In this document: positions 1 to 64,000 of the stretch, piece by piece
Numbering within the stretch: the first letter of the stretch is position 1
Layout of the letters: each line of letters starts with the position of its first letter
From: Deltaproteobacteria bacterium
GTDB lineage: Bacteria > Bdellovibrionota_C > UBA2361 > J135
NCBI GenBank assembly: GCA_020635175.1
Contig: JACKAH010000004.1
Coordinates: 51,995-115,994 of the forward strand
Length of the DNA stretch: 64,000 bases
Direction of reading: 5' to 3'
Made by a program: the position numbers and the translations under genes
The notes under the pieces: generated by a model
Database searches by the model: none
What the model saw: only the letters and a program-made list of their open reading frames with translations
What the model was told of the DNA's origin: nothing

Positions 1-1355
1 CTTTCAGTCTCACGATTAGGAGAAGCGACCGAACCAGTATCCAGATGATCTCTGCCAATTACGATTGGAGCTCTTACCTTTTTATTTTTCACGAGCCAAT
101 TAAATCTAGCTCCCATCTCAGCTCTCTCGCCATATTCGAACCAACAGATTCTGGAAGGTAAGCCTTGAAAGTGAACTTTCTCAGAAGCTTTCTTGATCCA
201 GCGAGCCAACGATTCATTTTCAGGGAATGTTTCTAATACTGCTTTATCGGTAACAGCGATATCTTCAGGATCTCCTGAAAGAGCAGCCCATCTGAATGGA
301 CCAGAGCCACGACAGAAAAGTGGTCTTATAAACAGCGGCACAAATCCTTGAAAGTCAAACGCCTCTGTCATTCCACGTAGATCTGCGACCTGCCCGCGCA
401 GGTTATTTCCATAATCAAAAGTGACAGCACCTCGTCCCTGCATCTCGAGCATTGCTGCTACATGCTGCTGCATAGAATCAAGCACTAATTCATCATATCG
501 CTCCGGAGCATGCTCTCTTAGTTCCGAAGCCTCAGATAAGCTTAATCCTACTGGGATATAGCCGGTTCTTAAATCATGAGCGGAAGTTTGATCTGTTAAT
601 ACATCAGGAATGACTGAACGATCGATCATTGACGGAAGTACTTCAGCAATATTTCCAACCAGACCAACTGATAAAGCTTCTTTCTTATCCTTTGCATTTA
701 GAACAAGCTCTAACGCTTTATCTAAATCATATTCTATCTGATCAATGTAACCAGTACTTAGTCTTTTCTGAATTCTAGATTCATCAACATCGATCCCTAG
801 AAAAGCTGCTCCATTCATTGTCGCGGCAAGTGGTTGAGCACCGCCCATACCACCTAGTCCACCAGTTACTAACAGCCTACCTGCTAACGTTCCGCCAAAG
901 TGTTGCCGAGCACACTCAGCAAAAGTTTCATAGGTCCCTTGTAAAATCCCTTGAGTTCCAATGTAGATCCAAGAGCCTGCAGTCATTTGACCATACATGG
1001 TCAATCCTAGAGCTTCTAATTTTCTAAATTGATCCCAGTTTGCCCACTTCGGAACTAAATGAGAGTTAGCAATCAACACACGTGGCGATTCTTCATGTGT
1101 CTTAAAAACGCCAACGGGCTTACCTGATTGAACTAAGAGAGTTTCATCGTTTTCAAGTCGCTTAAGGGTAGAAACGATCGCATTAAAGCATTCCCAGTTC
1201 CTCGCAGCTTTACCTGTTCCACCATAGACAACCAGTTCGTCTGGTCGCTCAGCTACTTCTGGATCAAGATTGTTCATCAACATGCGCATGGCAGCTTCCT
1301 GATGCCAGCCTTTGCAGCTAAGCTCAGTTCCAATCGGGGCTTTTATTTTTTTCAT
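1..1355 (-). CDS. hutU: Urocanate hydratase (urocanase); N-terminal ~451 codons, C-terminus lies beyond the window start
   Basis: Absent from the ORF track because it runs off the window edge. The reverse complement from ATG 1355..1353 reads [57 protein letters not shown]...[20 protein letters not shown]...[29 protein letters not shown], which is typical urocanase sequence. The frame stays open to position 1. Confidence 0.9.
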
Positions 1356-1360
1356 ATTTT

Positions 1361-3166
1361 TTAGGCAGCTTTACGAGTCTTGAATAAAGAGGTTACCTTT
1401 TCAAAGGGTCTATTCTGACTATAAATCATAGACTCCACCTCTTTAAAGTCAAGCTCTTCTTGATCTGCATTTAGAAGTGTTACGTTCAAGAACAAGCGAC
1501 GCTTTCTCATCCCTATTCCGATCCGTTCCTTACTTAAACTTAGCGAGCCTTTTAACTCTGCATCAATCGCTAACAACGGAAGCTCGCGCTTGAAGGCAAG
1601 CTTTCCTAATAGATGCATATCGTGATCCTGATCAAATGCGATAACTCCTGTATCGCTATAACGAGGAGTCCTGTCTCTAACGATATCACCAAATTGATCT
1701 AACAACTCAATAAACAAACTGTACCCTTTTGAGCCATCTGATCTAATTGCCAAATCGTACTCAAGAGAAACTGTGTCTCCTTGATCAATAAGCCGACATG
1801 CTACAATCTTTGATTGTTCTGATACAGCTGATGATTCCGTAAGGCTTTTCGCCTTCTCTAACTCAAGTTTTAATGGATGCACCATACCGCAGAGCAGGTC
1901 TTTTTTTGAGTTTAGAACTAAGACCTCACAGAAAAACTGATCAGAATCCTGCTCTCTTAGCAATTTACTATTTGGGATCTCAAACTTCAGCTCATGCATC
2001 TCACTTACAGGACTGGCAGGTCGTTTCTGGATAAAGCTGCAGAATCTACCTGACTCATCAGTCAGAGTACTATCGGTAGAATGAACCGGCTTTCCATCTT
2101 GCTGCAGAATTCGACACTCAACTAACACATCCGATTCATCATGGGCCTGAAGGGACAAATCAAAATCAACATTAATAATATCTGTCTCAGCTTCGACATC
2201 AATTCTGGTAAAGCCATCACCTGACACAAAGTCCTGCTTCCACATACCTAAAGCCTGTGGAGCCGTCATTGGAAGAATTGATTTATGTTCTGGAACGCTA
2301 AGTGGCCTAGAAACGATATCACCACATAATAGCTCACCCGAAGCAGCATAGAGACCAATTTGAAGCTCTAGACAGTGAGCTCCTGGTTCCAGATCAAGCG
2401 CCTGCCAAGGCAGAAATAATTTAGCAGTATCTATAATCTGATTATTTGAATGCGGCTGTATCGGAAGTAACGCAGTCGCTCTAAAATTTTGATCGGTATC
2501 AACAACCGAGTCATCAACCCAGGTATCCCATGCTCGGTGCACTCGCACACCACGTCCATACTCACTGACAAACAGTTTCAGCCATAGCTGCTTGCCGAGT
2601 TGCTGAGAGATATGAAGTCCTGTTACTAGTTCAATCCCCTCAATCCCAGATTCTACGTGATCAAAATTAATGTGTACGCCAAACATAGATGCAATTGCAT
2701 TGGACTGCGACCTTCTACGTTCATTTTCAAGACAGATTAAACTAAGCTTGCGCTGTAAGTACCATCTCACAAGCTCTTTCAGGTCAATAATCACCTGTCT
2801 CGTTGGAAATTTAGGATCAAGTAATTCAATATGATTTACTGATTGAAGTGGTCCACGAGTAACAATACCATTTAGCTTAAAACGAATATTATCCAAAAGC
2901 ACGTCAAGCAATCTAACTATTGCTGGGCCCGCACAAAGTTTTTCTAAGAATCGATGTTTTGCTTCATGTAAATTCTGAAGACCTGTTTCGTATTGAAGAA
3001 GTGATTGAATAAGTCGGTAGGCATCTTTACCAACTAAGATATCTGACTCTTGAGTTTTGTCCTCAAGTTGCAAAATTTCATCCTCAAGATTTGAGGTGAA
3101 CTCTAAAAATGTGAGACCCGAATCTCTATTCTCACCAAAATTTTCGATAACTGCTACGTTATCCAT
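1361..3166 (-). CDS. Hypothetical protein, 601 aa, no family recognised
   Basis: Long uninterrupted ORF. Its stop lies 5 nt before the hutU ATG and its start 20 nt after the GT2 gene stop, so it is probably co-transcribed with both. No signal peptide, TM segment or motif that I recognise. Confidence 0.6.
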
Positions 3167-3186
3167 CTAAGTACAACTTAAATAAA

Positions 3187-4092
3187 TTATAGATTTGGAA
3201 TTAACTTCTGAAAGAGCGGTTCTAGAGAAGCCTGCAGCTCCTTAAACTGCATTTCTGCATTACTGAGATACAGCCTAGATGTATCAAAAATCGAACAATA
3301 TAACAAACTTAGGGAATCGTTTCTTTTACTAGCCCCCTTCTCTAATATTTCTGCTCGCTTAGCTATCCAAGAAAGAGATTCTCTCATCCTAACCGCACTT
3401 AAATTCTCAGTAAGTACGAGCTTTAAAAGTGAGTATAACCGAAACTTATCAAGAGCAGCTGTAGATTTAGAAAGCTGATCGGGATGCCCTCCATACTTTT
3501 CAACTAATGGGCCAGGCACCAAACCAATTGCATATTTATTAGTTACACGAAGCCAAAGATCGTAGTCTTCGCAAACTCGCATTCGTTCATCATAGAAACC
3601 CAGCTCTTGATAGATTGAGCTATGAATAAGTACAGAGGATGAACTAATGCAGCATAATTCGAGTGATTTAGAGAAAGCATCACCTACTGGCATTAAGTGA
3701 CGTCTTCTCGGATTAAACAATTTTTCATTTCGAAACCAACGCTCTTCACACTGAGAAAGGAGATACTGAGGATGTGCACTATGATACTCAATCTGCTGCA
3801 ATAACTTATTTGGCAACCAACAATCATCTGAATCAAGTAGGGCAATCCAAGTTCCTGTAGCAGTTGTTAGAGCGCAATTTCTTGCTGCTGCTACTCCACT
3901 ATTCTGAGCCAAAGAGAGGAATCGGTGCCCAGAAGATTCTACAGTTTTCTGTATCTCTGAGAGATCATCTGTTGAGCCGTCATCAACAACTATTAATTCA
4001 AAATCTTGATATGATTGCTCAAGCACTGAGGAAACAGCACGCTTGAGCATCTGAGCTCTATTAAAAACAGGAATTATTACAGATACATTCAT
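3187..4092 (-). CDS. Glycosyltransferase family 2 (GT-A fold)
   Basis: The N-terminus VSVIIPVFNRAQMLKRAVSSVLEQSYQDFELIVVDDGSTD and the later LLDSDD (DXD-type) motif are typical of GT2 enzymes. Confidence 0.85.
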   Translation of the reverse strand: MNVSVIIPVFNRAQMLKRAVSSVLEQSYQDFELIVVDDGSTDDLSEIQKTVESSGHRFLSLAQNSGVAAARNCALTTATGTWIALLDSDDCWLPNKLLQQIEYHSAHPQYLLSQCEERWFRNEKLFNPRRRHLMPVGDAFSKSLELCCISSSSVLIHSSIYQELGFYDERMRVCEDYDLWLRVTNKYAIGLVPGPLVEKYGGHPDQLSKSTAALDKFRLYSLLKLVLTENLSAVRMRESLSWIAKRAEILEKGASKRNDSLSLLYCSIFDTSRLYLSNAEMQFKELQASLEPLFQKLIPNL

Positions 4093-4291
4093 CTTATCAG
4101 TAGATTATGTTATAGCTACTAACAAAATCAATCATAGAGGACTTTATGGAACTAGATGGAGTTCAAAGCCTTTCATCTTACATCTCTCAACTGTTAGTCC
4201 ACGTTTTGTAACCTCTGCAATAACAGCCTGCGGTACGACTGGAATCGAATATATAAACTGTCCTCTGACTGGTGGCCCTCAAGGAGCTGAG

Positions 4292-4534
4292 GTGAAATTA
4301 ATGGGTCACTTAATGGTGTTTAATGGACTTGTAGGAATTAGCTCTGCGATAGCGCTTCATACAGAGTATTTTGACGTAAGCCTTGGTGACAGTTCTCAAT
4401 CTGATTTCTTTGATTTTCTTAACTCTGGTGCAGGTGGAACAAAACAGTGGGACTTAACAGCTTCTAAAGGAATAAAAGACGGCATCTGGAACCAAGGGTT
4501 CTTAATTCCTCATGCAGTAATTGATGTAATTTGA
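4292..4534 (+). CDS. Doubtful small ORF (80 aa), unknown function
   Basis: GTG start with AAGGAG (4281-4286) 5 nt upstream. No similarity recognised. The frame stays open far upstream without a canonical start codon. It lies in a 691-nt gene-poor gap. Confidence 0.25.
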   Translation: MKLMGHLMVFNGLVGISSAIALHTEYFDVSLGDSSQSDFFDFLNSGAGGTKQWDLTASKGIKDGIWNQGFLIPHAVIDVI

Positions 4535-4783
4535 AGAATACCGTAAAAGAATCGCTGCAAAGCTGCATTGATGTTTTACCAAAAAATCTTGCGAATTCTG
4601 CACTCTGCCAGATCAATGCTGAGATGTTTAACTAAACATATGCAATCATTGCCTTTTTAGCTTTCTTCGGCGGCTGAGCGGGCATGACAAACAGTTGCAG
4701 TTCAGATCGATTGTAGCTATGCTCTTACTCTCAAGACATTTGTGTAAACTATTAATATTGCAATCAATCTAAAGGATCTCGAG

Positions 4784-6082
4784 ATGGCGAAAGAGATTAA
4801 GATGCCTCAACTTAGCGACACCATGGATAAGGGTAAAATCCTTGCCTGGCAAAAAAATGAAGGTGATGCAGTTGAGCGTGGTGACATCCTAGCTGAGGTC
4901 GAAACGGACAAAGCCAACCTCGAAATTGAGTCATTTGATGCTGGAACGCTTCTACAAATTAGAACACCTGCGGGACAAGAAGCATCAGTTGGTGAAATTA
5001 TCGCTGTAATCGGAGAGCCGGGCGAAGCGATTCCTGATTCTGCACCGGCAAAAAACGGAACTGCACCAAAGATAAATCAAACTGCTGAAACCACATCTAC
5101 CCCTGCCTCCCCTGAGCCAGTTCAACAGACTCCCACACTGCAGACACCAAGCCCTAGTGCACACATGACTGAGGGGCGCATAATCGCATCTCCACTTGCT
5201 AAAAAAATAGCCCGAGAACGCAACATAGAGTTAAACCAGATCAGAGGCACTGGTCCAAACGGAAGGATTATTAAGCGTGATGTTGAGGCCGCGACTGAAC
5301 TTAAGAACCAGACTGCGATTCAACAACCTGCACCTCAGCCAACTCAGTCTGCTGCAACAACTGAATATACAAAACCTCAAACACAGATCACGCCAGCAGA
5401 AGGCGGAACCATTACCCCACTCTCTAAAATGCGCGAGACGATCGCTAAGCGCATGCAGCAAAGCGTTAATGAATCACCACACTTTTATACCACTGCCTGC
5501 ATTAACATGATGGAGGTTAAGAGAACTAGAGAAGCCCTTAAAGAAACACCCGGATATGAAGGTGTAAGTTACAACCACTTTATCCTTAAAGCTGCAGCCT
5601 ATGCGATAGAACGTGAACCTAGAGTTAACAATGCAATGCGCGAAGGCATGCTCTATACGCCAAATGGCATCAACATAGGAATTATCACCGCATTGAACGA
5701 AGGACTATTAATTCCTGTGCTACATAATGCAAATAAACTTTCTCTCAAAGATGTAGTCTTTGAGGCACGTGCATTGGTAGATAGAGCGAGAGCTGGCAGA
5801 CCAAACGCAACTGACCTAACAGGTGGCACATTCAGCATCTCAAACATGGGAATGTTTGACGTAGACAGTTTTACGGCGATCATTAACCCAGGACAGGGAT
5901 CGGTATTGGCGGTTAGTGCTATCAAAGAAGAGCCAGTCGTAATGAACGGGTTAGTAGTTCCTGGTTTAACCATGAAGGCTACTATCTCAGTAGATCACAG
6001 AATTATTGATGGAATCATGTCGGGTAATTTCTTAAAGCACTTCAAGCAGGCTTTAGAAACTCCAGCGCTTTTGATGGTGTAG
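4784..6082 (+). CDS. Dihydrolipoamide acyltransferase, E2 component of a 2-oxo-acid (pyruvate-type) dehydrogenase complex
   Basis: Single lipoyl domain with the VETDKA lipoyl-lysine motif. Ala/Pro/Gln-rich linkers. Peripheral-subunit-binding domain ASPLAKKIARERNIELNQIRGTGPNGRIIKRDV. Catalytic DHRIIDG near the C-terminus. Confidence 0.9.
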   Translation: MAKEIKMPQLSDTMDKGKILAWQKNEGDAVERGDILAEVETDKANLEIESFDAGTLLQIRTPAGQEASVGEIIAVIGEPGEAIPDSAPAKNGTAPKINQTAETTSTPASPEPVQQTPTLQTPSPSAHMTEGRIIASPLAKKIARERNIELNQIRGTGPNGRIIKRDVEAATELKNQTAIQQPAPQPTQSAATTEYTKPQTQITPAEGGTITPLSKMRETIAKRMQQSVNESPHFYTTACINMMEVKRTREALKETPGYEGVSYNHFILKAAAYAIEREPRVNNAMREGMLYTPNGINIGIITALNEGLLIPVLHNANKLSLKDVVFEARALVDRARAGRPNATDLTGGTFSISNMGMFDVDSFTAIINPGQGSVLAVSAIKEEPVVMNGLVVPGLTMKATISVDHRIIDGIMSGNFLKHFKQALETPALLMV

Positions 6083-6085
6083 TTA

Positions 6086-6997
6086 ATGCAAAACGAAAAC
6101 TCAGATCCACAGCTAGTAAGTTTATCAAGGAAGAAGAAGACCAGAGTACCAAAGCCCCCGTGGCTCAAGGTTAAAGCTCCAGGCTCGCCTGAATTCATAG
6201 AGACGCAGAAATTAGTAAAAGATCTGAAACTTCATACCGTCTGCGAGGAGGCTCGTTGTCCAAATATTGGGGAATGCTGGACTCACCACACAGCTACATT
6301 TATGATTATGGGATATCTCTGCACACGTAGGTGTAATTTCTGCTCTGTTAAAAAAGGTACCGATGATACTCTGCAACCACTCGACCCACTTGAGCCATAT
6401 CGTATTGGAATTGCGGTTCAAAAACTTGGCTTAAAACATGTAGTTGTTACATCAGTAGATAGAGATGACCTTGAAGATTTTGGGGCCAACCACTGGGCAA
6501 GTACCGTAAGATCAATTCAAAAACACGCACCTGGATGTAAGGTAGAACTATTAATTGGCGATATGGCAGGAAGCAAAGAACGGCTTACTACTATTATGGA
6601 TTCGGGGGTAGATATCCTAAACCACAACATCGAGACCGTTCCAAGACTTTACCGCAAGGTTAGACCATATTCTGGATATATTCGCTCCTTGATGATTCTA
6701 AGTTGGGCAAAGGAGATGTCTCCCAAATCCCTTACTAAGTGTGGAATCATGGTTGGACTGGGAGAGACACCAGATGAGGTTATTCAAGTCATGAAAGATC
6801 TTCGCTATCACAACGTTGATATTATGACGATTGGACAATATCTCCGACCATCAGATACCCAAATGCCTGTTAAAGAATTCATCACACCTGAGCAATTTAA
6901 CAAGTATCAAGAGATTGGACTTAGTCTAGGATTTAAATTTGTAGAGTCTGGGCCTCTTGTTCGTAGCTCATACCACGCATGGAAGCACTCTGAGTAA
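6086..6997 (+). CDS. lipA: Lipoyl synthase
   Basis: Radical-SAM motif CTRRCNFC (CxxxCxxC), auxiliary-cluster motif CEEARCPNIGEC, and C-terminal SGPLVRSSYHA. Confidence 0.93.
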   Translation: MQNENSDPQLVSLSRKKKTRVPKPPWLKVKAPGSPEFIETQKLVKDLKLHTVCEEARCPNIGECWTHHTATFMIMGYLCTRRCNFCSVKKGTDDTLQPLDPLEPYRIGIAVQKLGLKHVVVTSVDRDDLEDFGANHWASTVRSIQKHAPGCKVELLIGDMAGSKERLTTIMDSGVDILNHNIETVPRLYRKVRPYSGYIRSLMILSWAKEMSPKSLTKCGIMVGLGETPDEVIQVMKDLRYHNVDIMTIGQYLRPSDTQMPVKEFITPEQFNKYQEIGLSLGFKFVESGPLVRSSYHAWKHSE

Positions 6998-7043
6998 GAC
7001 CTGCATGTCATACCAGCGAGTGTCCCTTAGAATTTAACTAACA

Positions 7044-10000
7044 ATGAGAATTAAGGGATTAAAACTTGTCAAATTAAGTCTGATTACTGGGATAGTGATT
7101 GGATTACTCATGCTTGCAGCAGAGAAGATTCTAACTTACCACTTAGGATCAATGCTGAATGACATGGTTGCAGAGTCAACTGGCTGTGAGTTTGAAGCGG
7201 ACTCCCTTTCCATCTCCTATTCAACCCTATCTGCAATTGCCAAAGAAGCTGGAATCAAATGTGGAGAAGAAAAACCTCTTCATTTTAAAAGGTTGCGAGC
7301 TTATTTCGATCTACGCAGAATTAACAAAAAAATAATAGATCTTACTGAGATCAAACTTGTAGATGGTCATGCAGCTGGTGCAGGACCGCGCAGTGCGACA
7401 TATAAGTTCATTGATTATCTAGCAGCTCCTATTTCTCCTGAAAAAGATACTCCTGATAGATACAAAATCAAACTACAAAGCCTAGTAGTCCAAAACACAA
7501 CTATTGAAGAACCGTTAGAAGACTCAATCATAAAAGCCGAAGGGTTTGGGTTACAGCTCGAAAGAAATAAAAATGACAACTTCAGTTTAAAACCGACAAT
7601 TGAAAAGCTCTCATTGATACCTCGCGACAAAGCTCAGAAACCGTTCTTACTCGGGGAGCTAAATGCAATTCTGACCCTACTCAGCAAGAAAGCTGACATC
7701 TCAGAACTAACTCTCTCTAACCCTCCCTCTAAGCTAAAAGTAAAAACAAACATTGATTATGAAAATGAACTTGCATTATCAGGCGGGGGACAGATTGTTG
7801 CCGATTCAAAAACTGCAGGATTGCCAGATTGGCTAACATTTTCTTTAAGCGGAGAAACGAAGCTCTCTGGCGAGCTAGATCAACCAAATTTCTCAGGAAA
7901 CTATCATTTAAGCCCCGATCGCACACTCTCCATAGGGAGTGATCAAGCGGCACCTATTCTAACAATTGAAAAGCTAAAGGGATCTTACAATTTCTCTCTT
8001 GGAAAAACTGGACCAAAGTTTTCCACTGATTTTTCTGGAGAAGACGAGAGAAGCTCAATTAGTTCGATTAAGTCACTAGCGATTGATGGTGATGATATTT
8101 CGGGAAGCTTAAGACTTGAAGCGAAAGAAATAGTACTCGGAGATACCGTCTTAAAGGGCGCCTCTTCCTTGATAACGCTTTCCGGAAAATTAGACGAGCT
8201 ACAGGCTGACATAGATGGAAGTGTTGAGAAGGTTACTTTGTATGAAAGATACATCTCCCCTCTAACCTTTCGATTTAAAAGCAATGAGCAAGGATTTGAT
8301 ATTGCGCTGCATCACGAGACACCTGAAACAGGCCTTATCGATGCGAAGGGAAAGCTGGTTAGTGATAGTTCTCAAAACTATTCGATTGAATCTTTAGACT
8401 TTATCTTTGATCATTTAAACATTGCTCACGCTGCGCAGATCTCTGATTTAAAACGTTCTAACTTTATCATCAACGGCTCAGGGGGGCTTTCCGGACCATT
8501 AAATCTATCGGGTCTGGCTGGGAAACTGAAGCTTGAGATAAGCTCCGAAGATTTTGGTGAAAAAGGAACCTTACGTGGCTCAGCAACAATTAAGAACGGT
8601 ATTTTTACAGCAAACTTAAAGAACCAAGCTGAGACCATAAAAGCAACTTTAAACTCGGATGCTAAAAAAGGGCAAAACACAATTGAACTTGCCCTGAATA
8701 ATTTCTTACTGCAAGAATACAACCAGGACGCTGGATGCCTACAACTGGATGGCGATTTCAACTATCGCTATAAAGTTTCGAATTCTAAGACCGGAAATGG
8801 AAGCATTGATCTACGAAAGCTTTCGCTTGGATGTTTGCCTCATGAAATCCATCTTACTAAGCCTCAAAAATTGCAGATCAAGAAAGGAGTTTTAGAACTT
8901 CCAACTTTTACCTTTGCTGGAACTGACACCTCTTTAACTTTAAAAGGAACTGTTTCAAGAACTGTTGGTTACAACCTAAGCGCGGAAGGCGATCTTTACC
9001 TCAATTCTCTGCTACCTCTAATGCCAGCTTTGGATGATATTCAGGGCAAGATGCGCTCAGCTTTTCACTTATCAGGACCAATAGATAAGCCAAGAGCCAC
9101 AGGAACGGCTTCTATTATAAATGGAGAAGTCGCAATTGCTTCTGTAGATGTTACAGCGGAAAACATTAATGGCTCCCTAAAACTAGAAGAGGGCAATATT
9201 GAGGTTAAGAACCTAAATGGAATCCTCAACAATGGAACAATTTCAATTAACGGTGAAGTAAACGCTCTACTTGATGAACCATCCAAACTGACAATTAAGT
9301 TCAAAGATTCTGAAATTTATCCACTTGATCAGGCACTGCTCGTTTTGTCTGGAGAGATTGAATTAGTTAAAAATCCAGCCGAAAATTTTATTCTTTCTGG
9401 CATTATAGATGTCGAACGTGGAGAGCTGGAGAGAAACATCAACCTTAGGACAATAATAACTGCTCTAACTGACCAACTATATAAAACTGTAGCTGGATCT
9501 CCAAAGATCTTCTCATCAAGTTCTGAAAGCCTTAAACAGGTTGAATTAGATGTTGAGGTGAAAGCAGCTAGAAATATCTTTCTGATAACAAACTGGGCAG
9601 AAGCTGAGCTCAATGGTGATTTCTTTTTACATGGCAGCTTAGCTGAACCAATTGTAAAAGGTCAGCTTAGAACATTAAATGGAACATTTGGCCTAAGGGA
9701 GAGGAAATTTAGCATCTCCTCTGGTTCACTTTTTATAACACCAGAGCAAGAAGATCCATTTGTTGAATTAATTGCTGAGACACAAGTCCCTTCACCAGAG
9801 GGTGAGAATATCTTGATTATAATGGAGCTAAGAGGTCCATTAACTAATCCAGATCTTGAGCTCAGTTCAGATTACGCACTTTCAGAAAAAGAACTTATCT
9901 CGTTAATTACTTCGTCAGGCCTAGAGGTCTCAAATTCTGTAATTGATGACTTAACTTTTGCTCTTAAGCAAACAAACCTACTTCCCTCCTCTGGAAATAC

Positions 10001-18497: not shown

Positions 18498-19700
18498 CTA
18501 TAGAAAGTGGCCTAGTTTCTCTTTTTTAGTCTGAAGATAGTGTTTTGAACACTCATCTGGCTCAACGAAAACGGGCAACCTCTCAAGCACTTCGACGCCA
18601 AGCTCAACCAATCTCTCAAGCTTGCGGGGATTATTAGTAAGGAGCCTAATTGAGCCTACATTTAGGGAATGCAAAATTTTAGCTGCTACAGCAAAGTCTC
18701 TAAGATCGGCCTCAAAGCCTAGTTCAATATTAGCTTCAACAGTGTCCCTTCCCTTGTCCTGCAGCTCATATGCTTTTAGCTTATTTGAAAGACCGATACC
18801 ACGCCCCTCTTGCCTTAGATAAAGAATGATTCCTACCCCATGCTCAACTATCTGCTGCAAAGCTTGATCAAGTTGCGGCCCACAATCACAACGACGACTA
18901 CCAAAAACATCCCCCGTTAAGCATTCTGAGTGGACTCTGACTAGTGGTGGAACTCCCGCACTCAAATCTCCATAGGCAAGAGCAATATGCTCTTTGTTCT
19001 CAACATGGTCTCGATAGACAGAGACTTCAAATGTTCCGTAATCTGTGACCTTCTGAGATGAGGTAACTTTTTCGATAAGGATCTCTTCTTCAATCCTATA
19101 CCTAACTATCTCCTCAATGCTCGTGATCTTAAGTGAGTGTTTTTCAGCAAAATCATTTATCTGTGCACCGCGAGCCATCGTTCCATCCGGATTTAAGATT
19201 TCACAGATAACTCCTGAGCTCTTTAAGCCAGCAAGTCTTGCTAAGTCATACGAGCCTTCAGTTTGTCCACGCCTAGCCAATACACCTGCCGGGTTTGCTA
19301 CTAATGGATAAACGTGCCCTGGGCTAACAAAATCCCCTTCTTTGCAATCAAGATCCATCAGCCTTTGCATCGTAAAGCTTCTGGAAGATGCTGTAATTCC
19401 TTTAAAACAGACATCCTTGTGATCAACACTTAAAGTAAACGGTGTGCCAAAGCGTGAATTGTTATTATCACTTTGTGGAGGAAGATTTAATTTCTCGGCA
19501 AGCTCACGACTTATCGAAACACAGATTAATCCTCGTGAGTGCTCAATCATAAAACTTAAAGCTTCAGGCGTAACATGCTCTGTAGCGAGACAAACGTCTC
19601 CTTCATTTTCACGATCAGCGTCATCAACTATTATCACCATTTTACCTTGGCGATAATCTTCGATGACTTCAGCAATTGGTGAAAGCTTTACGTTATTCAT
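18498..19700 (-). CDS. ribBA: Bifunctional 3,4-dihydroxy-2-butanone-4-phosphate synthase / GTP cyclohydrolase II
   Basis: DHBP synthase motif DDADRENEGD and GTP cyclohydrolase II zinc motif RVHSECLTGDVFGSRRCDCGPQL. Confidence 0.92.
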   Translation of the reverse strand: MNNVKLSPIAEVIEDYRQGKMVIIVDDADRENEGDVCLATEHVTPEALSFMIEHSRGLICVSISRELAEKLNLPPQSDNNNSRFGTPFTLSVDHKDVCFKGITASSRSFTMQRLMDLDCKEGDFVSPGHVYPLVANPAGVLARRGQTEGSYDLARLAGLKSSGVICEILNPDGTMARGAQINDFAEKHSLKITSIEEIVRYRIEEEILIEKVTSSQKVTDYGTFEVSVYRDHVENKEHIALAYGDLSAGVPPLVRVHSECLTGDVFGSRRCDCGPQLDQALQQIVEHGVGIILYLRQEGRGIGLSNKLKAYELQDKGRDTVEANIELGFEADLRDFAVAAKILHSLNVGSIRLLTNNPRKLERLVELGVEVLERLPVFVEPDECSKHYLQTKKEKLGHFL

Positions 19701-20292
19701 GTGATCGAGAATCTAATAAAGACTTTAAGTAACGTGCTATCAGATCAACTTCAATATTTACACTTTGACCAATCTCTACCTTAGAGAATTTAGTAACCTC
19801 AGTTGTATGAGGAATTAGGTAAACGCAAAAATTATTGGCCTCAACTTCGCCTACAGTTAATGATACCCCTGCGATTGTAATTGAACCTTTCTCGGCAATC
19901 ATACCACTGAGATTTGTTGGGATGCTAAACGTAAGCTTATCGTAGTTACCATCCTTCTCTCTTTTCAATAACTCTGCCGTCGCATCGACATGACCTGAAA
20001 CAAAGTGCCCAGATATTCGATCTCCAACCTTTAAGGATCTCTCAAGATGGACAGGATCTCCAGCTTTAAGCTGACCAAGTGTTGTTCGTCTGACTGTTTC
20101 TAGAGCTACGTCAAAAACTAGGAGATCGCCTTCAATTCCCACGACAGTCAAACATACCCCGTCGTTTGCAATCGAATCACCAAGCTGTGTTTGAGTATGA
20201 TCGAGAGCACTACGCACACTTAGGCGGTAAGGCAAATCCTCTGTGTTAAGTGATACAACGGTGGCTGATTCTTCAACTATTCCTGAAAACAT
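19693..20292 (-). CDS. ribE: Riboflavin synthase (alpha chain)
   Basis: MFSGIVEE N-terminus and the internally duplicated lumazine-binding repeats (GDSIANDGVCLTV / GSITIAGVSLTV). Confidence 0.9.
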   Translation of the reverse strand: MFSGIVEESATVVSLNTEDLPYRLSVRSALDHTQTQLGDSIANDGVCLTVVGIEGDLLVFDVALETVRRTTLGQLKAGDPVHLERSLKVGDRISGHFVSGHVDATAELLKREKDGNYDKLTFSIPTNLSGMIAEKGSITIAGVSLTVGEVEANNFCVYLIPHTTEVTKFSKVEIGQSVNIEVDLIARYLKSLLDSRSHE

Positions 20293-20352
20293 GGGGCTGA
20301 ATATAGCAGGATTTTTTGAGTAACTCTAATCCGAGCAGAAGTGATGAATTCG

Positions 20353-20817
20353 CTATTTTAACTCAACCTGCTCTTTTTCTAGTAAACCCTGCAGGGTGTC
20401 CATAAATTGACTGACATCGGAAAATTCACGATAGACAGATGCAAATCTAACATAAGCAACCTGATCTATTTCTCGCAGAGCGCTCATGACTAGCTCTCCG
20501 ATTAACATACTTGGGATCTCTTTTTTATCCATCTCGAGGCAACGCGCTTCAATATCTGCTACAGCGCGATCGATTGTTTCAATACTAACCGGTCTTTTTT
20601 CACAGGCACGGATAAACCCTGCTCGTAGTTTGTTGTGGTCAAACGACTCTCGACGACCATCCTTTTTGACTATCAAGGGAGCGGTTTCTTCAATTCTCTC
20701 ATAGGTTGTAAATCTTGAATCACACTCTGCACAAACGCGACGTCTCCTGATTCCATCGGGAGAACTCCGAGAATCAATCACATTAGAACGTTCACATCCA
20801 CATTGTGTACAGCGCAT
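20353..20817 (-). CDS. nrdR: Transcriptional repressor NrdR
   Basis: N-terminal zinc ribbon MRCTQCG...CAECDSRFTTYE followed by an ATP-cone. Confidence 0.93.
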   Translation of the reverse strand: MRCTQCGCERSNVIDSRSSPDGIRRRRVCAECDSRFTTYERIEETAPLIVKKDGRRESFDHNKLRAGFIRACEKRPVSIETIDRAVADIEARCLEMDKKEIPSMLIGELVMSALREIDQVAYVRFASVYREFSDVSQFMDTLQGLLEKEQVELK

Positions 20818-20824
20818 CTCTCAC

Positions 20825-22081
20825 CTATAGCCTATGTCGGTACAGAGGAAACTTCATACAAAGCTCCTTAACTTCAGATCTAATCTGTGCATAAACAGCT
20901 TCATCACCTCGAGCGCTAATTGCTCGACTAATCCAATCTGCAACCTGTTTCATCTCAGAAGTTCCCATACCTCTAGTAGTGATCGCCGGAGTTCCTAAAC
21001 GAATACCACTAGTAATTGTAAAAGGCTGCGGATCGTATGGAATGCCATTTTTGTTAACTGTAATTCCAACCAAATCTAAACATTCTTCAGCATCTTTTCC
21101 AGTAATTTCGACAGGCCTTAAATCAACGAGCATGACATGCGAATCTGTTCCACCTGAAACAATTTCAAACCCTGCATCAATCAGGCTATCACTTAAGCTC
21201 TGAGCATTCTTAACAATATTTACAGCATACTCTTTAAACTCAGGCTGCAACGCCTCGTGAAATGCAACTGCCTTAGCAGCAATCGTATGCATATGAGGTC
21301 CACCCTGTAAGCCAGGAAACACTGCTTTATTAAGAACTTTTGCATGTTCTTTGCGTCCCATTACAATACCAGAACGAGGCCCTCTAAGAGATTTATGAGT
21401 AGTTGTGGTTACTACATCAGCATACGGAACAGGGTTTGGATAAACCCCTGCGGCTATCAGCCCTGCATAATGAGCTACATCAGCAAGAAGAATTGCTCCA
21501 ACTGAATCAGCGGCTCTTCTAAACATTTCAAAATCGATTTTTCGAGAATAGGCTGAAGCTCCACAGATAATTAACTTTGGCTTATGCTCTTTAGCTAATT
21601 CAAGGACTTCTTCTTCAATAATCAAACCTGTTTTCTTATCAACGCCGTAAGCTACAACGTTAAAGTGCTTACCAGAAAAATTCACTGGACTACCATGAGT
21701 GAGATGGCCACCCATATCTAGTCTCATCCCCATTACGGTGTCGCCAGGATTTAGAAATGCTTCAAAAACTGCCTGGTTGGCTTGAGCACCTGAATGTGGT
21801 TGTACGTTAACAAACTCTGCACCAAAGAGTTTTTTTGCTCTTTCAATTGCAATCTCTTCAATCTCATCAACAACATGACACCCACCGTAGTAACGTTTTT
21901 TTGGAAGGCCCTCTGCGTATTTATTTGTAGCTGCAGAGCCCAGTGCTTCTAAGACAGCTTCGCTGACAAAATTCTCGCTTGGAATTAACTCGATACCATA
22001 CTCCTGACGCTCAGTTTCCTGTTTCAAGGCACTGAAGATCTGCGGGTCAACTTGCTGCAAGGTTTTTTTTATGTGTGTCAT
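20825..22081 (-). CDS. glyA: Serine hydroxymethyltransferase
   Basis: PLP-lysine motif [16 protein letters not shown] and overall SHMT sequence. ATG at 22081 (MTHIKKTL) is preferred over the track start at 22096. Confidence 0.95.
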
Positions 22082-22094
22082 AGTAGAAAAATAC

Positions 22095-22131
22095 AAAAAA
22101 CCCCTCCAAGATTATACATCTTAAAGAGGGG
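22095..22131 (-). terminator. Putative rho-independent terminator or attenuating hairpin between acpP and glyA
   Basis: On the minus strand: CCCCTC...(inner AAGAT/ATCTT pairing)...GAGGGG, followed by TTTTTTGTATTTTT. Confidence 0.5.
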
Positions 22132-22157
22132 AATATTTAAAAGATCTGTAATAGAAC

Positions 22158-22394
22158 TTAGCTCTTTCTTTCTTCGACGTAAGAGATGACATCTTGTACA
22201 GTCTGGATCTTCTCTGCGTCTTCGTCAGAGATCTCCATGTCGTATTCCTCTTCAAGTGCCATAACTAGTTCTACGATATCAAGTGAATCAGCTCCTAGAT
22301 CTTCGATAAATGATGCCTCGGGAGTAACCTCCTCTTCACTTACACCTAGCTGCTCAACTATAATGGACTTAACTCGTCCTGCTATATCCGACAT
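22158..22394 (-). CDS. acpP: Acyl carrier protein
   Basis: [19 protein letters not shown] with the DSL phosphopantetheine-attachment serine; 78 aa. Confidence 0.95.
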
Positions 22395-22608
22395 TGAATC
22401 ATCTCCCTACAATGTGTTTCTAAAAAAAGTCGCTCGCGCATTCAGCAATAACGAGACAATCATATCTGCCCTATGTCATTAAGCAAATCGTGACAGGACA
22501 GAAAAAAACAGTAGTTAAAATCAGGCTGAAAGGCAAGTTATTACCTGAAGATTTTCAACAGAAGAATTTAGGCTAAAATCGAATATTTTTACAAATATTC
22601 TCAGGCAG

Positions 22609-23349
22609 TTACATATACATGCCGCCGTTTATCCCTATTACCTGCCCAGTTATATATGCTGAAGCGGGGCTAGATAAAAAGGCAACCAGCTCTGCAACCT
22701 CTTTTGCTTCTCCAAAACGACCTAGCGGGATGGCTTTTTTATACTCAATTTGGGTCTCTTCTGGCAGGTTTCCAGTCATCTCAGTTTCGATAAATCCGGG
22801 AGTAATACAGTTTACATTAATATTACGAGAAGCAAGTTCTTTAGCTAAGGCCTTTGTCATACCAAACAAGCCTGCTTTTGATGAGATGTATGGGACCTGA
22901 CCAGGATTGCCCATCTCTGCAGTAATAGAACTAATGTTAACAATTTTTCCACTGCGTGCTTTCATCATGACTTTTGCTGCTGCACGTGCGCAATAAAATG
23001 CGCCACTTAAATTTGTCTGAACGGTCTGAGCCCAATCCTCATCCTTAATCCTTACAAACAGTCCATCTTTAGAGATACCAGCATTGTTCACAAGGATATC
23101 AATACGACCAGTCTGTTTTTTAATTGTTTCAAAGGCTTCAGATACCGCGTCGCTATCTGCAACATTGAATCCGATAATATCTGCATTGCCACCTAGTTGC
23201 TTACACTCAGCAGCTGTTTCTTCAGCGCCACTTGCACTTGAATTATAGTTCACAAACACATGCGCACCTAAAGAAGCAAGCTTTTTACAGATCTCTTTTC
23301 CAATTCCTCTAGATCCACCAGTTACTACTGCTACCTGTTCATTCAACAT
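22609..23349 (-). CDS. fabG: 3-oxoacyl-ACP reductase
   Basis: TGGSRGIG cofactor motif, catalytic YISSK (YxxxK), NNAG, and a position next to acpP and plsX. Confidence 0.9.
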   Translation of the reverse strand: MLNEQVAVVTGGSRGIGKEICKKLASLGAHVFVNYNSSASGAEETAAECKQLGGNADIIGFNVADSDAVSEAFETIKKQTGRIDILVNNAGISKDGLFVRIKDEDWAQTVQTNLSGAFYCARAAAKVMMKARSGKIVNISSITAEMGNPGQVPYISSKAGLFGMTKALAKELASRNINVNCITPGFIETEMTGNLPEETQIEYKKAIPLGRFGEAKEVAELVAFLSSPASAYITGQVIGINGGMYM

Positions 23350-23361
23350 TTAATATCTCCC

Positions 23362-24513
23362 TTACTTACTTGAGCTTGCTTCCGCCTGCTTTTTTTTATC
23401 TTTCTTTTGTTTAGTAAATCTCTGGCCCATTCTGCCCCACATACCATCTTCGTAAGCACCTGGAACCTGTAACTCAACATCAGTTAATGCAGATGCTATG
23501 CGTGAGAGTAAGCCCTCTTGAGCAAATTTATGTGCAATTCGAATTCCGTTCATAATCGATCTACTATTTGAACCACCGTGGCAAACTATCGCATTGCCAT
23601 TAAGTCCAAGTAGAGGAGCACCACCATACGCAGAAGGATCAAGTCTTTCATGAAATACCTTTTTTAAGATAGGCTTTGCTATCCAAAACCCTAGCTTTCC
23701 ACGTCCTGTTTTTTGAACATATCTCTGAATAGTATCAAAAACTAACTCGACAGCTCCTTCGATCGATTTCAAAACGATATTCCCTTCAAAACCGTCACAG
23801 ACAACAACATCTGCCACATTTTGGGAGATATCATTACCTTCGACATACCCGATGAAGTTTATCGCCTTGATTTCAGACAGACTGACATAAGCACTGCGTG
23901 TAATATCAGTACCTTTTGAAGCTTCGCTACCGTTAGATAAAAGCCCAACGCGAGGCCGTGTGCAGCCCAAGGCTGATTCAGCATAGTGACTGCCCATTAA
24001 GGCAAATTGAACTAATTGATAAGCGTGACAATCGATATTGGCACCTGCATCAAGCAAAACAGTTGGTGTTCCATCACCAACTTTAGGTATTAATGAAGCG
24101 ATAGCGGGTCGTGCAATTCCAGGTAACGTTCCAAGCACCAACAAACCTCCAGCCATAACAGCTCCGGTATTTCCAGCACTAACGACACCGGAAGCTTTGC
24201 CTTGCTTAGCAAGTTCAAAGGCTCTTCGAATTGAGGAATCTGCTTTTCGCCTAATCGCAACAGATGGGCTTTCCTCCATCTGGATTTCTTCAGACGCATG
24301 AAAGACTGTTAAAAGAGGATTGTTTTCAGCTTTAAAATTTTTGAGGGCCGCTCTTATCTTGCTTTCATCACCAACAAGAATAGATGCAATTGACATCTCT
24401 TTAGCAGCGAGCACAGCTCCTTCAACGCAAACCTCAACACCGAAGTCTCCCCCCATAGCGTCTAACGCCACAGGAGCTGACAGGGTAACTGCAGGTAGCT
24501 GTGAGTTATTCAT
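23362..24513 (-). CDS. plsX: Phosphate acyltransferase PlsX
   Basis: DAMGGDFG and CDGFEGNIVLK motifs; follows rpmF as in many bacteria. It carries a Lys-rich C-terminal tail. Confidence 0.9.
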   Translation of the reverse strand: MNNSQLPAVTLSAPVALDAMGGDFGVEVCVEGAVLAAKEMSIASILVGDESKIRAALKNFKAENNPLLTVFHASEEIQMEESPSVAIRRKADSSIRRAFELAKQGKASGVVSAGNTGAVMAGGLLVLGTLPGIARPAIASLIPKVGDGTPTVLLDAGANIDCHAYQLVQFALMGSHYAESALGCTRPRVGLLSNGSEASKGTDITRSAYVSLSEIKAINFIGYVEGNDISQNVADVVVCDGFEGNIVLKSIEGAVELVFDTIQRYVQKTGRGKLGFWIAKPILKKVFHERLDPSAYGGAPLLGLNGNAIVCHGGSNSRSIMNGIRIAHKFAQEGLLSRIASALTDVELQVPGAYEDGMWGRMGQRFTKQKKDKKKQAEASSSK

Positions 24514-24547
24514 TAAATTAATGTGCTAAGAAACAGATGTCTTCAGA

Positions 24548-24730
24548 CTAACTGTCTGATACTTCGAGTGCTTGCTTGCCTTTGTAGTAACCACAAGCAG
24601 AACAAACTCTATGACGTTGCACAGGCTCACCACAGTTTGAACATATGATGCCATACTGAGGAGTAAGAGCGTGATGAGAGCGTCTCTGCCGTTTCTTCAT
24701 CTTGGAAGTTTTCTTCTTTGGAACTGCCAT
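24548..24730 (-). CDS. rpmF: 50S ribosomal protein L32
   Basis: [20 protein letters not shown]-terminus and a CxxC...CxxC zinc ribbon; 60 aa. Confidence 0.9.
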
Positions 24731-24837
24731 TATTTGCTCCGAGTTTCAAATCTAAGCGATAGATTTCACTAAATAAATCGAAGGTGGAATGTAGCTGAAA
24801 TGTTTATCAAAGGCAAGCCAGCAACCCTAATATTATA

Positions 24838-26118
24838 TTAGTGTGCTAGCGCCTCTTTTACAGCGGGATCTCCCAATGCAACTATTGGATATTTCTCCAA
24901 AAATGACTTAATACTAAGTCCGTAAATGCCACCGATTCCGATAAAAAAGCCAATTTCAAGCAAATTAAACGGAATATGATCTGGACTAAGTTGAGGCATA
25001 ATTAACACGTAGCGCTCAAGCCAAAGCCCAATCAAGATAATTTTAGCGACAATTCCCAATGTTAATGGTGTTCTTTTAACATCCCGGCTAAGCAATGTGA
25101 TAAATGGGATGATGAAACACATTGAAAATGCGGCCCATGAAACTAAACGCCATGGATTTTCTCTAGTACGTAGAATCATCCACTGAGTTTCTTCAGGCAT
25201 GTTAGCGTACCAAATAGGTAAGAATTGCGAGAAGAACAGATAGGCCCAAAGAATAGAGAAACCAAAAGTTAGCTTTGCAATATCGTGCAACTTATCTCTA
25301 CCTGCCATCTCAGCATAATCATCACTTGAATTACGCATACAAATAACCCAGAGAGCCAACATCGCCCACGCTGCATAAATATTTCCAATAAAAACGAATC
25401 CACCAAACATGTTGGAAAAGAAGATCGGATCCATTCCCATGATCATATCAAAGGAGAACAGTGAATATATAACTGCATACAAAGCAACTAAGATCGGGGC
25501 CCAGACGATTAACTTGCCTTCAATCTCGCAAGATTCTTCAGCAGCACCTTTCCATTTCTTAATGAACCCAGCGTAATGAAAACTAGCCCAACGAGAATTC
25601 TCACCTGCCTCTTCCTTAGCAATCCCGATATCACGTCTTAAAGCTAGACCAACGAAATTTCTAAAAAGCAAAAATAGAAAAGCTAGGAAAAGTATGTTTC
25701 TGGCGTAAGTAAAGGTCGGTTGCATCCACCACTCACGTCCTGGCATTGGCGAATGGCCCCAAAAAAAGAGCTGCTCTTTCCCAGCATAAGAGGTCAATAA
25801 AAGCATTAAGGCAAAAGGAAGAAAACTAATCCCTGCTTCTGCAATTCTTCTAACTGGAGGAGCCCACTTTGCATGCACTACCTGCATAATAACTGCGATC
25901 ATCACAGAACCTGCAGCAATTCCCATCCAATAAACGATATTAGTATAAATTGCTCCCCACATATGCTTCGCATCACTAAAGATCAAAGCGTAAGCTGCGG
26001 TAAGCACTCCGATAAGCAGATACAAGTTAAGCAACTTGCTGAAACCTGCGCTAAACTTTACAGGCTCAGACTTAGCAACTGCTTTTACATCTATTGGTGC
26101 TGATTCTGAATGCGACAT
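24838..26118 (-). CDS. actF: Alternative complex III subunit ActF (second NrfD-like membrane subunit)
   Basis: About 10 TM segments, paralogous in character to the ActC-like gene, and last gene of the act cluster. Confidence 0.75.
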   Translation of the reverse strand: MSHSESAPIDVKAVAKSEPVKFSAGFSKLLNLYLLIGVLTAAYALIFSDAKHMWGAIYTNIVYWMGIAAGSVMIAVIMQVVHAKWAPPVRRIAEAGISFLPFALMLLLTSYAGKEQLFFWGHSPMPGREWWMQPTFTYARNILFLAFLFLLFRNFVGLALRRDIGIAKEEAGENSRWASFHYAGFIKKWKGAAEESCEIEGKLIVWAPILVALYAVIYSLFSFDMIMGMDPIFFSNMFGGFVFIGNIYAAWAMLALWVICMRNSSDDYAEMAGRDKLHDIAKLTFGFSILWAYLFFSQFLPIWYANMPEETQWMILRTRENPWRLVSWAAFSMCFIIPFITLLSRDVKRTPLTLGIVAKIILIGLWLERYVLIMPQLSPDHIPFNLLEIGFFIGIGGIYGLSIKSFLEKYPIVALGDPAVKEALAH

Positions 26119-26133
26119 ATCTATTTCCTGCTC

Positions 26134-26646
26134 TTATGAATTCTTCTTTCTAGCTTGTTGCAGCTCACGAATATAAGAAACAATATCCCATGTTTCTTGT
26201 GGTGAAATCTTCCACCCAACTCGTGGCATCACCGCTAATCCACCGAAATGGATTGTTCCATAAAAAAGACCATCTGGTTTAGTGGCGTAATATTCATTAG
26301 CAATATCAGGCCCAGCCATTATTGCACGCTTGGCTACTTCACCAGGTGTGTTAACTGCCTTCTCATCATAAGAACCGTGACAAGGCATACAGTTAACTCT
26401 AAAAAGCCTTTCTCCTCTCAAAGGAGCTTCTTTATCATGCGAATCATTTGGGTTCTTAAGGTTTAGAGCCTCATCTTTTGACTCAACCCTGTCTGCTAAA
26501 GAACCAATTGCTACACTATCTTCAGGAAGACTACGGCTAATTTGACCACTGCTTAGAGAGGGCATATTCACCATGTCTGAGTTAAAAGGTAGCGCAAGTG
26601 CATCAGTTGCAATCAACAGAGACAACGCTAGTAATGCTCTCTTCAT
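26134..26646 (-). CDS. actE: Alternative complex III subunit ActE (monohaem cytochrome c)
   Basis: Signal peptide MKRALLALSLLIATDALA and a single CMPCH haem motif. ATG at 26646 sits 1 nt after the ActD stop and is preferred over 26682. Confidence 0.75.
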   Translation of the reverse strand: MKRALLALSLLIATDALALPFNSDMVNMPSLSSGQISRSLPEDSVAIGSLADRVESKDEALNLKNPNDSHDKEAPLRGERLFRVNCMPCHGSYDEKAVNTPGEVAKRAIMAGPDIANEYYATKPDGLFYGTIHFGGLAVMPRVGWKISPQETWDIVSYIRELQQARKKNS

Positions 26647-26647
26647 T

Positions 26648-27178
26648 CTATAAAGCCTCCCGCACGTCAACTTCATCAGCACCGCTCTCCTTTAGGAATT
26701 GCTGAATCTCATCTAATTGCTCATGTGTCGAACCGACAACCAAGCCGAACTTATCTTCACTAAAGCGAGGATCGTATCCAACTTTTCTAAGCAGATCAGG
26801 CAAACGACAAAAGTGTAAAATCCCTAGCATAGTAGCTAAAGCGGCAAACAGAATTGTACATTCATACCCAACAGGAAAGAATGCTGGAATTGAAACAATA
26901 GGTTTCGAGCTTACTCGCATCGGCCAGTCAAGCGAGCAAAGAATTGCTAGACCGAATCCAAAAGTACAACCTAGGATTCCACCCGTTAACGTAAATCTAC
27001 GAACATTACTTTTCTCAGGAAAAGTAACCTCTTCAATTTCATGGCGAGCAACAGGAGAGAAAACTCTATAATCAAGCTCGGCTTCTTTTATCTTTTCAAC
27101 GGCGTTTAGCACATCATCAAGATATGTATAAACACCGACGACAACATTGCTTCCTGACATTTTTTCAGCACCTATCAT
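26648..27178 (-). CDS. actD: Alternative complex III subunit ActD (small membrane subunit)
   Basis: Soluble N-terminal domain plus two TM segments (FTLTGGILGCTFGFGLAILC, CTILFAALATMLGILHF). Lies between actC and actE. Confidence 0.7.
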   Translation of the reverse strand: MIGAEKMSGSNVVVGVYTYLDDVLNAVEKIKEAELDYRVFSPVARHEIEEVTFPEKSNVRRFTLTGGILGCTFGFGLAILCSLDWPMRVSSKPIVSIPAFFPVGYECTILFAALATMLGILHFCRLPDLLRKVGYDPRFSEDKFGLVVGSTHEQLDEIQQFLKESGADEVDVREAL

Positions 27179-27180
27179 AA

Positions 27181-28530
27181 CTAATGAGCCGCTTCTTTAT
27201 TTCGCATTGGAGGTGGCAATAGCTCTTTGATTTCACAAATTGCTACTGATGGAAAAAACTTAATAAACAACAACATGTACATTCCAAACCATCCAAATGC
27301 ACCAACAGTGATGCCTGCTTCTACCCATGAGAAGTTGTAACTACCCCACATAGCTGGGATGAATTCTCTGGATAAAGAGGTAAAGATGATATTGAACCGC
27401 TCAAGCCACATTCCAATATTAATAATGATCGACATAATAAAGAGGTAAGTGATGTTTGAACGTAACCTCTTAAACCACAGCGTTTGAGGAGCTAGACAGT
27501 TACAGAAAAACATTCCCCAAAATGCAGCCTTAAATTCACCAAAAGGCCTAAACCAAAACTGGTATTTCTCAAATTGGTTATTACTAAACCAAGCTATATA
27601 GAACTCTGTAGAGTATGCGTAAGTCACTATCCCACTCGTAAGCAAGATAAGCTTAACCATCCCTTCAAAGTGAAATGGCGTAACTAACTCTTCAAGTCCA
27701 AAAACCTTACGTAGTGGAATAATCAGGGTCAGAACCATCGCTACCCCTGAAAAGATCGCACCAGCAACGAAGTAAGGTGGGAAAATAGTAGCGTGCCACC
27801 CAGGGACGTTACCCATCGCAAAGTCCCAAGATACAACACTGTGAACAGAGACAACGAGTGGTGTAGCTAGGCCTGCAAAGAAAAGGTATGCAGACATGTA
27901 GTGCTTCCACTGCTTATGGTTACCCGTCCATCCAAGCGATGTAATGCTGTAAAGAGTTTTTCTGAAAAAGCTTTTAGCCTTATCACGGGCAACCGCGATA
28001 TCTGGAATAAGCCCAACAATAAAAAACGTGGTTGAAACAGTTAAGTAAGTTGATACCGCAAATACGTCCCAAAGAAGTGGCGAACGAAAGTTTGGCCACA
28101 ATGCTCTTTCGTTTGGATATGGCAACAACCAGTAAGCAAACCAAGGACGGCCCACGTGAATCAACGGAAATAGACCAGCGGTCAATACTGCAAAGACAGT
28201 CATTGCTTCAGCAAGTCTATATATCGGCATTCTAAAACGAGCACGGAAGAGATAAAGCACCGCAGAGATCAATGTGCCTGAGTGTGCAATACCAACCCAG
28301 AATACGAAGTTAGTAATATAAACACCCCAGGAGATTGGTTGGTTAATTCCCGCAACATGCATTCCCATTAGAAGCTGTTTTACAAATGAACCAAATCCCC
28401 AAAGAAACGCACAAAAGCACATCGCAAAGAGACAATACCAGCCACCCTTTGGCGGCTTGAGCATATTGAGCACCAGCTCATTTACTCTAGCGTATGTAAC
28501 TTGTTTTGGTTCTGTAGCATCAGTCGCCAT
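27181..28530 (-). CDS. actC: Alternative complex III subunit ActC (NrfD/PsrC-like quinol-interacting membrane subunit)
   Basis: 449-aa polytopic protein immediately after the ActB-type gene; general NrfD-family character. Confidence 0.85.
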   Translation of the reverse strand: MATDATEPKQVTYARVNELVLNMLKPPKGGWYCLFAMCFCAFLWGFGSFVKQLLMGMHVAGINQPISWGVYITNFVFWVGIAHSGTLISAVLYLFRARFRMPIYRLAEAMTVFAVLTAGLFPLIHVGRPWFAYWLLPYPNERALWPNFRSPLLWDVFAVSTYLTVSTTFFIVGLIPDIAVARDKAKSFFRKTLYSITSLGWTGNHKQWKHYMSAYLFFAGLATPLVVSVHSVVSWDFAMGNVPGWHATIFPPYFVAGAIFSGVAMVLTLIIPLRKVFGLEELVTPFHFEGMVKLILLTSGIVTYAYSTEFYIAWFSNNQFEKYQFWFRPFGEFKAAFWGMFFCNCLAPQTLWFKRLRSNITYLFIMSIIINIGMWLERFNIIFTSLSREFIPAMWGSYNFSWVEAGITVGAFGWFGMYMLLFIKFFPSVAICEIKELLPPPMRNKEAAH

Positions 28531-28532
28531 GC

Positions 28533-31505
28533 TTACACTTCCTCATACTTAATATTTTCTAAATAGCTTACAGCAGGCTGAGTGTTGAGATGATGATCTA
28601 GCACTTTATAAGCTCGCTTATCGCGACCTCTCTTGCTTACCTCACTGTGAGGATCGTTTAGATCACCAAAGGTAAGCGCTTGTGTTGGACAGCTTTGTAC
28701 ACAAGCAGGCTTAATCTCACCATCACGAACCTTTCTACCGAGATCTTTTGCGTTATCTTTACCTTCGTTAATACGTTGTAAGCAGAAGGTACATTTCTCC
28801 ATCACACCAGCACTTCTTGGAGTGACATCTGGATTGAGCTGCCAATTCAAAGGCTCAGGGAAATCAACCTGTATCCAGTTGTAGTGACGAACTTTATAAG
28901 AGCAGTTATTTGAACAATATCGAGTTCCAACACAACGGTTATAAACCATCACGTTCAAACCCTCTTCGTTATGGTAAGTTGCATAAACTGGACATACCGG
29001 TTCACATGGAGCATGACCACACTGCTGACACATCATCGGCATGAAGTTAACGCTCAACTCTTCGCTCGGAGCTTCTCCATAATATCGCTCGATTCTAAGC
29101 CAAGACATCTCTCTTCCTTGGCTCACTACCTTCTTACCAACGCACGGAATATTGTTCTCGGCATAACAAGCAACTACACAAGCAGAACAACCTGTACATG
29201 CAGCTAAATCAACTGCCATCCCCCATTTATATAATGGGTGTTCACGTTGTACGTACATCTGCTTAGGTTCATGGTGCCCTCCATGGCCATTGCTCTCTCC
29301 ATGAGATTCATCTGCGTGAGCATCATGCCCTTCAGCATGTCCATTTGTTGCATGCACTGCAGTTGCAACAGCTGCTGTCCTAGCAAGGTGTCTATTCATC
29401 TGATAATCGCTACCCTGAAGGTTAACGATGTCACCTTTGCCACGACCACGCGTAACATTAACTTTTGTTGAAAGAAGAGAAACTGCGCCAACATCTTTTG
29501 AAGCAAGAGCTGGTAAAAGTTGCATCACATTACCGCCAATTCCTTTGGCAAAGCGACCATAACCCGTATGGCCATGACCAATTGGCACTGCAATAATGTC
29601 TTTATGGATATAACGGTTAATTAAAACGTTAACTGTTATCTCACCATAGTGATTTCGAATTGTGACCTTATCGCCCTGAGCAAGCCCATGAGCTTTAGCT
29701 GAATCTGGGTGAATCTCAGCCCAGCTATCCCATGCAACCTGAGAAACTGGATCTGGAATCTCGGAAAGCCATGGTCTGTTCGCAGCCCTTCCATCAAAAC
29801 TTCTAACAGATGGGAACGGATATAGAACTAATGTATGGCCATCCTTCTCTTCAAAATGAGCAGAAGAGAAATCAAGAGCAAACGCTTTACTGCTAACCTG
29901 CGCAGTTGAATTTGCACTAACACGACGAATAAACCCGCCACGCTCTACAGACTCAAGCCAGAAATTTTTGAAGCTCTTGCCTGTTGCCGCATTAGCATGA
30001 ACTTTTTGCCAAGCATCTTTTAGATACGAAAGGAAATCTTCTCCCATCTTCTTACCAGCCTTATCAGCTGAAGCTAATAAGATATCACCGAAGGCTTGCG
30101 TATCGAAGACAGGTTTCATAGTCGGCTGAATTAGGTTATGCACTCCCGGTAATGGCTCTGCATCACCCCAACTTTCAAGTGCTGTATGAGTTGGCAAAAT
30201 AAGATGAGCAGCACCTGTAGTTTCATCCATATGACTAGCAAAGCTAACAATTAATGGAACTTTCTTCAGTGCATAAATGAAATCAAAACTTGGTGGCAAG
30301 TTAAAGCTTGGATTTGAGCCATCAATAAAAAGAACCTCTAACTTACCCTTTTGCATAGTTGAGATAAGCTTAGAGACTTCGTCTAAAGAGTTGCTTGAAG
30401 GCTTTCTGGAGCTAGCGATATTAACAGTGCGCCCAACATTACCAAGCACAAGGTTCATCAAGTTTGCTGCAACCATTAAAGGCAATGGATTTGAAGTCGC
30501 GGTAGAAGCGCCACCTGCTAAAACGATTGAACGCTTAGCGTTAATCAAATGTTCAGCAGCAATTAAGATCTTTTCAGACGATACTCCGCTCGCTAACGCA
30601 GCAGATTCGACAGTAACATGCTCAGTTAGTTTTTTGATCTGTTCAATAGTACCTGCATCTGCTCCGCCACGTTGTCCCCTTTCAACTAGGACCTTGAGCA
30701 CTGCTAATGCAACCTGAACCTCAGTTCCAGGATTTGACTGTAGCCAAGTGTCAGCGTTACCAGCCGTTAATGAAAGACGAGGTTCTACATGTATAACTCG
30801 ACAAGGCTTATTACTTCGACGCGTATCAGCCCAACCACGAGCATATTCACAAGGAGAAACCCAAGTTTCTAAGAAATCAGTTCCAAAATTAAGAACCGCT
30901 TCGGCCTTATCAAAATGATATGTAGGAATGCCATAGCTTCCAAAAACTAGCTCAGCAGCTTTTGCTTCAGCCTCATTACTTACACCAGAATAATCAATCT
31001 GAGTTAGATCAAAAGCCTTACACCAATCACTAAGTAGAGCAGAGAGCGCTCCTGTTTGTGAACTACCTAAGTAAGCTTTCTGCCCTTTTGCCTTAAGACC
31101 TTTTGCGATTGCAGCGTAAGCTTTTTTCCAACTGACTGGCTTATAACTTCCATCATCAGCTCTCTCTAAAGGCTGTCTAATTCTATCTGGGTCATAGGTG
31201 TTCTGAAGCGCTGAGTGTCCAATTGCACAAACACCACCTTTATTAATCGGGTGATCAGGGTTTCCTTCAATTTTAATTGCTCTTCCGTCACGAGTTTTAA
31301 CTTGTATCCCGCAAGCAGCATCACATTCTGTACAGGTCGTATTAAACCAAACAGACTTTCCAGGTATGGTATCCTCAGAGCCTTTAACCAGTGGAAGAAC
31401 TTTTTGCGCAGAGCTATTACCACAACCAACAGCACCTACAACCGAAGTCTGCCCCACTATTTTGAGGAAGGTTCTTCTAGAGAGAGTATGTTTTTTTTCT
31501 TCCAT
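28533..31505 (-). CDS. actB: Alternative complex III subunit ActB (molybdopterin-oxidoreductase-like domain fused to a 4Fe-4S ferredoxin-like domain)
   Basis: Tat motif SRRTFLK. Cys clusters CTGCSACVVAC, CQQCGHAPCEPVCP, CVGTRYCSNNC and CTFC. His-rich inter-domain linker. ATG at 31505 (MEEKKHTLSRRTFLK) is preferred over the upstream TTG at 31559. Confidence 0.88.
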   Translation of the reverse strand: MEEKKHTLSRRTFLKIVGQTSVVGAVGCGNSSAQKVLPLVKGSEDTIPGKSVWFNTTCTECDAACGIQVKTRDGRAIKIEGNPDHPINKGGVCAIGHSALQNTYDPDRIRQPLERADDGSYKPVSWKKAYAAIAKGLKAKGQKAYLGSSQTGALSALLSDWCKAFDLTQIDYSGVSNEAEAKAAELVFGSYGIPTYHFDKAEAVLNFGTDFLETWVSPCEYARGWADTRRSNKPCRVIHVEPRLSLTAGNADTWLQSNPGTEVQVALAVLKVLVERGQRGGADAGTIEQIKKLTEHVTVESAALASGVSSEKILIAAEHLINAKRSIVLAGGASTATSNPLPLMVAANLMNLVLGNVGRTVNIASSRKPSSNSLDEVSKLISTMQKGKLEVLFIDGSNPSFNLPPSFDFIYALKKVPLIVSFASHMDETTGAAHLILPTHTALESWGDAEPLPGVHNLIQPTMKPVFDTQAFGDILLASADKAGKKMGEDFLSYLKDAWQKVHANAATGKSFKNFWLESVERGGFIRRVSANSTAQVSSKAFALDFSSAHFEEKDGHTLVLYPFPSVRSFDGRAANRPWLSEIPDPVSQVAWDSWAEIHPDSAKAHGLAQGDKVTIRNHYGEITVNVLINRYIHKDIIAVPIGHGHTGYGRFAKGIGGNVMQLLPALASKDVGAVSLLSTKVNVTRGRGKGDIVNLQGSDYQMNRHLARTAAVATAVHATNGHAEGHDAHADESHGESNGHGGHHEPKQMYVQREHPLYKWGMAVDLAACTGCSACVVACYAENNIPCVGKKVVSQGREMSWLRIERYYGEAPSEELSVNFMPMMCQQCGHAPCEPVCPVYATYHNEEGLNVMVYNRCVGTRYCSNNCSYKVRHYNWIQVDFPEPLNWQLNPDVTPRSAGVMEKCTFCLQRINEGKDNAKDLGRKVRDGEIKPACVQSCPTQALTFGDLNDPHSEVSKRGRDKRAYKVLDHHLNTQPAVSYLENIKYEEV

Positions 31506-31586
31506 TATCGTAACTTTCTTCTTTTCAAACTTCACACAAAAACTTTTCCAAACTCCCAACCGGGAGATTCCTCGCTTTCGCCTAGG

Positions 31587-32246
31587 CTATTTATGGCAGA
31601 CAGCACAATCGATGCTGGTACCTTTCTCTCGGTGGCAGCCTACGCACCAGCCCATCTTCATTGAGCTTGCGCGTTCAACTACTTCCATACTGTCCATCTG
31701 TCCATGGCACTCCTGACAAGCAACGCCCGCTTTGACGTGTCGCTTGTGTGTAAAGCGAACGTAGTCTGGCATTACATGTACCTTTTGCCATGGAATCGGC
31801 TCACCTTTTTCGTGAAATTCTTTTAACTTTTTAATCTCTTCAGATTTCTGAGTAGCCTCTGTATTTACCAGCTGAGAGTGACAACCCATACAAACTTCAA
31901 CTTCAGGAATTGCAGCAAACTCACTTTTAGCAACTGTGTGGTGACAGAACTGACATTCCATCTTGAGATCTCCAGCATGCAGCTTATGACTGAATTTTAT
32001 TGGCTGCTCAGGCTTGTAGCCACGCGCTCTCTCAGGAAAGTTAAAATATCTGTAGTGATCAATGATGTGGAAATCCCAAGGAGCGGCTTGTCCATTGTTC
32101 CAAACGCCGGCCCTTAGATCCAACTTAGGCTTTTCGACAGTTGCACCCTTACCTTCCTCAGCCATAAGGCTAGAGCATGTAACTAATAAGAATGAAAAAA
32201 CGAAAAGAAGTAGGTTCAGAGATAATGTGTATCTATTATTTTTCAT
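31587..32246 (-). CDS. actA: Alternative complex III subunit ActA (pentahaem cytochrome c)
   Basis: Five CxxCH motifs (CQFCH, CMGCH, CQECH, CVGCH, CAVCH) and an N-terminal signal/anchor. First gene of the cluster. Confidence 0.85.
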   Translation of the reverse strand: MKNNRYTLSLNLLLFVFSFLLVTCSSLMAEEGKGATVEKPKLDLRAGVWNNGQAAPWDFHIIDHYRYFNFPERARGYKPEQPIKFSHKLHAGDLKMECQFCHHTVAKSEFAAIPEVEVCMGCHSQLVNTEATQKSEEIKKLKEFHEKGEPIPWQKVHVMPDYVRFTHKRHVKAGVACQECHGQMDSMEVVERASSMKMGWCVGCHREKGTSIDCAVCHK

Positions 32247-32479
32247 GCCTATGACTTATTTCCTGGTGTCTCAGCCCGGCAAGATACTGCTCAACTTCTA
32301 TGAAGTCAAAGCCGGAAAACACGGACTCAACCACGGATAAATATCTTGTTATCCAAGATTCAATGAAAGCTTCCTTTTATATATAGGAAAAAAATCTTCC
32401 TTTGAATAGAAGTCTATCTATCTTGAAAATGAAGTTATGAAAAGAAAGGAAATTATTTAATCCGAGACATTGTTTTATT

Positions 32480-33091
32480 TTAGATGCTAGTAGGTATCCC
32501 TACCTTCTTTGAGCTTACTGCAGCACAATGCAGCTGAGATGGCAGTAATATTGTTGGTGATTTCACACAAACGTCCCACTGCATGCAGAGAGTGTCCATT
32601 TCACAGTTTTCCCCCTGCTTATTGGTTGAGATTGGAGCGGCCGTTGGATCTTGGCATTGTCTAGGTAGAACCACTATCTCACCCTCTTTAAGACTACTAA
32701 TCTGTCCATCCCACTCAAATGCAGTCTTAATTTTATCATCAAAGAGTCTATCAGCTTCACCTAGAACCAAATTCACTGTTTTAGCTATCTGCTGATCAAG
32801 CTTACTTGGATTTGTGCAAAAAGATCTTAAGTAGCCGTAGCTAGTAGAATTAACTGGGAGCTTAAGTTGGTTTGCATTTGGAGCGGTAAGGTTTCCATCA
32901 TTTACGACTTCAGCCATGCTAATGCGAGCAGCAATGATAGCTAACCATTGAGCACCTGATGTGTATTTAGAGTAAGTAACGAAATCGATGGCACCGAAGA
33001 CTAAAAAGACGAGAACTGAAATACTACCTGCTACACTTAGCAAATACGAACCTCTCTCGTTCTCAATTCTTTTTTTACTACCCTTATTCAC
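32480..33091 (-). CDS. TadE/TadF-like pseudopilin (module A), 203 aa
   Basis: TadE-type N-terminus RIENERGSYLLSVAGSISVLVFLVFGAIDFVTYSKY...AIIAARISMA. Clear paralogue of the 197-aa product of 47578..48171. Confidence 0.6.
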   Translation of the reverse strand: MNKGSKKRIENERGSYLLSVAGSISVLVFLVFGAIDFVTYSKYTSGAQWLAIIAARISMAEVVNDGNLTAPNANQLKLPVNSTSYGYLRSFCTNPSKLDQQIAKTVNLVLGEADRLFDDKIKTAFEWDGQISSLKEGEIVVLPRQCQDPTAAPISTNKQGENCEMDTLCMQWDVCVKSPTILLPSQLHCAAVSSKKVGIPTSI

Positions 33092-33119
33092 AACAACCTA
33101 CCCAAAAAATCTTTGCGAG

Positions 33120-33416
33120 CTAAATCTTCCCAACCGGGTAAACTATCTCTTGAGCACGCGGATCCGCCTCATTTGGACTTTCCTTCAGAGGCTTTTTATA
33201 CTTCGAAGACCAAGCAGCTCCTGGATAACTAGTGTATCCTTTCGCAACATCATGTACCTGCTGCTGAATAACTTTGCTTTGAGTCGTCGCAAGAAGTTTA
33301 TAAGTACTCTTTGCTGAGGGTAATCCTATTCCGATTAGAAGCGCCATAACCATGCCAGCTTCCATCATGCTGATTCCAGCTTCATTTCTACGAATTTTTC
33401 TTAGAGATACAGACAT
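33120..33416 (-). CDS. Flp-like prepilin (module A), atypically long (98 aa from ATG 33416)
   Basis: The leader plus hydrophobic core MSVSLRKIRRNEAG/ISMMEAGMVMALLIGIGL resembles the Flp G/XXXXEY processing region (Glu kept, Tyr replaced by Ala). Same operon position as the clearer Flp-like gene at 48179..48403. Confidence 0.45.
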   Translation of the reverse strand: MSVSLRKIRRNEAGISMMEAGMVMALLIGIGLPSAKSTYKLLATTQSKVIQQQVHDVAKGYTSYPGAAWSSKYKKPLKESPNEADPRAQEIVYPVGKI

Positions 33417-33470
33417 AAACAACCCATCCAAAAATATATCTATTCTATCTTATTCAAGTTTCATGCCGCA

Positions 33471-34388
33471 CTATAGTGGTGCATGAACAATATCGTTACC
33501 AAATTCTGCTAGAGGCGCAGTCTCATTCGCATGAAGATCAGTCTCTGTGCTGTGACCATCTGTTCCATCAACAATCGGATCATCGATGTCAGGCCCCGCA
33601 GATTTAATTAACTTAAGCGCTTTAATTGACTTAGCCAGTCTACCAGATTCAGCAACGAAGGACTTTCCAATCTCAAGAAGTATTGGATTTGCTGCAGTTA
33701 GTGAGTTTCCTTCCTGTTCGTTCAGCACCTGAACCACCTCTTCTGAGATAGCTGTAAGCTTAGTGTTAACTTTTGAACTTAGCACAGCAGTATTTAGTTC
33801 ATATTCCTCACCTCGTGCAGCAAGCGCCTGAGGAGCTTTGCTTCTTTGGCGCTCGTATCTTCTCAAAGCGCGAATAGCTCTAGCTTTTCTTTTTCTAAGC
33901 TTTCTCTTAGAGATTTTTCCTGCTGCACTAGCAGATTTTGCTGGAGCTGAAATTATAGGAGCAGATGGCGTCGGAGTTGTTGGCAAACGCACTCCTAATA
34001 CCTGCTGAGTTAATGACTGAGTCATACATACTCCACCTAAAATAAACCTCTTTAAAACTCCAGCTAATGGAGCTGGGAGTGGAGCAGGTCCTGAAATTAG
34101 AGCAGGTGAAATAGTAACTATCTTAAGCCTCGTTGAGCTACTAAGAGAAGAGAAGCAAACACCTGGAGGAGGAGGATTTACGCAATCATTGTAAATATCC
34201 TCAGCGCTCTCTAATGTATCAAAATCAGCTTGTGACATCTGAGCAGAGAACTGCAGAGATAATTTAGCAACGTTTACTGCTCTTAGAGCCATCCCGATAC
34301 ATTGGCTAATCTGAGGACTTTGAGCATTTGCATTTGCGACAAACCCTAAACTAACCAGTGAAGCTAAAAAGTAAGTTTTGACTTTCAT
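33471..34388 (-). CDS. Secreted protein, family D (my label): small Cys-containing N-domain, then low-complexity/basic region, then a helical acidic tail
   Basis: Signal peptide MKVKTYFLASLVSLGFVANANA/QS with GAAGGAG upstream of ATG 34388. Contains the strongly basic stretch KISKRKLRKRKARAIRALRRYERQRSK. No family recognised. Confidence 0.6.
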   Translation of the reverse strand: MKVKTYFLASLVSLGFVANANAQSPQISQCIGMALRAVNVAKLSLQFSAQMSQADFDTLESAEDIYNDCVNPPPPGVCFSSLSSSTRLKIVTISPALISGPAPLPAPLAGVLKRFILGGVCMTQSLTQQVLGVRLPTTPTPSAPIISAPAKSASAAGKISKRKLRKRKARAIRALRRYERQRSKAPQALAARGEEYELNTAVLSSKVNTKLTAISEEVVQVLNEQEGNSLTAANPILLEIGKSFVAESGRLAKSIKALKLIKSAGPDIDDPIVDGTDGHSTETDLHANETAPLAEFGNDIVHAPL

Positions 34389-34416
34389 AACAACTCCTTC
34401 AAAAACCTTATAAATC

Positions 34417-35142
34417 TTAAACGCCTGATGCTGGGATAGGATCACACAACCAACTTAGATTCTCAGGATCCATAGCGTGAACTGCGCCAGGCGTACATGG
34501 GTCACTTGTAAAAGCAGTATTTAACATTGCTCTGACAACAGCTCCATTGTTAATACTAGCTTCCCAGTTAGAAGTAGTATCTTCAAACATAGCGCGGTAC
34601 ATTCTAAATGGACTTGCTTGAATACATGAACCTGTAGTCATAGCGTAGTCTTCTGCTGAAAAGATAAAGCTAAGCGAATCAGTCTTCTCACTGTCGGTTA
34701 AATCATCAATGGTAGAACCCGCAGGATGTCCAAAGTGAGTAAATGCAGTTTTAAGCGTGAATGTTAAAAGTGCGTGATCAAGAGCCTTGGTAGGATCGGT
34801 TGGGTCAACGACTTTCTTATTGATTACTGTGTTTAACATCTCATGAAAACCGAGTGCATATACTCCATGAATTGGATTACCAGGGACACAGTATGCAGGG
34901 CTTCCAAACTGAATTCGGTTGATTATCTCTCTAACTGTATAATCAACTGTTTCTGCCATCTGCTCACAAGTTTCGAGACTTTGATAAGGCTGACCTAAAC
35001 CGTAAGTACATTGGCTAGTAGAACCTGAGTTTGTGTAGTCATTTAACACTCCTAAAACATCCGGTCCCGTAGCTAGGGCTGAGAAAGTTAAGGTTAAGGT
35101 GCTAATTCCTAAGCAGAGAGCATTTCTTACAACACGTTTCAT
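34417..35142 (-). CDS. Secreted six-cysteine protein, family M (my label)
   Basis: Signal peptide MKRVVRNALCLGISTLTLTFSALA with GGAG upstream of ATG 35142. Six Cys in the mature part. Aligns with the products of 37285..38049 and 49179..49979 (NSGSTSQCTYGLGQP...ETC...YCVPGNP...VDPTD...). Confidence 0.65.
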   Translation of the reverse strand: MKRVVRNALCLGISTLTLTFSALATGPDVLGVLNDYTNSGSTSQCTYGLGQPYQSLETCEQMAETVDYTVREIINRIQFGSPAYCVPGNPIHGVYALGFHEMLNTVINKKVVDPTDPTKALDHALLTFTLKTAFTHFGHPAGSTIDDLTDSEKTDSLSFIFSAEDYAMTTGSCIQASPFRMYRAMFEDTTSNWEASINNGAVVRAMLNTAFTSDPCTPGAVHAMDPENLSWLCDPIPASGV

Positions 35143-35170
35143 AATAACAACTCCAAACAAAACCCTAAAA

Positions 35171-36151
35171 TTAAAACATCCCAGTTAGACGCTTAAGCAC
35201 ATGATTATAAATGTAGTTATCTAATGGAGACCCGATTACGTATGGTCCAGTTCCGAGAGGTCCATTTGCACTCGCCAAAAGGTAAGCATCTACGTTAGGA
35301 AATCTACTAGTATTATAATCATAGTAAAAGAAGTCACTCGGAGATGGTGCCATTGCTGGAACAGAACCGTATGCTTCAGTTAACAAAGTAGTAACAATTG
35401 GAGAGATTGGATACTGCTGCCAACTCTGATCAATGAAAGCCATCGCAAAGAAGGCCCAGTAAACATCAGGAAATTTACACAAAATCTGTCCATAAGTTGG
35501 AGAACTCTGGTTATTATCTGTCTCAAACATGTGACAGATAGTTACGGTAAAAGTGTCAGCTAAATCATCAATACATTGCTGGTCGCCTGCAGGGCATCCA
35601 CCGCCTTGAGCGTTTAACTGAGCAGCATCATATCCACGATGATGACCGTAAAGTAAATTAAATCCAAATCTGTATATATTCGGTATCGCTTCACAACCTG
35701 GAAGAGCTTGGCCATCCTGTAAGGAATGTACCTCAGGACAGGTCTGAGAATTATAGTTCTGAACAAAGATTCTTTTGTTCATCTCGTTAATTTGAGAGAA
35801 CACCTGAGCAGCTGTCTGCGGTTGACCAATTGCACAAGTTCCGTTGAATCCTGGGTCGTCGTTGAATGAGTACCAAACAGACTCTTCGAACTGAAGAGCA
35901 ACTGCACTGTTTTGGACATAGCCAGTTATCGGCTCTGGTGTTCCTTCACACTGACCAGACTCACCCATCGTAGCATAAGCAGGGGTAAGGAAAGATGAAG
36001 CATCCATTCCAACTGTACATGAGTCTGTCTGTCCATTGCTTGTTAAAACTCTTCTTGGTGGAAACAGTCCAGCTTGAGCAGAAGCAGTAGAGATAAAGAA
36101 CACTGCTGAAGCAGATGTTAAAATTAGGAACTTATTAAAGTGGCTGAGCAT
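35171..36151 (-). CDS. Secreted cysteine-rich protein, family L (my label)
   Basis: Signal peptide MLSHFNKFLILTSASAVFFISTASA/QA (ATG 36151, GGGAGAG upstream). Shares TDSCTV...GQCEG...ICHMFE...LCKFPDV with the 38066..39214 product. More distantly resembles the two L genes of module B. Confidence 0.65.
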   Translation of the reverse strand: MLSHFNKFLILTSASAVFFISTASAQAGLFPPRRVLTSNGQTDSCTVGMDASSFLTPAYATMGESGQCEGTPEPITGYVQNSAVALQFEESVWYSFNDDPGFNGTCAIGQPQTAAQVFSQINEMNKRIFVQNYNSQTCPEVHSLQDGQALPGCEAIPNIYRFGFNLLYGHHRGYDAAQLNAQGGGCPAGDQQCIDDLADTFTVTICHMFETDNNQSSPTYGQILCKFPDVYWAFFAMAFIDQSWQQYPISPIVTTLLTEAYGSVPAMAPSPSDFFYYDYNTSRFPNVDAYLLASANGPLGTGPYVIGSPLDNYIYNHVLKRLTGMF

Positions 36152-36279
36152 TGTAACTCTCCCAAACAACGATTTTAAAAAACGACTTTCTGCACCCAAC
36201 ACGAAAAGCCGATATCCAAAGTTATTTGAGATTTCGTGCAACATTTATTCCCCAGCGTGCCATAACAATTTGCTTACTT

Positions 36280-36336
36280 GTCCCCAAAATGATGCTTTAT
36301 TGAAGCGACTCAAGTACTTATCTGATCCACCTAAAA
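36280..36336 (-). promoter_or_regulatory. Conserved bipartite element upstream of an L gene (copy 1 of 4)
   Basis: The minus strand reads TTTTAGGTGGATCA-N38-GGGAC. Same 14-mer and same 38-nt spacing as the copies at 39338-39394, 51006-51062 and 52113-52169. A TTGAGT hexamer sits at spacer positions 10-15. Confidence 0.55.
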
Positions 36337-36410
36337 TTAATATTAGTTAAAAATACGAACAGTTCTTATTCAAATTGAGTTTTTAAAGAAGCGCGACTAA
36401 AAGGAAGGAG

Positions 36411-36451
36411 TAAGAAAAAATAGCACTAGCACACCTTAAAGTGTGCTAGTG
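36411..36451 (-). terminator. Rho-independent terminator after the first L-M-D triplet
   Basis: The minus strand has a perfect 11-bp stem CACTAGCACAC/GTGTGCTAGTG (36441-36451 pairing with 36424-36434) and a 6-nt loop, followed by CTATTTTTTCTTA. It lies 34 nt downstream of the stop at 36485. Confidence 0.75.
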
Positions 36452-36484
36452 AGCAATCAAAAAGTATCTTTAATCAGGTCTGAA

Positions 36485-37261
36485 CTAGAATTCCTTTAAC
36501 TGTAATTCATGCCCGCCTGAGGCTTCAGTTGTAACAACAGTATCAATAGTCACAACTCTGTCTGTAGGCTTAGGTGGCTCTACGGTCAGATTAACCTCTT
36601 TTAATACCTGAATAGACTTCTCAAGAATTCTAGCCTTTGTAACCAAGGCAGGAAGAATCTTGGCATAGTGCTGCTTAACCAGCTTCTTTTGATTAAGTAA
36701 GTTCTGGAGATTTGCAATCTCTGTCTTGATTTTACCAAGCTCGCCATCATTAGTATCAGGAGCTTCAGCTGTATGGCCCTCATCTATTGAAGGTTCGATC
36801 TGAGCATCTCCTGAAGCATCAAGTCTTTGTGGCTCTGATAACCCATCAGGTCCAGGCATTGCACTTGTCTCTACAGATTCCTTTGAGCTTAAATCTCTTG
36901 AGCTAGTACTTACCTGCTCAACTGAGGCAGTCAGAGAGGTAGTAGCTGCAATCTGAGTCGAGCTTGCTGTGATTGCTGCTTTCTTAGCTTGAAATTGCAA
37001 TTTCTTTATTCTTTTCTCTATCTGGCCAACGGTAGAGTCACAACCATTATCGATAGAATTTTGAACATTATTAATCGCTGCTGCTAAGTTACTCAGGTCA
37101 AAGCTTTCGACCTCCCCCAGCTTAAGATGATGATCTCCCTGGATAATCTGGTCAAGGAGCCCATAAACACCTTTCACAAAGCAGTTGCTGAACTCTGCAT
37201 TCGCAGCTGGAGCAACTAGGAGCGAGGCAAAAACTGAGGCTAAAATTATTCTCTTCTTCAT
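36485..37261 (-). CDS. Secreted protein, family D (my label): N-domain with 2 Cys, Ser/Thr-rich region, C-terminal coiled-coil-like segment
   Basis: Signal peptide MKKRIILASVFASLLVAPAANA/EF (ATG 37261, AAGAAGG upstream). Low-complexity ITASSTQIAATTSLTASVEQVSTSS. Heptad-like KIKTEIANLQNLLNQKKLVKQHYAKIL. Confidence 0.6.
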   Translation of the reverse strand: MKKRIILASVFASLLVAPAANAEFSNCFVKGVYGLLDQIIQGDHHLKLGEVESFDLSNLAAAINNVQNSIDNGCDSTVGQIEKRIKKLQFQAKKAAITASSTQIAATTSLTASVEQVSTSSRDLSSKESVETSAMPGPDGLSEPQRLDASGDAQIEPSIDEGHTAEAPDTNDGELGKIKTEIANLQNLLNQKKLVKQHYAKILPALVTKARILEKSIQVLKEVNLTVEPPKPTDRVVTIDTVVTTEASGGHELQLKEF

Positions 37262-37284
37262 AGCAAACCTTCTTATCTTTAAAA

Positions 37285-38049
37285 CTAACAAACCAAATCA
37301 GCAGCATCTGAACCAATGTAGTTTGGATCACCAGCTACACAAGGTCCACTTGGATTAGCAGCGTCGTTCTTATCAGCAACTGTTGCTGTAATCATCGCTA
37401 CTGCTTCACTAACATGATCCAACGTAGTAGAGGAAAGTGCTCCTAACGTAGCTGAATTTGATGCTATATAATCAAACATCGCAAAGAAGCTTCCTTTACA
37501 GACATAACCGTATAGGGCTTCAAACACGACTAGACTAAGAACGTCTTCAAACATTTCGTCGTTAGCTGCTTCTGCGGTTCCTGGCGCAACAGCAGGAAGT
37601 CCAAGTAATGCAGCTTGCTTGTTATTATAGTGATCAATAGCAGCCCAGATTAGGCGATTCATAGGATGCTTAAGAGTCTCTGAGAAATTATCCGGGTTAA
37701 CAAACGAACCGTGTCTAATTAGCTCTGCGAATCGAAAGGCTCCATAGACTTCAAATGCATCTAATGGATTTCCCGCTGCGCACCAAAACATATTATCAAG
37801 CTGAAGTGCGGCAGTTCGATACTTAGTCTCATAGTATATCTTATCATTTAGCCCAGGATCACAGCTCAAAAGTGTAGCTGTAGGCGTCCCAGCGCCATAG
37901 ATACACTGACCAGCACTACCTGAGTTATCAACCTTTGACAGCACGGAGAAGATAGACCACTCAGCAACTGCTACGTTTGATAGGCCCATTACGATAGTGC
38001 ATGCCAGGAAAGAATTTCTTAATAATGTTTTCATTGCTATTCTCTTCAT
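37285..38049 (-). CDS. Secreted six-cysteine protein, family M (my label)
   Basis: Signal peptide (MKRIAMKTLLRNSFLACTIVMGLSNVAVA/EW). Six Cys in the mature part, the last one being the C-terminal residue. NSGSAGQCIYGAGTP...LSC...WCAAGNP...VNPDN aligns with the other M proteins. Confidence 0.65.
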   Translation of the reverse strand: MKRIAMKTLLRNSFLACTIVMGLSNVAVAEWSIFSVLSKVDNSGSAGQCIYGAGTPTATLLSCDPGLNDKIYYETKYRTAALQLDNMFWCAAGNPLDAFEVYGAFRFAELIRHGSFVNPDNFSETLKHPMNRLIWAAIDHYNNKQAALLGLPAVAPGTAEAANDEMFEDVLSLVVFEALYGYVCKGSFFAMFDYIASNSATLGALSSTTLDHVSEAVAMITATVADKNDAANPSGPCVAGDPNYIGSDAADLVC

Positions 38050-38065
38050 CTTTGAACCTCTAAAA

Positions 38066-39214
38066 TTATTGAGCATTACCGCAATACATATCGAACGCGA
38101 GCAGAACCATCTTTGTAAACGGGTCTGATAATGTTAAAGGTTGGCCAGTAATCGGACTAATAGTTGTCCCAAGTCCAATCACATTCTCAACATTATGAAG
38201 CTTTCCAGTGGCATCCCGATGACACAAAGCGGTTGAAGGAAAGATTGGGTTGTAGCTAGCATCAACTGTGTAGCTTCCAATCGGTCCATAAAGAACCTCA
38301 ATGAACTCTTTCATTCCGACTTCACCAAAAACCTGTCCTGAACCGGCCCAAGCTTCGTAGCTAAAAACTTTAGCTGGGTGAGCGCTTGAAAGTGGATGCA
38401 ATGTAGTGTCTTTATGCAAAGTCCAAGGTCCAGCGATGGTGTCAGGATACTTACAGTACGTAGTCTGCACCGGTAATCCTGTGCCTGGGTCAATAATAGT
38501 TTGACCAGTAATAGGATCTACTTTATCTCCGATCTCATACAGGTTACAGATTGCAGCTAAAAGGAAGTTAAACATCGACTTAACGCAACCCCAATCTGGA
38601 CAAGCTGTGTATGGCCCAACAGCTTTTGCAAGCGAAATTGGATCTTGAAAAAGTGGATTTGACGGGTCAAGGTTTCTTCTAATGATACCGTAAGTAATCC
38701 CGGTTACAATTTTCTCAAGGTGACCATTAGCATGGTAACAATTTGAAGCAGAACCTGGTCCCTGTGTGATGGCCTCTGCCTCTTTACAGATGTAAGGGTT
38801 CTGAATATCTACCATCTTAGAAAGAAAGTCATCTGCTAACGCTACTAGCTTTCCTCCGTCGAGTTCCTCTCCAGGAATAACTGCACCCGGTAACAAATAA
38901 CCAGGGTCACATTCAACTCCAGAAGTAGCAACGGTTGACCAGATAGCTTGGGTCGCACCCATTTCAGCTATGCTAGTGTTTTCTAATAAAATCCCAGTCT
39001 GAGGATCCGAGCCACCAGTACATGTTGCTGTACCAACTGAGACATCAACATAATTTGGACCTGGAGGATCAAGAACTGTACAGGTATCAGTATTGCTACT
39101 TGCAGCAAACAGGGGACCAACATCTGGTAATCCCGGTTCACTTGATAACTGCGCGTTAGCTAGGCTTGTGAAAGTTAGTAAACAAGCACCAAAGGCGAGA
39201 ATATGTTTATTCAT
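38066..39214 (-). CDS. Secreted cysteine-rich protein, family L (my label)
   Basis: Signal peptide MNKHILAFGACLLTFTSLANA/QL. TDTCTV...ATCTGG...ICNLYE...YCKYPDT parallels the 35171..36151 product. Confidence 0.65.
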   Translation of the reverse strand: MNKHILAFGACLLTFTSLANAQLSSEPGLPDVGPLFAASSNTDTCTVLDPPGPNYVDVSVGTATCTGGSDPQTGILLENTSIAEMGATQAIWSTVATSGVECDPGYLLPGAVIPGEELDGGKLVALADDFLSKMVDIQNPYICKEAEAITQGPGSASNCYHANGHLEKIVTGITYGIIRRNLDPSNPLFQDPISLAKAVGPYTACPDWGCVKSMFNFLLAAICNLYEIGDKVDPITGQTIIDPGTGLPVQTTYCKYPDTIAGPWTLHKDTTLHPLSSAHPAKVFSYEAWAGSGQVFGEVGMKEFIEVLYGPIGSYTVDASYNPIFPSTALCHRDATGKLHNVENVIGLGTTISPITGQPLTLSDPFTKMVLLAFDMYCGNAQ

Positions 39215-39337
39215 AACAAAGCACCCAAAACAACCTTTCTTTTAAACTTTTAAGCTCTTACTAAAATACAAAGAAGCTGTCGTTTAGAGAGCAAAGCAAC
39301 TTCTATTCCCACTTGAGAGGTGGGGTTAGGGTACGTA

Positions 39338-39394
39338 GTCACTGAACAGATTAGTTCTATAAAGGAATCAATCGCTTAAATGATCCAGCTAAAA
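39338..39394 (-). promoter_or_regulatory. Conserved bipartite element upstream of an L gene (copy 2 of 4)
   Basis: The minus strand reads TTTTAGCTGGATCA-N38-GTGAC, with TTGATT at spacer positions 10-15. It lies 124-180 nt upstream of ATG 39214. Confidence 0.55.
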
Positions 39395-39445
39395 TGATTT
39401 CTTAGACAAAAATGGTGTTTTTTCTTAGATGGTTTTTTGAGGTTC

Positions 39446-42334
39446 TTATTTACTTATATCGAATCTATTGATGACACGATTAAGCTCAATTGTTACACGC
39501 TTAAATAATCTGTCCTTATATTGTGAGTAAGTTTCATTTCCAAGTCCTGCATATTTCTTTGTAATATGCACAAGGGTAATTCCCTCTCTAATAGGCTCAT
39601 TAATACACAGATCTGGATTTACTACTGTAAAGTTAGGTTCTCCATCTAATGGCGTGTTACAAGCTAGGCCAAATGTCGTGCAATCCTTACACATTGCATA
39701 TCGATAAGTATTAGCATCAGGAGTTACAGAAGCTAACGGTGGCTTTAGCCCATCAATTAAAACCTTCTTTTTATTCTCGTCAGTGCTGTTTAATGGGTAA
39801 TCATCTAGCACAACGACCACCTCAATCCCTTCATCCACCATCCGATGAGCCATCTGCACGGTTTCTTTAATAGAGCGGAAAAAAGGCACAGGATCTGGGT
39901 TATCAGCGAGCGCTCCGGCATTTACAGATAACACATCTGGAGTCGGAGGAGGTGGAAACCAAGCCCCATGAAATGTATCTCTTAATACCTGATATAGGCT
40001 TAGCTCTATCAATCCATTTGTAAAAATAACCGCGACCCGCTTTACTTTCTCTGGTTCGGGCACAAATGTTGTATTTGAAAAGACATTATACATATTGAGC
40101 AAAGCACCAGAGCTCAATGAATCTGTAGTTGTGTACTCACGCTTTGGGTACACGTTACTGCTTTCAACAGACCCCAAATATAAACTTCGAGCTCCTGTTA
40201 CGAGGTTAGAGTCATCAGTTGTGTCCAAAATACCGTACCCTGATTTAGAGAAACCCCCTGCCCTAATTGTAGACATCGCACTTGCAACGTTTAAATTAGT
40301 AGCATCCAGCGTATTCTCCATCGCTCCAGGAGTTGTTACATCAGGACAAATTCTATACGGATCCGTAATGTAATTAGTAGTTACCTCATCTCTGTTATAG
40401 CACTCGCCTGTAGGTAAGCCCGTCGTAGAACAGCCGGCAACAAACGGGTTTGGGGTTGCATTGATCCTATCTCTATCCATCCATGCAGGCATTTTTCCAT
40501 CTGTGAACGGAGGTTCATAACATGGGCTATTGAATGGACCACTGGTCGGAGATAATGGGTTAGGATTCGGCCATAGTGAATCTTTATTATCATTTAAAAC
40601 TGCAACAGTGTTGCTTCTTTGATCACCAAAGCAGTCCCCTGATCTAATATTTACAGATGCTGGAAAATCCTTAGGTGGGTTTGCACTATCAAGGGAGTTA
40701 TTAGTAACTGGAGCCCAAGAGGGGCTAGATCTAAAAATAAAATTCAGCAAATTCCTATCTAAAGTTGGTATCTGATGTTTAGTTGGGTCAGCACACTGAG
40801 TCGATGGAGCAACACTAGTAGTTAAATCATAAAAATTTGGTAAGGCCGTAAAGATCTGCACATCGGGTCCTGGAAGCGCATCTGGCCTTATATCTAAAGA
40901 CATTTCACGAGCACAGATACTCATCGGCTGAAGCAACCTATCAAATGCAGCTTGACGAGTAAGTTGTTGGTAGTCTTCGTAAGTTGATGGATCAGTCGTA
41001 TCTACAGGTAAGAGATCCGTATTTCCAAATTCCTGTAATATATAATCCTTACCTGTAAGGGAGCCTTGAAAAGCTCCTGGCGAAGGCCCAAGAGTTGGAA
41101 GTTTTAGAGTCGTGCGCTCATCCCCAGCAAAAGCAGCAGGCATTCCACCACTATATCTATCCTCATAAGAGATAAGTGGCATTAATGGAATAATCCAATT
41201 GCTATAGGTAAATGCACCAAATGGAACTTGATCTCGCTCAAGCATATACATGAATTGCTGTGCAACTCTTTGAGTCCAAAGCTTGTGCGGTCCAAAACAT
41301 CTGTAGGCAAGCTCAGTTTGAGTCATGACACCATGTCGATATTTATACTGCGCTGGAATGGTACTAGCCCAAGCTCTAGTAAAAGGACCTCCGTCCATCC
41401 GTGGGATATACTGCATAGGATCGGGTGGAATTGTCCCAGCGTAGGACGAGGATTGTAAATGGCTAATCGTCTGCGGCACAACATCTGGGTAAGACTGAAG
41501 ATAAGCAGTTGCTTTATCAGAGGGCACTAAAGTAGAGATCACAACGTCCTGTGTCGGTACCCCATTTCCATTTACGCCCATGGTAATCTCTTTCGTCGCA
41601 AATGGAGTGATATAACTTGGGTCAGGAGGAGGTCCTGCTCCTAAAAAAGCAGGTGGTATCCCCGGCAGATAGGATTCATAAAGCATCGGCAAACCCCTAT
41701 CTTCAAGCAGCTGATCCTGTACAGAGGTAAGCGCTCCCCCTGCATCTGAGTGAGCAAAGTGAGTCGGGGGAATTTCGTAGTCAAAAATTCTATAACTTGG
41801 AGAAGAAAAATCCACTCCAACCATCGCAACAGGTGGTTTTTTAACGGCACAACCCTCAGCCCCTCCTATATAAGGGGTAGTTGATAGTAGATTTGTAAAG
41901 TTAAACTGTGCCCTACAGTTATCAAGCTCAATACAGAGCTCAGCTCCTTTAATTGTAACTGCGTTAATTACCTCGTCAGTATACGTAACCTTTATATCGC
42001 AGATATGATCATTGTTCTTAAATCCAATATCATTCCAACTGAAGTTTGTGGTTGGGCAATTTGCTAGCGGGATATTAAAATCTAACCCTAGGTGCTGACA
42101 CGCTACCTGAACCATGTCCGCTTGAGCTGGGCCAACATTTGACGCTGCATTTAGAGCGCTAATTATTGCATTATTAAGACGTGTGCGTGTAGTTAAAACC
42201 TCGGCAGATTTAATTGTCATCATGCCGTAGACAAAAAGCAGCAGAAAACCTATCAGGAAAAAGAAAATTACATAACCCGCGCCGCTTTCTTCACGTGAAC
42301 TTCTAAGCTTATTTAAAACTCTAAGTCTATTCAT
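39446..42334 (-). CDS. TadG-like giant pseudopilin (962 aa) with a split, MIDAS-degenerate vWA-like domain (module A)
   Basis: TadG-type N-terminus ESGAGYVIFFFLIGFLLLFVYGMMTIKSAEVLTTRTRLNNAIISALNAAS. vWA beta1-like PPVAMVGVDFSSPS (Asp at aa 175) and beta4-like RVAVIFTNG (aa ~773), separated by ~600 aa. Paralogue of 43896..46817. Confidence 0.65.
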   Translation of the reverse strand: MNRLRVLNKLRSSREESGAGYVIFFFLIGFLLLFVYGMMTIKSAEVLTTRTRLNNAIISALNAASNVGPAQADMVQVACQHLGLDFNIPLANCPTTNFSWNDIGFKNNDHICDIKVTYTDEVINAVTIKGAELCIELDNCRAQFNFTNLLSTTPYIGGAEGCAVKKPPVAMVGVDFSSPSYRIFDYEIPPTHFAHSDAGGALTSVQDQLLEDRGLPMLYESYLPGIPPAFLGAGPPPDPSYITPFATKEITMGVNGNGVPTQDVVISTLVPSDKATAYLQSYPDVVPQTISHLQSSSYAGTIPPDPMQYIPRMDGGPFTRAWASTIPAQYKYRHGVMTQTELAYRCFGPHKLWTQRVAQQFMYMLERDQVPFGAFTYSNWIIPLMPLISYEDRYSGGMPAAFAGDERTTLKLPTLGPSPGAFQGSLTGKDYILQEFGNTDLLPVDTTDPSTYEDYQQLTRQAAFDRLLQPMSICAREMSLDIRPDALPGPDVQIFTALPNFYDLTTSVAPSTQCADPTKHQIPTLDRNLLNFIFRSSPSWAPVTNNSLDSANPPKDFPASVNIRSGDCFGDQRSNTVAVLNDNKDSLWPNPNPLSPTSGPFNSPCYEPPFTDGKMPAWMDRDRINATPNPFVAGCSTTGLPTGECYNRDEVTTNYITDPYRICPDVTTPGAMENTLDATNLNVASAMSTIRAGGFSKSGYGILDTTDDSNLVTGARSLYLGSVESSNVYPKREYTTTDSLSSGALLNMYNVFSNTTFVPEPEKVKRVAVIFTNGLIELSLYQVLRDTFHGAWFPPPPTPDVLSVNAGALADNPDPVPFFRSIKETVQMAHRMVDEGIEVVVVLDDYPLNSTDENKKKVLIDGLKPPLASVTPDANTYRYAMCKDCTTFGLACNTPLDGEPNFTVVNPDLCINEPIREGITLVHITKKYAGLGNETYSQYKDRLFKRVTIELNRVINRFDISK

Positions 42335-42337
42335 CGA

Positions 42338-43015
42338 TTATCGCTTTGGTACATAAACCCCACTCTGCTCAAATGTCTGAGTCCAGAGTAAAATCCTAAT
42401 CTCTCCTGTGCAGGCCCATACAAAAAATGGTGCATAATCTAAAACAACCTGGATTGAATTTGCTGTATTATTAGGATCCAACACATATTCTGATTCAATC
42501 GGGTTTATAGGGCGATGCATATCGACCATACGACCCTGATAATTTGCTGCCTGAGCTTTCATTAAATTGAGATGAGCATCGGTTCCAGGTGATGATATGT
42601 CTGGGGTGCAGATATCAAAAGCGGGTGTATCAATTACCCAACCAATATTGGGAGAGCCTGAAGTTGTATTTACATTAAGGTAGCAGATAGCTGTCTGACA
42701 GGTAATGTCACTTGTGTTCTGAAATAAATTTGAACCAAAGCCTAAATTGCTGCCGAGCCAATTATTAACAGAGTTAAGTATGCCTGTATTTGCATCAGGA
42801 GTACTGGTCGTACTCCAGGGAACTATATCCCCCGCTTGATTGGTGGTGAATAAATCATACTTTTTAGAATTAAAGGCGGCAAAGTACGCTGCATTGATAT
42901 CACGACGGATCTCAAGCATGGTGTGGAATGCAAAGATAGCGTTAAAAACGGCATACAATACAACCACAACAACCACTAATTCTACGAGTACGTTTGCAGA
43001 ATCCTGTCGTTTCAT
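42338..43015 (-). CDS. TadE-like pseudopilin, second type (module A), 225 aa
   Basis: N-terminus MKRQDSANVLVELVVVVVVLYAVFNAIFAFHTMLEIRRDINAAYFAAF. Paralogue of 46824..47501. Its stop lies 3 nt before the TadG-like start. Confidence 0.6.
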   Translation of the reverse strand: MKRQDSANVLVELVVVVVVLYAVFNAIFAFHTMLEIRRDINAAYFAAFNSKKYDLFTTNQAGDIVPWSTTSTPDANTGILNSVNNWLGSNLGFGSNLFQNTSDITCQTAICYLNVNTTSGSPNIGWVIDTPAFDICTPDISSPGTDAHLNLMKAQAANYQGRMVDMHRPINPIESEYVLDPNNTANSIQVVLDYAPFFVWACTGEIRILLWTQTFEQSGVYVPKR

Positions 43016-43196
43016 TGACTTATTGATGAAAAAGTGAATTCTTTCGATTCACTATCTCAGATTTTAATCTATTGCGGAAGTTAAGAGTTTGCAGCGAGGA
43101 TTTGAGCTAAGTCTATAAATATCTACAAGATTTTGTTCTGTCGCACTATATAGATTGATTTTCAAAATACGATATTTTATTAGCAATGATAGAATC

Positions 43197-43604
43197 TTAA
43201 ATCTTTAATATTGGTTCTATCTTAGGATCTATCGCTTGGAGCAGCTCCATAAGCTTTGAGATCGTTGGTTTAGCCTTGCCCTGTTCATAACGCGCAAAGG
43301 AATTTGCAGAAGAAGAGCCTAAACGTTTTGCAACTTCTAGTAGTGTTAATCCGTATTTTACTCGCAGCCTTTTAAGCATCAATGCGATCAATTTATCTTC
43401 TTGGCTGCAGCCTATTAAAAAACTTTGCTTAGATTTTTTAACCAGATGTAAAACAAATTTAGGATCATTAATTAGCTCTAAAACAGCATCCTGAATCATC
43501 TCTTCACTTTCGTGAATTGAACGGCCCTGAGAGATCAAGTCCAGCGCAGGGATTTCAGCCAACCAAAACTTCCCATCTTTGAACACCTTACCTTCTAGAA
43601 ACAT
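43197..43604 (-). CDS. hicB: HicB-family antitoxin with a C-terminal XRE-type HTH
   Basis: HicB-like N-domain (KDGKFWLAEIPALDLISQGRSIHESEEMIQDAV) and HTH (YGLTLLEVAKRLGSSSANSFARYEQGK). Overlaps hicA by 1 nt. Confidence 0.8.
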   Translation of the reverse strand: MFLEGKVFKDGKFWLAEIPALDLISQGRSIHESEEMIQDAVLELINDPKFVLHLVKKSKQSFLIGCSQEDKLIALMLKRLRVKYGLTLLEVAKRLGSSSANSFARYEQGKAKPTISKLMELLQAIDPKIEPILKI

Positions 43605-43789
43605 TACTGATTCCCTGGATTTTTTCTTGCCATTTTGATTATCTTTTTTGCTAACCTTTCAGCTATTTCATTATGTCTAGGAATAGGCTCCTGCTCTCTG
43701 CCATTGGTCCAGATATCGTGATTGCTTCCATGCCGAAGCAACCACCATCCTAGTAATTTCATTTGTTTTTCTAAATCCCTTCTCTTCAT
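43604..43789 (-). CDS. hicA: HicA-family mRNA-interferase toxin
   Basis: MKRRDLEKQMKLLGWWLLRHGSNHDIWTNG...IPRHNEIAERLAKKIIK matches the HicA (YcfA-like) pattern. ATG at 43789 is preferred over the TTG at 43816. Confidence 0.8.
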   Translation of the reverse strand: MKRRDLEKQMKLLGWWLLRHGSNHDIWTNGREQEPIPRHNEIAERLAKKIIKMARKNPGNQ

Positions 43790-43792
43790 ATT

Positions 43793-43808
43793 TACACATA
43801 TATGTGTA
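43793..43808. promoter_or_regulatory. Perfect 16-bp palindrome, candidate HicB operator
   Basis: TACACATATATGTGTA, ending 4 nt upstream of the hicA ATG. A TTGCAA hexamer lies just upstream in the direction of transcription. Confidence 0.5.
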
Positions 43809-43875
43809 TCTTGCAACAGATTGCTTTTTTATCAAATAGTACTCAGCTATTTTTATAGAAGATTGCTTGAATATT

Positions 43876-43894
43876 TTCGCGATGAAATCGCGAA
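43876..43894 (-). other. GC-rich inverted repeat directly after the module-B TadG-like stop codon
   Basis: TTCGCGAT-GAA-ATCGCGAA: 8-bp perfect arms with a 3-nt spacer, starting 1 nt after the TAG. No U-tract follows on the minus strand, so it is not a canonical terminator. Confidence 0.4.
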
Positions 43895-43895
43895 A

Positions 43896-46817
43896 CTACT
43901 TACTTGGTTTAAAGCGATGTATGATTCGATTAAGCTCAATTGCAACTCGATGAAAAATTCTTTGCTGGAACTCAGAGTAATTTTCATCATCTGCCCCGCC
44001 AGGATTATACAGCTTAGAGACACGCACTAGATCTATTCCTGCTCGAGTGTGTTTCTTATGACAGGTTTCAGGAGTCGTAGATGAGATAGCAGGTTCTCCA
44101 TCTAATTGAGCACTACAATCAAGTCCAAAGTAATTACAATCCTTACAAATTGCATATGCATAGCTACTATTAGTGGCAGCTGCCCTACCAATTGGCTCTC
44201 TCAATCCATCAATAAATACTTTGCGCTTATTTTCATCAGCTGCATTGGTTGGATAATCGATCATTACGATTACTACCTCGATTCCATCATCTACCATGCG
44301 ATGAATGACCTGGAGAGATTCCTTTACGGCTCGTATGAATGGCGCTCCATCAGGTTCCTGTACAGCCTGGCCAGCTCTAACTGGAAGTACATCTGCGACG
44401 GGCTCATTTGGAAACCAAGCACTATGGTGCCTCCCATCAAGCACATCGTACATACTCAGATTACTAACACCGTCGGTAAAAAGAACTGCAACACGCTTAA
44501 CATCATTAGGATTCGGTGAAACACCTGTTGAACTGTTTAAGATATTATAAGCATTTACCAATGCTCCGGAGGTAAAGTCATCGACCAAAGGTTCACGCTT
44601 TGGATAGACATTTAAGCTCTCAACAGATGTAAGATAAAGATCTCTCGCGTTCGGCGTTAAGTCAGGAATCGAAGGCGAGGTCCTAGGAAGATCTATCGGG
44701 TATCCAGACTTAGTGAATCCACCAGCACGTAAAGCAGAGAGTGCAGAGGCTGCATTTAAATTACTTGGATTTAATGTTGTATCAATTGCAGTTAAGTCAG
44801 AGCAAACTCTAAAGGGGTTAGTTACATCTGATGGCACAACCTCGTCACGATTGTAACAGGCGTTATCTATGCCACCAGTTTGAGTATTACACCCAGTTGC
44901 GTTTGAAACCTGAGCATCGTTTCTATCTCGAGACATATAAGGAGGAATTCTCTGTCCAATTGTCACCCAAGTATTAACAAAACATGGGCTTAATCTATTA
45001 TATGGTGGATTTAGATCTGGTTGAGGCAAAAGAGAATCTTTACCATCAGGTGTTTGAACAGTTCCAAACAAAATTGACATCTGATCTCCAAAACAATCAC
45101 CAGGATAAATTTCATTGGCAGTAACCTCAATACTTCCACCATTTGGAATACCATTTGCGTATTCAGGTAGGTCGTCGTCTTCATTTGAGGTAGTTAACCA
45201 GTTCTTATTAGAGCGAAAGACAAAATTTAATAGTCCTCTCTCAAGTGTTGGAATTTGATGTTTTGAGTTATCAGCGCAGACAGTGTTTGGTTCAAGTACG
45301 CGACTATAATCAAATGCATCAGGTAAAGCTGAAAACGCATGTAGCCCAGGTCTTACCTCATGATTCATCTCCCTTGCACAGATAGTCATGGGCTGAAGGA
45401 TTCTATCAAATGCACTCTGCCGATTCAGAGCTGTGTAGTTTTGATAGTTAGCTGGCAAGCCATCATCCGTAGTATCCGTTGGTAATGCATCGGTATTACC
45501 AAACTGCTCAGCAACAAAATCTCTGCCATTTAAGGTTCCCGGTAGAGAAACCGGATTGGGACCAAGAGTGTGTACATCTAAGGTACTATATATATCAGCT
45601 CCATTTGTTGTACTGTATGTTCCCCACTCCCCACCTGATCTAATCTCATATGGTACAAGTGGCATAATCGGCATAATCCAGTTGCTGTATGCTAAAGCTC
45701 CAAATGGAATCTCATTATCATCTAACATATACATAAACTGCTGAATCATGCGCTGATACCAAAGCTTATGTGGTGCAAAACAACGCTGCGCTAACTCATT
45801 CTGAGTCATCACACCGTGGCGATATTTATAATTCGTATAGTTAGGTTGCTGCTCAGCCCAAGCTTTTGTCTTATTTCCACCATTTATACCTGGAATATAC
45901 TGAACCGGATCTGGTGGAAGAGGAGCGGCATAGGTACTTACGTTACCGTAGCCCTCAGTTTGGGGAACAACATCCGGCATAGATTGTAGATATGCAGAGT
46001 TGATAGTCGACAGTGAAAGAATCGTGTCACCAACTGAGTCAACACCATTTCCGCCAGGCATTGTGATCTCTTTTCTAGAGAATGGCAGATCATATGGAGT
46101 GTATGGACCAGCTACTCCTACCGCTCCAGGAAATGAAATCTGCTGTGTCGGTAAATAAGAGTCGTACATAAATGGAAGAGATCGATCGATTAAAAGATCC
46201 TCTTCCGCTGAAGTTAACACCGGATATCCCGCATCGGAGTGTAAAAAAGGAGGTGGTGTGGTATCTGAATTAAAGGCTTTAACTATAGACCTAGAGTAGT
46301 CTGCCATAATCATCACAACCGGTGGCTTTTTTTCCATACACTGCTCAGCGCCAGCTATGTAGGGGTTGCTGCTTAAGTACTGCAGAAATGTGAAAGTCGA
46401 TTTGCAATTATCAATCTTAAGGCAAGCTTCTTCAGGTTGAATATTTCCAGGGACAATATTTCGGGGTGTATATGTGAAATTAACATCACATTTATAACGT
46501 CCATCATTAAATCTAGCTTCACTAAGTGGGAATGAAGCAGTGCTACAATCGATTGAACCTAAATCAAATCTAGTCTTTAGTTGATTGCAAGTGATTCGCT
46601 GCATCTCAGAGCTGTTTGTCGCTCCATTTGCAACCGCGTTTAATGTTGAAGCAACAAAATTATTCAACTCTAAACGGGTTGTGTACATCTGCTCGGTTTT
46701 GAGCACAATCATCCCGTACATAAAGAGCACGGTAAAGCCAATCAAAAAGAAGATAAGGATAAAACCTTGTTGCTTCTTAGAAAATTTTGCACCTTCATTT
46801 TTCTGCTTGTAGCTCAT
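43896..46817 (-). CDS. TadG-like giant pseudopilin (973 aa) with a split vWA-like domain retaining MIDAS-type residues (module B)
   Basis: N-terminus KQQGFILIFFLIGFTVLFMYGMIVLKTEQMYTTRLELNNFVASTLNAVANG. PPVVMIMADYSRS (DxSxS, Asp at aa 173) and RVAVLFTDG (Asp at aa 782). Strongly conserved central block shared with 39446..42334 (KYRHGVMTQNELAQRCFAPHKLWYQRMIQQFMYML...). Confidence 0.65.
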   Translation of the reverse strand: MSYKQKNEGAKFSKKQQGFILIFFLIGFTVLFMYGMIVLKTEQMYTTRLELNNFVASTLNAVANGATNSSEMQRITCNQLKTRFDLGSIDCSTASFPLSEARFNDGRYKCDVNFTYTPRNIVPGNIQPEEACLKIDNCKSTFTFLQYLSSNPYIAGAEQCMEKKPPVVMIMADYSRSIVKAFNSDTTPPPFLHSDAGYPVLTSAEEDLLIDRSLPFMYDSYLPTQQISFPGAVGVAGPYTPYDLPFSRKEITMPGGNGVDSVGDTILSLSTINSAYLQSMPDVVPQTEGYGNVSTYAAPLPPDPVQYIPGINGGNKTKAWAEQQPNYTNYKYRHGVMTQNELAQRCFAPHKLWYQRMIQQFMYMLDDNEIPFGALAYSNWIMPIMPLVPYEIRSGGEWGTYSTTNGADIYSTLDVHTLGPNPVSLPGTLNGRDFVAEQFGNTDALPTDTTDDGLPANYQNYTALNRQSAFDRILQPMTICAREMNHEVRPGLHAFSALPDAFDYSRVLEPNTVCADNSKHQIPTLERGLLNFVFRSNKNWLTTSNEDDDLPEYANGIPNGGSIEVTANEIYPGDCFGDQMSILFGTVQTPDGKDSLLPQPDLNPPYNRLSPCFVNTWVTIGQRIPPYMSRDRNDAQVSNATGCNTQTGGIDNACYNRDEVVPSDVTNPFRVCSDLTAIDTTLNPSNLNAASALSALRAGGFTKSGYPIDLPRTSPSIPDLTPNARDLYLTSVESLNVYPKREPLVDDFTSGALVNAYNILNSSTGVSPNPNDVKRVAVLFTDGVSNLSMYDVLDGRHHSAWFPNEPVADVLPVRAGQAVQEPDGAPFIRAVKESLQVIHRMVDDGIEVVIVMIDYPTNAADENKRKVFIDGLREPIGRAAATNSSYAYAICKDCNYFGLDCSAQLDGEPAISSTTPETCHKKHTRAGIDLVRVSKLYNPGGADDENYSEFQQRIFHRVAIELNRIIHRFKPSK

Positions 46818-46823
46818 CTGCTT

Positions 46824-47501
46824 TTATCTCTTTGGAACAAAGACCCCTGACTCATTAAACTTTCCATACCAAAGAAAGATTCGATACGTACCTCTACAAG
46901 CCCAAACAAAATATGGAGCGTACTCAAAGTAGACCGGATATACTTCATTGCTAGACGGCGTTGGCATAACATCACGATCTAAAATGTATTCAGTCTCTTT
47001 AGGATTAAGCACTGTTCCTTTAACCTTATCATAGTATTCAAAGGCCTCAGTTCTTAAACTTTCAAGAGTAGTGCCAGCTGACGGGGCAGCAACCGATGGG
47101 ACACAAAAATTATCAGGATTTGATGAGCTTAAGACTCTTCCAAAATTAGCTGGATCTGTTGTTTCAACATCCAAGTAACAGATCGTAATTTTACAAGTTA
47201 TCTTAGATGAATTTCTGTAGAGCGTTGAACCAAAGTTCATGTTATGTGCTAGATTTGCCTCTAACTCGTCAACTAACTCTTGATGAACATTTGCCTCAGT
47301 GAATTTTACTAAATCACCACCAACATTTGTTGTAAAAGCTTCGAGGGTAGGAGTTGTAAAGACCGAGAAGACAGAAGAGTTAACGGTCCTACGAATATCC
47401 TCCATACCGTGCAAACCTAATATTCCATTTAAGACGGCAAGCAAAACAACGAAAGTAACTAAAACCTCAATCACGGCAGAGCCTGGCTCTTGCCTTTTCA
47501 T
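46824..47501 (-). CDS. TadE-like pseudopilin, second type (module B)
   Basis: MKRQEPG/SAVIEVLVTFVVLLAVLNGILGLHGMEDIRR carries a G/XXXXE-type processing motif. The start at ATG 47501 was chosen by homology with 42338..43015; the track ORF extends to 47567 (GTG). Confidence 0.6.
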   Translation of the reverse strand: MKRQEPGSAVIEVLVTFVVLLAVLNGILGLHGMEDIRRTVNSSVFSVFTTPTLEAFTTNVGGDLVKFTEANVHQELVDELEANLAHNMNFGSTLYRNSSKITCKITICYLDVETTDPANFGRVLSSSNPDNFCVPSVAAPSAGTTLESLRTEAFEYYDKVKGTVLNPKETEYILDRDVMPTPSSNEVYPVYFEYAPYFVWACRGTYRIFLWYGKFNESGVFVPKR

Positions 47502-47577
47502 CTTGACGCAAATGGATCTAACTATCTGTAACATAGTGAAACAATAAGCCATTACTGTGCGCAACACTATATCAAAT

Positions 47578-48171
47578 TTATATAACGTTCATCTCAGAAC
47601 TAGCTGTATGACACACTGTGTGAGAATGTAAAAAGATTGATGGTGGCCGTACACATACTTGCCACTGAGAACATGCATCTGAGCTTTGACAGTTAGCTGC
47701 ATTCTCTCTAACAGTACTTCCTGGGTCAGAGCATTCGCGTGGAACTATCACTACCTCACCCTCTTTTATACTCTCAGTGTTGAGATCCCAGTTTACCGCT
47801 GTCTTTACCTTATTTCCAAAGACACGTTGCGCTTCACCTAATGCTAAGTTTATCACCCTTCTTTTTTGAGCTTGCATGCGTCCGCCACAATAGCTCATTA
47901 AATAGCTATCATCTTGAGAAGATACTGGAAGCTTTAATAAGCCTAACACAGGAGCGCTCCCAGTTTTATCATTAGGTCGCTCTGCAATGCTTACTCTAGC
48001 AGCTGTCATGGCGACCCACTGCGCAGCAGATGAGTATCTAGAGATTGAGATAAAATCAAAAGCTGAGAATATAATTGTCGAGATAAACACAAATGAGATT
48101 GCAGCCCCAATTGTGTATGCACCACGCTCGTTCGAAAACATTTTACTACCCATATTATTTTGACCCGACAT
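47578..48171 (-). CDS. TadE/TadF-like pseudopilin (module B), 197 aa
   Basis: FSNERGAYTIGAAISFVFISTIIFSAFDFISISRY...AMTAARVSIA. Paralogue of 32480..33091 along its whole length, including the C-terminal Cys pattern. Confidence 0.6.
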   Translation of the reverse strand: MSGQNNMGSKMFSNERGAYTIGAAISFVFISTIIFSAFDFISISRYSSAAQWVAMTAARVSIAERPNDKTGSAPVLGLLKLPVSSQDDSYLMSYCGGRMQAQKRRVINLALGEAQRVFGNKVKTAVNWDLNTESIKEGEVVIVPRECSDPGSTVRENAANCQSSDACSQWQVCVRPPSIFLHSHTVCHTASSEMNVI

Positions 48172-48178
48172 CTTTATT

Positions 48179-48403
48179 CTAATGTATCTCTACTGAATTT
48201 GCAGCTACTGCGCCTCTTATCAAAGCTGAAGGATATGCTGCTGTCGCGTTAACAAAGCTTTGCTTCTGGCGTTTATCAAAGTCTGTTAACGCATTTTTAA
48301 TCGCTGGAAAGCCAGATAACGCAACTAAAGTAATCATAGCAGCTACAAGCATAAACTCTGAAGCGATTGAACCTCTTTCATTTCGTCTCTTTAAACTTTC
48401 CAT
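48179..48403 (-). CDS. Flp-like prepilin (module B), 74 aa
   Basis: MESLKRRNERG/SIASEFMLVAAMITLVALSGF fits the Flp leader plus G/XXXXE[YF] motif and hydrophobic core. AGGGGA upstream of ATG 48403. Confidence 0.6.
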   Translation of the reverse strand: MESLKRRNERGSIASEFMLVAAMITLVALSGFPAIKNALTDFDKRQKQSFVNATAAYPSALIRGAVAANSVEIH

Positions 48404-48446
48404 AAATTTATCCCCTAAACTTAAGCGTGCTTTAATCAAGTTCTAA

Positions 48447-49148
48447 CTACTGTGAAATCACATGAATCTCTGCACTATCATCAATTCTAACTCTACCGTC
48501 AGCATCATCCTGACCTGCAACTGGCTTTTGTAATCTCTCTAAGTTGTAAAGCATCATCTCAAAGATAGCTTTATACTGAGACATAGTAGAAACAGTTGGT
48601 CTATTACTGCCGCTGTCTCCATTCCCATCAGGGTCAGTAGTACTTTCACCGTCATTTGGATTAATTATTGTATTAAGACTATCTGAGCGATCCAAGGTTT
48701 TTGAAGCTCTATCACTTAAGCTATCCGCTGTTCTTTTAGTGCTGCTTGAAGTATCAGCTTCAAGACTAACTTGCATAGTGTTCGGCGAACGTAAAGCAGA
48801 CTCTGCGCCACCATCATCGTCAGAAACGACCATTGGAGCAGCTGGCCCAGTACAGGTATACATTTCAGCCATGAAATCTTTGACCTGTTGAATCGTATTA
48901 TCCAATACCTGCTGATTTGGGTTTTGAGAAAATGTTAACGAAGCATACTGATATGAAAGATATCGCATGATGTAGTTAAGCCACTCAGGCGAACATGGAG
49001 CTGGCCTAGGCACTGCTGTTGCTGAGCCAAATGGGCCTGCAACTTGCGTAGCGCTCACCCCAGGCTGCACTGAAGACTGGGCATAGACACTAAGTGTTAA
49101 AAGCCCTTGTAGAATAAAACCTAAAACTAATACCTTTTTCATTTTCAA
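48447..49148 (-). CDS. Secreted protein, family D (my label)
   Basis: Signal peptide MKMKKVLVLGFILQGLLTLSVYA/QS. Two-Cys N-domain, a Ser/Asp/Thr-rich low-complexity middle, and a helical segment followed by an acidic tail. Confidence 0.6.
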   Translation of the reverse strand: MKMKKVLVLGFILQGLLTLSVYAQSSVQPGVSATQVAGPFGSATAVPRPAPCSPEWLNYIMRYLSYQYASLTFSQNPNQQVLDNTIQQVKDFMAEMYTCTGPAAPMVVSDDDGGAESALRSPNTMQVSLEADTSSSTKRTADSLSDRASKTLDRSDSLNTIINPNDGESTTDPDGNGDSGSNRPTVSTMSQYKAIFEMMLYNLERLQKPVAGQDDADGRVRIDDSAEIHVISQ

Positions 49149-49178
49149 CCTCTAATCAAGACAACTAAAATTTAAACC

Positions 49179-49979
49179 TTAAGGCAAACAGTACAAACTC
49201 TTTAAAAAACCGTTCCACATATATGGAGAGTACGTAAAGTAGTGTGTAGCTTGATCGTCACAAACACCATCTGCTCCCTGATCAAAGATCTGATTTAGCA
49301 CAGACAAAACTGTTGGTGCTTCCCATGTATTGTTAAACCAAATCGTTGGATTTGAATGCATAATCTTTAGGATCTTAACGAAATCAGGATACTGACAAGT
49401 GTCTTCTGGTAAGGCAGTAGTTCTAGAAAGATAGAACTGCTCTGCTGCACGAAGAGTGTAGTTAATTTCGTTATTCCAATCTAATGGCCTAGCTTCATTA
49501 TTATAAATCTCTTCAGGAGTTGCATAGTTATCTCCAGGATTGTGAATCTTATAAACTGCAGAAGCGACCATAAATAATAATGGGTGAACAATCTGATTGT
49601 TATTTGGATCAACTCTGACATCCCAACGAATTGCGCCAAAGGTTTGCCAAACGGAAGCTAACGCGCGGTATGGCATTAACTGACCAAGAGCTGTTGATTT
49701 TGTGCAATCAAGTAAAGGGTTATTAACATTCATCTGTAGTGTGCGCGTCTCAGCATCTTGCGCAACCACGTTGCCTACAGCAACACAATCAAGAGTTGAG
49801 GTTTGTCCTGTTTGTGGGTTAGCAACTTCACAAGCGCCAGGCAATCCACCTTGTGTGTTCATCGTAATCTGATCAGCAGTGCTTGTGATATCATCAAGCG
49901 TACCCGCTGAGACACTAAATGGTGCTGTGATTGATAGAATTAAAGCTAATTTATAAAACTTACAAAACATCTTCTTCAT
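49179..49979 (-). CDS. Secreted six-cysteine protein, family M (my label)
   Basis: Signal peptide ...LILSITAPFSVSA/GT. Six Cys in the mature part, the last 3 residues from the C-terminus. GACEV...LDC...LDC...VDPNN...TCQYPD aligns with the other M proteins. Confidence 0.6.
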   Translation of the reverse strand: MKKMFCKFYKLALILSITAPFSVSAGTLDDITSTADQITMNTQGGLPGACEVANPQTGQTSTLDCVAVGNVVAQDAETRTLQMNVNNPLLDCTKSTALGQLMPYRALASVWQTFGAIRWDVRVDPNNNQIVHPLLFMVASAVYKIHNPGDNYATPEEIYNNEARPLDWNNEINYTLRAAEQFYLSRTTALPEDTCQYPDFVKILKIMHSNPTIWFNNTWEAPTVLSVLNQIFDQGADGVCDDQATHYFTYSPYMWNGFLKSLYCLP

Positions 49980-50019
49980 TTTTCTACCCTTATTATTAAA
50001 ACCTTTTTAACCTCTAAGC

Positions 50020-50913
50020 CTAAATACACACTGCATTAGCTATGTAGTACTGTAATCCAAGCGTACTGAACCAAGTTTGGTAGTTCTGTGCTGTGACACC
50101 GTTGCAAGCACCGTTCAATGGATCAAAGAGAACTTTAGCTGCAACCTCTAGACAACTTTCACCTGAGCCTGGTGTACAATCTTTCAAATCAAGTTTGTTC
50201 TTAATTACTGAATCAGGACTATTAAGATCAGCAGCGACATTTAAGAGTAAGCGATTCATGTCTGAAGATTTACAGATTATCTTTTCAGCAAATGCACTCT
50301 GTTGATTAGTTTCGACAAAGTAAATGAACTGCATCAAATCAGCGAAAAGTTGTGCTAGCGAGCTGTAATCACAAGCTGCGCCACAATTTGAAAAGTGATC
50401 AGCATCTGCAAATAAGCCTACGCCAAGTGCTTTCTCTGCGGTTTGCCGAAGTGCATGCCAGCGCACATCTAGGCATGATTCAGGTGATGTAACACAGCCT
50501 GGGTTTTGCTCATTGTTAAATTGGCCAAAGAAAGCAGTGGCAAGACTTGCAAAGATTGAACGAGCATCACCCGCTAAAGCATCAACCGTAACTATGTTTA
50601 AAAGCGGATAGCCCTCAACACAGCTAGCACCGTATAAAAATGGAGCATTTAAACCGGAAACAGCAACCGACACTAAGGCACCAATCACACCAGCATCCTG
50701 AGACTGAGTAGCACCTTCACATTGGCGATAAAAATTGTTGCTACTTGCTGCGATTTGAAGACTAATAGAGTTACTTGTTGAGAGTTCGCAAGTATCAGGA
50801 GAAACCGCATTAGTTGAATATATATCACCTAAGTTAAACGGTGCTGCATACGCAGAAGCAACTGAAATTGCCTGTATTAAGAGGATGACCGAGAAGCGTT
50901 TAAAACTAGCCAT
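50020..50913 (-). CDS. Secreted twelve-cysteine protein, family L (my label)
   Basis: Signal peptide MASFKRFSVILLIQAISVASAYA/AP (ATG 50913). Twelve Cys at positions alignable with the neighbouring paralogue 51112..52008 (PDTCEL...RQCEG...SCVEGYP...). Confidence 0.65.
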   Translation of the reverse strand: MASFKRFSVILLIQAISVASAYAAPFNLGDIYSTNAVSPDTCELSTSNSISLQIAASSNNFYRQCEGATQSQDAGVIGALVSVAVSGLNAPFLYGASCVEGYPLLNIVTVDALAGDARSIFASLATAFFGQFNNEQNPGCVTSPESCLDVRWHALRQTAEKALGVGLFADADHFSNCGAACDYSSLAQLFADLMQFIYFVETNQQSAFAEKIICKSSDMNRLLLNVAADLNSPDSVIKNKLDLKDCTPGSGESCLEVAAKVLFDPLNGACNGVTAQNYQTWFSTLGLQYYIANAVCI

Positions 50914-51005
50914 TATATTACCCCACAATAAACCAGAAACACATAAACTAAACATAAGACAGTGCAAAACTCGTGCTACAAAATGTGGGAAATCATCCCA
51001 CTTTT

Positions 51006-51062
51006 GTTACTAAAACAAACCTTTCCCAAGTAAATACAGCTAACTACCTGATCCACCTAAAA
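51006..51062 (-). promoter_or_regulatory. Conserved bipartite element upstream of an L gene (copy 3 of 4)
   Basis: The minus strand reads TTTTAGGTGGATCA-N38-GTAAC. Four nt further on comes the hairpin GTGGGA-N5-TCCCAC (50985-51001). Confidence 0.55.
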
Positions 51063-51111
51063 AAACCCCTTAAATTAAAATGGTAACTTTTCGTAGATTT
51101 TGCAACAGAGC

Positions 51112-52008
51112 TTAGAAGTAGTTGCAAACTGCATCAGCTAAATGAGGTGGCAACTGATAAACAGATTGCCAGTTTGTGTAGACACCAAACCCATCACGCT
51201 CACAAGCTCCACCTAGATCAAAGAGATTTCGAACAACAAGTTCTGCACAACTCTCTGTGTATCCAGCACTACACGCTTTGAAATTAAGCTCTGTATTGAC
51301 GATTGAGTTTGGATTTTGAAATGCCTGATGCATCCTAAAATAGGTTTCATTTACATCATTTGACTGACATTCAATTCTGTTATTGTTTGGACTTAGCTGG
51401 TCCGTCACAACAAAAAACGAAAACTGTAGAACCTCTGCAAAAACTCTCGATCGTTGCTCTTCATCACAATTGACACTACAGCTTTCGTAGTAGCTCGGAT
51501 CCCCATGTAGCGCCTGTCCTAACATATGATCCGCTACTTGACGCTGAAAGGAATAGGTCGCTTCTGTGCAACTTTCTAAGTCATTTAGACAGTTAGTAGT
51601 GTTAGATTCATTTAAAAATTGGCCCTGAAATGCAGTGGAAATGCTTGCAAAAATCGAACGAACATCACCTAACATACCGTTAAAAGTGGCGATGTTTTCA
51701 ACCGGATAGCCTTGAAAACAGCTAGAACCAAATGTGTGTGCAGCCTTATATCCTGCTGACATTACTGTAACCATGGCAGTAGCTGCGCCAGCATCCTGTA
51801 AAAGAGTCTGTCCTTCACAACTTTTATCGAAACCGTTAGCAGAGCCAAAGACATTGCTAACTCTATTATTTGCTGAAAGCGTACAACTGTCCTGCAAGGA
51901 TGAATACTCTAGTGAGCTTCCTAGATTTAGTGGCAAAGCAAACGAACTATTAGAAAGACAACAAAGTTGAGCAGCTAAAAAACCAGACAACAAAAGTAAC
52001 CGTGTCAT
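51112..52008 (-). CDS. Secreted twelve-cysteine protein, family L (my label)
   Basis: Signal peptide MTRLLLLSGFLAAQLCCLSNSSFA/LP (ATG 52008). Twelve Cys in the mature part (QDSCTL...KSCEG...SCFQGYP...). Paralogue of 50020..50913. Confidence 0.65.
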   Translation of the reverse strand: MTRLLLLSGFLAAQLCCLSNSSFALPLNLGSSLEYSSLQDSCTLSANNRVSNVFGSANGFDKSCEGQTLLQDAGAATAMVTVMSAGYKAAHTFGSSCFQGYPVENIATFNGMLGDVRSIFASISTAFQGQFLNESNTTNCLNDLESCTEATYSFQRQVADHMLGQALHGDPSYYESCSVNCDEEQRSRVFAEVLQFSFFVVTDQLSPNNNRIECQSNDVNETYFRMHQAFQNPNSIVNTELNFKACSAGYTESCAELVVRNLFDLGGACERDGFGVYTNWQSVYQLPPHLADAVCNYF

Positions 52009-52112
52009 ATTTAAACCCCATAACAAAAATAGCACGCCACAACACACATCCACAGGTATCTAGAGAACAAGCAATTCTCATACTCATAAATGCGGGAAAA
52101 AATCCCACGCAT

Positions 52113-52169
52113 GTTACCAAATCGCTTGATTCTTAAATGATATCAAAAGGCTGCGTGATCCAGGTCAAA
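52113..52169 (-). promoter_or_regulatory. Conserved bipartite element upstream of an L gene (copy 4 of 4)
   Basis: The minus strand reads TTTGACCTGGATCA-N38-GTAAC, with TTGATA at spacer positions 10-15. Four nt further on comes the hairpin GTGGGA-N5-TCCCGC (52092-52108; the U-G wobble preserves pairing). Confidence 0.55.
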
Positions 52170-52227
52170 TGCATTCGTAGAGGAAAATGGTATGTTTTCC
52201 TACCTTTTATAAATGGCAGCGTCCCCT

Positions 52228-54117
52228 TTATGCGTACATATCTTCTATTTGCTGTTGGTACTGCTTCTCAACTAAACCTTTCTTGACTTTGAAGGTTGGT
52301 GTGAGAAGTCCATTATCAATAGTAAAATCTTCATCTAAGATTGTGAATTTCTTAATCTGTTCATGTCGAGCCAAGTCTTCGTTTACCTTATCTACCTCTT
52401 TTGAGATTAAACTCTGTAAACTTGAATTCGCACTATAAGGTTTTGCCAACGTATGGGAATTAGCGCGCGCCCAGATCTCAACCTGTTCCATCTCTAGGGT
52501 AATCAGTGCGGTACAATATGAACGGCCATCCCCTATCATAACAACCTGAGAGACATACGGAGATGCTTTAATCGCATCTTCAATATCATGTGGAGCTATA
52601 TTTTTACCGTTTGAAGTAACGATAATCTCTTTCTTACGACCAGTAATTGTCAGATAGCCATCATCATCCAAAGACCCTAAATCCCCAGTATGAAACCAAC
52701 CCTTAGAGTCCCACTGCTTGCGGGTAGCTTCAACGCGATTATGATAGCCTAGCGCTACGTTAGGCCCTCTAAACAAAATCTCTCCATCTTCTGCAATCTG
52801 AAGTTCGATATCCTCAGTAAGTACTGGGCCAACTGTGCCTATCTTGTTTTTTTGCAGGCGATTCATGTTGGTGGCAACACAGGTTTCGGTTAAACCGTAG
52901 CCTTCAAGAATATTAATCCCAAGCGCATCAAAGAAATACCCAACATTCGTAGGCAACTTTGCTCCTCCAGAGATACAAAACACATGCCTCGGTCCAAAAA
53001 GCTTCTCTTTAACTTTTTTTCGTAATCCTGCAGTTAGTTTGTAAACAAGCTTATCCCCAAACGAAGCATTTGCCCCATCTCGGTCAGCTTTTCTTACTGC
53101 AAGTGCTGAGCTAATAGTTGCAGCTAGTAATTTCGCTGCTAAACCACTACCAGAGGCCTTTGCCTGAACTCCTGCTTTCATCTTTTCAAGCAAACGCGGC
53201 ACAACGGGCACAATCGTAGCGCTTCCCTCTCTAATATCACGCGTCACAGAACCAGGATCTAATGCAGACGTTTTCTTATCTACAACCGCAGGAAATTTAA
53301 TAAGTGCAGGTGTTAAGAAACCTAAATACCCAACAAGTTTAGCGAAAGAATGCGCCAATGGGAGAAAGAGCATAAAATCTGAGCCATCTCCAAACTGCTC
53401 CGTATCACACGATTGTCTTACGTTTGATAAGTGATTGCCGTGAGACTGAATCACCCCTTTTGGTGGACCAGTTGTACCTGAAGTATAGACAAACGACGCG
53501 ATATCGATGCGTTGAATCTGATAAACATCATGTGGGGTTTCCTGTTCTGGTCCCATCAAAATCTCTTCTAACTGAGTTACTAACGGATGTGTATCAGAGT
53601 GCTCTATACTAATAATTCGTTGAATTGGAATTGAAACCTTTTGAGCTGGGCGTTCTTCAGTAGCTGGTATATCCCACTCACATGTAGAAACGCTTATGAC
53701 TTTATCAACCTGCTGTTGGTTTTCAGCGAAAACTATCTGCGCCCCTGAATCATAAAGTATATATGCTACATCATCCTCAGGTAAGGTTTGATAAACCGAG
53801 ACGGCGACCCCTCCACAAGAAAGGATCGCGATATCAGCCTCCATCCATTCAGGACGTGAAGCAGAAAGAATCGCTATCTTTGTTCCCTTGACTGTTCCAA
53901 CTGACTTTAGATAGTGAGCAATCTTATTAATTCTTTGCTGTGCAGTTTTATAATCTGTCGTAACCCAAGTTCTTGGGGTCTCTGATTCTGATTTGCCATC
54001 ATAAACAGCCTGAGAGTAAAGTGGAGTCTTTGGACACTCAGAAGCGATATTGTGAAAAGCCTCGGCTAAGTTTCTAATAGAGTCTAGCGGATTATTTCCC
54101 ATAGTATTTCTAGCCAA
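52228..54117 (-). CDS. Long-chain acyl-CoA synthetase (AMP-forming)
   Basis: AMP-binding signature YTSGTTGPPKGV, later GWFHTGDLG...GYLTITGRKKEII, and a length of 629 aa typical of long-chain enzymes. Confidence 0.88.
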   Translation of the reverse strand: MARNTMGNNPLDSIRNLAEAFHNIASECPKTPLYSQAVYDGKSESETPRTWVTTDYKTAQQRINKIAHYLKSVGTVKGTKIAILSASRPEWMEADIAILSCGGVAVSVYQTLPEDDVAYILYDSGAQIVFAENQQQVDKVISVSTCEWDIPATEERPAQKVSIPIQRIISIEHSDTHPLVTQLEEILMGPEQETPHDVYQIQRIDIASFVYTSGTTGPPKGVIQSHGNHLSNVRQSCDTEQFGDGSDFMLFLPLAHSFAKLVGYLGFLTPALIKFPAVVDKKTSALDPGSVTRDIREGSATIVPVVPRLLEKMKAGVQAKASGSGLAAKLLAATISSALAVRKADRDGANASFGDKLVYKLTAGLRKKVKEKLFGPRHVFCISGGAKLPTNVGYFFDALGINILEGYGLTETCVATNMNRLQKNKIGTVGPVLTEDIELQIAEDGEILFRGPNVALGYHNRVEATRKQWDSKGWFHTGDLGSLDDDGYLTITGRKKEIIVTSNGKNIAPHDIEDAIKASPYVSQVVMIGDGRSYCTALITLEMEQVEIWARANSHTLAKPYSANSSLQSLISKEVDKVNEDLARHEQIKKFTILDEDFTIDNGLLTPTFKVKKGLVEKQYQQQIEDMYA

Positions 54118-54169
54118 TTAAACAATAGAAATACTTTGCCATGTAATAAATGCTACCTGCAAGAGAACA

Positions 54170-55021
54170 ATGAAAACACTACTAACAATTGTCTGTTTTT
54201 CTATACTATCTTTAAGTTTTAGAGCTCAAGCTGAGCAATCCCCCCTAAAACTTCATTTCCTAAACGTAGGAGAAGGCTCTGCGGCAATTGTGCAAAGCCC
54301 TGACCCGAACATAGGCTACATAAATAGTCTAATTGATGTAGGCAATCCTAGTGCCGCAATTAAGATAAAAAACTATCTTGAGACCCAACAGATCTCTGAA
54401 CTTAACTCAATCTATTTAAGCCACCCACACCTAGACCACATCGGTGGTATTTTTACACTATTGCAACTAATTAATACCAAAGAGATTTATGATAACGGGG
54501 AGGATCTGGAATCAGCATTGAAGGAAAACAAGATGTTTCGCTGGTACAAAGAAGAGGTCAGACAAGACAAGCGATACAAAGCATTACGTGCGAACTCAAT
54601 GCACTCTACAAGTAAGACCACGCTTGAAATTCTTTGGCCCGAAGAGTTAACACAAGATTGGAACACGAATTCCTTAGTTATGCTTCTAACATACAATAGC
54701 TTTAAATGTTTAATCATGAATGACGCTAATTCAGAGACAGAAGCACAATTGATAGCAAGAAACAGGATATCAGATGTCGATCTTTTAATCGTGGGTCATC
54801 ATGGGGCTCAGGACGCATCCTCAAATGAGTTTCTTGATGTAGTTAAACCGGAAGCTGCAATTATCAGCGTTAACAAGGATAACTACTACGGACATCCAAG
54901 CGATGAAACGATTAATCGATTACGCAATCATGGCGTGAGAGTTTACAGAACCGATCGAGATGGTGATATCATTGCGTCTGTCTTAGAAGATAGTAGTTAT
55001 AAAATTGAGAGTACTCTTTGA
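54170..55021 (+). CDS. Secreted metallo-beta-lactamase-fold hydrolase (ComEC C-terminal-domain-like)
   Basis: Signal peptide, HxHxDH motif SHPHLDHIGG, and later VGHHG. Confidence 0.75.
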   Translation: MKTLLTIVCFSILSLSFRAQAEQSPLKLHFLNVGEGSAAIVQSPDPNIGYINSLIDVGNPSAAIKIKNYLETQQISELNSIYLSHPHLDHIGGIFTLLQLINTKEIYDNGEDLESALKENKMFRWYKEEVRQDKRYKALRANSMHSTSKTTLEILWPEELTQDWNTNSLVMLLTYNSFKCLIMNDANSETEAQLIARNRISDVDLLIVGHHGAQDASSNEFLDVVKPEAAIISVNKDNYYGHPSDETINRLRNHGVRVYRTDRDGDIIASVLEDSSYKIESTL

Positions 55022-55533
55022 TAAGTAAACCTGCTTTAGCTTGGGCACTATTTCTAATCATCTCCTCAACTTTTATGAGGCAACTTTTAAATTTTATTAC
55101 TGGGTTTACAAGTGACGCGACAGTTAGCCTATTAATTTGGTGTGCATTCGCATGCGCTGCGGCATTGGCAATCTACATATCAAAGCTCAGAAGCTTAAAG
55201 CAGGTTGCGATCTTATTAATCCCTGTTGCAGTTATCATCATATATGCAACCTCATTTAATGTTGCAGTCGAAAGAATTCATTTAGTTAAATATGGGATAC
55301 TTGGGTTCCTTGTCGCTCGCAGCAACATTAGTTCAGCAAGCTTTCAAGGTTTACTTTTCAAGGTGACATTAGTCGCTTTGGTCACAGCATCGCTGGATGA
55401 AACAGTTCAATATTTCTTACCGTATCGAGTTGGAGATTTAAGGGATGTATGGTTTGGTGTGGTAGGAGCTGTGTGGGGTGGAATATTTCCACCCCTAATT
55501 AGTTATCTAACTAAGTTGCCAAGTAAGCCCTAA
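55018..55533 (+). CDS. VanZ-like membrane protein
   Basis: Four TM segments and LDETVQYFLPYRVGDLRDVWFGVVGAVWG, the VanZ-family motif. TTG start overlaps the upstream stop; an internal ATG at 55075 is an alternative start. Confidence 0.6.
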   Translation: MISKPALAWALFLIISSTFMRQLLNFITGFTSDATVSLLIWCAFACAAALAIYISKLRSLKQVAILLIPVAVIIIYATSFNVAVERIHLVKYGILGFLVARSNISSASFQGLLFKVTLVALVTASLDETVQYFLPYRVGDLRDVWFGVVGAVWGGIFPPLISYLTKLPSKP

Positions 55534-56844
55534 GCTTATGATATCGATCGCAAGATCGTAATCACCACTTAGAACACCACCTGTAGAACTTGTGTTAGCA
55601 ATTTCGCCATCACCCATAAATAAGTGAGCATAGCTAACATCAACTGTGATGTTGTCAGTTACATCGTATCCAACTCCAGCAGTTAACCAAAGTCTGTCAT
55701 CATCAGGAATTCTTGGAGTCCTAAGAGCTGCACTTGGAATTGGTGTTTCTTCCCAAGCAACACCACCTCTTAGCACTAGGTCTTCATCAACATTGTAGTT
55801 AATACCACCGGCAAATCTCCAAACAGAGTCCCATCCTTCTTGAGTCACTGAATCAGGCTGAGTTGAATCATAAACGATTCTTAACTCATTAAATCTACTC
55901 CACCTAGTCCACCCAGCCTCAAAAGCCAGAGAAACACTTTCATTTACATCGTGCACTAAACCAACACCAACGTTTTCAGGTAATGTGACGTCAGCTGTTG
56001 CACCTGTGTTAGTAAATGAACCGGTAGACGTTAAAGGTAGCGCAGCTGTTGGAACCGTAAAGCTAGCATCTCCTTTAAGCTGAGCCTGCATTCTGCTACG
56101 GTAATGAACACCAAGTCGAGTATCATCATCGATTAAGTAGAGGAAACCGAAGTTTACACCGTACGCCCAATCGTCTCCCTCAACTTTACCGAAACCGTCA
56201 TTGCCTTGAGGTGATAAACCAAGAGCACTAGCAGTTGTTGGTCCAAGCGTAGAAAATCCAATTGTACCAAAATCGATAGCTTGAGTTAGCTCAGCATCTA
56301 AGTACATCGCACTAACGCCACCACCAACAAAGAGGTCATCTCTAAGTTTAAATGAAAAGCCTGGGTTAATGTTAATTGATAAGAGCTCTGACTTAAGTGC
56401 ATGGTATCTTCCCTGCCATCCAGCATCGTATTCAGAAGAAAGTCCAAATGGTGAGTTAATCGCAATACCAGCTTGCCAATCATCGTTAACTTGATTGACG
56501 TAGTAGATATTTGGAACACCTACTAAACCACCAGCATCTCCACCATCACCACCACTTAATGGTGCACCCAACGCAGGAATACTAGAACCACTATCATTGA
56601 ATTCTGCTTTTGGAATAATTCCATGTACAGCAATCGTAGCACGGCTTCCTTTGTGAGCAGCCATAGCAGCTGGGTTAAAGTAAACACTACTGCCATCCCC
56701 ATATCCTGCAGACTTACCAGCAAACGCCTGCCCAAGTCCCTCAACACTTTGCTCTAAAACAGCAAATCCACCTGCAAACGCAGTTTGCGAAAGTCCTAAT
56801 GTGAGGCTAAAGGCGGCGAGCCAAGCAAATGATCTCTTACTCAT
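55507..56844 (-). CDS. FadL/OMPP1/TodX-family outer-membrane transporter for hydrophobic compounds
   Basis: Signal peptide ...SQTAFA/GG. N-terminal GGFAVLEQSVEGLGQAFAGKSA...YFNPAAMA hatch motif. Beta-barrel character with a C-terminal ...LGLTWQLS. Confidence 0.8.
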   Translation of the reverse strand: MSKRSFAWLAAFSLTLGLSQTAFAGGFAVLEQSVEGLGQAFAGKSAGYGDGSSVYFNPAAMAAHKGSRATIAVHGIIPKAEFNDSGSSIPALGAPLSGGDGGDAGGLVGVPNIYYVNQVNDDWQAGIAINSPFGLSSEYDAGWQGRYHALKSELLSININPGFSFKLRDDLFVGGGVSAMYLDAELTQAIDFGTIGFSTLGPTTASALGLSPQGNDGFGKVEGDDWAYGVNFGFLYLIDDDTRLGVHYRSRMQAQLKGDASFTVPTAALPLTSTGSFTNTGATADVTLPENVGVGLVHDVNESVSLAFEAGWTRWSRFNELRIVYDSTQPDSVTQEGWDSVWRFAGGINYNVDEDLVLRGGVAWEETPIPSAALRTPRIPDDDRLWLTAGVGYDVTDNITVDVSYAHLFMGDGEIANTSSTGGVLSGDYDLAIDIISLGLTWQLS

Positions 56845-56949
56845 ACCTCTTCTCCTAAAGAAACATTAATAGGTAATTAATTAACATCTTTGGTCAGCAC
56901 TGAATACATAATATTGAAGAACACTGTTTTCCGGCATAAAATAAGAGGT

Positions 56950-58452
56950 ATGAAAAACATCTGGTACGCTACCTTAGCGATTCTGCTAATTATTTCTCAC
57001 CTCTCGCTCTATCAGTATGCCCATGACGACGCGTATATTCATTTTCGCATCGCACAAAACTGGATTAATTTCGGCAGCCCACTATATAACCCCGACACTC
57101 CTGGGGTGATGACAAGTTCATCACCGATCTGGACACTTTTTTTAACAATCCTCTTTCTTCTGTTTGGCACATCGCTAAAGACAATCGCGGTTGCCAATGC
57201 ATTGATTTCAACAGCGACCACATTTACCTGGGCTACTTTTTTAAAAACGATTAAGCCCAATTTAAAGATTTCACCTAACATTGTTTCGTTAATACTTCTT
57301 TCAGGTTTTCTCTCAAGCAGCATCACGCTGATGGAATCTCCTCTTGCGCTTCTCTTTTTGGGCTTAGCACTCAATCATTACCTTAGACGCGATCCGTTGG
57401 CCTATCTATATTTCTCATTAGCTGCATTCACACGCTATGAATTTTTGGTAACACTAGCTGTATTTAGTGCATATGATTTGCTCGTGAGAAGAGATAAGAG
57501 TTTTCAAATCCTGTGCACTCTCGGATCTGCTTTAGCTGTTTTGCTCTCCTTTCAAATGACAATATTTGGAACTCTCTACCCGCAAGCTCTAAAAGCAAAG
57601 AAGGTCGTTTATGATCTATCTCAGACTGAAGTGATAAAGGGGTTTTTTCATGGCCTATTTTCTGAAGCTATTGCTACTAAATATCCCTGGGTTACTCCAG
57701 CTTATGCAATCGTTGTCTTTGCACTAGCTGTCTGCATAATCTTAGTTAAGAGCGATAAAGTATTCTCACGCATGCAAGCTCACAGAGCTGCACTGATGTT
57801 ACTTTTTATCTCGACCTTGCTAATCCTAACTAGCTATCTCTTAACAAAAAGCTTGATCTTTCCCTGGTATTATCCGCTCTTTTTATTGCCTTTTATCACG
57901 CTTGGTTTGATTTCCTACCAAGACTCAAGGTCGATTCTCTCAAAAGCTTTACTCTTTGTTTTATACACCCCACTGCTTGCTATCCTAATTAAAGACATCA
58001 GCGCCTGCGTTGGTTTTAAACAAAATTTAAGTGGCTTTGTAACTGGAGCACGTGCAAGACAATACGTAACAATCGGGCAGATGATTAATACACGCTATCC
58101 AAAGGCTACGGTCCTGGCGCCAGAGATAGGTGGTTTAGGCTATGGGTTTAAAGGGAAAATCATCGATGCAGTTGGACTCGCAAGCCCTGAGGCCGTTAGC
58201 TACCACCCCCTTGCTGTTCCTTCAGAGCGAAGTTCAGGCCTAATCGGAGCGATACCACCAGAATTAGTTAGGGACAAAGACCCTGATATTATAGTAAGTC
58301 ACGATATCTTCATGCAGGCACTATCTAAAACAGACCTGCTTAAGAGGTACGATCATTGGCAGTACTCAATCTTTCCACTTCAAGATAGCGCACTTATGAA
58401 TCGCAGTAGTCTCTGGGGTAGTCGATATTTAAACGTCTACATCAAGAAGTAG
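56950..58452 (+). CDS. Polytopic membrane protein, possible GT-C-type glycosyltransferase
   Basis: ATG 56950 with AAGAGG upstream (the track start 56890 is TTG). N-terminal YQYAHDDAYIHFRIAQNW motif followed by more than 10 hydrophobic segments. Function uncertain. Confidence 0.5.
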   Translation: MKNIWYATLAILLIISHLSLYQYAHDDAYIHFRIAQNWINFGSPLYNPDTPGVMTSSSPIWTLFLTILFLLFGTSLKTIAVANALISTATTFTWATFLKTIKPNLKISPNIVSLILLSGFLSSSITLMESPLALLFLGLALNHYLRRDPLAYLYFSLAAFTRYEFLVTLAVFSAYDLLVRRDKSFQILCTLGSALAVLLSFQMTIFGTLYPQALKAKKVVYDLSQTEVIKGFFHGLFSEAIATKYPWVTPAYAIVVFALAVCIILVKSDKVFSRMQAHRAALMLLFISTLLILTSYLLTKSLIFPWYYPLFLLPFITLGLISYQDSRSILSKALLFVLYTPLLAILIKDISACVGFKQNLSGFVTGARARQYVTIGQMINTRYPKATVLAPEIGGLGYGFKGKIIDAVGLASPEAVSYHPLAVPSERSSGLIGAIPPELVRDKDPDIIVSHDIFMQALSKTDLLKRYDHWQYSIFPLQDSALMNRSSLWGSRYLNVYIKK

Positions 58453-58499
58453 AGAGTTCTTCAATCTAGCTAGGCTCAACTGCAAAAAGATCACCACGC

Positions 58500-58519
58500 A
58501 ATACGGCAAAAGCCGTATT
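58500..58519 (+). terminator. Possible terminator hairpin lacking a U-tract
   Basis: AATACGGC-AAAA-GCCGTATT: a perfect 8-bp stem 48 nt after the stop at 58452, followed by ACTCGTG with no T-run. Confidence 0.3.
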
Positions 58520-58539
58520 ACTCGTGATGACAAAGAGGC

Positions 58540-58555
58540 TGGCAAGCCACTTGCA
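58540..58555 (+). promoter_or_regulatory. Sigma-54 (RpoN)-type -24/-12 promoter upstream of flgE
   Basis: TGGCAAGCCACTTGCA compared with the consensus TGGCAC-N5-TTGCW. GG and GC are at the canonical 10-nt spacing. It lies 193 nt upstream of the flgE ATG. Confidence 0.6.
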
Positions 58556-58747
58556 CTACCATCCAATTAACGTGTTTTTAGTATGATTATCAGGCAGTTC
58601 TTGCCGTGAAATCTAACGTCAAAACACAACAATGAGTAATTTCACTAAAATTTTTAGGATCTTACTCCTCAAGGAAGAATATGCCTCCAAGGAACAGATG
58701 CACTAGCAAAATAGTGCGTTTAGTAAGGAGCAAAAGGAAAAGAGACT

Positions 58748-60016
58748 ATGAGAATAGAATCATCGCTACTGATCAGTGCGACTGGGCTAGATGCGCATGG
58801 ACAAGCCCTTACAATTATCGGTAACAACGTTGCAAACGTTAACACAAACGCGTTCAAGCGATCACGATCAGAATTTGAGAATTTACTAGCAGAAGCAGAT
58901 GGACAAACAGGCTCAATAGAAAGCCCTGGTAATGGTGCAAAGGTACAGAACGTAAGAACTATCCATGTCAACGGACCAATTGAACCAACTGGAAGACCAC
59001 TTGATGCGGCAGTTGAAGGAGAGGGTTTCTTTGTCGTCGGATCGACTACCGATCAATTCTATACGAGAGCTGGATCATTCACACTTGATCCAAGCGGTAT
59101 TCTTGTAAACGTAGAGGGCAAAAACGTTTTAGGATACTCTGTAGTCAATGGACAGCCTTCAACAACATTAGGAACTCTAAATTTACTTGAATTTGACGCT
59201 GAAGCAGAGGCAACCACAGCAGCGACAATGGTTGGAAACCTTGATGCAACAAGTCAAGCACTCGCAGTACCAAACAATCCTCAAACTTTCCAAGAATTAA
59301 ACCAAGCTTCAAACTTTATCTCAAGCTTTGAGGTTATCGACAGCTTGGGAACATCTCACACTATAGTGATGGCTTATACAAAAACTGCCAATAACTCCTG
59401 GACCGCTCAATCATACATAAATGGTGCAGATGTTACTGGCGGCACTGAAGATGTTCCGTTTCTATTAGGGACAACAACTCTTGATTATGACACAAACGGA
59501 AACTTGTTAGATGCAAGTGTTGCCAATGCAACATTAAACGTTACCCCACCATATCTAAATGGATCAACTGCTGGTAATTTCGACATAAGCCTAACTGGCT
59601 TTACTCAATACGCTGCTCCAAGTGCAGTAAGTAGTGTGACCCAAGATGGTGTTCAAGTCGGTAGCGTTATCAACTACGATATTCAAGAAGATGGAAATAT
59701 CGTAGCTGTACTAGATAACGGTACTAGAGCAACTATTGGTGCAATTGCACTTGCAACATTTCCAAACAAAGATGGCTTAAGAGCGATCGGTAACAACTTG
59801 TATAACGTATCAGATACTACAGGAACTCCTGACATCGGTTTACCTGATACTGCGCGTAGAGGACGTATAAAAGGTGCTGCGCTAGAACGTTCGACTGTTG
59901 ACTTATCAACTGAATTTACTGAGATGATCATCTATCAGCGAGGATATCAGGCTAACTCTAGAATGTTTAGCTCTGCGGAAAGACTAATTAGTGAAACTCT
60001 GAACTTGCTACGATAG
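58748..60016 (+). CDS. flgE: Flagellar hook protein FlgE
   Basis: Rod/hook N-terminus TGLDAHGQALTIIGNNVANVNTNAFKRSR, central YTRAGSFTLDPSGILVNVEGKNVLGY and VGNLDATS, C-terminus LERSTVDLSTEFTEMIIYQRGYQANSRMF...LNLLR. AAGGAG lies upstream. Confidence 0.8.
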   Translation: MRIESSLLISATGLDAHGQALTIIGNNVANVNTNAFKRSRSEFENLLAEADGQTGSIESPGNGAKVQNVRTIHVNGPIEPTGRPLDAAVEGEGFFVVGSTTDQFYTRAGSFTLDPSGILVNVEGKNVLGYSVVNGQPSTTLGTLNLLEFDAEAEATTAATMVGNLDATSQALAVPNNPQTFQELNQASNFISSFEVIDSLGTSHTIVMAYTKTANNSWTAQSYINGADVTGGTEDVPFLLGTTTLDYDTNGNLLDASVANATLNVTPPYLNGSTAGNFDISLTGFTQYAAPSAVSSVTQDGVQVGSVINYDIQEDGNIVAVLDNGTRATIGAIALATFPNKDGLRAIGNNLYNVSDTTGTPDIGLPDTARRGRIKGAALERSTVDLSTEFTEMIIYQRGYQANSRMFSSAERLISETLNLLR

Positions 60017-60039
60017 CAATCTTTCATTACTAATTAGGG

Positions 60040-60816
60040 ATGAAGAATAAACCAATCATTGCTCTGCCTTGCAGATCATTTACTGTAAACATGCCTCTCA
60101 CCCCCCAAGCCCAAGGGGCTATCGACTCATACGTTAGCACAATTGTAAACGCTGGTGGCATACCGCTACTTATTCCATTAATAGAAAATACGGATGACAT
60201 ATTACAACTTTTTGAATGCTGTGATGGGTTACTATTATGTGGTGGCGAAGATATACACCCTTCGCATTATGGTACAAACCTTGAGAAACATGAACTCGGT
60301 GATGAAACCGTAACTGAGATGATGCAACCAAACTCTGTAAGAGACACTCTCGAGATAGCTTTGGTAAAAGAGGCATGGAAGAATAAGAAGCCGATTTTAG
60401 GTGTCTGCCGCGGGAGCCAACTATTAAACATCGCCTTTGGTGGCACCCTATATCAAGACATAGAGCAGGATTTAGGAATAAAGGGACACTTAGCTTTAAG
60501 ACACAAAGACGATAGCCCTGAACTGCTAGACGCAAATATTCACACAGTTGAAATTGAGTGTGACTCTCGTCTGCACTCAATTCTGAATACTGATCAGATT
60601 TATGTTAATAGCTTACACCATCAAGCTATTAAAGATGTTCCACAAGACTTCATGGTAGTTGCCAAGGCTCCTGATGGAATTATTGAGGCAATCGAGTGTA
60701 AAGATAAAAATCAATTTGCAATCGGAGTTGAGTGGCACCCAGAACTTCTATGGCAACGAAACAATGCAGAGTGGATTAATCTTTTTAAAGCATTTGTTAA
60801 GTCAGCAAGCTCTTAG
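60040..60816 (+). CDS. Class-I glutamine amidotransferase-like hydrolase (peptidase C26 / PuuD-like gamma-glutamyl hydrolase)
   Basis: Nucleophile elbow GVCRGSQLLN, plus HHQAI and GVEWHPE motifs. Confidence 0.8.
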   Translation: MKNKPIIALPCRSFTVNMPLTPQAQGAIDSYVSTIVNAGGIPLLIPLIENTDDILQLFECCDGLLLCGGEDIHPSHYGTNLEKHELGDETVTEMMQPNSVRDTLEIALVKEAWKNKKPILGVCRGSQLLNIAFGGTLYQDIEQDLGIKGHLALRHKDDSPELLDANIHTVEIECDSRLHSILNTDQIYVNSLHHQAIKDVPQDFMVVAKAPDGIIEAIECKDKNQFAIGVEWHPELLWQRNNAEWINLFKAFVKSASS

Positions 60817-61919
60817 TACTTAGGCATCTCTGGATCAACATCCCTAGCCCAAGCATCAATGCCACCAGTTAAGTTATAAAGGTTGGTTAAGCCTAGCTGC
60901 TGCTCAATTAGATCAATCGCTCTTTTGCTTCTAACGCCATGGTGGCAGATAAAGATGACTTTTTTGTCTCGTGAGATCCTATCTAAGTTACTTTCGAGTT
61001 GTCCAAGTGGAATGAAGTCACCACCAAGGTTACAGACAGCATGCTCAAATGGTTCACGCACATCGACGAGCTGAACCTGCTCAGTCGGTATCATAGTATG
61101 AAGTTCTGATGGTGAAATTTCTCTATAGCTTTTAAACAAACTCATACAGCTATCCCCTTCAACAATAATCTCATTAACAGTCGCATACTTTTCGTTACGT
61201 TTTAACTCAATAACTTGAAATTTAGCTCTAAGAGCATCAAAACATAACATTTTTCCAGATAAAACATCGCCCAAATCTGCTAGTACTTTTATCGCTTCAT
61301 TTGCCTGCAACGCACCAACTACACCAGGCAACACCCCTAAGACCCCAGCTTCTGCACAGTTAGGAATTGCATCTGCAGGAGGAGCTTTGGGAAAGATACA
61401 TCGATAAGTAGGAGCCTTAGAATTTAAGTTAAATACTGCAAGCTGTCCTTCAAAGCGATTAATAGCGGCAAAGACAAAGGGCTTACCCTCAAGCACGCAG
61501 GCATCATTTATCAGGTAACGAGTTGTAAAGTTATCTGAGCAATCTAATACTAACTGATATTGAGCAACTAGCTCTCTGGCATTTTCTGCAGCAAATCGGA
61601 CACTGTGTTCAACAACCTGTATTGAACTATTAAGCTCTCGAAGCTTCTCTGCTGCGACCTCAACTTTTCTTAGCTCTAAGTCAGACTCGCTATATAGAAC
61701 TTGTCTTTGAAGATTACTAAGGGAGACTAGATCATCATCAACTATCCCTATCGTGCCGACACCTGCCGCTGCTAAGTAAGATAGCACTGGGCAACCAAGA
61801 CCACCTGCACCTACGACTAAAACCTTGCTCTCTATAAGCTTAAGCTGAGCACTCTCTCCAAACTCTGGGAGTGAAAAATGTCGCGCATAGCGTAATTTAT
61901 CCTGAGCTTCTAGCTTCAT
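60813..61919 (-). CDS. moeB: MoeB/ThiF-type adenylyltransferase with a C-terminal rhodanese domain
   Basis: RYARHFSLPEFG...VVGAGGLGCP nucleotide-binding region and a C-terminal rhodanese-like domain with the active-site loop ICHHGVRS. Confidence 0.75.
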   Translation of the reverse strand: MKLEAQDKLRYARHFSLPEFGESAQLKLIESKVLVVGAGGLGCPVLSYLAAAGVGTIGIVDDDLVSLSNLQRQVLYSESDLELRKVEVAAEKLRELNSSIQVVEHSVRFAAENARELVAQYQLVLDCSDNFTTRYLINDACVLEGKPFVFAAINRFEGQLAVFNLNSKAPTYRCIFPKAPPADAIPNCAEAGVLGVLPGVVGALQANEAIKVLADLGDVLSGKMLCFDALRAKFQVIELKRNEKYATVNEIIVEGDSCMSLFKSYREISPSELHTMIPTEQVQLVDVREPFEHAVCNLGGDFIPLGQLESNLDRISRDKKVIFICHHGVRSKRAIDLIEQQLGLTNLYNLTGGIDAWARDVDPEMPKY

Positions 61920-62112
61920 TATTAAACTCTGTTTTAGCTCTAAATATAGCTAAGGGCTTAAAAGCAATCGAAGATTATCTCACAATGATTGCAACAGCTT
62001 ACAAAATCTGAAAGCTCCCTTTCATTTATCTGATTCCTTCTTATCATATCGCCATCTATAAAGATAACAGTCTAATTATATTACTGAAGTCTCAGCGCAA
62101 AGCGGCAGATAT

Positions 62113-63543
62113 ATGTCAAAACAAGAAAACGGAACAACGCACCAGTACGACTACGATCTATTAGTTATCGGATGTGGCCCTGCAGGCCAACGCTCAGCAG
62201 TGCAAGCAGCAAAGATTAGAAAGAAAGTTGCAATCATTGATGCCCGCGAAGTTGTAGGTGGTGTTTGTGTAAACCTAGGAACAATTCCAAGTAAATCATT
62301 TAGAGAAGCGGTCCTCTTTTTATCAGGCTTTAGACAAAGAAATATTTATGGCTCTGCCTATAGAGTAAAATCTTCTATCTCAATGGACGATCTAAACTTT
62401 CGATGCAATTACATCATGCAAACTGAGATCGACACAATCGATGCACAGCTTGCACGAAATAGAGTAGAGGTCCTGCATGGAACTGCAATTTTTAAAGATA
62501 GCCATACTCTTGAGATCAGAAGCTCAAAAGGTGTTGAAATCAAAACTGCCGAGAAGTTTGTAATTGCAGTTGGAGCAAGACCCCATAGACCAAAAGAGAT
62601 TGAATTTGACGGAAAGACTATCTTTGACAGTGATGATCTACTAACCATGAAAGAGGTCCCACGCACTATGACTGTAGTCGGTGGTGGAGTAATCGGTATC
62701 GAGTATGCATCAATGTTTGCTGCTCTTGGATGCGCGGTTACAGTAATAGATGGTCGTGATAAGTTATTAGAGTTTATTGATCATGAGATAATTGATTCCC
62801 TAATTTACAGAATGCGCAGCACAGGAGTGCAGATAAAATTAGGAGAGACTGTTAAAACATGTGCGAGACGCGAAGATAACCAAGTTGTAACCACTCTTAA
62901 CAGCGGAAAAGTCATAGTTTCTGATGTAGTCTTATTCTCTGCTGGTAGAGAAAGTGCTACTGCAAATCTAGGCCTTGAGCATGTAGGCATCGAGCTTGGT
63001 CCAAGAGGTAAGCTGATAGTTGATCAAAACTATAAGACAACCGCAGATAATATTTATGCTGCTGGAGATGTAATTGGATTCCCTGCATTAGCTTCTACTT
63101 CCGCAGAACAAGGCAGACAAGCAACTTGCCATGCTTACGGAATTGAAACAGCAAACGGCGCCATCCCATTGCCATACGGAATATATTCTATTCCAGAGAT
63201 AGCGATGGTCGGTCAAAACGAGCGTGAGCTTACTCAAAAAGAAACTCCTTACGAGATCGGAATCGCCCGCTATAGCGAAAACACTCGTGGAGATATCGTA
63301 GGCGACAGAGAAGGAATGCTTAAGATAATCTTTCATCGTGAAACAGGAAAACTTTTAGGAACTCACATCATCGGCGAGGGAGCAACTGAGCTAATCCACT
63401 TAGGTCAATCTGTCATAGCTTTTGGTGGTGGATTAGATTACCTAATGCAAGCGGTCTTTAACTACCCTACTCTAACTAGCTGCTACAAAACTGCTGCTCT
63501 AGATGGATACAATAAGCTTAGAGCCCAAGGCGTAAAGATCTAA
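62113..63543 (+). CDS. sthA: Soluble pyridine nucleotide transhydrogenase (SthA-type flavoprotein)
   Basis: FAD motif DLLVIGCGPAGQ. GGVCVNLGTIPSK has Thr in place of the second redox Cys of dihydrolipoamide dehydrogenases, as in SthA. NAD motif VVGGGVIGIEYA. Confidence 0.7.
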   Translation: MSKQENGTTHQYDYDLLVIGCGPAGQRSAVQAAKIRKKVAIIDAREVVGGVCVNLGTIPSKSFREAVLFLSGFRQRNIYGSAYRVKSSISMDDLNFRCNYIMQTEIDTIDAQLARNRVEVLHGTAIFKDSHTLEIRSSKGVEIKTAEKFVIAVGARPHRPKEIEFDGKTIFDSDDLLTMKEVPRTMTVVGGGVIGIEYASMFAALGCAVTVIDGRDKLLEFIDHEIIDSLIYRMRSTGVQIKLGETVKTCARREDNQVVTTLNSGKVIVSDVVLFSAGRESATANLGLEHVGIELGPRGKLIVDQNYKTTADNIYAAGDVIGFPALASTSAEQGRQATCHAYGIETANGAIPLPYGIYSIPEIAMVGQNERELTQKETPYEIGIARYSENTRGDIVGDREGMLKIIFHRETGKLLGTHIIGEGATELIHLGQSVIAFGGGLDYLMQAVFNYPTLTSCYKTAALDGYNKLRAQGVKI

Positions 63544-63682
63544 GCACCGAGCTCTGAAAAAATCTTTTTTGCCTAAGATACTTAGCATTTTTACGCAAAT
63601 AAATTAGCCGTTCTGTGCTGATTTGTGCTATACCAGCGCCCAGTTAAAATTGTTTTAGACACAATCGACAAACAGGAAAGAT

Positions 63683-64000
63683 ATGCGTATTACCAAAATC
63701 CTTTTAATCCTTATTGCTTCAATTATATCTCTTACGAGCTCAAGCTTTGCTGCGCCCGAGAAGGATAAAGTTATCATTGTACTTGATGCTTCTGGAAGCA
63801 TGTGGGGTCAGATCAAAAAAGAACCTAAGATATCTATCGCTCGTAACGTGATCAAAGACTTAGTTCACGACTGGGATCAGAATGTCGAACTTGGACTAAC
63901 GGTTTACGGACACAGAAGAAAGGGGGACTGCAATGATATTGAATCAATGGTTCCAGTCTCAGACGTTAAACCTGGTGAGATAGAAAGCAAAGTAAACAAG
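63683..64000 (+). CDS. Secreted von Willebrand factor A domain protein (N-terminal 106 codons; continues beyond the window)
   Basis: ATG 63683 with AGGAAAG upstream. Signal peptide MRITKILLILIASIISLTSSSFA/AP. MIDAS-type VIIVLDASGSMWG. Confidence 0.7.
   Translation, partial: MRITKILLILIASIISLTSSSFAAPEKDKVIIVLDASGSMWGQIKKEPKISIARNVIKDLVHDWDQNVELGLTVYGHRRKGDCNDIESMVPVSDVKPGEIESKVNK

Follow-up and report, generated by a model that had tools for sequence, protein, structure and literature searches.

The locus occupied positions 32480–52053 of the window (the whole 64-kb stretch of DNA that was analysed), where the ORF listing gave 20 intact minus-strand ORFs in unbroken succession; GC content was uniform across the window, at ~0.41. 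All 20 ORFs of the sequence-only reading were recovered on that strand, with the order and gene sizes it had given. Its description of the flanks was also borne out, as Pfam identified the alternative complex III genes actA-F on one side and an AMP-binding acyl-CoA synthetase on the other, and found neither an integrase nor a transposase in the real (non-overlapping) window ORFs of at least 120 aa. The only products of the locus with Pfam or NCBIfam confirmation were a HicA toxin (43604–43816; PF07927, 32 bits, cutoff 27) and a HicB-like antitoxin with a C-terminal HTH (43197–43604; PF01381 and PF13560 matches), whose genes overlapped by one base. All features described here lie on the minus strand.

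Two sets of pilin-like genes

Each of the two sets most likely comprises one short Flp-like pilin, two TadE/TadF-like pilins, and one giant TadG-like pilin. In set A, the Flp-like pilin was encoded by g05 (48179–48439), an 86-aa ORF (74 aa from MESLKRR) with the leader RNERG↓SIASEF (the arrow marks the putative cleavage site), a mature form of ~63 aa, and a C-terminal YPSAL. The TadE-like minor pilin g06 (47578–48171; 197 aa) carried NERG↓AYTIG, with Glu+5 lost. The second TadE/TadF-like minor pilin, g07 (46824–47567; hereafter TadE′-like), was a 247-aa ORF, or 225 aa from MKRQEPG↓SAVIEV, and the giant TadG-like minor pilin g08 (43896–46817; 973 aa) displayed QQG↓FILIFF. The set B counterparts were g19 (33120–33431; Flp-like, a 103-aa ORF, 98 aa from MSVSLRK; RNEAG↓ISMMEA; C-terminal YPGAA), g20 (32480–33091; TadE-like, 203 aa; NERG↓SYLLS, Glu+5 lost), g11 (42338–43015; TadE′-like, 225 aa; RQDSA↓NVLVE), and g12 (39446–42334; TadG-like, 962 aa; GAG↓YVIFFF). 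Each TadG-like protein contained 18 Cys and each smaller pilin 4–6. The motifs quoted earlier from the sequence (RNERG↓SIASEF, NERG↓AYTI, NERG↓SYLL, PG↓SAVIEV, and RLNNAIISALNAA) were all found.

Every pilin type had been claimed to occur as a pair of paralogues. BLASTP upheld this for the TadG-like (g08 and g12, 973/962 aa; 47% identity, E = 0), TadE-like (g06 and g20, 197/203 aa; 43%, E = 3e-56), and TadE′-like proteins (g07 and g11, 247/225 aa; 38%, E = 2e-49). For the Flp-like g05 and g19, BLAST gave no significant similarity (E = 0.5), and what the two products have in common is limited to the leader and a YP(x)A(L/A) motif at the C-terminus.

The prepilin-type pattern recurred in positional orthologues at independent loci (L002, L006, L007, L008, L010, L013, L021, L022, and L023): a leader of basic character, then Gly, a stretch of ~20 hydrophobic residues, and Glu at +5. 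This Glu was invariant in the 225-aa family of g07/g11 (9/9 aligned) and present in seven of eight Flp-like sequences, among them G↓TAIIEY and G↓VAYWEY, both canonical; the one exception carried Asp. The 197-aa family of g06/g20 retained it in 7/9, with loss in both window paralogues. In the TadG-like proteins, Gly was followed by a hydrophobic, usually aromatic, residue, and Glu+5 was never present.

The Flp, TadE, TadG, VWA, and N_methyl models of Pfam and NCBIfam gave no match to the window proteins, even at E ≤ 1, and on this point the profile check went against the Flp, TadE, TadG, and VWA assignments of the sequence-only reading. The same pilin and VWA models did not match ten TadG-like homologues, and profile searches found no match among PDB sequences. 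Among the homologues, L022_E215, which belongs securely to the g06/g20 family (67 bits), scored 20.8 bits with Pfam TadE (PF07811; cutoff 22.9) over profile positions 1–39 of 43. Flp_Fap matched the Flp-like orthologue of L013 below threshold (E = 0.0015), and its matches in orthologues lay further below threshold than that of TadE. For 22 family members, the Pfam families listed at the top were TadE and Flp_Fap.

The TadG-like family is tiny: in 1.84 billion proteins it has 17 representatives, every one of them metagenomic. The AlphaFold2 model of g08 (17-sequence alignment, pTM 0.67) began with a long helix (17–65) followed by a β-sheet (97–173) at pLDDT ~80, an arrangement that, as modeled, has the pilin layout. 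The C-terminal α/β region (740–973) reached pLDDT 80–95, and the middle (214–309 and 482–675) was unreliable. Foldseek comparison of the model with the PDB returned nothing significant (best E 0.17), several of the top matches being MIDAS/VWA domains. In sequence, g08 carried DYSRS at 173–177 and TDG at 781–783, the g12 counterparts of which were degenerate (DFSSP and TNG). With Pfam and NCBIfam silent on the window proteins, support for the assignments comes from the leaders, the sub-threshold homologue matches, and the AlphaFold N-terminus, and it points to divergent Flp, TadE-like (of two kinds), and TadG-like minor pilins.

Secreted L, M, and D proteins and their upstream element

The locus also encoded ten secreted proteins, namely four L, three cysteine-rich M, and three disordered D proteins; these labels do not denote homology classes across sets A and B. 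All ten had a canonical Sec signal peptide, and the L and M proteins were Cys-rich and acidic. In set A, g01 (L-a1; 51112–52053), a 313-aa ORF with a likely start at M16 (52008), contained 16 Cys and the signal peptide SNSSFA↓LP, and matched no Pfam or NCBIfam family; g02 (L-a2; 50020–50967) was a 315-aa ORF with 14 Cys and the signal peptide VASAYA↓AP. The 266-aa g03 (M-a; 49179–49979) contained 7 Cys, and g04 (D-a; 48447–49148) combined a signal peptide with a Cys-x47-Cys segment and a 134-aa tail rich in D/E/S/T/P/G/N/Q. Set B contained g13 (L-b1; 38066–39214; 382 aa, 12 Cys), g14 (M-b1; 37285–38076; 263-aa ORF), g15 (D-b1; 36485–37291; Cys-x47-Cys and a disordered tail), g16 (L-b2; 35171–36244; 357-aa ORF, likely start M32), g17 (M-b2; 34417–35160; 247-aa ORF), and g18 (D-b2; 33471–34445; Cys-x43-Cys and a 184-aa tail).

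BLASTP identities were 38% between g01 and g02 (E = 1e-65), 25% between g14 and g17 (E = 5e-12), and 22% between g13 and g16 (E = 6e-5), and sequence change has been much faster in the L, M, and D proteins than in the pilins. The M proteins shared aligned Cys positions, three invariant over six sequences and four over the three window members. No homologue of g03 outside its own genome was found in a 5.8-billion-protein search; g03 is the positional counterpart of M-like genes in L013, L002, and L021, and is weakly similar to the 249-aa protein of L013, with Cys positions that align. All nine proteins compared from the D position had the D architecture; they represent 8 distinct loci, L019 being near-identical to L006.

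Each of the four L genes was preceded by a shared DNA element of ~100 nt. Its core, ATTTTAGGTGGATCAG, lay before g16 (36322–36337) and recurred with two mismatches before g13 (39380–39395) and one before g02 (51048–51063); the copy before g01, ATTTGACCTGGATCAC (52155–52170), was degenerate. A terminator-like hairpin with a 12-bp stem and a T-run followed g15 (36424–36451). Set B was divided over two probable transcription units, g11–g12 and g16–g20, which counts against the reading preferred below.

Related loci and the search for machinery

As noted from the sequence, Tad machinery was missing nearby: Pfam detected no secretin, ATPase, platform protein, or peptidase among the real window ORFs of at least 120 aa. 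No pilus machinery appeared beyond the window either, within ~6.5 kb at one end and ~5 kb at the other (~11 kb in total), nor within ±10 kb of the cassettes at L010, L022, and L023. The cassette was always encoded away from machinery.

Positional orthologues came from about ten other loci, and three homologous loci belong to MAGs titled "uncultured Bdellovibrionales bacterium"; the bacterium carrying the window is itself uncultured and related to Bdellovibrio-like MAGs. The order Flp, TadE-like, TadE′-like, TadG-like was kept in all loci with enough sequence. Upstream of the Flp gene, L002, L013, and L021 had both M and D, L006 and L019 had D (the contig ends upstream), and L007 and L008 had other small secreted proteins. 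The distant cassettes L010 and L022 were without M/D-like neighbours, and L023 had only unrelated small secreted proteins on the opposite strand; the M/D-like genes are thus accessory and lie outside the ancestral core.

Comparison with known systems and interpretation

The closest known system is the set of Tip complexes of the Myxococcus xanthus Kil (Tad-like) pilus. As reported in the parts of Herrou et al. (2025, PMC12075869) drawn on here, it has four paralogous KilL/M/N (TadE/F/G-like) Tip clusters, with tip1-3 in separate clusters outside kil cluster II; the Tips are disulfide-rich, interchangeable, and accompanied by the Flp adapter pilins KilK and KilO, kilO lying inside the tip3 cluster. 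The likeness is one of layout, not of sequence comparison with KilL/M/N: two small and one very large pilin-like gene, the latter with a non-pilin distal domain, many cysteines, several paralogous sets per genome outside the machinery cluster, a short Flp-type pilin within a tip cluster, and occurrence in predatory or Bdellovibrio-like lineages. Relatives of the Kil Tips outside Myxococcota also escape sequence profiles, the Tip-like sets of Bdellovibrio being detectable by structure only (PMC12075869). The TadG-like family described here is nevertheless separate, its two sets adjoin in one locus whereas those of Kil are scattered, every cassette has its own Flp-like gene, and the ten co-regulated Sec-secreted proteins and embedded HicAB have no Kil counterpart in those parts of PMC12075869. 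Kil has been tied to predation, dependence on a needleless T3SS*, and heterotrimer formation (PMC12075869).

Canonical tadE-tadF-tadG (Aggregatibacter/Pseudomonas/Caulobacter-type) share the order Flp ... TadE, TadF, TadG, the leader G↓xxxxE, and a last subunit that is large and may include a VWA-like region. Unlike these, our proteins fall below Pfam thresholds (TadE PF07811, Tad PF13400, Flp_Fap PF04964), the cassette lies outside any tad operon, and the TadG-like proteins reach 900–1240 aa, with the DxSxS and TDG motifs ~600 residues apart. In Bdellovibrio bacteriovorus, tad genes are dispersed and include a lone tadG tip gene, and the hit locus Bd0108/Bd0109, transcribed together with Tad-type pilus genes, encodes two secreted proteins that modulate pilus extrusion, one of them small and intrinsically disordered (PMC3818213; bioRxiv 10.64898/2026.07.08.737194). 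Like Bd0108, the D proteins are secreted and largely disordered, by analogy only and not by sequence similarity; Bd0109, with its RHS/YD repeats, resembles neither L nor M.

We consider it probable that the locus encodes two diverged paralogous Tad (type IVc) minor pilin sets serving as alternative tips, with L, M, and D as accessory proteins. The earlier proposal, in which a Tad machine encoded elsewhere would use the two sets as alternative tips or filaments, fits the leaders, the sub-threshold TadE and Flp_Fap matches, the AlphaFold N-terminus, and the Kil precedent, and lacks the backing of profile HMMs. The conserved cassette, its distance from machinery, the Bdellovibrionales MAGs, and the cysteine counts also speak for this reading. 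Besides the division of set B, the points against it are the empty PDB searches by profile and by Foldseek, the Glu+5 lost from both TadE-like paralogues of the window, the unreliable middle of the g08 model, and the lack of L, M, and D counterparts in those parts of PMC12075869. A TadV/CpaA-type prepilin peptidase encoded elsewhere would cut the products after the conserved Gly, and the N-terminal helices of the three larger pilins would come together as a bundle, forming the tip complex from which a Tad filament starts and by which it is capped. The body of the TadG-like subunit, cysteine-rich and ~800 residues long, would be the exposed apex, with a C-terminal fold possibly derived from VWA/MIDAS. 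The Flp-like protein would link tip to filament; it may be an adapter, as KilO is, or may itself be the filament subunit. The two sets would then give two alternative tips of differing surface specificity. L, M, and D may be co-regulated Sec-exported factors from four units, each L-led behind the shared element. They would probably act in the periplasm or at the tip, whether by associating with it, by a chaperone-like activity, or by regulation. Interchangeable tip sets were already described in predatory bacteria in 2025, and this divergent cassette would be a further version.

A rather unlikely alternative is a filament-coupled export or display module, in which a short TadE/TadE′/TadG-capped Tad-type (pseudo)pilus, comparable to the type II secretion piston, would move L, M, and D through a secretin as cargo (effectors or adhesins) or outer tip components. 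The signal peptides on all ten proteins, the Cys-rich and acidic L and M, the M, D, or other small secreted genes preceding the Flp gene in closer loci, and the element heading every L-led unit would suit such a module, as would the faster evolution of the accessory genes, expected of surface or effector proteins. Pfam and NCBIfam found no toxin, enzyme, or adhesin domain in L, M, or D, however, and the neighbourhoods of L010, L022, and L023 argue against it. We regard as more doubtful still a static envelope complex with L, M, and D, for example in VWA-type adhesion or sensing, made of signal-anchored inner-membrane or periplasmic proteins with a relic pilin-like N-terminus and forming no filament. 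It would agree with the failure of all family HMMs on the window proteins and TadG-like homologues, the lack of machinery near any examined locus, and the loss of Glu+5 in two TadE-like copies. Nevertheless, without prepilin processing and filament packing it is hard to see why purifying selection should maintain Gly-1 and Glu+5 in lineages at 20–40% identity; moreover, every cassette includes a short Flp-like protein, and the layout matches the experimentally studied Kil Tips.

An origin in a type IVa pilus or type II secretion system instead of Tad, with the genes encoding FimU/PilVWX-PilY1-like or GspH-K-like minor pilins or pseudopilins, is the least probable and would be very surprising. 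Type IVa minor-pilin operons are typically remote, and PilY1 operons combine several small pilins with a very large protein; our locus recalls both in its location and in having, beside several small pilins, a single very large protein that possibly bears a VWA domain. A tip or priming complex of several minor pilins and a large capping subunit without Glu+5 is likewise found in type IVa minor-pilin/PilY1 operons and the type II GspH-I-J-K tip, and some species carry multiple alternative sets. The pilin class is different, however: no member has the N_methyl (G↓FTLIE) signature or its Pfam match, the leaders follow the Flp/TadE pattern, G↓xxxxE[FYV], and the major-like subunit is Flp-sized (60–80 aa). 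PilY1 is Sec-exported and not a pilin, whereas the N-terminus of the large protein here is pilin-type.

Organization and shared upstream element of the locus

Twenty uninterrupted minus-strand ORFs extended across positions 32480-52053, and their order, sizes and N-terminal motifs all matched those read earlier from the sequence alone. We number them g01 to g20 in the direction of transcription. Set A consists of g05 (Flp-like), g06 (TadE-like), g07 (second TadE/TadF-like) and g08 (giant TadG-like, 973 aa), and set B of the corresponding g19, g20, g11 and g12 (962 aa); the L (g01, g02, g13, g16), M (g03, g14, g17) and D (g04, g15, g18) genes encode secreted proteins. Every pilin-type component had been claimed to occur twice as a diverged paralogue. 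All-against-all BLASTP upheld this for the larger pilins, whereas the Flp-like pair g05/g19 reached only E = 0.5. The giant proteins g08 and g12 were 47% identical (E = 0), the 197- and 203-aa proteins g06 and g20 43% (E = 3e-56), and the ~225-aa proteins g07 and g11 38% (E = 2e-49). The secreted proteins also contained similar pairs, namely g01/g02 (38% identity, E = 1e-65), g14/g17 (25%, E = 5e-12) and g13/g16 (22%, E = 6e-5).

Pfam searches bore out the flanks described previously: the alternative complex III genes actA-F border one end of the module, and an AMP-binding acyl-CoA synthetase gene borders the opposite end. The window's other substantial ORFs were housekeeping genes; as the sequence-only reading had stated, they included no secretin, pilus ATPase, platform protein or prepilin peptidase, and no integrase or transposase. 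Base composition was even across the window (about 41% GC), and tRNA and Rfam scans of it gave zero matches. The repeat search returned no inverted repeats that would point to an invertible or shufflon-type switch.

A HicA/HicB gene pair (43197-43816, minus strand) was positioned exactly between the two pilin sets. The hicA product matched HicA_toxin (PF07927) with 32 bits, above the cutoff of 27, which identified the pair as HicAB; the hicB-like antitoxin (135 aa, HTH_3 at 32 bits against 23) adjoined hicA downstream with a 1-nt overlap. The pair was missing from every related locus that we read, which, together with its location, suggests a later insertion at the duplication junction.

A conserved region of ~100 nt preceded all four L genes. 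The core of this region, ATTTTAGGTGGATCAG, was found on the minus strand at 36337-36322, 39395-39380 and 51063-51048, with a degenerate copy at about 52170-52155; allowing up to three mismatches, the window contained five matches to the core compared with 0.9 expected. Downstream of the core, before g16 and g13, lay a block resembling sigma-54 -24/-12 elements (GGGAATA-N4-TTGCA/T). The copies before g01 and g02 have AG in place of GG, and the sigma-54-type reading is therefore tentative. The shared element was found neither before g11 or hicAB nor in the related loci. Generic sigma-70 promoter and terminator scans showed no enrichment over shuffled sequences, the only noteworthy signal being a strong hairpin (12-bp stem) with a T-run after g15. 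The likely transcription units are g01, g02-g08 (possibly continuing through hicAB into g11-g12), g13-g15 and g16-g20, and the shared element points to a common putative regulator of these four units. Set B (g19, g20, g11 and g12) is thus split over two units, suggesting a past rearrangement of a tandem array.

Probable pilin-type identity of the conserved proteins

The sequence-only reading proposed profile-HMM searches for the Flp, TadE, TadG and VWA families and named their silence as evidence against its assignments. At E ≤ 1, the Pfam and NCBIfam models of these families and of N_methyl left all 18 non-HicAB products unmatched, and the identity of the proteins was therefore tested by other routes.

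The Flp-like proteins were examined for a basic leader with a terminal Gly, for a Glu at position +5 that an aromatic or hydrophobic residue follows, and for a mature form of about 50-80 aa. Both g05 (RNERG↓SIASEF, 63-aa mature form; the arrow marks the predicted cleavage site) and g19 (RNEAG↓ISMMEA, 78 aa) have these features of Flp-type short prepilins, yet neither matched Flp_Fap (PF04964, cutoff 32.2 bits) even at E ≤ 1. Orthologues in two of the loci read around giant-protein homologues in other MAGs and metagenomes, L013 (18.7 bits, E = 0.0015) and L022 (14.4 bits), scored below the cutoff with this model. Glu+5 was present in seven of the eight Flp-like sequences compared, with Asp in the remaining one, and the predicted cleavage motifs of orthologues read G↓TAIIEY (L022), G↓VAYWEY (L008) and G↓ASIAEF (L013).

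The TadE model (PF07811, cutoff 22.9 bits) left g06, g07, g11 and g20 unmatched. L022_E215, a secure member of the g06/g20 family with 67 bits to the family profile, scored 20.8 bits (E = 4e-4) over positions 1-39 of the 43 in the TadE profile, still below the cutoff. When 22 members of the small-pilin families were compared with Pfam, TadE (2/22, best E = 0.003) and Flp_Fap (E = 0.0015) were listed at the top, and N_methyl (PF07963), the G↓F(T/S)LIE signature of type IVa pili and type II secretion, was matched by none of them and by no window protein. The g07/g11 family had Glu+5 in 9/9 aligned sequences (G↓SAVIE in g07, A↓NVLVE in g11). The g06/g20 family had it in 7/9, and both window copies lacked it (G↓AYTIG in g06, G↓SYLLS in g20). 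The leaders of the pilin-like proteins are of the Flp/TadE type: basic, ending in Gly or rarely Ala, and followed by ~20 hydrophobic residues with Glu+5 in the Flp-like, g06/g20 and g07/g11 families, a motif kept across lineages that share only 20-40% identity. Each giant protein contains 18 cysteines and each smaller pilin-like protein 4-6.

The giant proteins differ in that Glu+5 is never present; their N-termini have Gly followed by a hydrophobic, usually aromatic, residue (QQG↓FILIFF in g08, GAG↓YVIFFF in g12). Among the subunits of type II secretion and type IVa systems, lack of Glu+5 marks the capping minor pilin (GspK, PilX-type), and the pattern fits a giant protein at the apex. PF13400 and the VWA models matched neither g08 and g12 nor ten homologues, which had no Pfam domain at all. 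A word-indexed search of 5.8 billion proteins with g08 returned only g08 itself, its paralogue g12 and one fragment from a 'Candidatus Dadabacteria' MAG. The fragment is 50% identical to g08, to which g12 is 48% identical, indicating an old split between g08 and g12. In an exhaustive HMMER profile search, 1.84 billion cluster representatives yielded a family of 17 proteins in total; the ten clusters looked up were singletons or had two members, all from MAGs or metagenome assemblies.

The AlphaFold2 model of g08, built from the 17-sequence alignment, had a mean pLDDT of 61.7 and a pTM of 0.67. A 49-residue N-terminal helix (17-65) is followed by a β-sheet (97-173), both with pLDDT of about 80, and in the model this is the layout of a pilin. 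The C-terminal α/β region (740-973) was predicted with confidence (pLDDT 80-95), and residues 214-309 and 482-675 are unreliable. One β-strand ends in DYSRS (173-177) and another, about 600 residues further, in TDG (781-783). g08 and several homologues have both motifs in intact form, g12 and others in degenerate form; the motifs recall a split VWA MIDAS motif, making a VWA origin of the giant subunit possible. The top Foldseek hits of the model in the PDB included MIDAS/VWA domains (8ql1, 3ibs and 1n9z), none significant (best E = 0.17), and profile searches of the three pilin families against PDB sequences gave nothing meaningful.

Related loci, pilus machinery and the secreted proteins

We read the cassette in loci L002, L006, L019, L007, L008, L009, L013, L021, L010, L022 and L023. 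All of them contained a Flp-sized gene, a g06/g20 homologue (~190-240 aa), a g07/g11 homologue (~235-265 aa) and a giant gene, in this order except that the place of the Flp-sized gene varies. Three homologous loci came from MAGs of uncultured Bdellovibrionales bacterium; the window itself belongs to a MAG labelled 'Deltaproteobacteria bacterium' (locus tags H6619_028xx-029xx). Position and orientation of the Flp-like gene differed among lineages: it was on the opposite strand in L021 (1568-1891, minus) and probably also in L007 (gap 2409-2934), and downstream of the giant gene in L023 (12832-13008). In L006 and L019, one cassette lay directly upstream of actA, the same place as in the window, and the window locus is thus an expanded form of a single-copy ancestral arrangement. 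A functional tie to alternative complex III was rejected in favour of shared synteny, since the adjacency to actA is missing in L013, L010, L022 and L023. We also observed that in L013, a Bdellovibrionales MAG, a second, sequence-unrelated pilin-like set adjoins the cassette on the opposite strand (13989-17611, minus). Its products are 180, 249 and 781 aa long, the second with G↓IALVE and the third with a TadG-like N-terminus; that lineage may commonly have several tip-like sets at one locus.

Machinery genes were also lacking in the stretches of about 6.5 kb and about 5 kb past the window ends, which held a VWA protein and hut genes, and in the 10 kb flanking the cassettes of L010, L022 and L023 in both directions, where the surroundings were housekeeping genes. 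Distance from the machinery is, in the window and in these flanks, a property of the cassette family. The VWA protein (652 aa; PF00092, E = 2e-10) is encoded at 11571-13529 of L016, just past the right end of the window and about 140 bp beyond the last window gene, and shares no sequence relationship with the TadG-like proteins.

All ten L, M and D proteins have canonical Sec signal peptides, and those of the L and M groups are also acidic and rich in cysteine (7-16 Cys each). Grouping the ten by homology into three classes was rejected: profile-profile and phmmer comparisons (L-a, L-b, M, D) demonstrated no homology beyond the tandem pairs. The D architecture was nevertheless found in 9/9 D-position proteins from eight distinct loci (L019 is near-identical to L006), each of which combines a signal peptide with a Cys-x(38-53)-Cys segment and a tail of 78-184 residues; D, E, S, T, P, G, N and Q make up 46-66% of the tails, which are therefore probably disordered. 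M proteins have common aligned cysteine positions and a C-terminal Cys, and g03 showed weak similarity to its counterparts in L013 and L002. A word-indexed search of the 5.8-billion-protein collection with the M-family alignment returned only proteins of the window's own genome, and an AlphaFold2 model of the M protein g14 from window sequences only was unusable (pLDDT 34.6). M-like and D-like genes both lay ahead of the Flp-like gene in the closer loci L002, L013 and L021. In L006 and L019, only D preceded it, the contig ending upstream; L007 and L008 had other small secreted proteins, and the most distant loci, L010 and L022, had no M- or D-like genes.

Known Tad tips, alternative readings and other window genes

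The closest described system to the window locus is the Kil Tad-like pilus of Myxococcus xanthus (PMC12075869). It has four paralogous three-gene KilL/KilM/KilN clusters homologous to TadE/TadF/TadG, which encode interchangeable heterotrimeric 'Tips', and three of the clusters are separate from kil cluster II. The large KilN subunit lies exposed at the extremity, Tip complexes are rich in predicted disulfides, and the Flp 'adapter' minor pilins KilK and KilO join the tip to the filament, KilO being encoded within the tip3 cluster. The same paper states that the authors' HMMs detected tip1-4 in Myxococcota only, and that tip-like sets of Bdellovibrio and Bradymonas emerged from structural search only. 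The window likewise has three pilin-like genes, one of them very large, in two paralogous sets remote from machinery. Compared with that description by layout, independently of Kil sequences, it matches the Kil Tips in architecture and probable logic, and we therefore class the core cassette with the Tad minor-pilin tips, as a new and highly divergent member. In B. bacteriovorus, according to a 2026 preprint (bioRxiv 10.64898/2026.07.08.737194), the tad genes are dispersed and include a lone tadG that is needed for efficient prey invasion.

We consider it probable that the locus encodes two alternative Tad-pilus tip sets with lineage-specific secreted accessories. Each set, equipped with its own Flp-type pilin, would serve a Tad machine encoded elsewhere. 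Three other readings were weighed. A filament-coupled export or display module, with the L, M and D proteins as its payload, is unlikely, and a static envelope complex in which the pilin N-termini are relics is decidedly improbable. That the genes form a minor-pilin set of a type IVa or type II system is very improbable, given that the N_methyl signature was found nowhere.

The ten secreted proteins lie outside the Kil precedent as the accessible text presents it (PMC12075869). Their nearest analogy, with no homology claimed, is the hit locus of B. bacteriovorus, where the small secreted disordered protein Bd0108 and its secreted partner Bd0109 share a transcript with Tad-type genes and influence how the pilus is extruded (PMC3818213). 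M, D and perhaps L could be partners (cargo or effectors, outer tip or prey-recognition parts) of new Bdellovibrio-lineage-specific Tad tips, exported or displayed by the filament, with D as a Bd0108-like extension regulator, a proposal that we regard as rather unlikely. If true, the duplicated locus would amount to a compact 'tip plus payload' arsenal under joint regulation, with a sigma-54-type promoter and a shared activator site upstream as possible controls.

The surprise of the favoured tip-set reading is lowered by the publication of its central idea in 2025; the new details comprise an orphan family of tips, M-D partners that are conserved, a local amplification and a regulatory element that the L-led units share. 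If the tip-set reading is correct, the principle of interchangeable Tad tips known from Myxococcus would reach a separate lineage known only from metagenomes, with a family of tips that current profile libraries miss, and annotation pipelines would gain new families to model. The six-gene unit (M, D, Flp, two TadE-like and TadG-like) would tie the secreted proteins genetically to the tip, offering a handle on the target specificity of Tad tips and on the delivery or display of additional proteins.

Elsewhere in the window, four large ORFs (751, 541, 601 and 520 aa) at 13456-17338 (plus), 1361-3166 (minus) and 56890-58452 (plus) had no Pfam family, the product of the 541-aa ORF alone among them giving a weak F5/8 type C match. 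A flagellar hook gene (FlgE domains; 58748-60016, plus) stands by itself among metabolic genes, with no flagellar neighbours. In the 1898-aa ORF at 7044-12740 (plus), a TamB domain (728-1081) stands in one polypeptide with three POTRA repeats and an Omp85 barrel (1616-1898), apparently a fusion of TamB-TamA/BamA type.

Follow-up and report, generated by a model that had tools for sequence, protein, structure and literature searches.

Secreted cysteine-framework proteins encoded beside Tad-type minor pilins: probable partners or cargo of a pilus tip

Six adjacent genes in the 64,000-nt window analysed here, from an uncultured Bdellovibrio-like bacterium (contig JACKAH010000004.1; all coordinates are positions in this window) are real genes for exported, cysteine-framed proteins whose families are unassigned. 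To judge from their sequences and gene neighbourhood, these proteins, designated L, M and D, are probably non-pilin partners or cargo of a Tad-type pilus tip, a component that is not yet described for Tad pili. The two L-M-D triplets belong to a larger cassette, [L]n-M-D-F-E-E'-G, in which F, E, E' and G look like Flp-, TadE-, TadF- and TadG-like minor pilins; the conserved unit is not the triplet but M-D joined to F-E-E'-G, and L is an optional, genome-specific addition. The explanation we favour, while giving it somewhat less than an even chance, is that interchangeable pilus tips of the Tad/Kil type have L, M and D as non-pilin partners, which are exported by Sec, stabilised by disulfides and PilY1-like in role. 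The secreted set is encoded as follows (a slash marks the cleavage site here and below):

38066..39214, minus strand: L1, ORF of 382 aa; signal peptide ending ANA/Q; 11 Cys in the mature protein
37285..38076, minus strand: M1, ORF of 263 aa; likely start 38049 or 38034; six-Cys framework
36485..37291, minus strand: D1, ORF of 268 aa; likely start 37261
35171..36244, minus strand: L2, ORF of 357 aa; likely start 36151; 9 Cys in the mature protein
34417..35160, minus strand: M2, ORF of 247 aa; likely start 35142; six-Cys framework
33471..34445, minus strand: D2, ORF of 324 aa; likely start 34388

The first-pass annotation had described two consecutive triplets flanked by TadG-like and Flp-like genes, and this arrangement was recovered, with all six ORFs on the minus strand and the genes G1 and F_A (listed below) on either side. 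Gaps within the triplets, given there as 16-28 nt, are 16, 23, 28 and 28 nt when the preferred starts are used, and the Shine-Dalgarno-like sequences GAGG, AAGAAGG, GGAG and AAGGAG can be read 5' of starts. Signal peptides of the A-x-A type were likewise found in 6/6 proteins (ANA/Q, AVA/E, ANA/E, AQA/G, ALA/T and ANA/Q); the N-termini carry positive charge, then a hydrophobic stretch, then the A-x-A site, all assigned by eye, and it is from these features that secretion of L, M and D is predicted. L1 is an exact match to MCB9029971.1, annotated as a hypothetical protein.

Relationships between the triplets were assessed by Smith-Waterman alignment against 300 shuffles, with signal peptides removed and Gumbel p values. 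The proposed kinship of L1 with L2 (z=8.1, p=1.8e-5) and of M1 with M2 (z=14.9, p=2.9e-9) proved significant, and the L and M motifs quoted earlier are present in the pairwise alignments. D1 and D2, said to be alike in architecture and not in sequence, indeed show no significant similarity (z=1.6, p=0.07); blastp concurs. L and M, too, may be distantly related. The count of exactly six Cys per mature M holds for both M1 (mature positions 20, 34, 61, 155, 208 and 225) and M2. The argument from even Cys numbers is limited to M and D, since the counts in mature L1 and L2 are both odd; for M and D, the Cys counts and frameworks suggest disulfide bonding. The Cys frameworks are kept across subfamilies though sequence similarity is undetectable, which fits extracytoplasmic, disulfide-bonded, fast-evolving proteins. 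The Cys positions of M1 match those of M-type proteins from two relatives, L001 and L004 (equalled by 3 and 2 of 200,000 random placements), and the framework of L2 matches those of B_313 and B_315, two L-type proteins encoded elsewhere in the window (equalled by 28 of 100,000). The D architecture recurs in seven D-type proteins, in which a Cys pair 38-47 residues apart around a hydrophobic hairpin is followed by a linker of low hydrophobicity and an amphipathic helix, the tail being mostly acidic. In D1 the Cys pair is 47 residues apart, the linker is rich in Ser/Thr/Ala/Glu, and the amphipathic helix leads to an acidic tail; D2 has the same architecture with an additional Lys/Arg-rich stretch. 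An AlphaFold2 model of M2 is all-alpha, of low confidence (pLDDT 49) and too poor for fold assignment; it gave no Foldseek match at E<1.

The earlier remark that no known family could be recognised agrees with database searches, in which nothing at or near threshold was found in Pfam, NCBIfam, the PDB sequence search, PHROGs or PADLOC, and in which characterised domains such as those of toxins, lectins or enzymes were matched at no more than noise level. The PDB sequence search with L and M profiles returned nothing relevant, and only 7 M-family clusters emerged when 1.84 billion proteins were searched exhaustively. Two known classes were considered and rejected. Type IV pilins carry a class III signal, with a short basic leader, Gly (or Ala) at -1 and usually Glu at +5, and a hydrophobic alpha-1 helix of about 20 residues after the cleavage region. 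L, M and D are not Tad/Flp pilins because they have A-x-A Sec signal peptides, of classical n-h-c form and followed by polar mature N-termini; they also lack Pfam TadE, Flp_Fap or Tad matches at E<=1. PilY1/PilC adhesins are recognised by the beta-propeller at their C-terminus (Pfam Neisseria_PilC); many also have a VWA domain at the N-terminus. No Pfam or NCBIfam match, including to PilC/PilY1 and VWA families, was obtained for L, M or D, and the all-alpha M2 model and the size of the proteins, only 220-360 aa, also oppose membership.

The pilin-like neighbours of the triplets (module A), together with a toxin-antitoxin pair that lies beyond them, are the following:

33120..33431, minus strand: F_A, Flp-like minor (adapter-type) pilin; G/ISMME, then a hydrophobic helix
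32480..33091, minus strand: E_A, TadE-like pseudopilin, 203 aa; 43% identical to E_B
39446..42334, minus strand: G1, large TadG/KilN-like tip pseudopilin, 962 aa; 47% identical to G2
42338..43015, minus strand: E'_A, TadF-like pseudopilin, 225 aa; motif A/NVLVE
43197..43816, minus strand: hicA/hicB toxin-antitoxin pair between the modules; Pfam HicA_toxin E=1.4e-7; HTH_3, MqsA_antitoxin

Across loci, the G-x4-E prepilin motif with a hydrophobic helix was present in 6/6 F, 3/6 E and 6/7 E' proteins; Glu5 is absent from both E-type proteins of the window and from every G-type protein. The pilin-like proteins of the window gave no Pfam match at E<=1 (TadE PF07811, Flp_Fap PF04964, TadG-type). Among orthologues, that of E_A in L002 matches Pfam TadE (E=0.003; 18.1 bits, below the cut-off of 22.9) and that of F_A in L004 matches Flp_Fap (E=0.0015; 18.7 bits, below the cut-off of 32.2), both correctly placed. 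In the AlphaFold2 model of G1, residues 21-165 form a long helix and a 4-strand sheet (pLDDT 58-77) and the C-terminal part is alpha/beta (pLDDT 55-74); the whole-model mean pLDDT of 35 is too poor for fold assignment, and with it the best Foldseek matches were MIDAS/VWA domains at E=0.3-0.8. These Tad-type features of the neighbours, with the predicted pilin-like N-terminus of G1, favour a pilus tip as the site of action of L, M and D. Neither the window nor the examined flanks within 10 kb were found to contain a tad gene for an ATPase, platform protein or secretin, which, like the apparently pilin-independent transcription of L1-M1-D1 described below, speaks against it.

A second copy of the cassette occupies 43.9-52.1 kb, in the order L-L-M-D-F-E-E'-G. 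Its secreted proteins were assigned by Cys frameworks and operon position, their sequence similarity to those of module A being not significant:

48447..52053, minus strand: module B secreted set overall
51112-52053, minus strand: B_313, L-type
50020-50967, minus strand: B_315, L-type
49179-49979, minus strand: B_266, M-type
48447-49148, minus strand: B_233, D-type
43896..48439, minus strand: module B pilin set overall
48179-48439, minus strand: F_B, Flp-like pilin
47578-48171, minus strand: E_B, TadE-like
46824-47567, minus strand: E'_B, TadF-like
43896-46817, minus strand: G2, TadG-like

In all, this genome has two pilin sets along with three M-D pairs and four L genes. Wherever the upstream side can be seen, in 6/6 genomes (module B of the window, L001, L002/L005, L004, L007 and L011/L012), M-D immediately precedes F-E-E'-G across gaps of 7-69 nt, and this tight linkage argues for a shared function at the tip. 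The relatives are all uncultured, those with organism names being labelled Bdellovibrionales, and compared with them L-type genes are confined to the present genome. It has to be asked whether L, M and D are simply unrelated, lineage-specific secreted or surface proteins that share a variable spot with pilin genes. The locus between a FadD-like acyl-CoA synthetase and the alternative complex III (ACIII) operon is indeed a conserved insertion-prone site, which also took up hicAB, and L1-M1-D1 is seemingly transcribed on its own. However, the order, orientation and short gaps of M-D beside F-E-E'-G are kept in all six genomes while the neighbours beyond the cassette differ between them (the L004 module adjoins neither FadD nor ACIII), and a single DNA element heads both the M-D-F-E-E'-G operon of L001 and the L-led units of the window; we regard mere co-residence as quite improbable.

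The signals that bear on transcription are these:

36424..36451, minus strand: terminator-like hairpin, 12-bp stem and T-run directly 3' of D1
39381..39394, minus strand: core of the upstream element, TTTTAGCTGGATCA, inside a conserved DNA element of about 95 nt
36323-36336, 51049-51062 and 52156-52169: further core copies of the upstream element

The terminator-like hairpin, which would close the L1-M1-D1 unit, is the strongest such site in 32.3-52.25 kb; the call rests on its individual stem and position, because the number of sites in that interval is at chance level (14 observed against 14.4 expected). Each of the four element copies in the window precedes an L-type start by about 140-175 nt, and in L001 the same element precedes the M gene; it showed no conserved RNA fold and no Rfam match. 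On account of the hairpin and of its own upstream element, L1-M1-D1 appears transcriptionally autonomous and not co-transcribed with the pilin genes. That the element heads each unit points to shared control, which suits partners of the same pilus.

In the explanation that we favour, which draws on sequence features and gene linkage, L, M and D would be exported by Sec, lose their signal peptides to signal peptidase I and acquire, through periplasmic oxidation, a fold stapled by disulfides. M would form a six-Cys, apparently all-helical framework, and D a Cys-bounded helical hairpin that a flexible linker joins to an amphipathic helix at the C-terminus. They would then bind a periplasmic priming complex of the minor pilins F, E, E' and the 960-aa TadG/KilN-like G, be carried outward by pilus extension, and there offer a fast-evolving surface recognising prey or substratum; the multiple copies would allow different tips to be built, as Myxococcus does. 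That L, M and D are not pilins, and that their Cys frameworks are kept while the sequences diverge, accords with such a role, for which there are published precedents in Kil tips (PMC12075869) and in PilY1/PilC (PMC13533445). Against it, the proposed tip binding rests on genomic linkage, the M2 and G1 models being too poor for folds, and the Myxococcus tip clusters have been described without such proteins.

Much of the same evidence, namely the linkage and the signal peptides, would also suit soluble periplasmic cargo or effectors that bind the tip transiently, are pushed through the secretin as the Tad pilus extends, and act on prey or surfaces outside the cell. The tandem, fast-diverging copies downstream of G1 look like variable cargo arrays, and export of this kind has precedents in type IVb pili (PMC9565799, PMC10120004, PMC6048534). 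A short peptide, x-P-x-x-N-x-D, recurs before the first Cys in the aligned mature N-termini of several M-type proteins and B_315 and is reminiscent of the secretion signals at the N-termini of TcpF and CofJ, though as a lead only, dependent on cleavage sites assigned by eye. Yet the conserved framework of M and D and their fixed, one-per-module position in six genomes look more structural than a polymorphic effector repertoire, and enzyme or toxin motifs and Pfam, NCBIfam or PDB matches are lacking. Protein secretion is, moreover, not known for Tad pili, and we consider cargo an unlikely explanation. About equally doubtful is that M-D are periplasmic regulators or assembly factors of pilus priming, extension or retraction, in a role resembling that of the Bd0108/Bd0109 pair, although M is predicted to be folded and D partly low-complexity, their genes together open a Tad-related operon, and the organism-named relatives are all Bdellovibrionales, where Bd0108/Bd0109 offer a parallel in arrangement and periplasmic targeting (PMC3818213). 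G1 orthologues in relatives are 29-45% identical and the adjacent pilins retain 24-47% identity; M and D diverge faster than these neighbours. Regulators of conserved machines are usually slow-evolving, and the three M-D pairs and four L genes suit specificity variants better.

In a bolder version, to which we give little credence, the Tad pilus of this Bdellovibrionales clade would be a delivery device. Its interchangeable tips would receive, while still in the periplasm, a dedicated set of M-D (and L) proteins as cargo or adhesins, drawn from a new cysteine-framework superfamily that diversifies by duplication to match different prey. Were this so, a Tad (type IVc) pilus would for the first time be seen to carry or secrete proteins other than pilins, and a missing link would be at hand in how Tad/Kil pili recognise or harm prey. 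The whole account draws on genomic evidence.

Among known systems, the cassettes most resemble the tips of M. xanthus, where interchangeable KilL/M/N sets (TadE/TadF/TadG-like), each with its own Flp adapter (KilO or KilK), are encoded in separate clusters (Herrou et al. 2025, PMC12075869); tip analogues were also reported in Bdellovibrio (PMC12075869). Shared features are pilin-only clusters at a distance from the Tad machinery genes, the presence of several paralogous clusters in one genome, a small Flp-like pilin with two TadE/F-like and one very large TadG-like pilin, many cysteines and a predatory lineage, G being likened to KilN by gene content. Unlike Kil tips, which have been described as pilin trimers only, each module here adds one to four Sec-exported non-pilins, namely M, D and in some cases L. 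In the hit locus of B. bacteriovorus, Bd0108 and Bd0109 are Sec-exported, mutually interacting and co-transcribed with Tad genes (PMC3818213). Compared by gene arrangement only, M-D is likewise a protein pair of Bdellovibrionales, one small and flexible and the other folded; however, the YD repeats and pilin-like N-terminus of Bd0109 are not seen in M or D, and whereas the hit locus adjoins Tad machinery genes, M-D adjoins a tip-pilin set. TcpF of V. cholerae and CofJ of ETEC bind the tip minor pilin and are thereby secreted through type IVb pili (PMC9565799, PMC10120004, PMC6048534). They too are soluble and Sec-exported, encoded in pilus operons by the tip pilin, and not recognisable in function from sequence; they differ in pilus class (type IVb, not Tad/IVc), in being a single protein where here there is an M-D pair plus L, and in homology, L and M showing no sequence similarity to them in PDB profile searches and the low-confidence M2 model no fold match. 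The functionally nearest model for M, D and L is PilY1/PilC with the T4aP operon fimU-pilVWXY1Y2E, a Sec-exported non-pilin whose gene lies among those of minor pilins and which docks on the tip complex (PMC13533445). TadG/CpaL is reported to provide in cis the strand that PilY1 provides in trans (PMC13533445), so a Tad tip does not obviously need a non-pilin partner; and in contrast to PilY1, a beta-propeller protein of >1000 aa, M has about 220 aa, is predicted to be helical and shares no sequence or domain similarity with it. Like PilY1, nonetheless, the proteins described here have ordinary Sec signal peptides and genes among minor pilins, and would ride on the priming or tip complex.

The first-pass annotation had described two tandem L-M-D triplets of exported, cysteine-containing proteins (L1, M1, D1 and L2, M2, D2) between tadG-like and flp-like genes in module A, and the six open reading frames (window 33471-39214, minus strand) were found exactly as claimed. 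From the starts preferred there, the gaps within the triplets are 16, 23, 28, and 28 nt, a Shine-Dalgarno-like sequence precedes each of the six starts, and all six proteins carry a signal peptide ending in A-x-A (assigned by eye). Paralogy was assessed by Smith-Waterman alignment of mature sequences, the signal peptides having been cut off first. Both proposed relationships were significant, L1 with L2 (z=8.1, p~2e-5) and M1 with M2 (z=14.9, p~3e-9); the similarity between D1 and D2 was not (z=1.6, p=0.07), and what these share, as had been proposed, is an architecture, one common to all seven D-type proteins. The blastp results concurred. Mature M1 and M2 have six Cys apiece, as reported, and the count is odd in both L1 (11) and L2 (9). 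A lipoprotein reading was rejected: a lipobox is absent, and the signal-peptide Cys of L1 falls within the hydrophobic region.

The statement that L, M, and D belong to no known family also stood. Searches of Pfam, NCBIfam, PHROGs, and PADLOC with all of these proteins, those of module B, and the orthologues returned nothing meaningful, and a PDB sequence search with G (TadG/KilN-like), M, and L profiles gave no match. With M profiles, a word-indexed search across 5.8 billion proteins recovered only the queries themselves and proteins of the type found at L002, a related locus in another uncultured genome. An exhaustive HMMER profile search covering 1.84 billion representative proteins gave seven M clusters in all, four of them inputs; judged by these searches, the M family appears to be tiny. 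Each window protein looked up (accessions MCB90299xx) was a singleton cluster annotated as "hypothetical". The AlphaFold2 model of M2, from a 5-sequence alignment, was of low confidence (pLDDT 49), and its best Foldseek match in the PDB had E=1.5 and a TM-score below 0.3.

Every gene from 32.4 to 52.1 kb of the window lies on the minus strand, and nothing in this block apart from hicA/hicB matched Pfam or NCBIfam. Read 5' to 3' on the minus strand, with Flp-, TadE-, TadF-, and TadG/KilN-like minor pilins designated F, E, E', and G, the order is as follows.

52228-54117: FadD-like long-chain acyl-CoA synthetase, housekeeping flank
43.9-52.1 kb, minus strand: module B, comprising B_313, B_315, B_266, B_233, F_B, E_B, E'_B, G2
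43197-43816, minus strand: hicA, hicB toxin-antitoxin pair, exactly at the junction of the modules
minus strand: module A, comprising E'_A, G1, L1, M1, D1, terminator-like hairpin, L2, M2, D2, F_A, E_A
32246 downward: alternative complex III (ACIII) operon, housekeeping flank

The pilin genes are duplicated between the modules (47% identity for G1/G2, 43% for E_A/E_B, and 38% for E'_A/E'_B), and module B also has a Flp-like ORF of 86 aa. Because the secreted proteins of module B match the cysteine frameworks of L, M, and D, its gene order can be read as L-L-M-D-F-E-E'-G. Module A consists of the same parts permuted: E'-G, then L-M-D, then L-M-D-F-E. This permutation, together with hicA/hicB at the junction, suggests a rearrangement there or a re-integrated circular duplicate. 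A mobile island was rejected on the flat G+C content (0.38-0.44), and a defence system on the negative PADLOC result. Elsewhere in the window, a single ORF of 1898 aa (7044-12740, plus strand) fuses TamB to four POTRA repeats and an Omp85 barrel; TamA and TamB are usually two separate proteins. Three more large ORFs (751, 541, and 601 aa; 13456-17338, plus strand, and 1361-3166, minus strand) have no Pfam match.

Sequence similarity of the four module B secreted proteins to L, M, and D was not significant, nor were profile comparisons between modules A and B and among M subfamilies, except for one pair, B_266 against the L001/L004 M-type profile (P=2.6e-4). Links across subfamilies therefore rest on the statistics of cysteine positions and on gene order.

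Cysteine positions in mature proteins
M1: 20, 34, 61, 155, 208, 225
M2: 21, 35, 61, 149, 192, 209
B_266 (M-type): 25, 40, 67, 170, 215, 239
L2 (first eight): 18, 41, 79, 111, 126, 159, 166, 179
B_313 (L-type, first eight): 18, 40, 73, 116, 123, 153, 157, 190

A fit equal to that of L2 with B_313 arose in only 28 of 100,000 random Cys placements, and B_233 has the D-type Cys pair, spaced 47 residues apart. In the relatives, where M-type proteins were assigned by this framework, equal fits to M1 arose in 3/200,000 random placements for L001 and 2/200,000 for L004, and to Cys 3-6 of M2 in 2/20,000 for L002. L-type genes were found in this window only. A 10-sequence M profile and one built from four L sequences run collinear across 201 columns (P=0.018). 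C-x-x-G-x-P is paired at the third Cys, and the C-[KQ]-[YF]-P-D of L1, L2, and B_266 falls on the fourth M Cys. The alignment is suggestive only, a lead that L and M may form one superfamily; if so, the "triplet" would be two divergent paralogues plus D.

A genome scan with a 2-sequence G profile found no locus, a second with a 4-sequence profile found four, and a metagenome scan found one. G orthologues (29-45% identity) occur in a handful of uncultured genomes, and relatives with organism names are mostly labelled "uncultured Bdellovibrionales".

Gene order at related loci
L001: FadD, M, D, F, E, E', G, ACIII
L004: M, D, F, E, E', G
L002/L005: M, D, M, F (inverted), E, E', G
L007: M, D, F (inverted), E, E', G
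L011/L012: FadD, two genes, M, D, M, F (inverted), E, E', G
L006 (partial): E, E', G, ACIII

An M-D pair stands ahead of the pilin set in all six genomes in which the upstream side is visible, with gaps of 7-69 nt, and that L, M, and D are unrelated neighbours of the pilin genes seems to us quite improbable. The cassette thus comprises tip genes and two predicted exported, disulfide-framed proteins, M and D, with extra paralogues in one genome. Identity among the pilins is still 24-47%, whereas the divergence of M and of D has passed what pairwise comparison can detect; both therefore evolve faster than the genes beside them. This divergence and the extra copies argue for exposure and specificity, and the constant pattern of one pair per module argues for a structural role. 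The closest G orthologue (45% identity) is at L003 (RFKT01000260.1), a contig of 2.9 kb that was assigned to "Candidatus Dadabacteria"; every other named relative carries the label Bdellovibrionales, so the binning is probably wrong. Within the M-D-M subclade (L002 2579-2782, L007 1568-1891, L011 12475-12699), the small Flp-like gene points the opposite way to the rest of its module; in the window, L001, and L004 it is co-oriented. On the L004 contig there is also another, different set of Tad-like pilins (13760-17635), which no M-D pair adjoins. It comprises a canonical Flp (G|IVSVEY), a TadG-like protein of 781 aa with a VWA-like ...LVLATDG motif at its end, and two TadE-like genes.

Pfam recognised none of the pilin-like proteins of the window. 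A prepilin motif, G-x4-E ahead of a hydrophobic helix, occurs in all six F proteins, in 3/6 E, and in 6/7 E', and in no G protein. The E-type proteins at window 32480-33091 and 47578-48171 have no Glu at +5 (RG|SYLLS and RG|AYTIG), and this Glu is present in the E orthologues of L001, L002, and L004. Orthologues gave correctly placed, sub-threshold Pfam matches, with E=0.003 for TadE and E=0.0015 for Flp_Fap. From a 4-sequence alignment, AlphaFold2 modelled only the two ends of G1 (pLDDT 35 overall): at the N-terminus a long helix leads into a sheet of four strands (pLDDT 58-77), and the C-terminal part is alpha/beta (55-74). With this model Foldseek gave no significant match, the best being MIDAS/VWA domains. 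The order Flp, TadE, TadF, TadG is also the one in which classical tad loci end, as in the A. actinomycetemcomitans locus. The assignment of F, E, E', and G as a Tad-type minor-pilin set is well supported but not proven. No gene for a Tad ATPase, platform, or secretin was found in the window or the flanks fetched, and the clusters are therefore of tip type, sited away from the machinery.

A DNA element of about 95 nt, with core TTTTAG[CG]TGGATCA and repeated CTAAGAA and CATTTT sub-motifs, has exactly four copies in the window (0.59 expected by chance), each some 140-175 nt ahead of the start of an L-type gene.

39381-39394, minus strand: element core
36323-36336, minus strand: element core
51049-51062, minus strand: element core
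52156-52169, minus strand: element core

A fifth copy, in a distant relative (L001 5364-5377), lies upstream of an M gene heading its operon. Because the element showed no consensus RNA fold and no Rfam match, it probably acts as a shared promoter or operator; by eye, neither the sigma-54 nor the sigma-70 consensus fitted it convincingly. Element positions combined with the terminator-like hairpin after D1 give as likely transcription units E'_A-G1, L1-M1-D1, L2-M2-D2-F_A-E_A, B_313, and B_315 through G2. A short GTGGGA...TCCCAC hairpin with T residues (window 50985-51001) lies in the B_315 leader between element and start codon, and similar hairpins lie at equivalent positions ahead of B_313 and L1; they could be attenuators or merely the terminators of preceding genes. 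The element could serve to find co-regulated genes.

The starting observation is thus confirmed and extended: L, M, and D are three orphan families, linked with modules for Tad tips, in a narrow group of uncultured bacteria resembling Bdellovibrio. The families are very rare, and their function is read here from genomic evidence. We tentatively favour, at rather less than an even chance, partner proteins associated with the Tad pilus tip; PilY1/PilC, a non-pilin encoded with pilin genes, docks on the tip complex of the T4aP (PMC13533445). That they are instead secreted cargo dependent on the tip, as TcpF and CofJ are non-pilins secreted via the T4bP tip pilin (PMC9565799, PMC10120004, PMC6048534), is unlikely. 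A role as periplasmic regulators is held to be of similarly low probability; Bd0108/Bd0109, whose genes are co-transcribed with Tad genes, form a pair in the periplasm (PMC3818213).

For the modules as a whole, the Kil Tad pilus of Myxococcus is the closest system described so far. In predatory bacteria, interchangeable minor-pilin tips of Tad pili have recently been shown to set prey range. The Kil pilus has four interchangeable tips, with the TadE/F/G-like KilL/M/N, in separate clusters, one with its own Flp adapter, and these tips are rich in predicted disulfides, with analogues predicted in Bdellovibrio (PMC12075869). The Tad gene set of B. bacteriovorus is dispersed and includes a lone tadG (bioRxiv 10.64898/2026.07.08.737194). 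The modules described here carry M, D, and L proteins; neither of these published accounts mentions Sec-type accessory proteins (PMC12075869; bioRxiv 10.64898/2026.07.08.737194). If M, D, and L are carried by the tip or set free from it, Tad tips would consist of more than pilins, and the M-D pair would be a concrete candidate for their prey recognition or effector function.

What the first reader, a model, noticed from the sequence alone, without database searches (positions are those of the whole stretch)
36280..52169. Identical bipartite 57-nt cis element in front of all four L genes
**Seen on the minus (coding) strand.** The pattern is TTT(T/G)A(G/C)(G/C)TGGATCA - exactly 38 nt - G(T/G)(A/G)AC. 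It occurs at:
- 36336..36280
- 39394..39338
- 51062..51006
- 52169..52113

That is one copy in each long intergenic gap preceding an L gene (A6, A3, B2, B1), with the distal box about 135-185 nt upstream of the preferred start codons.

Three of the four spacers carry a TTGA(T/G)(A/T) hexamer at the same register (spacer positions 10-15). I did not see the 14-mer in the other intergenic regions that I read.

**Inference.**
- It is a shared operator or promoter architecture that places every L-M-D unit under one regulator or alternative sigma factor.
- The invariant GATC core raises the possibility of methylation-sensitive control.
- No candidate regulator gene is present in the window.
Basis: seen in the sequence. 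Interest (0 to 1): 0.65.

Follow-up and report, generated by a model that had tools for sequence, protein, structure and literature searches.

The report
Shared 137-bp control region before L genes
Four very diverged copies of an unknown secreted-protein gene each keep the same ~137-bp upstream DNA module, most likely an activator-binding region joined to a sigma-54-type promoter; this is an ordinary kind of shared control region in front of extraordinarily orphan genes.

Summary
The pattern TTTKASSTGGATCA-N38-GKRAC occurs exactly four times, all on the minus strand, once before each L gene; shuffles gave zero matches.

The 57-mer is only part of a larger module. Anchored on the 14-mer, the four regions align without any indel from about -37 to +99. 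There are 21 further invariant columns against 2.8 expected. These include an invariant TTGC(A/T) exactly 38 nt after GKRAC, where conservation stops abruptly. Flanks are at chance. The L proteins themselves are only 18-38% identical.

There is no conserved RNA fold and no Rfam hit, so this is a DNA-level protein-binding module.

My best reading:
- The 3' end (G-N-A-N6-TTGCW) is a sigma-54-type -24/-12 promoter.

This is suggestive, not proven. Two copies have AG instead of GG at -25/-24, and all four score below validated promoters.

The GATC/methylation idea has no support. The only HTH gene nearby is a HicB antitoxin.

Neither the element nor the L family has a relative in the public collections searched.

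The parts
36237..36373 (-). Module A6: conserved region from pos -37 to +99 (pos 0 = first T of the 14-mer), upstream of L-A6.
   Evidence: Ungapped four-way alignment. This copy has a 1-nt indel in the upstream block only.
39295..39431 (-). Module A3, starting 15 nt after the stop codon of the 962-aa gene.
50963..51099 (-). Module B2, starting 13 nt after the stop codon of L-B1.
52070..52206 (-). Module B1, starting 22 nt after the stop codon of the acyl-CoA synthetase gene.
36323..36336 (-). 14-mer TTTTAGGTGGATCA (A6), the most conserved box. Proposed activator site, about -110..-97 from the inferred transcription start.
39381..39394 (-). 14-mer TTTTAGCTGGATCA (A3).
51049..51062 (-). 14-mer TTTTAGGTGGATCA (B2).
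52156..52169 (-). 14-mer TTTGACCTGGATCA (B1).
39366..39378 (-). IHF-like core in A3. The + strand reads AATCAATCGCTTA, a perfect WATCAANNNNTTR. The same register in A6 (36308-36320) and B1 (52141-52153) matches 12/13. B2 (51034-51046) matches poorly.
   Evidence: and the sequences. Perfect matches occur at chance frequency in the window (5 found against 4.8 expected), so this is a lead only.
36280..36284 (-). GKRAC box in A6 (GGGAC), part of the conserved TTYRGKRAC. The same box is at 39338-39342, 51006-51010 and 52113-52117.
36235..36252 (-). Sigma-54-like -24/-12 element in A6: GGGAATAAATGTTGCACG.
   Evidence: Invariant G, A and TTGC. PWM score 5.3 bits, rank 41 of 127,966 positions.
39293..39310 (-). 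Sigma-54-like -24/-12 element in A3: GGGAATAGAAGTTGCTTT.
   Evidence: PWM score 6.3 bits, rank 29.
50961..50978 (-). Sigma-54-like -24/-12 element in B2: TAGCACGAGTTTTGCACT.
   Evidence: One mismatch to TGGCACGNNNNTTGCW. PWM score 14.0 bits, rank 4.
52068..52085 (-). Sigma-54-like -24/-12 element in B1: GAGTATGAGAATTGCTTG. This is the weakest of the four.
   Evidence: PWM score -1.6 bits, rank 390.
50985..51001 (-). GC-rich hairpin GTGGGA-TGATT-TCCCAC followed by a T-rich tail, between GKRAC and the -24 box of B2. Probably the terminator of L-B1.
   Evidence: -14.3 kcal/mol, z = -5.1.
52090..52112 (-). Hairpin ATGCGTGGGA-TTTTT-TCCCGCAT at the same place in B1. Probably the terminator of the acyl-CoA synthetase gene.
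   Evidence: -10.7 kcal/mol, z = -3.3.
36424..36451 (-). Strong intrinsic terminator (12-bp stem plus T run) after the D gene and upstream of module A6. A6 is the only module with no internal hairpin.
35171..36151 (-). L-A6 gene with revised start: GGGAGAG ribosome-binding site, then ATG, then a signal peptide.
38066..39214 (-). L-A3 gene.
50020..50913 (-). L-B2 gene with revised start, heading the L-M-D-s-T-U-V run of genes.
51112..52008 (-). L-B1 gene with revised start. This equals NCBI MCB9029983.1 (298 aa).

Best explanation
Each L gene is headed by one copy of an old, paralogous ~137-bp transcription-control module that works as double-stranded DNA bound by proteins.

**Proposed layout.**
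- The promoter proper is the last conserved box, G-N-A-N6-TTGC(A/T). I read it as a sigma-54-type -24/-12 element. That puts the transcription start about 12 nt further on (near 36226, 39284, 50952, 52059) and gives 5' UTRs of about 39-75 nt.
- The 14-mer (centred about -100) and/or the upstream block (about -130) would bind an unidentified sigma-54 activator (bEBP) encoded elsewhere in the genome.
- The YAR-N4-TTGATW stretch just after the 14-mer is an IHF-like bending site.
- The invariant spacing (14-mer, 38 nt, GKRAC, 38 nt, TTGC) puts the three main boxes about 43 bp, or four helical turns, apart, so on one face of the helix.
- In the B modules a terminator hairpin for the upstream gene is nested between the enhancer and the promoter. 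This insulates the L promoter from read-through.

**What is shown and what is inferred.**
- Shown: the module, its extent, its exact register, its restriction to L genes, and the absence of a conserved RNA structure.
- Inferred: sigma-54, the activator, IHF and the start sites.

The confidence given applies to the sigma-54/enhancer reading. That this is a shared DNA-level transcription-control region I hold at about 0.85.
For: **The module is real and under selection.**
- The bipartite pattern is found 4 times against 0 expected.
Flanks are at chance: 2 of 163 and 4 of 161 columns.
- There is no indel from the 14-mer to TTGC in any copy.
- Re-registering the copies at random never reproduces the 7 invariant downstream columns.
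- Pairwise module identity is 40-58% in all six pairs, so this is not recent gene conversion. The L proteins are only 18-38% identical and barely detectable as homologues.

**It acts as DNA, not RNA.** The consensus fold is -0.43 kcal/mol and there is no Rfam hit.

**Support for sigma-54.**
- All six invariant bases of the last box coincide with consensus bases of TGGCACG-N4-TTGCW at the correct spacing: -24 G, -22 A, -15..-12 TTGC. Position -11 is A/T in all four. Conservation ends there.
- B2 is one of only two sites in the window with at most 1 mismatch (0.56 expected). The other lies in the gap before flgE, a classic sigma-54 target.
- With a PWM built from 29 ChIP-supported Salmonella sites (PMC3844500, Table 3), flgE ranks 1, B2 ranks 4, A3 ranks 29 and A6 ranks 41 of 127,966 positions.
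- No sigma-70-type -35/-10 pair is detected in any module.
- Conserved boxes 85-150 bp upstream fit the usual EBP-site distance. In Desulfovibrio most sigma-54 promoters lie within 100 nt of the nearest EBP site (PMC4641369).
- Hairpins with T tails sit upstream of the putative promoter in B2 and B1. A6, which has its own upstream terminator, lacks one.
Against: - B2 and B1 have AG, not the near-invariant GG, at -25/-24. None of the 29 Salmonella sites used has A there.
- All four sites score below the training range (16.1-23.5 bits). B1 scores -1.6 bits, rank 390.
- With 4 mismatches to the consensus, A6, A3 and B1 are individually no better than chance sites (76 sites with at most 3 mismatches, 79 expected).
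- I chose the register after seeing the TTGC box.
- No rpoN gene and no EBP gene is in the window or the 9.7 kb of flanks I could fetch.
- The IHF-like match occurs at chance frequency in the window, and it lies next to the 14-mer rather than midway to the promoter.
- Only four sequences from one genome exist. No orthologous loci could be found for an independent test.
Confidence: 0.42

Rival explanations
1. The core promoter lies inside the 57-mer and is read by a sigma-70-family alternative (ECF-like) sigma factor. GKRAC (GTAAC/GTGAC/GGGAC) or the GAA/TTYRG boxes would serve as the -35/-10-type elements, with the start just downstream of GKRAC. The hairpin would be a leader attenuator, and TTGC an operator or leader element.
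For: - GTAAC-like motifs resemble the 'AAC' -35 motif of ECF promoters (my own knowledge).
- The B hairpins look like terminators or attenuators and would lie in the leader.
- The sigma-54 fit is imperfect.
Against: - No conserved partner element lies 16-18 nt downstream of GKRAC. Those columns are variable.
- The hairpin is absent in A6 and weak and shifted in A3.
- This model leaves the invariant G-N-A-N6-TTGCW box, and the sharp end of conservation there, unexplained.
Confidence: 0.2
2. A sigma-70 promoter using the TTGAKW hexamer as the -35 element, activated from the adjacent 14-mer by a class I/II activator.
For: - TTGAGT, TTGATT and TTGATA are good -35 hexamers at one register in three of the four copies.
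- The 14-mer ends 9 nt upstream, a plausible activator position.
Against: - The hexamers 17 nt downstream (ATTTTG, TGTTCA, GTTTTA, GATTTG) lack the key A2/T6 of a -10 element.
- The sigma-70 scan finds nothing in any module.
- B2 has CTGTAT in place of the -35 hexamer.
- This model does not explain about 45 further conserved bases downstream.
Confidence: 0.1
3. An epigenetic (Dam-type) switch. Methylation of the single GATC in the 14-mer competes with regulator binding, giving phase-variable or mutually exclusive expression of the four L paralogues. This would be an overlay on any of the promoter models.
For: - GATC is invariant in the most conserved box and is the only GATC in each of the four gaps.
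- L, M and D carry signal peptides and have diverged fast, as expected of variable surface proteins.
Against: - GATC is common and unremarkable in the window (281 copies).
- Each module has one site only, unlike the two-site pap switch or three-site agn43 switch (my own knowledge).
- No methyltransferase gene is in the window.
- Invariance of GATC is explained just as well by its being part of a 7-bp invariant TGGATCA.
Confidence: 0.07
4. A transcribed cis-regulatory RNA leader (riboswitch or attenuator) shared by the L mRNAs.
For: - The long conserved stretch lies upstream of the start codons.
- B2 and B1 have stable hairpins with U tails.
Against: - There is no consensus structure (-0.43 kcal/mol; 4 predicted pairs).
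- There is no Rfam family hit.
- The hairpin is not conserved in A6 or A3.
- Conservation is in short blocks with invariant spacing, not in paired segments.
Confidence: 0.05
5. A dispersed intergenic repeat or site-specific recombination site that shuffles L cassettes, unrelated to transcription.
For: - There are four direct copies flanking cassette-like paralogous genes.
- One public assembly contig breaks exactly at 52113, the end of the GKRAC box.
Against: - No copy of any sub-block occurs elsewhere in about 74 kb.
- No recombinase gene is nearby.
- Pairwise identity of 40-58% is too low for a mobile repeat.
- There are no terminal inverted repeats and no conserved hairpin.
Confidence: 0.03

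Closest known systems
Sigma-54 (RpoN) dependent promoters with upstream activator sequences and an IHF site (for example glnAp2, nifH, Pu, flagellar and type IV pilin promoters).
   Same: - A -24/-12-like box with GC at -13/-12, the TTGCW motif, G at -24 and A at -22.
- Conserved boxes 85-150 bp upstream.
- An IHF-like core between or next to them.
- 5' UTRs of tens of nucleotides.
- Downstream genes that encode cell-exterior proteins, a typical sigma-54 theme (PMC4641369).
   Different: - Two of the four copies have AG instead of GG at -25/-24, and PWM scores are below validated sites.
- The 14-mer has no obvious dyad symmetry, whereas typical EBP sites are inverted repeats (my own knowledge).
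- The spacing is absolutely invariant across old paralogues, which is stricter than usual.
- The activator and rpoN have not been seen.
Paralogous promoter families of multigene surface-protein systems (shared upstream regions of duplicated fimbrial or adhesin operons).
   Same: The same control region is retained in front of each diverging paralogue, and the coding parts evolve much faster than the control region.
   Different: - The proteins here have no recognisable family at all.
- Conservation is in discrete boxes rather than a recently duplicated block.
Dam-dependent phase-variation switches (pap, agn43).
   Same: A GATC embedded in a conserved regulator-binding box upstream of surface-protein genes.
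   Different: There is a single GATC per module, no Lrp- or OxyR-like site is recognised, and no dam gene is in view. Nothing beyond the tetramer itself points this way.

Membership tests
Sigma-54 -24/-12 promoter | GG at -25/-24 and GC at -13/-12, separated by exactly 10 bp. | tested here: inconclusive
   GC is present in all four copies. GG at the right spacing is present in A6 and A3. B2 and B1 have AG.
Sigma-54 -24/-12 promoter | Overall match to validated promoters (PWM score in the range of known sites). | tested here: not met
   Scores are 14.0, 6.3, 5.3 and -1.6 bits, against 16.1-23.5 bits for the 29 Salmonella training sites. Three of the four are nevertheless in the top 0.03% of window positions.
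Sigma-54 -24/-12 promoter | The organism encodes RpoN and at least one EBP. | not testable with these tools
   Neither is in the window or the flanks, and the rest of the MAG could not be reached. The only indirect hint is a near-canonical TGGCAAGCCACTTGCA before flgE.
Sigma-54 -24/-12 promoter | Transcription starts about 12 nt downstream of the GC and depends on an activator ATPase. | not testable with these tools
   This needs 5' end mapping and genetics.
Sigma-54 enhancer (UAS) | Conserved activator site(s) roughly 70-150 bp upstream of the promoter, usually with dyad symmetry. | tested here: inconclusive
   Conserved boxes are centred at about -100 (the 14-mer) and about -130 (the upstream block). 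Dyad symmetry is only partial: GAAAA-N7-TTTTC in B1, and GGATCA..TGATnC.
IHF binding site | WATCAANNNNTTR core. | tested here: inconclusive
   A3 matches 13/13, A6 and B1 match 12/13 in the same register, and B2 is poor. Perfect matches in the window are at chance level: 5 found against 4.8 expected.
Sigma-70 promoter | TTGACA-like and TATAAT-like hexamers 16-18 bp apart. | tested here: not met
   No promoter-like site lies inside any of the four modules.
Known cis-regulatory RNA (Rfam) or conserved RNA leader | Covariance-model hit or conserved secondary structure. | tested here: not met
   No Rfam hit at gathering thresholds. RNAalifold consensus -0.43 kcal/mol.
Dam-methylation phase switch (pap/agn43 type) | Two or more GATC sites inside competing regulator sites, plus a GATC methyltransferase. 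| tested here: not met
   There is one GATC per gap. No methyltransferase gene is in the window. The methylation state itself cannot be tested here.
Dispersed repeat / regulon-wide motif | Further copies elsewhere. | tested here: not met
   No further copy of the module or of any sub-block occurs in the window plus 9.7 kb of flanks. An 18-base skeleton gave only 21 and 21 isolated hits in the species-representative genome collection and in the metagenome collection. All have strongly negative scores at the other module positions. The rest of this genome remains unscanned.

The most novel reading that the evidence does not exclude
The module is a fixed-geometry nucleoprotein platform: boxes about 43 bp apart on one helix face, with spacing invariant to the base across paralogues whose proteins have diverged beyond BLAST recognition. 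It would be read by a lineage-specific regulator dedicated to a wholly orphan secreted-protein system. The single invariant GATC in its strongest box would act as an epigenetic toggle that selects which of the four L paralogues is expressed.
Probability: 0.08. Interest if true: 0.6.

Novelty: new member of a known kind. Interest (0 to 1): 0.3.

Why it matters
**On its own terms.** The element is an ordinary thing: a shared promoter and regulatory region retained by duplicated operons.

**Practical value.**
- It marks the real transcription units and real start codons of a ~20-kb block of genes that have no homologues anywhere (families L, M, D, s, T, U and V).
- It shows that these genes are under tight common control.
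- It gives a ready-made probe, the 14-mer or the whole module, for pulling down the regulator and scanning the complete genome for the rest of the regulon.

**If the sigma-54 reading holds.** It would tie an unknown cell-surface system to an enhancer-dependent, signal-gated promoter. It would also provide natural examples of functional AG variants at -25/-24.

Tried and rejected
- **RNA element.** Rfam at gathering thresholds found nothing. RNAalifold found no consensus fold. Rejected.
- **Sigma-70 promoter.** The consensus scan found nothing in the modules. By eye I also tried sigma-28 (TAAA-N15-GCCGATAA), sigma-32, Bacillus sigma-B-like, ECF (GAAC..CGTC) and Bacteroidetes -33/-7 patterns. 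None had both halves falling on conserved columns.
- **DnaA box.** GGTGGATCA matches TGTGNAWAA at 7/9 in two copies and 6/9 in the other two. I judged this to be chance.
- **HTH_3 protein as the regulator.** Rejected: it follows a HicA toxin ORF and is a HicB antitoxin.
- **Orthologous loci for phylogenetic footprinting.**
  - L-B1 found only itself.
  - The L profile found only the four L proteins among 1.84 billion representatives.
  - The 973-aa protein found only its paralogue and one 2.9-kb Dadabacteria fragment with no L-like neighbour.
  - Cluster look-up showed no allelic variants.
  - DNA skeleton scans of the genome and metagenome collections returned only chance hits. The source MAG is not among the species representatives.
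- **Flank extension.** Two look-ups added 6 kb and 3.6 kb, with no new module and no regulator.
- **L structure prediction.** Mean pLDDT was 46, which is unusable, so I ran no fold search.
- **Functional annotation of the L-V proteins.** Pfam, NCBIfam, PHROGs, PADLOC and PDB searches gave nothing.
- **Helical periodicity.** The strongest period is about 43 bp, but it is only marginal (permutation p about 0.05).
- **Barrios et al. 1999 frequency table.** The paper is not held. I used Salmonella ChIP sites instead.

Full report
**Observation.**
- The bipartite pattern TTTKASSTGGATCA-N38-GKRAC occurs exactly four times in the 64-kb window. None of 100 shuffles produced a match.
- Allowing two mismatches in the 14-mer adds only chance-level hits, and none has fewer than two mismatches.
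- Each copy sits in the gap immediately upstream of one of four ORFs, the 'L' genes.
- The TTGAKW hexamer at spacer positions 10-15 is present in three copies, as stated.

**The element is larger than reported.**
- I anchored the four regions on the 14-mer (pos 0 = its first T) and read them without gaps. Conservation runs from about pos -37 to pos +99 and then stops.
The 160-nt flanks on either side have 2 and 4 invariant columns, against about 3.9 expected.
- The most striking new box is an invariant TTGC followed by A/T. It lies exactly 38 nt after GKRAC in all four copies, so the architecture is 14-mer, 38 nt, GKRAC, 38 nt, TTGCW with no indel. Random re-registration of the copies never reproduces this.
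- Upstream of the 14-mer there is another block (TAnGAA, CCATTTT, CTAA). It is ungapped in three copies and shifted by one base in A6.
- Pairwise identity across the module is 40-58% for all six pairs, against about 14-39% in the flanks. The similarity is therefore old and maintained by selection, not by recent conversion.
- The downstream proteins have diverged much further. B1 and B2 are 38% identical. A3 and A6 are 22% identical (E = 3e-6). B against A6 is detectable only by profile comparison (E = 0.008), and B against A3 is not detectable.

**DNA or RNA?**
- Rfam finds nothing in the window.
- RNAalifold gives essentially no consensus structure, -0.43 kcal/mol.
- Strong hairpins exist only in B2 (-14.3 kcal/mol, z = -5.1) and B1 (-10.7 kcal/mol, z = -3.3). 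A3 has a weak, shifted one, and A6 has none.
- The B hairpins have T-rich tails and lie downstream of co-directional genes that have no other terminator. A6, which lacks one, is preceded by a separate 12-bp-stem terminator at 36451-36424.
- I therefore read the hairpins as terminators of the upstream genes, lodged in a variable part of the module. The conserved boxes I read as protein-binding DNA.

**Which promoter?**
- No sigma-70-type -35/-10 pair is found in any module. The hexamers 17 nt after TTGAKW are not -10-like.
- The last conserved box fits the sigma-54 consensus TGGCACG-N4-TTGCW. The six invariant bases are G(-24), A(-22) and TTGC(-15..-12), position -11 is A/T in all four, and conservation ends there.
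- B2 (TAGCACGAGTTTTGCA) is one of only two sites in the window with at most one mismatch (0.56 expected). The other, TGGCAAGCCACTTGCA, lies in the gap before flgE, a classic sigma-54 target.
- I built a PWM from the 29 intergenic ChIP-supported Salmonella sites in Table 3 of PMC3844500. With it, the flgE site ranks 1, B2 ranks 4, A3 ranks 29, A6 ranks 41 and B1 ranks 390 of 127,966 positions.
- Against this reading, every L site scores below the training range (16.1-23.5 bits). B2 and B1 have AG in place of the nearly invariant GG. I also chose the register after seeing TTGC.
- The reading implies starts near 36226, 39284, 50952 and 52059, with UTRs of about 39-75 nt ahead of start codons that have a ribosome-binding site and a signal peptide (36151, 39214, 50913, 52008). 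The B1 start agrees with the NCBI call.
- It also explains why the longest-ORF 'starts' ATG 36244 and TTG 50967 fall on the TTGC box. They are promoter bases, not start codons.

**The 57-mer in this picture.**
- It would be the enhancer half of the module. The 14-mer is centred about 100 bp, and the upstream block about 130 bp, before the inferred start. These are normal distances for activator sites: in Desulfovibrio most sigma-54 promoters lie within 100 nt of the nearest EBP site (PMC4641369).
A3 is perfect, A6 and B1 match 12/13, and B2 is poor. Perfect matches occur at chance frequency in the window, so this is a lead only.
- The three main boxes are about 43 bp apart, or four helical turns. 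That period is the strongest in the conservation profile, but only marginally so.

**Regulator and methylation.**
- No sigma factor, EBP or DNA methyltransferase is encoded in the window or in the 9.7 kb of flanks I could retrieve.
- The only HTH protein (43197-43604) follows a HicA toxin ORF and is a HicB antitoxin.
- GATC is unremarkable: 281 copies, observed/expected 1.2 by composition and 0.82 by Markov model. Each gap has one GATC, the one in the 14-mer. Its invariance is explained by its lying inside an invariant TGGATCA.

**Distribution.**
- The source is a MAG labelled 'Deltaproteobacteria bacterium' (locus tags H6619_). The same sequence occurs in two Logan assemblies from one study.
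- The L family consists of its four members only, among 1.84 billion representative proteins. No allelic variants exist.
- The 973-aa protein has only its paralogue and one Dadabacteria fragment.
- An 18-base skeleton of the module gave 21 hits in the species-representative genome collection and 21 in the metagenome collection. All are isolated and all score strongly negative at the other module positions, so they are chance.
- No further copy of any sub-block occurs in about 74 kb of this genome.

**Verdict.** This is a new instance of a familiar kind of element. What is unusual is the complete orphan status of the genes it controls and the base-exact spacing kept across very old paralogues.

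Noticed in passing
window 32480-52053 (minus strand): An ~20-kb block of 18 genes falls into seven paralogous families: L x4, M x3, D x3, s x2, T x2, U x2 and V x2. Most have signal peptides or N-terminal hydrophobic segments.

- None has a Pfam, NCBIfam, PHROGs, PADLOC or PDB match.
- The L family has no member outside this genome among 1.84 billion representatives.
- Only V (962 and 973 aa) has one outside relative, a Dadabacteria fragment.
- GC content is the same as in the surrounding DNA.
   Followed up: partly
window 43197-43789 (minus strand): A HicA toxin (61 aa, 43607-43789) and a HicB/HTH_3 antitoxin (135 aa, 43197-43604) are inserted between the two U-V gene pairs. A palindrome ACACATATATGTGT lies just upstream.
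   Followed up: yes
window 58540-58557 (+): A near-canonical sigma-54 promoter, TGGCAAGCCACTTGCACT, lies about 190 nt upstream of flgE (58748-60016). It is the best-scoring sigma-54-like site in the window.
   Followed up: partly
window 36244 and 50967: The longest-ORF start codons of L-A6 (ATG 36244) and L-B2 (TTG 50967) fall on the conserved TTGC promoter box. Public gene calls with extended N-termini (357 aa, and the Logan 311/313-aa versions) are probably too long.
   Followed up: yes
window 52113 / L045 position 1: One Logan contig (SRR12358676_21656) ends exactly at 52113, the last base of the GKRAC box of module B1. This may be an assembly accident, or it may hint at sequence heterogeneity in the module.
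   Followed up: no
window 7044-12740 (+): A single 1898-aa ORF combines a TamB domain, POTRA repeats and an Omp85 barrel. This would be a fused TamB-TamA-like protein.
   Followed up: no
window 24838-32246 (minus strand): Directly downstream of the L block lies an operon resembling alternative complex III: a multihaem cytochrome c (219 aa), a molybdopterin/4Fe-4S subunit (1008 aa) and NrfD-like membrane subunits.
   Followed up: no

Follow-up and report, generated by a model that had tools for sequence, protein, structure and literature searches.

Four genes on the minus strand of the window (the whole stretch analysed here, 64,000 nt long), L1b, L2b, Mb and Db, evidently encode real, Sec-exported proteins of lineage-restricted families that are predicted to be disulfide-rich. 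We tentatively propose, with a probability of roughly 40%, that the L, M and D proteins of this group (module B) and of a related one (module A) are exported by Sec, fold with disulfides and serve Tad-type tip modules as partner or cargo proteins. The features concerned are listed in Table 1.

Table 1. L-M-D genes, pilin-like candidates and non-coding elements of modules A and B (positions in the window; a slash separates leader or signal peptide from the mature N-terminus)
Feature	Position	Strand	Details
L-box copy 1	52109-52204	-	~100-195 nt before the L1b ATG; nhmmer E 4.7e-23, four-copy model
L1b, exported 12-Cys protein, 298 aa	51112-52008	-	ORF, ATG at 52008
L-box copy 2	51003-51097	-	15 nt past the L1b stop, upstream of L2b; nhmmer cross-module E 1.7e-4
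L2b, exported 12-Cys protein, 297 aa	50020-50913	-	ORF, ATG at 50913
Mb, exported 6-Cys protein, 266 aa	49179-49979	-	ORF
Db, exported, acidic, 231 aa	48447-49142	-	ORF, ATG at 49142
Flp-like prepilin candidate, module B, 74 aa	48179-48403	-	...KRRNERG/SIASEFMLVAAMITLVAL..., motif only
TadE-like pseudopilin candidate, module B, 197 aa (187 in NCBI), 6 Cys	47578-48171	-	leader ...NERG/AYTIGAA
TadF-like pseudopilin candidate (T247), module B	46824-47501	-	225 aa from MKRQEPG/SAVIEVLV
Giant TadG/KilN-like candidate (T973), module B, 973 aa	43896-46817	-	N-terminal anchor ...KKQQG/FILIFFLIGF, 18 Cys
TadF-like paralogue (T225), module A, 225 aa	42338-43015	-	
Giant TadG/KilN-like paralogue (T962), module A, 962 aa, 18 Cys	39446-42334	-	
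L-box copy 3	39335-39429	-	17 nt past the T962 stop, upstream of L1a; E 1e-7, module-B model
L1a, exported, 382 aa, 11 mature Cys	38066-39214	-	ORF
M1a, exported 6-Cys protein	37285-38049	-	ORF
D1a, exported	36485-37261	-	2-Cys head (C37-C84), disordered S/T/E-rich middle
Intrinsic-terminator-like hairpin after D1a	36424-36451	-	12-bp stem, 6 GC pairs, T-run
L-box copy 4	36277-36369	-	upstream of L2a; nhmmer
L2a, exported, 9 mature Cys	35171-36151	-	ORF
M2a, exported 6-Cys protein	34417-35142	-	ORF
D2a, exported, 4 Cys	33471-34388	-	basic, disordered middle
Flp-like candidate, module A	33120-33416	-	...RRNEAG/ISMMEAGMVMALLIG; motif only, no HMM match
TadE-like candidate, module A, 203 aa, 6 Cys	32480-33091	-	

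The longest ORF of L1b (51112-52053) encodes 313 aa, and the 298-aa form that begins at the ATG is MCB9029983.1, annotated in NCBI as hypothetical; for L2b, the longest ORF (50020-50967) encodes 315 aa and the 297-aa form is P0001 (H6619_02945). Both proteins carry signal peptides (...SNSSFA/LPLN and ...ASAYA/APFN, respectively), and G-rich sequences (TGGGG/GGGAG) precede the L start codons. They are 38% identical over 304 aa (BLASTP E 1e-65; Smith-Waterman z = 78), with all 12 mature Cys residues in common alignment columns, and are evidently true paralogues. Their motif pairs are DSCTL/DTCEL, SCEG/QCEG, SCFQGYP/SCVEGYP and ECQSND/ICKSSD, together with a C-terminal AVC. L1b is a solo L gene, that is, the extra L in module B. 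No Pfam or NCBIfam match was found for L1b, a word-index search with L2b returned only itself, and an exhaustive HMMER search of 1.84 billion proteins with an L1b+L2b profile recovered only these two proteins and a junk repeat.

Mb (H6619_02940) has six mature Cys residues plus one within the signal peptide and contains VDPNN and CQYPD, whose module-A counterparts are CKYPD (L1a), CKFPD (L2a), VVDPTD (M2a) and FVNPDN (M1a). Db (MCB9029980.1), for which a TTG at 49148 is an alternative start giving 233 aa (48447-49148), combines a 2-Cys head (C52-C99) with an acidic disordered middle (pI 4.3). The initial annotation of this region was borne out on the gene order and sizes (L of 313/298 aa, L of 315/297 aa, M of 266 aa, D of 233 aa, then an flp-like gene, all on the minus strand), on the 12 alignable mature Cys positions of the L paralogues and on each L motif that it quoted; its description of the M protein also held, with six as the number of mature Cys and with variant forms of the two motifs in module A. 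Each of the four module-B proteins starts with a canonical Sec/SPase-I signal peptide that closes with AXA, and each is acidic (pI 4.3-4.5). SPase-I signals were present in 10 of the 10 L/M/D proteins of both modules, whose mature pI was again 4.3-4.5 except in D1a (5.1) and the basic D2a (9.2), and no further hydrophobic segment was found in the mature parts of these ten. Two independent Logan assemblies (SRR12358675, SRR12358676) contain the ORFs intact and with 100% identity. None of the cluster families matched Pfam, NCBIfam or PDB, and in the searches run no relatives were found outside this MAG, bar one partial relative of the giant protein. AlphaFold (AF2) models were unusable (pLDDT 38 and 42), and Foldseek gave no match and no fold assignment.

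The L-M-D order occurs three times in the window. Within module A, L1a is similar to L2a (BLASTP E 5e-5, Smith-Waterman z 7.7) and M1a to M2a (BLASTP E 5e-12); the longest ORF of M1a reaches 38076 and overlaps the L1a stop. Between the modules, neither L nor M similarity was supported by BLASTP, Smith-Waterman, hhalign or HMMER (BLASTP E at least 0.11; z < 2; hhalign probabilities 2% and 0.2%), the module-B L profile did not recover L1a or L2a among 1.84e9 proteins, and the M profile retrieved nothing beyond this MAG's three M proteins. In contrast, Cys spacing was significant in cross-module pairs, both for the first seven Cys of L (p 5e-4 to 1.4e-3) and for the six of M (p 5e-5 to 2.5e-4; mature spacings 15-27-103-45-24 in Mb, 14-27-94-53-17 in M1a and 14-26-88-43-17 in M2a). 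The within-module pairs that BLAST supports gave equal values, and unrelated Cys-rich neighbours used as negative controls gave p 0.6-0.9. HMM-versus-shuffle comparisons were nominally significant for Lb to L2a (p ~0.001) and Ma to Mb (p ~0.005-0.007), and the motifs D[ST]C[TE][LV], CxxGxP and C[KQ]xxD are common to both modules. L and M also look akin to each other, as both have CxxGxP at Cys 3, the motif C[KQ][YF]PD and one Cys close to the C-terminal end, and in low-confidence models both appear to have an N-terminal beta-hairpin followed by helices. The single divergent L superfamily of the initial annotation, which was to fall if the modules showed no statistical homology, thus failed all standard similarity tests and was favoured by Cys spacing, motifs, HMM-versus-shuffle and the upstream element described below. 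An L family and an M family that each span both modules are argued for by unconventional evidence rather than by standard tests. L and M most likely belong together in a single, very divergent cysteine-framework superfamily, seven members of which lie in this 20-kb region. For D1a, D2a and Db, BLASTP, Smith-Waterman and HMM-versus-shuffle found no significant similarity to one another. What they have in common is limited to the signal peptide, two Cys set 47-48 residues apart and a middle part that is disordered; D was rejected as a sequence family and is a positional and architectural analogue only.

A gap-free, non-coding element of ~95 nt, termed the L-box, lies upstream of four of the four L genes and was found nowhere else in the 128 kb of searched strand of the window. 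Its copies are 52-62% identical without gaps, and identity of the L proteins behind them falls below 20%. Copy 1 was also detected by a model from the two module-A copies only (E 6.2e-7) and in a leave-one-out search (E 1.2e-8). Copy 2 has the exact core TTTTAGGTGGATCAGGTA, with a hairpin, GTGGGA-N5-TCCCAC (50985-51001), immediately downstream. Since no consensus RNA fold and no Rfam match was found, the L-box probably acts at the DNA level, probably as a promoter or operator. The presence of the same element at the head of each of the four L genes suggests that L(-M-D) is a co-regulated cassette; in the nhmmer search of the window, it never headed pilin-like genes.

Downstream of Db, four consecutive proteins have short basic leaders, G/A at -1, often E at +5, and a hydrophobic helix. 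The Flp-like protein of module B (86 aa from a TTG at 48439; MCB9029979.1, annotated as hypothetical) has G at -1, E at +5 and F at +6 before its helix, and the TadF-like protein has E at +5 and four mature Cys residues. Cys counts of the pseudopilin-like proteins of this module are even (6, 4 and 18), which recalls the Kil Tips of Myxococcus with their many disulfides. No Pfam or NCBIfam match was obtained for the pilin-like proteins of either module even at E <= 10, which includes a Pfam search with the module-B TadF-like protein, and no Flp HMM matched the module-B Flp-like protein at this threshold even when its N-terminus was isolated. The Flp-like, TadE-like and giant proteins had no PDB sequence match, and the giant had no Pfam or plasmid match; its sole outside relative is a partial protein in a Ca. 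Dadabacteria MAG. The Flp-, TadE- and TadG-like proteins are therefore candidate pilins, named after visual inspection of their N-terminal motifs. Prepilin peptidase, ATPase, platform protein and secretin were found neither among the Pfam-scanned ORFs of the window nor in the called genes 3.6-6.5 kb beyond its ends. At 47% (T962/T973), 43% (TadE-like pair) and 38-40% (T225/T247) identity, modules A and B are evidently paralogous duplicates.

Two cassettes lead across 7-54-nt gaps into Flp-like and then TadE-like genes (Db to Flp-like 7-43 nt; D2a to Flp-like 39-54 nt), and module B extends further into TadF-like and giant TadG/KilN-like genes (Flp to TadE-like 7-37 nt; TadE-like to T247 10-76 nt; T247 to T973 6 nt). 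Because the cassette is co-oriented with the pilin-like genes and the gaps are very short, co-transcription is likely. The unit L1a-M1a-D1a, however, is self-contained, with an L-box in front and a strong terminator at its end, so continuation of the cassette into pilin genes is not universal; that one unit ends in its own terminator, unfused to pilin genes, speaks against a tip partnership. It had been argued from the recurrence of one three-family set beside each pilin module that these genes are not random neighbours. The threefold order, co-orientation and short gaps agree with this, but D is no sequence family and, as the modules are duplicates, the recurrence is not independent evidence. 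The adjacency is known from a single genome with duplicated modules and thus provides no independent phylogenetic co-occurrence.

In the tip-partner reading that we favour, L, M and D would leave the cytoplasm by Sec, fold oxidatively in the periplasm and join the minor-pilin 'tip' complex encoded beside them. A Tad-type pilus, with its motor encoded at another locus, would then carry them at its tip or shed them from there. With two paralogous sets in module A, and one set and a further L in module B, alternative tip or cargo specificities would be available. Divergence of L/M/D between the modules far beyond that of the pseudopilin neighbours (47%, 43% and 38%) fits exposed, specificity-determining proteins.

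L, M and D might instead act on their own as secreted or periplasmic proteins (for example exoproteins, toxins, surface antigens or binding proteins), with pilin adjacency left over from a single segmental duplication. We regard this as somewhat unlikely: no terminator was found in the gaps from Db or D2a to the Flp-like genes, both modules keep the adjacency despite L/M/D divergence below 20% identity, and the module-B pilin-like genes lack an L-box, with no other promoter recognised for them. On the other hand, recurrence in paralogous modules comes down to a single event with local duplications, L1a-M1a-D1a comes with an L-box and a terminator of its own, L1b stands alone, the L-box occurs on L genes and never on pilin-like genes, and pilus machinery was not found nearby. 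Periplasmic assembly factors or chaperones, which would assist the folding, stability or piloting of the Cys-rich pseudopilin-like proteins (the 18-Cys giant above all) and stay outside the exported structure, are a quite improbable identity for L/M/D. Each L-M-D set does share a module with Cys-rich anchored proteins, the disordered D proteins could serve as tethers or chaperones, and the way in which L-M-D starts overlap or nearly do so in module A points to stoichiometric co-production. However, assembly factors are usually more conserved than their clients, whereas divergence here is much faster in L/M/D than in the pseudopilin-like proteins, and two to three divergent copies per module plus a solo L better fit variable specificity. 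It is just as improbable that the 20-kb region is unrelated to pili and that its N-terminally anchored proteins, as ordinary signal-anchored envelope proteins, form with L/M/D a lineage-specific, disulfide-rich surface or envelope system. Such a system would agree with the lack of Flp, TadE, Tad or VWA HMM matches even at E <= 10, of PDB relatives, of machinery genes nearby and of relatives outside this MAG except the partial giant-protein relative; yet both modules encode the same four anchored proteins (~75-100, ~200, ~225 and ~970 aa) with class-III-like N-termini (NERG/S..., G/A at -1; E at +5 in four of eight), a set in line with the sizes of Flp/TadE/TadF/TadG and with the layout of the Kil Tips. 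Finally, the idea of pseudogenes (a refuter in the initial annotation) or chance ORFs, suggested by the lack of database homologues and by NCBI annotation as hypothetical only, is effectively refuted by paralogue conservation (12 of 12 Cys held at 38% identity in L, a 6-Cys framework in three M proteins); intact ORFs of 231-298 codons with canonical signal peptides, and the conserved element and G-rich sequences before L starts, also speak against it.

The canonical tad locus reads flp-tadV-rcpCAB-tadZABCDEFG. The cluster described here resembles it in the sizes and succession of Flp, TadE, TadF and TadG and in G/XXXXE[YF]-type leaders, and differs in the absence of tadV, rcpA, tadA, tadB and tadC from the window and 3.6-6.5 kb beyond, in the lack of HMM matches and in three to four extra exported Cys-rich proteins upstream of flp. 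In Tad pili, the giant TadG-type protein (TadG/CpaL) is the tip backbone (PMC12918778). PilC/PilY1, Sec-exported non-pilin partners on tip minor pilins that enter the tip initiation complex, are like L/M/D non-pilins encoded with minor pilins (PMC12918778). Unlike L/M/D, PilY1 is one large protein that docks by a C-terminal beta-strand (PMC12918778), and there is no sequence similarity; docking of L, M or D by C-terminal tails in the manner of PilY1 would be speculation.

According to the available parts of the reports on type IVb pili, TcpF (Vibrio cholerae TCP) and CofJ (ETEC CFA/III) are, like L/M/D, soluble Sec-signal proteins in one operon with pilin genes, and, docked on the tip minor pilin, they act extracellularly via the pilus tip without being pilins (PMC9565799, PMC6048534). 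CofB/CofJ exemplifies a secreted protein with a type IVb pilus (PMC9565799, PMC6048534), and TcpF docks on the tip minor pilin TcpB (PMC12075869, available part). Both differ from L/M/D in serving T4b rather than Tad filaments, in being a single cargo protein rather than a trio and in having no sequence relation.

The nearest analogue is the set of Myxococcus xanthus Kil/Tad 'Tip' clusters (KilL/KilM/KilN, with the Flp adapters KilK/KilO). In the available part of the Kil report, four paralogous, disulfide-rich TadE/F/G-type tip clusters lie away from the machinery, the giant KilN is variable, KilO is inside one tip cluster, and the paralogous sets combine a conserved N-terminal alpha1N helix bundle with variable distal domains (PMC12075869). 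The same part describes no Sec-exported L/M/D-type accessory genes and no L-box-type element in Kil clusters (PMC12075869), and, unlike in Kil/Tad, neither sequence nor HMM comparison detected a likeness of the proteins here to TadE/F/G or Flp. As in the Kil Tips, paralogous clusters are distant from pilus machinery, each encodes pilin-like proteins of three sizes, small, medium and giant (TadE/TadF/TadG types), the giant has a domain without structural relative, many intramolecular disulfides are predicted and, as in one Kil cluster, a short Flp-like gene lies within. Sets of alternative specificity would resemble the Kil Tips, which are interchangeable in Myxococcus, or the cargo proteins TcpF and CofJ of type IVb systems.

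The initial annotation had described a third L-M-D set (L, M and D being three kinds of exported protein gene) in which the L gene is duplicated. The sizes, order and motifs given there for the L-L-M-D run of module B (L1b, L2b, Mb and Db; a and b denote the module) were confirmed by the ORF coordinates (see table), by the NCBI gene calls for the source MAG, which agree with the shorter starts (H6619_02925-02950; MCB9029978-83), and by two Logan assemblies (SRR12358675 and SRR12358676) in which the cluster DNA is 100% identical, so that these assemblies hold no population variation to exploit. NCBI annotates every protein of this cluster as 'hypothetical protein' and labels the MAG 'Deltaproteobacteria bacterium'. 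The duplication itself is solid: L1b and L2b share 38% identity over 304 residues (BLASTP E 1e-65; Smith-Waterman z = 78), a divergence at which synonymous sites are saturated, and 12 of 12 mature cysteines fall in common columns. Both proteins start with an SPase-I signal peptide (SNSSFA/LP in L1b, ASAYA/AP in L2b; the slash marks the cleavage site here and below), are acidic (pI 4.3-4.4) and lack a hydrophobic segment beyond the signal peptide. Judged from these features, they are real exported proteins rather than chance ORFs, probably with six disulfides each. The number of mature cysteines is also even in every M protein (6) and is odd in the two L proteins of module A (11 in L1a and 9 in L2a); an unpaired cysteine in the latter proteins could form an intermolecular disulfide.

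Features of modules A and B and of their surroundings, with N-termini of the anchored proteins and spacing of mature cysteines (first seven for L proteins, residues)
Feature	Position	Strand	Size	N-terminus	Cysteine spacing
L-box upstream of L1b	52109-52204	minus			
Palindrome, L1b leader	~52087-52103	minus			
L1b	52008 to 51112	minus	298 aa from ATG; longest ORF 313 aa		22-33-43-7-30-4
L-box upstream of L2b	51003-51097	minus			
Palindrome, L2b leader	50985-51001	minus			
L2b	50913 to 50020	minus	297 aa; longest ORF 315 aa		
Mb	49979 to 49179	minus	266 aa		15-27-103-45-24
Db	49142/49148 to 48447	minus	231/233 aa		
Flp-like, module B (FlpB)	directly after Db	minus	86/74 aa	KRRNERG/SIASEF	
TadE-like, module B		minus	197 aa	NERG/AYTIGAA	
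TadF-like, module B		minus	225-247 aa	QEPG/SAVIEVLV (225 aa)	
Giant, module B	43896-46817	minus	973 aa	KKQQG/FILIFFLIGF	
HicA-like toxin	43604-43816	minus			
HicB/Xre-type antitoxin	43197-43604	minus			
TadF-like, module A		minus	225 aa	QDSA/NVLVEL	
Giant, module A	39446-42334	minus	962 aa	SGAG/YVIFFF	
L-box upstream of L1a	39335-39429	minus			
Palindrome, L1a leader	~39301-39317	minus			
L1a	38066-39214	minus			20-37-41-16-46-5
M1a		minus			14-27-94-53-17
Terminator-like hairpin after D1a	36451-36424	minus	12-bp stem + T-run		
L-box upstream of L2a	36277-36369	minus			
L2a	35171-36244	minus			23-38-32-15-33-7
M2a		minus			14-26-88-43-17
Flp-like, module A (FlpA)		minus		RRNEAG/ISMMEA	
TadE-like, module A		minus		NERG/SYLLS	
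Respiratory gene cluster	24838-32246	minus			
TamB/POTRA/Omp85 ORF	7044-12740	plus	1898 aa		
Large ORF	1361-3166		601 aa		
Large ORF	13456-15711		751 aa		
Large ORF	15713-17338		541 aa		
Large ORF	56890-58452		520 aa		
VWA protein past the right end	L004 11571-13529		652 aa		

It had also been suggested that the L proteins of both modules form a single divergent superfamily and that the M proteins are related across modules. Standard tests gave no statistically supported homology between the modules, a result that speaks against the initial annotation by its own refuting condition: the best cross-module BLASTP hit had an E value of 0.11, Smith-Waterman z scores were 0.8-1.9, hhalign probabilities were 2% and 0.2%, and an exhaustive HMMER search of 1.84 billion representative proteins with the L1b+L2b profile retrieved nothing beyond L1b, L2b and a spurious tandem-repeat protein (P0006), and thus missed L1a and L2a. 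However, cysteine frameworks, motifs and upstream DNA point in the opposite direction. Compared with random placement of an equal number of cysteines, the cross-module spacing of the six M cysteines had p values of 5e-5 to 2.5e-4 and that of the first seven L cysteines p values of 5e-4 to 1.4e-3, the latter being somewhat optimistic because k = 7 was picked after viewing the MAFFT alignment. These values equal those of the BLAST-supported pairs within modules; as controls, unrelated cysteine-rich neighbours gave p 0.6-0.9 and true TadE-like paralogues p < 5e-5. In that alignment, 6-7 cysteines of L1b, L2b, L1a and L2a fall in common columns. When HMM scores were compared with those of shuffled sequences, two comparisons reached nominal significance, namely Lb to L2a (p 0.001, 1/1000) and Ma to Mb (p 0.005-0.007, 5-7/1000), and the remaining pairs did not. 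Two other approaches were uninformative: semi-global alignment with counting of cysteine columns shrank to brief overlaps, and a chain statistic in which cysteines could be skipped was powerless on the cysteine-rich L proteins.

The motifs around equivalent cysteines tie L and M together. D[ST]C[TE][LV] occurs at the first cysteine in all four L proteins and C[ET]G at the second; CxxGxP at the third is found in L1b, L2b, L2a, M1a and M2a (L1a reads CDPGYL). C[KQ][YF]PD is present in L1a, L2a and Mb, with CQSND and CKSSD (C[KQ]xxD) at the corresponding place in L1b and L2b, and six of the seven L/M proteins carry a cysteine 0-10 residues from the C-terminus. In our reading, L and M make up a single, highly divergent superfamily, of which M would be the shorter form. 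That it extends across both modules is made plausible by the cysteine frameworks, the motifs and the upstream DNA, and is beyond what protein similarity statistics can demonstrate. D, which the initial annotation had treated as one family, was unsupported as such, as no significant similarity was found among Db, D1a and D2a, the best signal (heads of Db and D2a, p 8/2000) having the first cysteine misaligned. All three occupy the same position and begin with a signal peptide; their Cys-Cys spacing is 47/47/48 residues, and each has a long middle part that is disordered (acidic for Db and D1a, partly basic for D2a). We regard them as positional and architectural analogues, with homology unproven.

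Repeat search revealed an 18-mer, TTTTAGGTGGATCAGGTA (coding strand), in three intergenic regions; at up to 3 mismatches it has four matches in the window against 0.07 expected. It belongs to an element of ~95 nt, the L-box, which lies upstream of all four L genes and reads TAnGAAAA...ACCATTTT...CTAAG...TTTTAGsTGGATCA...GTAACA. The four copies align nearly gap-free (one 1-nt gap, in the L2a copy), and an nhmmer model run over both strands of the window found exactly these four sites, all before L genes. With a model built from the two module-A copies, the module-B copies were the best non-self matches (E 6.2e-7 and 1.7e-4); the reverse test gave E 1e-7 and 0.06, and leave-one-out tests gave E 1.2e-8 and 2.3e-5. 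A structured RNA was ruled out, as the L-box has neither a consensus RNA structure nor an Rfam match, which led us to regard it as a promoter or operator that acts at the DNA level. A sigma-54 promoter was also considered, and its pattern occurred at chance frequency. The copies are 52-62% identical pairwise while the proteins downstream share less than 20%, which argues for selection on the element and gives independent support for common ancestry and co-regulation of the four L genes. The L-box would define a new cis-regulatory element. Short hairpins or palindromes, which may serve as operator, attenuator or leader structure, were also observed 3' of it, GTGGGA-N5-TCCCGC in the L1b leader and GTGGGA-N5-TCCCAC in the L2b leader (called terminator-like by the scanner); in the L1a leader the arms are reversed (CCCAC-N7-GTGGG).

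L1b, L2b, Mb and Db form the promoter-proximal half of module B, an eight-gene same-strand cluster that continues with the Flp-like, TadE-like, TadF-like and giant genes. From L2b on, the gaps are 6-43 nt with the closest candidate starts, and up to 76 nt for the TadF-like gene (T247). Module A runs in the order TadF-like, giant, L1a-M1a-D1a, L2a-M2a-D2a, Flp-like and TadE-like. The anchored proteins of the two modules are clear paralogues (47%, 43% and 38% identity), indicating that modules A and B arose by duplication. Thus, the recurrence of L-M-D beside pilin modules was indeed seen, but its force as an argument for joint action, as put forward initially, is weakened. A HicA-like toxin ORF (...GSNHDIWTNG...IPRHNEI...) lies exactly between the two modules, paired with a HicB/Xre-type antitoxin (Pfam HTH_3 and a weak MqsA_antitoxin match). 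Neither a tRNA nor a GC shift marking a genomic island was found.

Our main reading, to which we give a probability of roughly 40%, is that Tad/Kil-type tip modules have L, M and D as extracytoplasmic partners or cargo, folded with disulfides and regulated together. A somewhat unlikely alternative is that they are independent secreted proteins. The L-box also delimits the transcription units. L1b stands alone as an L gene, its stop preceding the next L-box by 15 nt, and L1a-M1a-D1a is enclosed by an L-box and a strong intrinsic-terminator-like hairpin; as this hairpin directly follows D1a, the trio is a self-contained unit. The units headed by L2b and L2a continue into the Flp-like and TadE-like genes with no intervening terminator.

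The tip-module reading also depends on how pilin-like the anchored neighbours are. Tad pilins are short prepilins with a G/XXXXEY motif, in which a basic leader with G at -1 is followed by E at +5, by a residue at +6 that is aromatic or hydrophobic, and by a hydrophobic helix. As read from the sequence, FlpB (74-86 aa; KRRNERG/SIASEFMLVAAMITLVAL) and FlpA (RRNEAG/ISMMEAGMVMALLIG) fit a prepilin leader of this type. In module B, three consecutive proteins of rising size have a class-III-signal-like leader and a hydrophobic alpha1 helix, a series repeated in module A, and the cysteine counts of the TadE-like, TadF-like and giant proteins (6, 4 and 18) are all even. None of the eight anchored proteins matched Flp, TadE, Tad or VWA profiles, even with isolated N-termini at E <= 10: neither Flp-like ORF matched the Flp/Fap type IVb pilin family (PF04964) in Pfam/NCBIfam scans of whole proteins (E <= 1) or Pfam scans of N-termini (E <= 10), the TadE-like and Tad domain HMMs (PF07811 and PF13400) had no match on N-terminal fragments at E <= 10, and VWA (PF00092) had none in the giant protein at E <= 1. 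No PDB sequence match was obtained for the anchored proteins either. By eye, the giant proteins contain a MIDAS-like DxSxS (DYSRS, ~residue 173) and VAVLFTDG (~residue 776), ~600 aa apart, and could hold a VWA domain interrupted by a very large insertion. The neighbours are therefore pilin-like at the level of motifs, with a resemblance in layout and outside the Pfam families. No Tad/Kil machinery, TadV/CpaA prepilin peptidase, Tad ATPase, platform or secretin was present among the Pfam-scanned window ORFs or among the called genes on the 3.6-6.5 kb that adjoin either window end. These negative results would suit a non-pilus envelope system, which we consider improbable beside the leaders and the repeated series of anchored proteins. 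A role of L, M and D as periplasmic assembly factors is, in our view, equally improbable.

Relatives of the cluster families outside the source MAG were absent from the searches run, save for a partial homologue of the giant protein. Neither Pfam nor NCBIfam gave a match for any of the 18 cluster proteins or for isolated N-termini, a word-index search with L2b found only itself, and the M profile retrieved no protein besides the three M proteins of the source MAG. The giant protein matched its paralogue and one partial protein (639 aa) from a Ca. Dadabacteria MAG, encoded on a contig of 2.9 kb whose downstream part was uninformative; this contig was the only related locus among genome contigs, none was found among metagenome contigs, and tblastn of the giant protein against plasmids yielded nothing. 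PDB sequence search with five profiles gave nothing meaningful. AlphaFold2 models of Mb (pLDDT 38, 3-sequence alignment) and L1b (pLDDT 42, 4-sequence alignment) were unusable; they suggested an N-terminal beta-hairpin around the first two cysteines followed by helices, too poor for a fold search, and the best Foldseek match of the L model in the PDB (E 3.5) was meaningless. The region is internally coherent but known from one uncultured genome.

Several other features of this DNA were observed. One plus-strand ORF has a TamB domain together with several POTRA repeats and an Omp85 barrel, which gives it the look of a TamB-TamA/BamA-like fusion. Immediately downstream of module A lies a respiratory gene cluster similar in make-up to alternative complex III, with a multihaem cytochrome c of c7/c3 type (Pfam), a 1008-aa ORF with a twin-arginine-like leader and Fe-S cysteine clusters (read by sequence), polytopic membrane proteins (a weak NrfD match on one) and a CxxCH cytochrome. 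The four large ORFs of 601, 751, 541 and 520 aa had no Pfam match, which indicates that orphan proteins abound in this genome in general; the 541-aa product is polytopic with a C-terminal soluble domain. Past the right end of the window, ~100 nt beyond its last gene, is a protein with VWA and VWA_2 Pfam domains, followed by several ORFs without Pfam matches.

A bolder proposal, which is rather unlikely to be right, is that L-M-D represents a modular 'payload cassette' of Tad-type pili, a kind of unit not known before. Such a cassette would encode a trio of Sec-exported, disulfide-locked non-pilins, namely two members of one new fold family and a disordered tether; each cassette would have a conserved L-box of its own to switch it on, its products would plug onto a TadE/TadF/TadG-like tip complex, and rapid diversification would alter what the pilus binds or delivers. 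If true, the 'adaptable tip' idea, which concerns variable minor pilins, would be widened to take in exchangeable cargo other than pilins, in an uncultured lineage. Tad-type tips would then be functionalised in two ways, the first by variable minor pilins, as recently described for the Myxococcus Kil pilus, and the second by dedicated exported non-pilins that evolve fast and have a regulatory switch of their own. Should the inference fail, what is left would be a lineage-specific island of orphan envelope genes, with interest limited until the organism or relatives of it are studied. As read here, L/M would define at least one new exported protein superfamily, with seven paralogues in 20 kb, and would provide a worked example of remote paralogy that every standard protein similarity test misses and that cysteine frameworks and conserved upstream DNA can recover.

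The nearest functional precedents are TcpF, CofJ (the secreted partner of the CofB pilus) and PilC/PilY1, which are Sec-exported non-pilins encoded with pilins and working at the tip. TcpF docks on TcpB, a minor pilin of the tip (PMC12075869, PMC9565799), and a secreted protein is involved in the type IVb pilus with CofB (PMC6048534); PilC/PilY1 dock through C-terminal strand complementation, and TadG/CpaL brings its own strand (PMC12918778). PMC12075869 describes the Kil Tad pilus of Myxococcus, which has four paralogous tip clusters located apart from the machinery, each with KilM, KilL and KilN as TadE/TadF/TadG homologues, the giant KilN having a fold-orphan distal domain; the tip proteins have numerous predicted disulfides, and the Flp adapter KilO sits within one of the clusters. 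No counterpart of the L-M-D cassette is described in the passages of that paper considered here. The Kil pilus is the closest published analogue, and modules A and B look like two such tip clusters.
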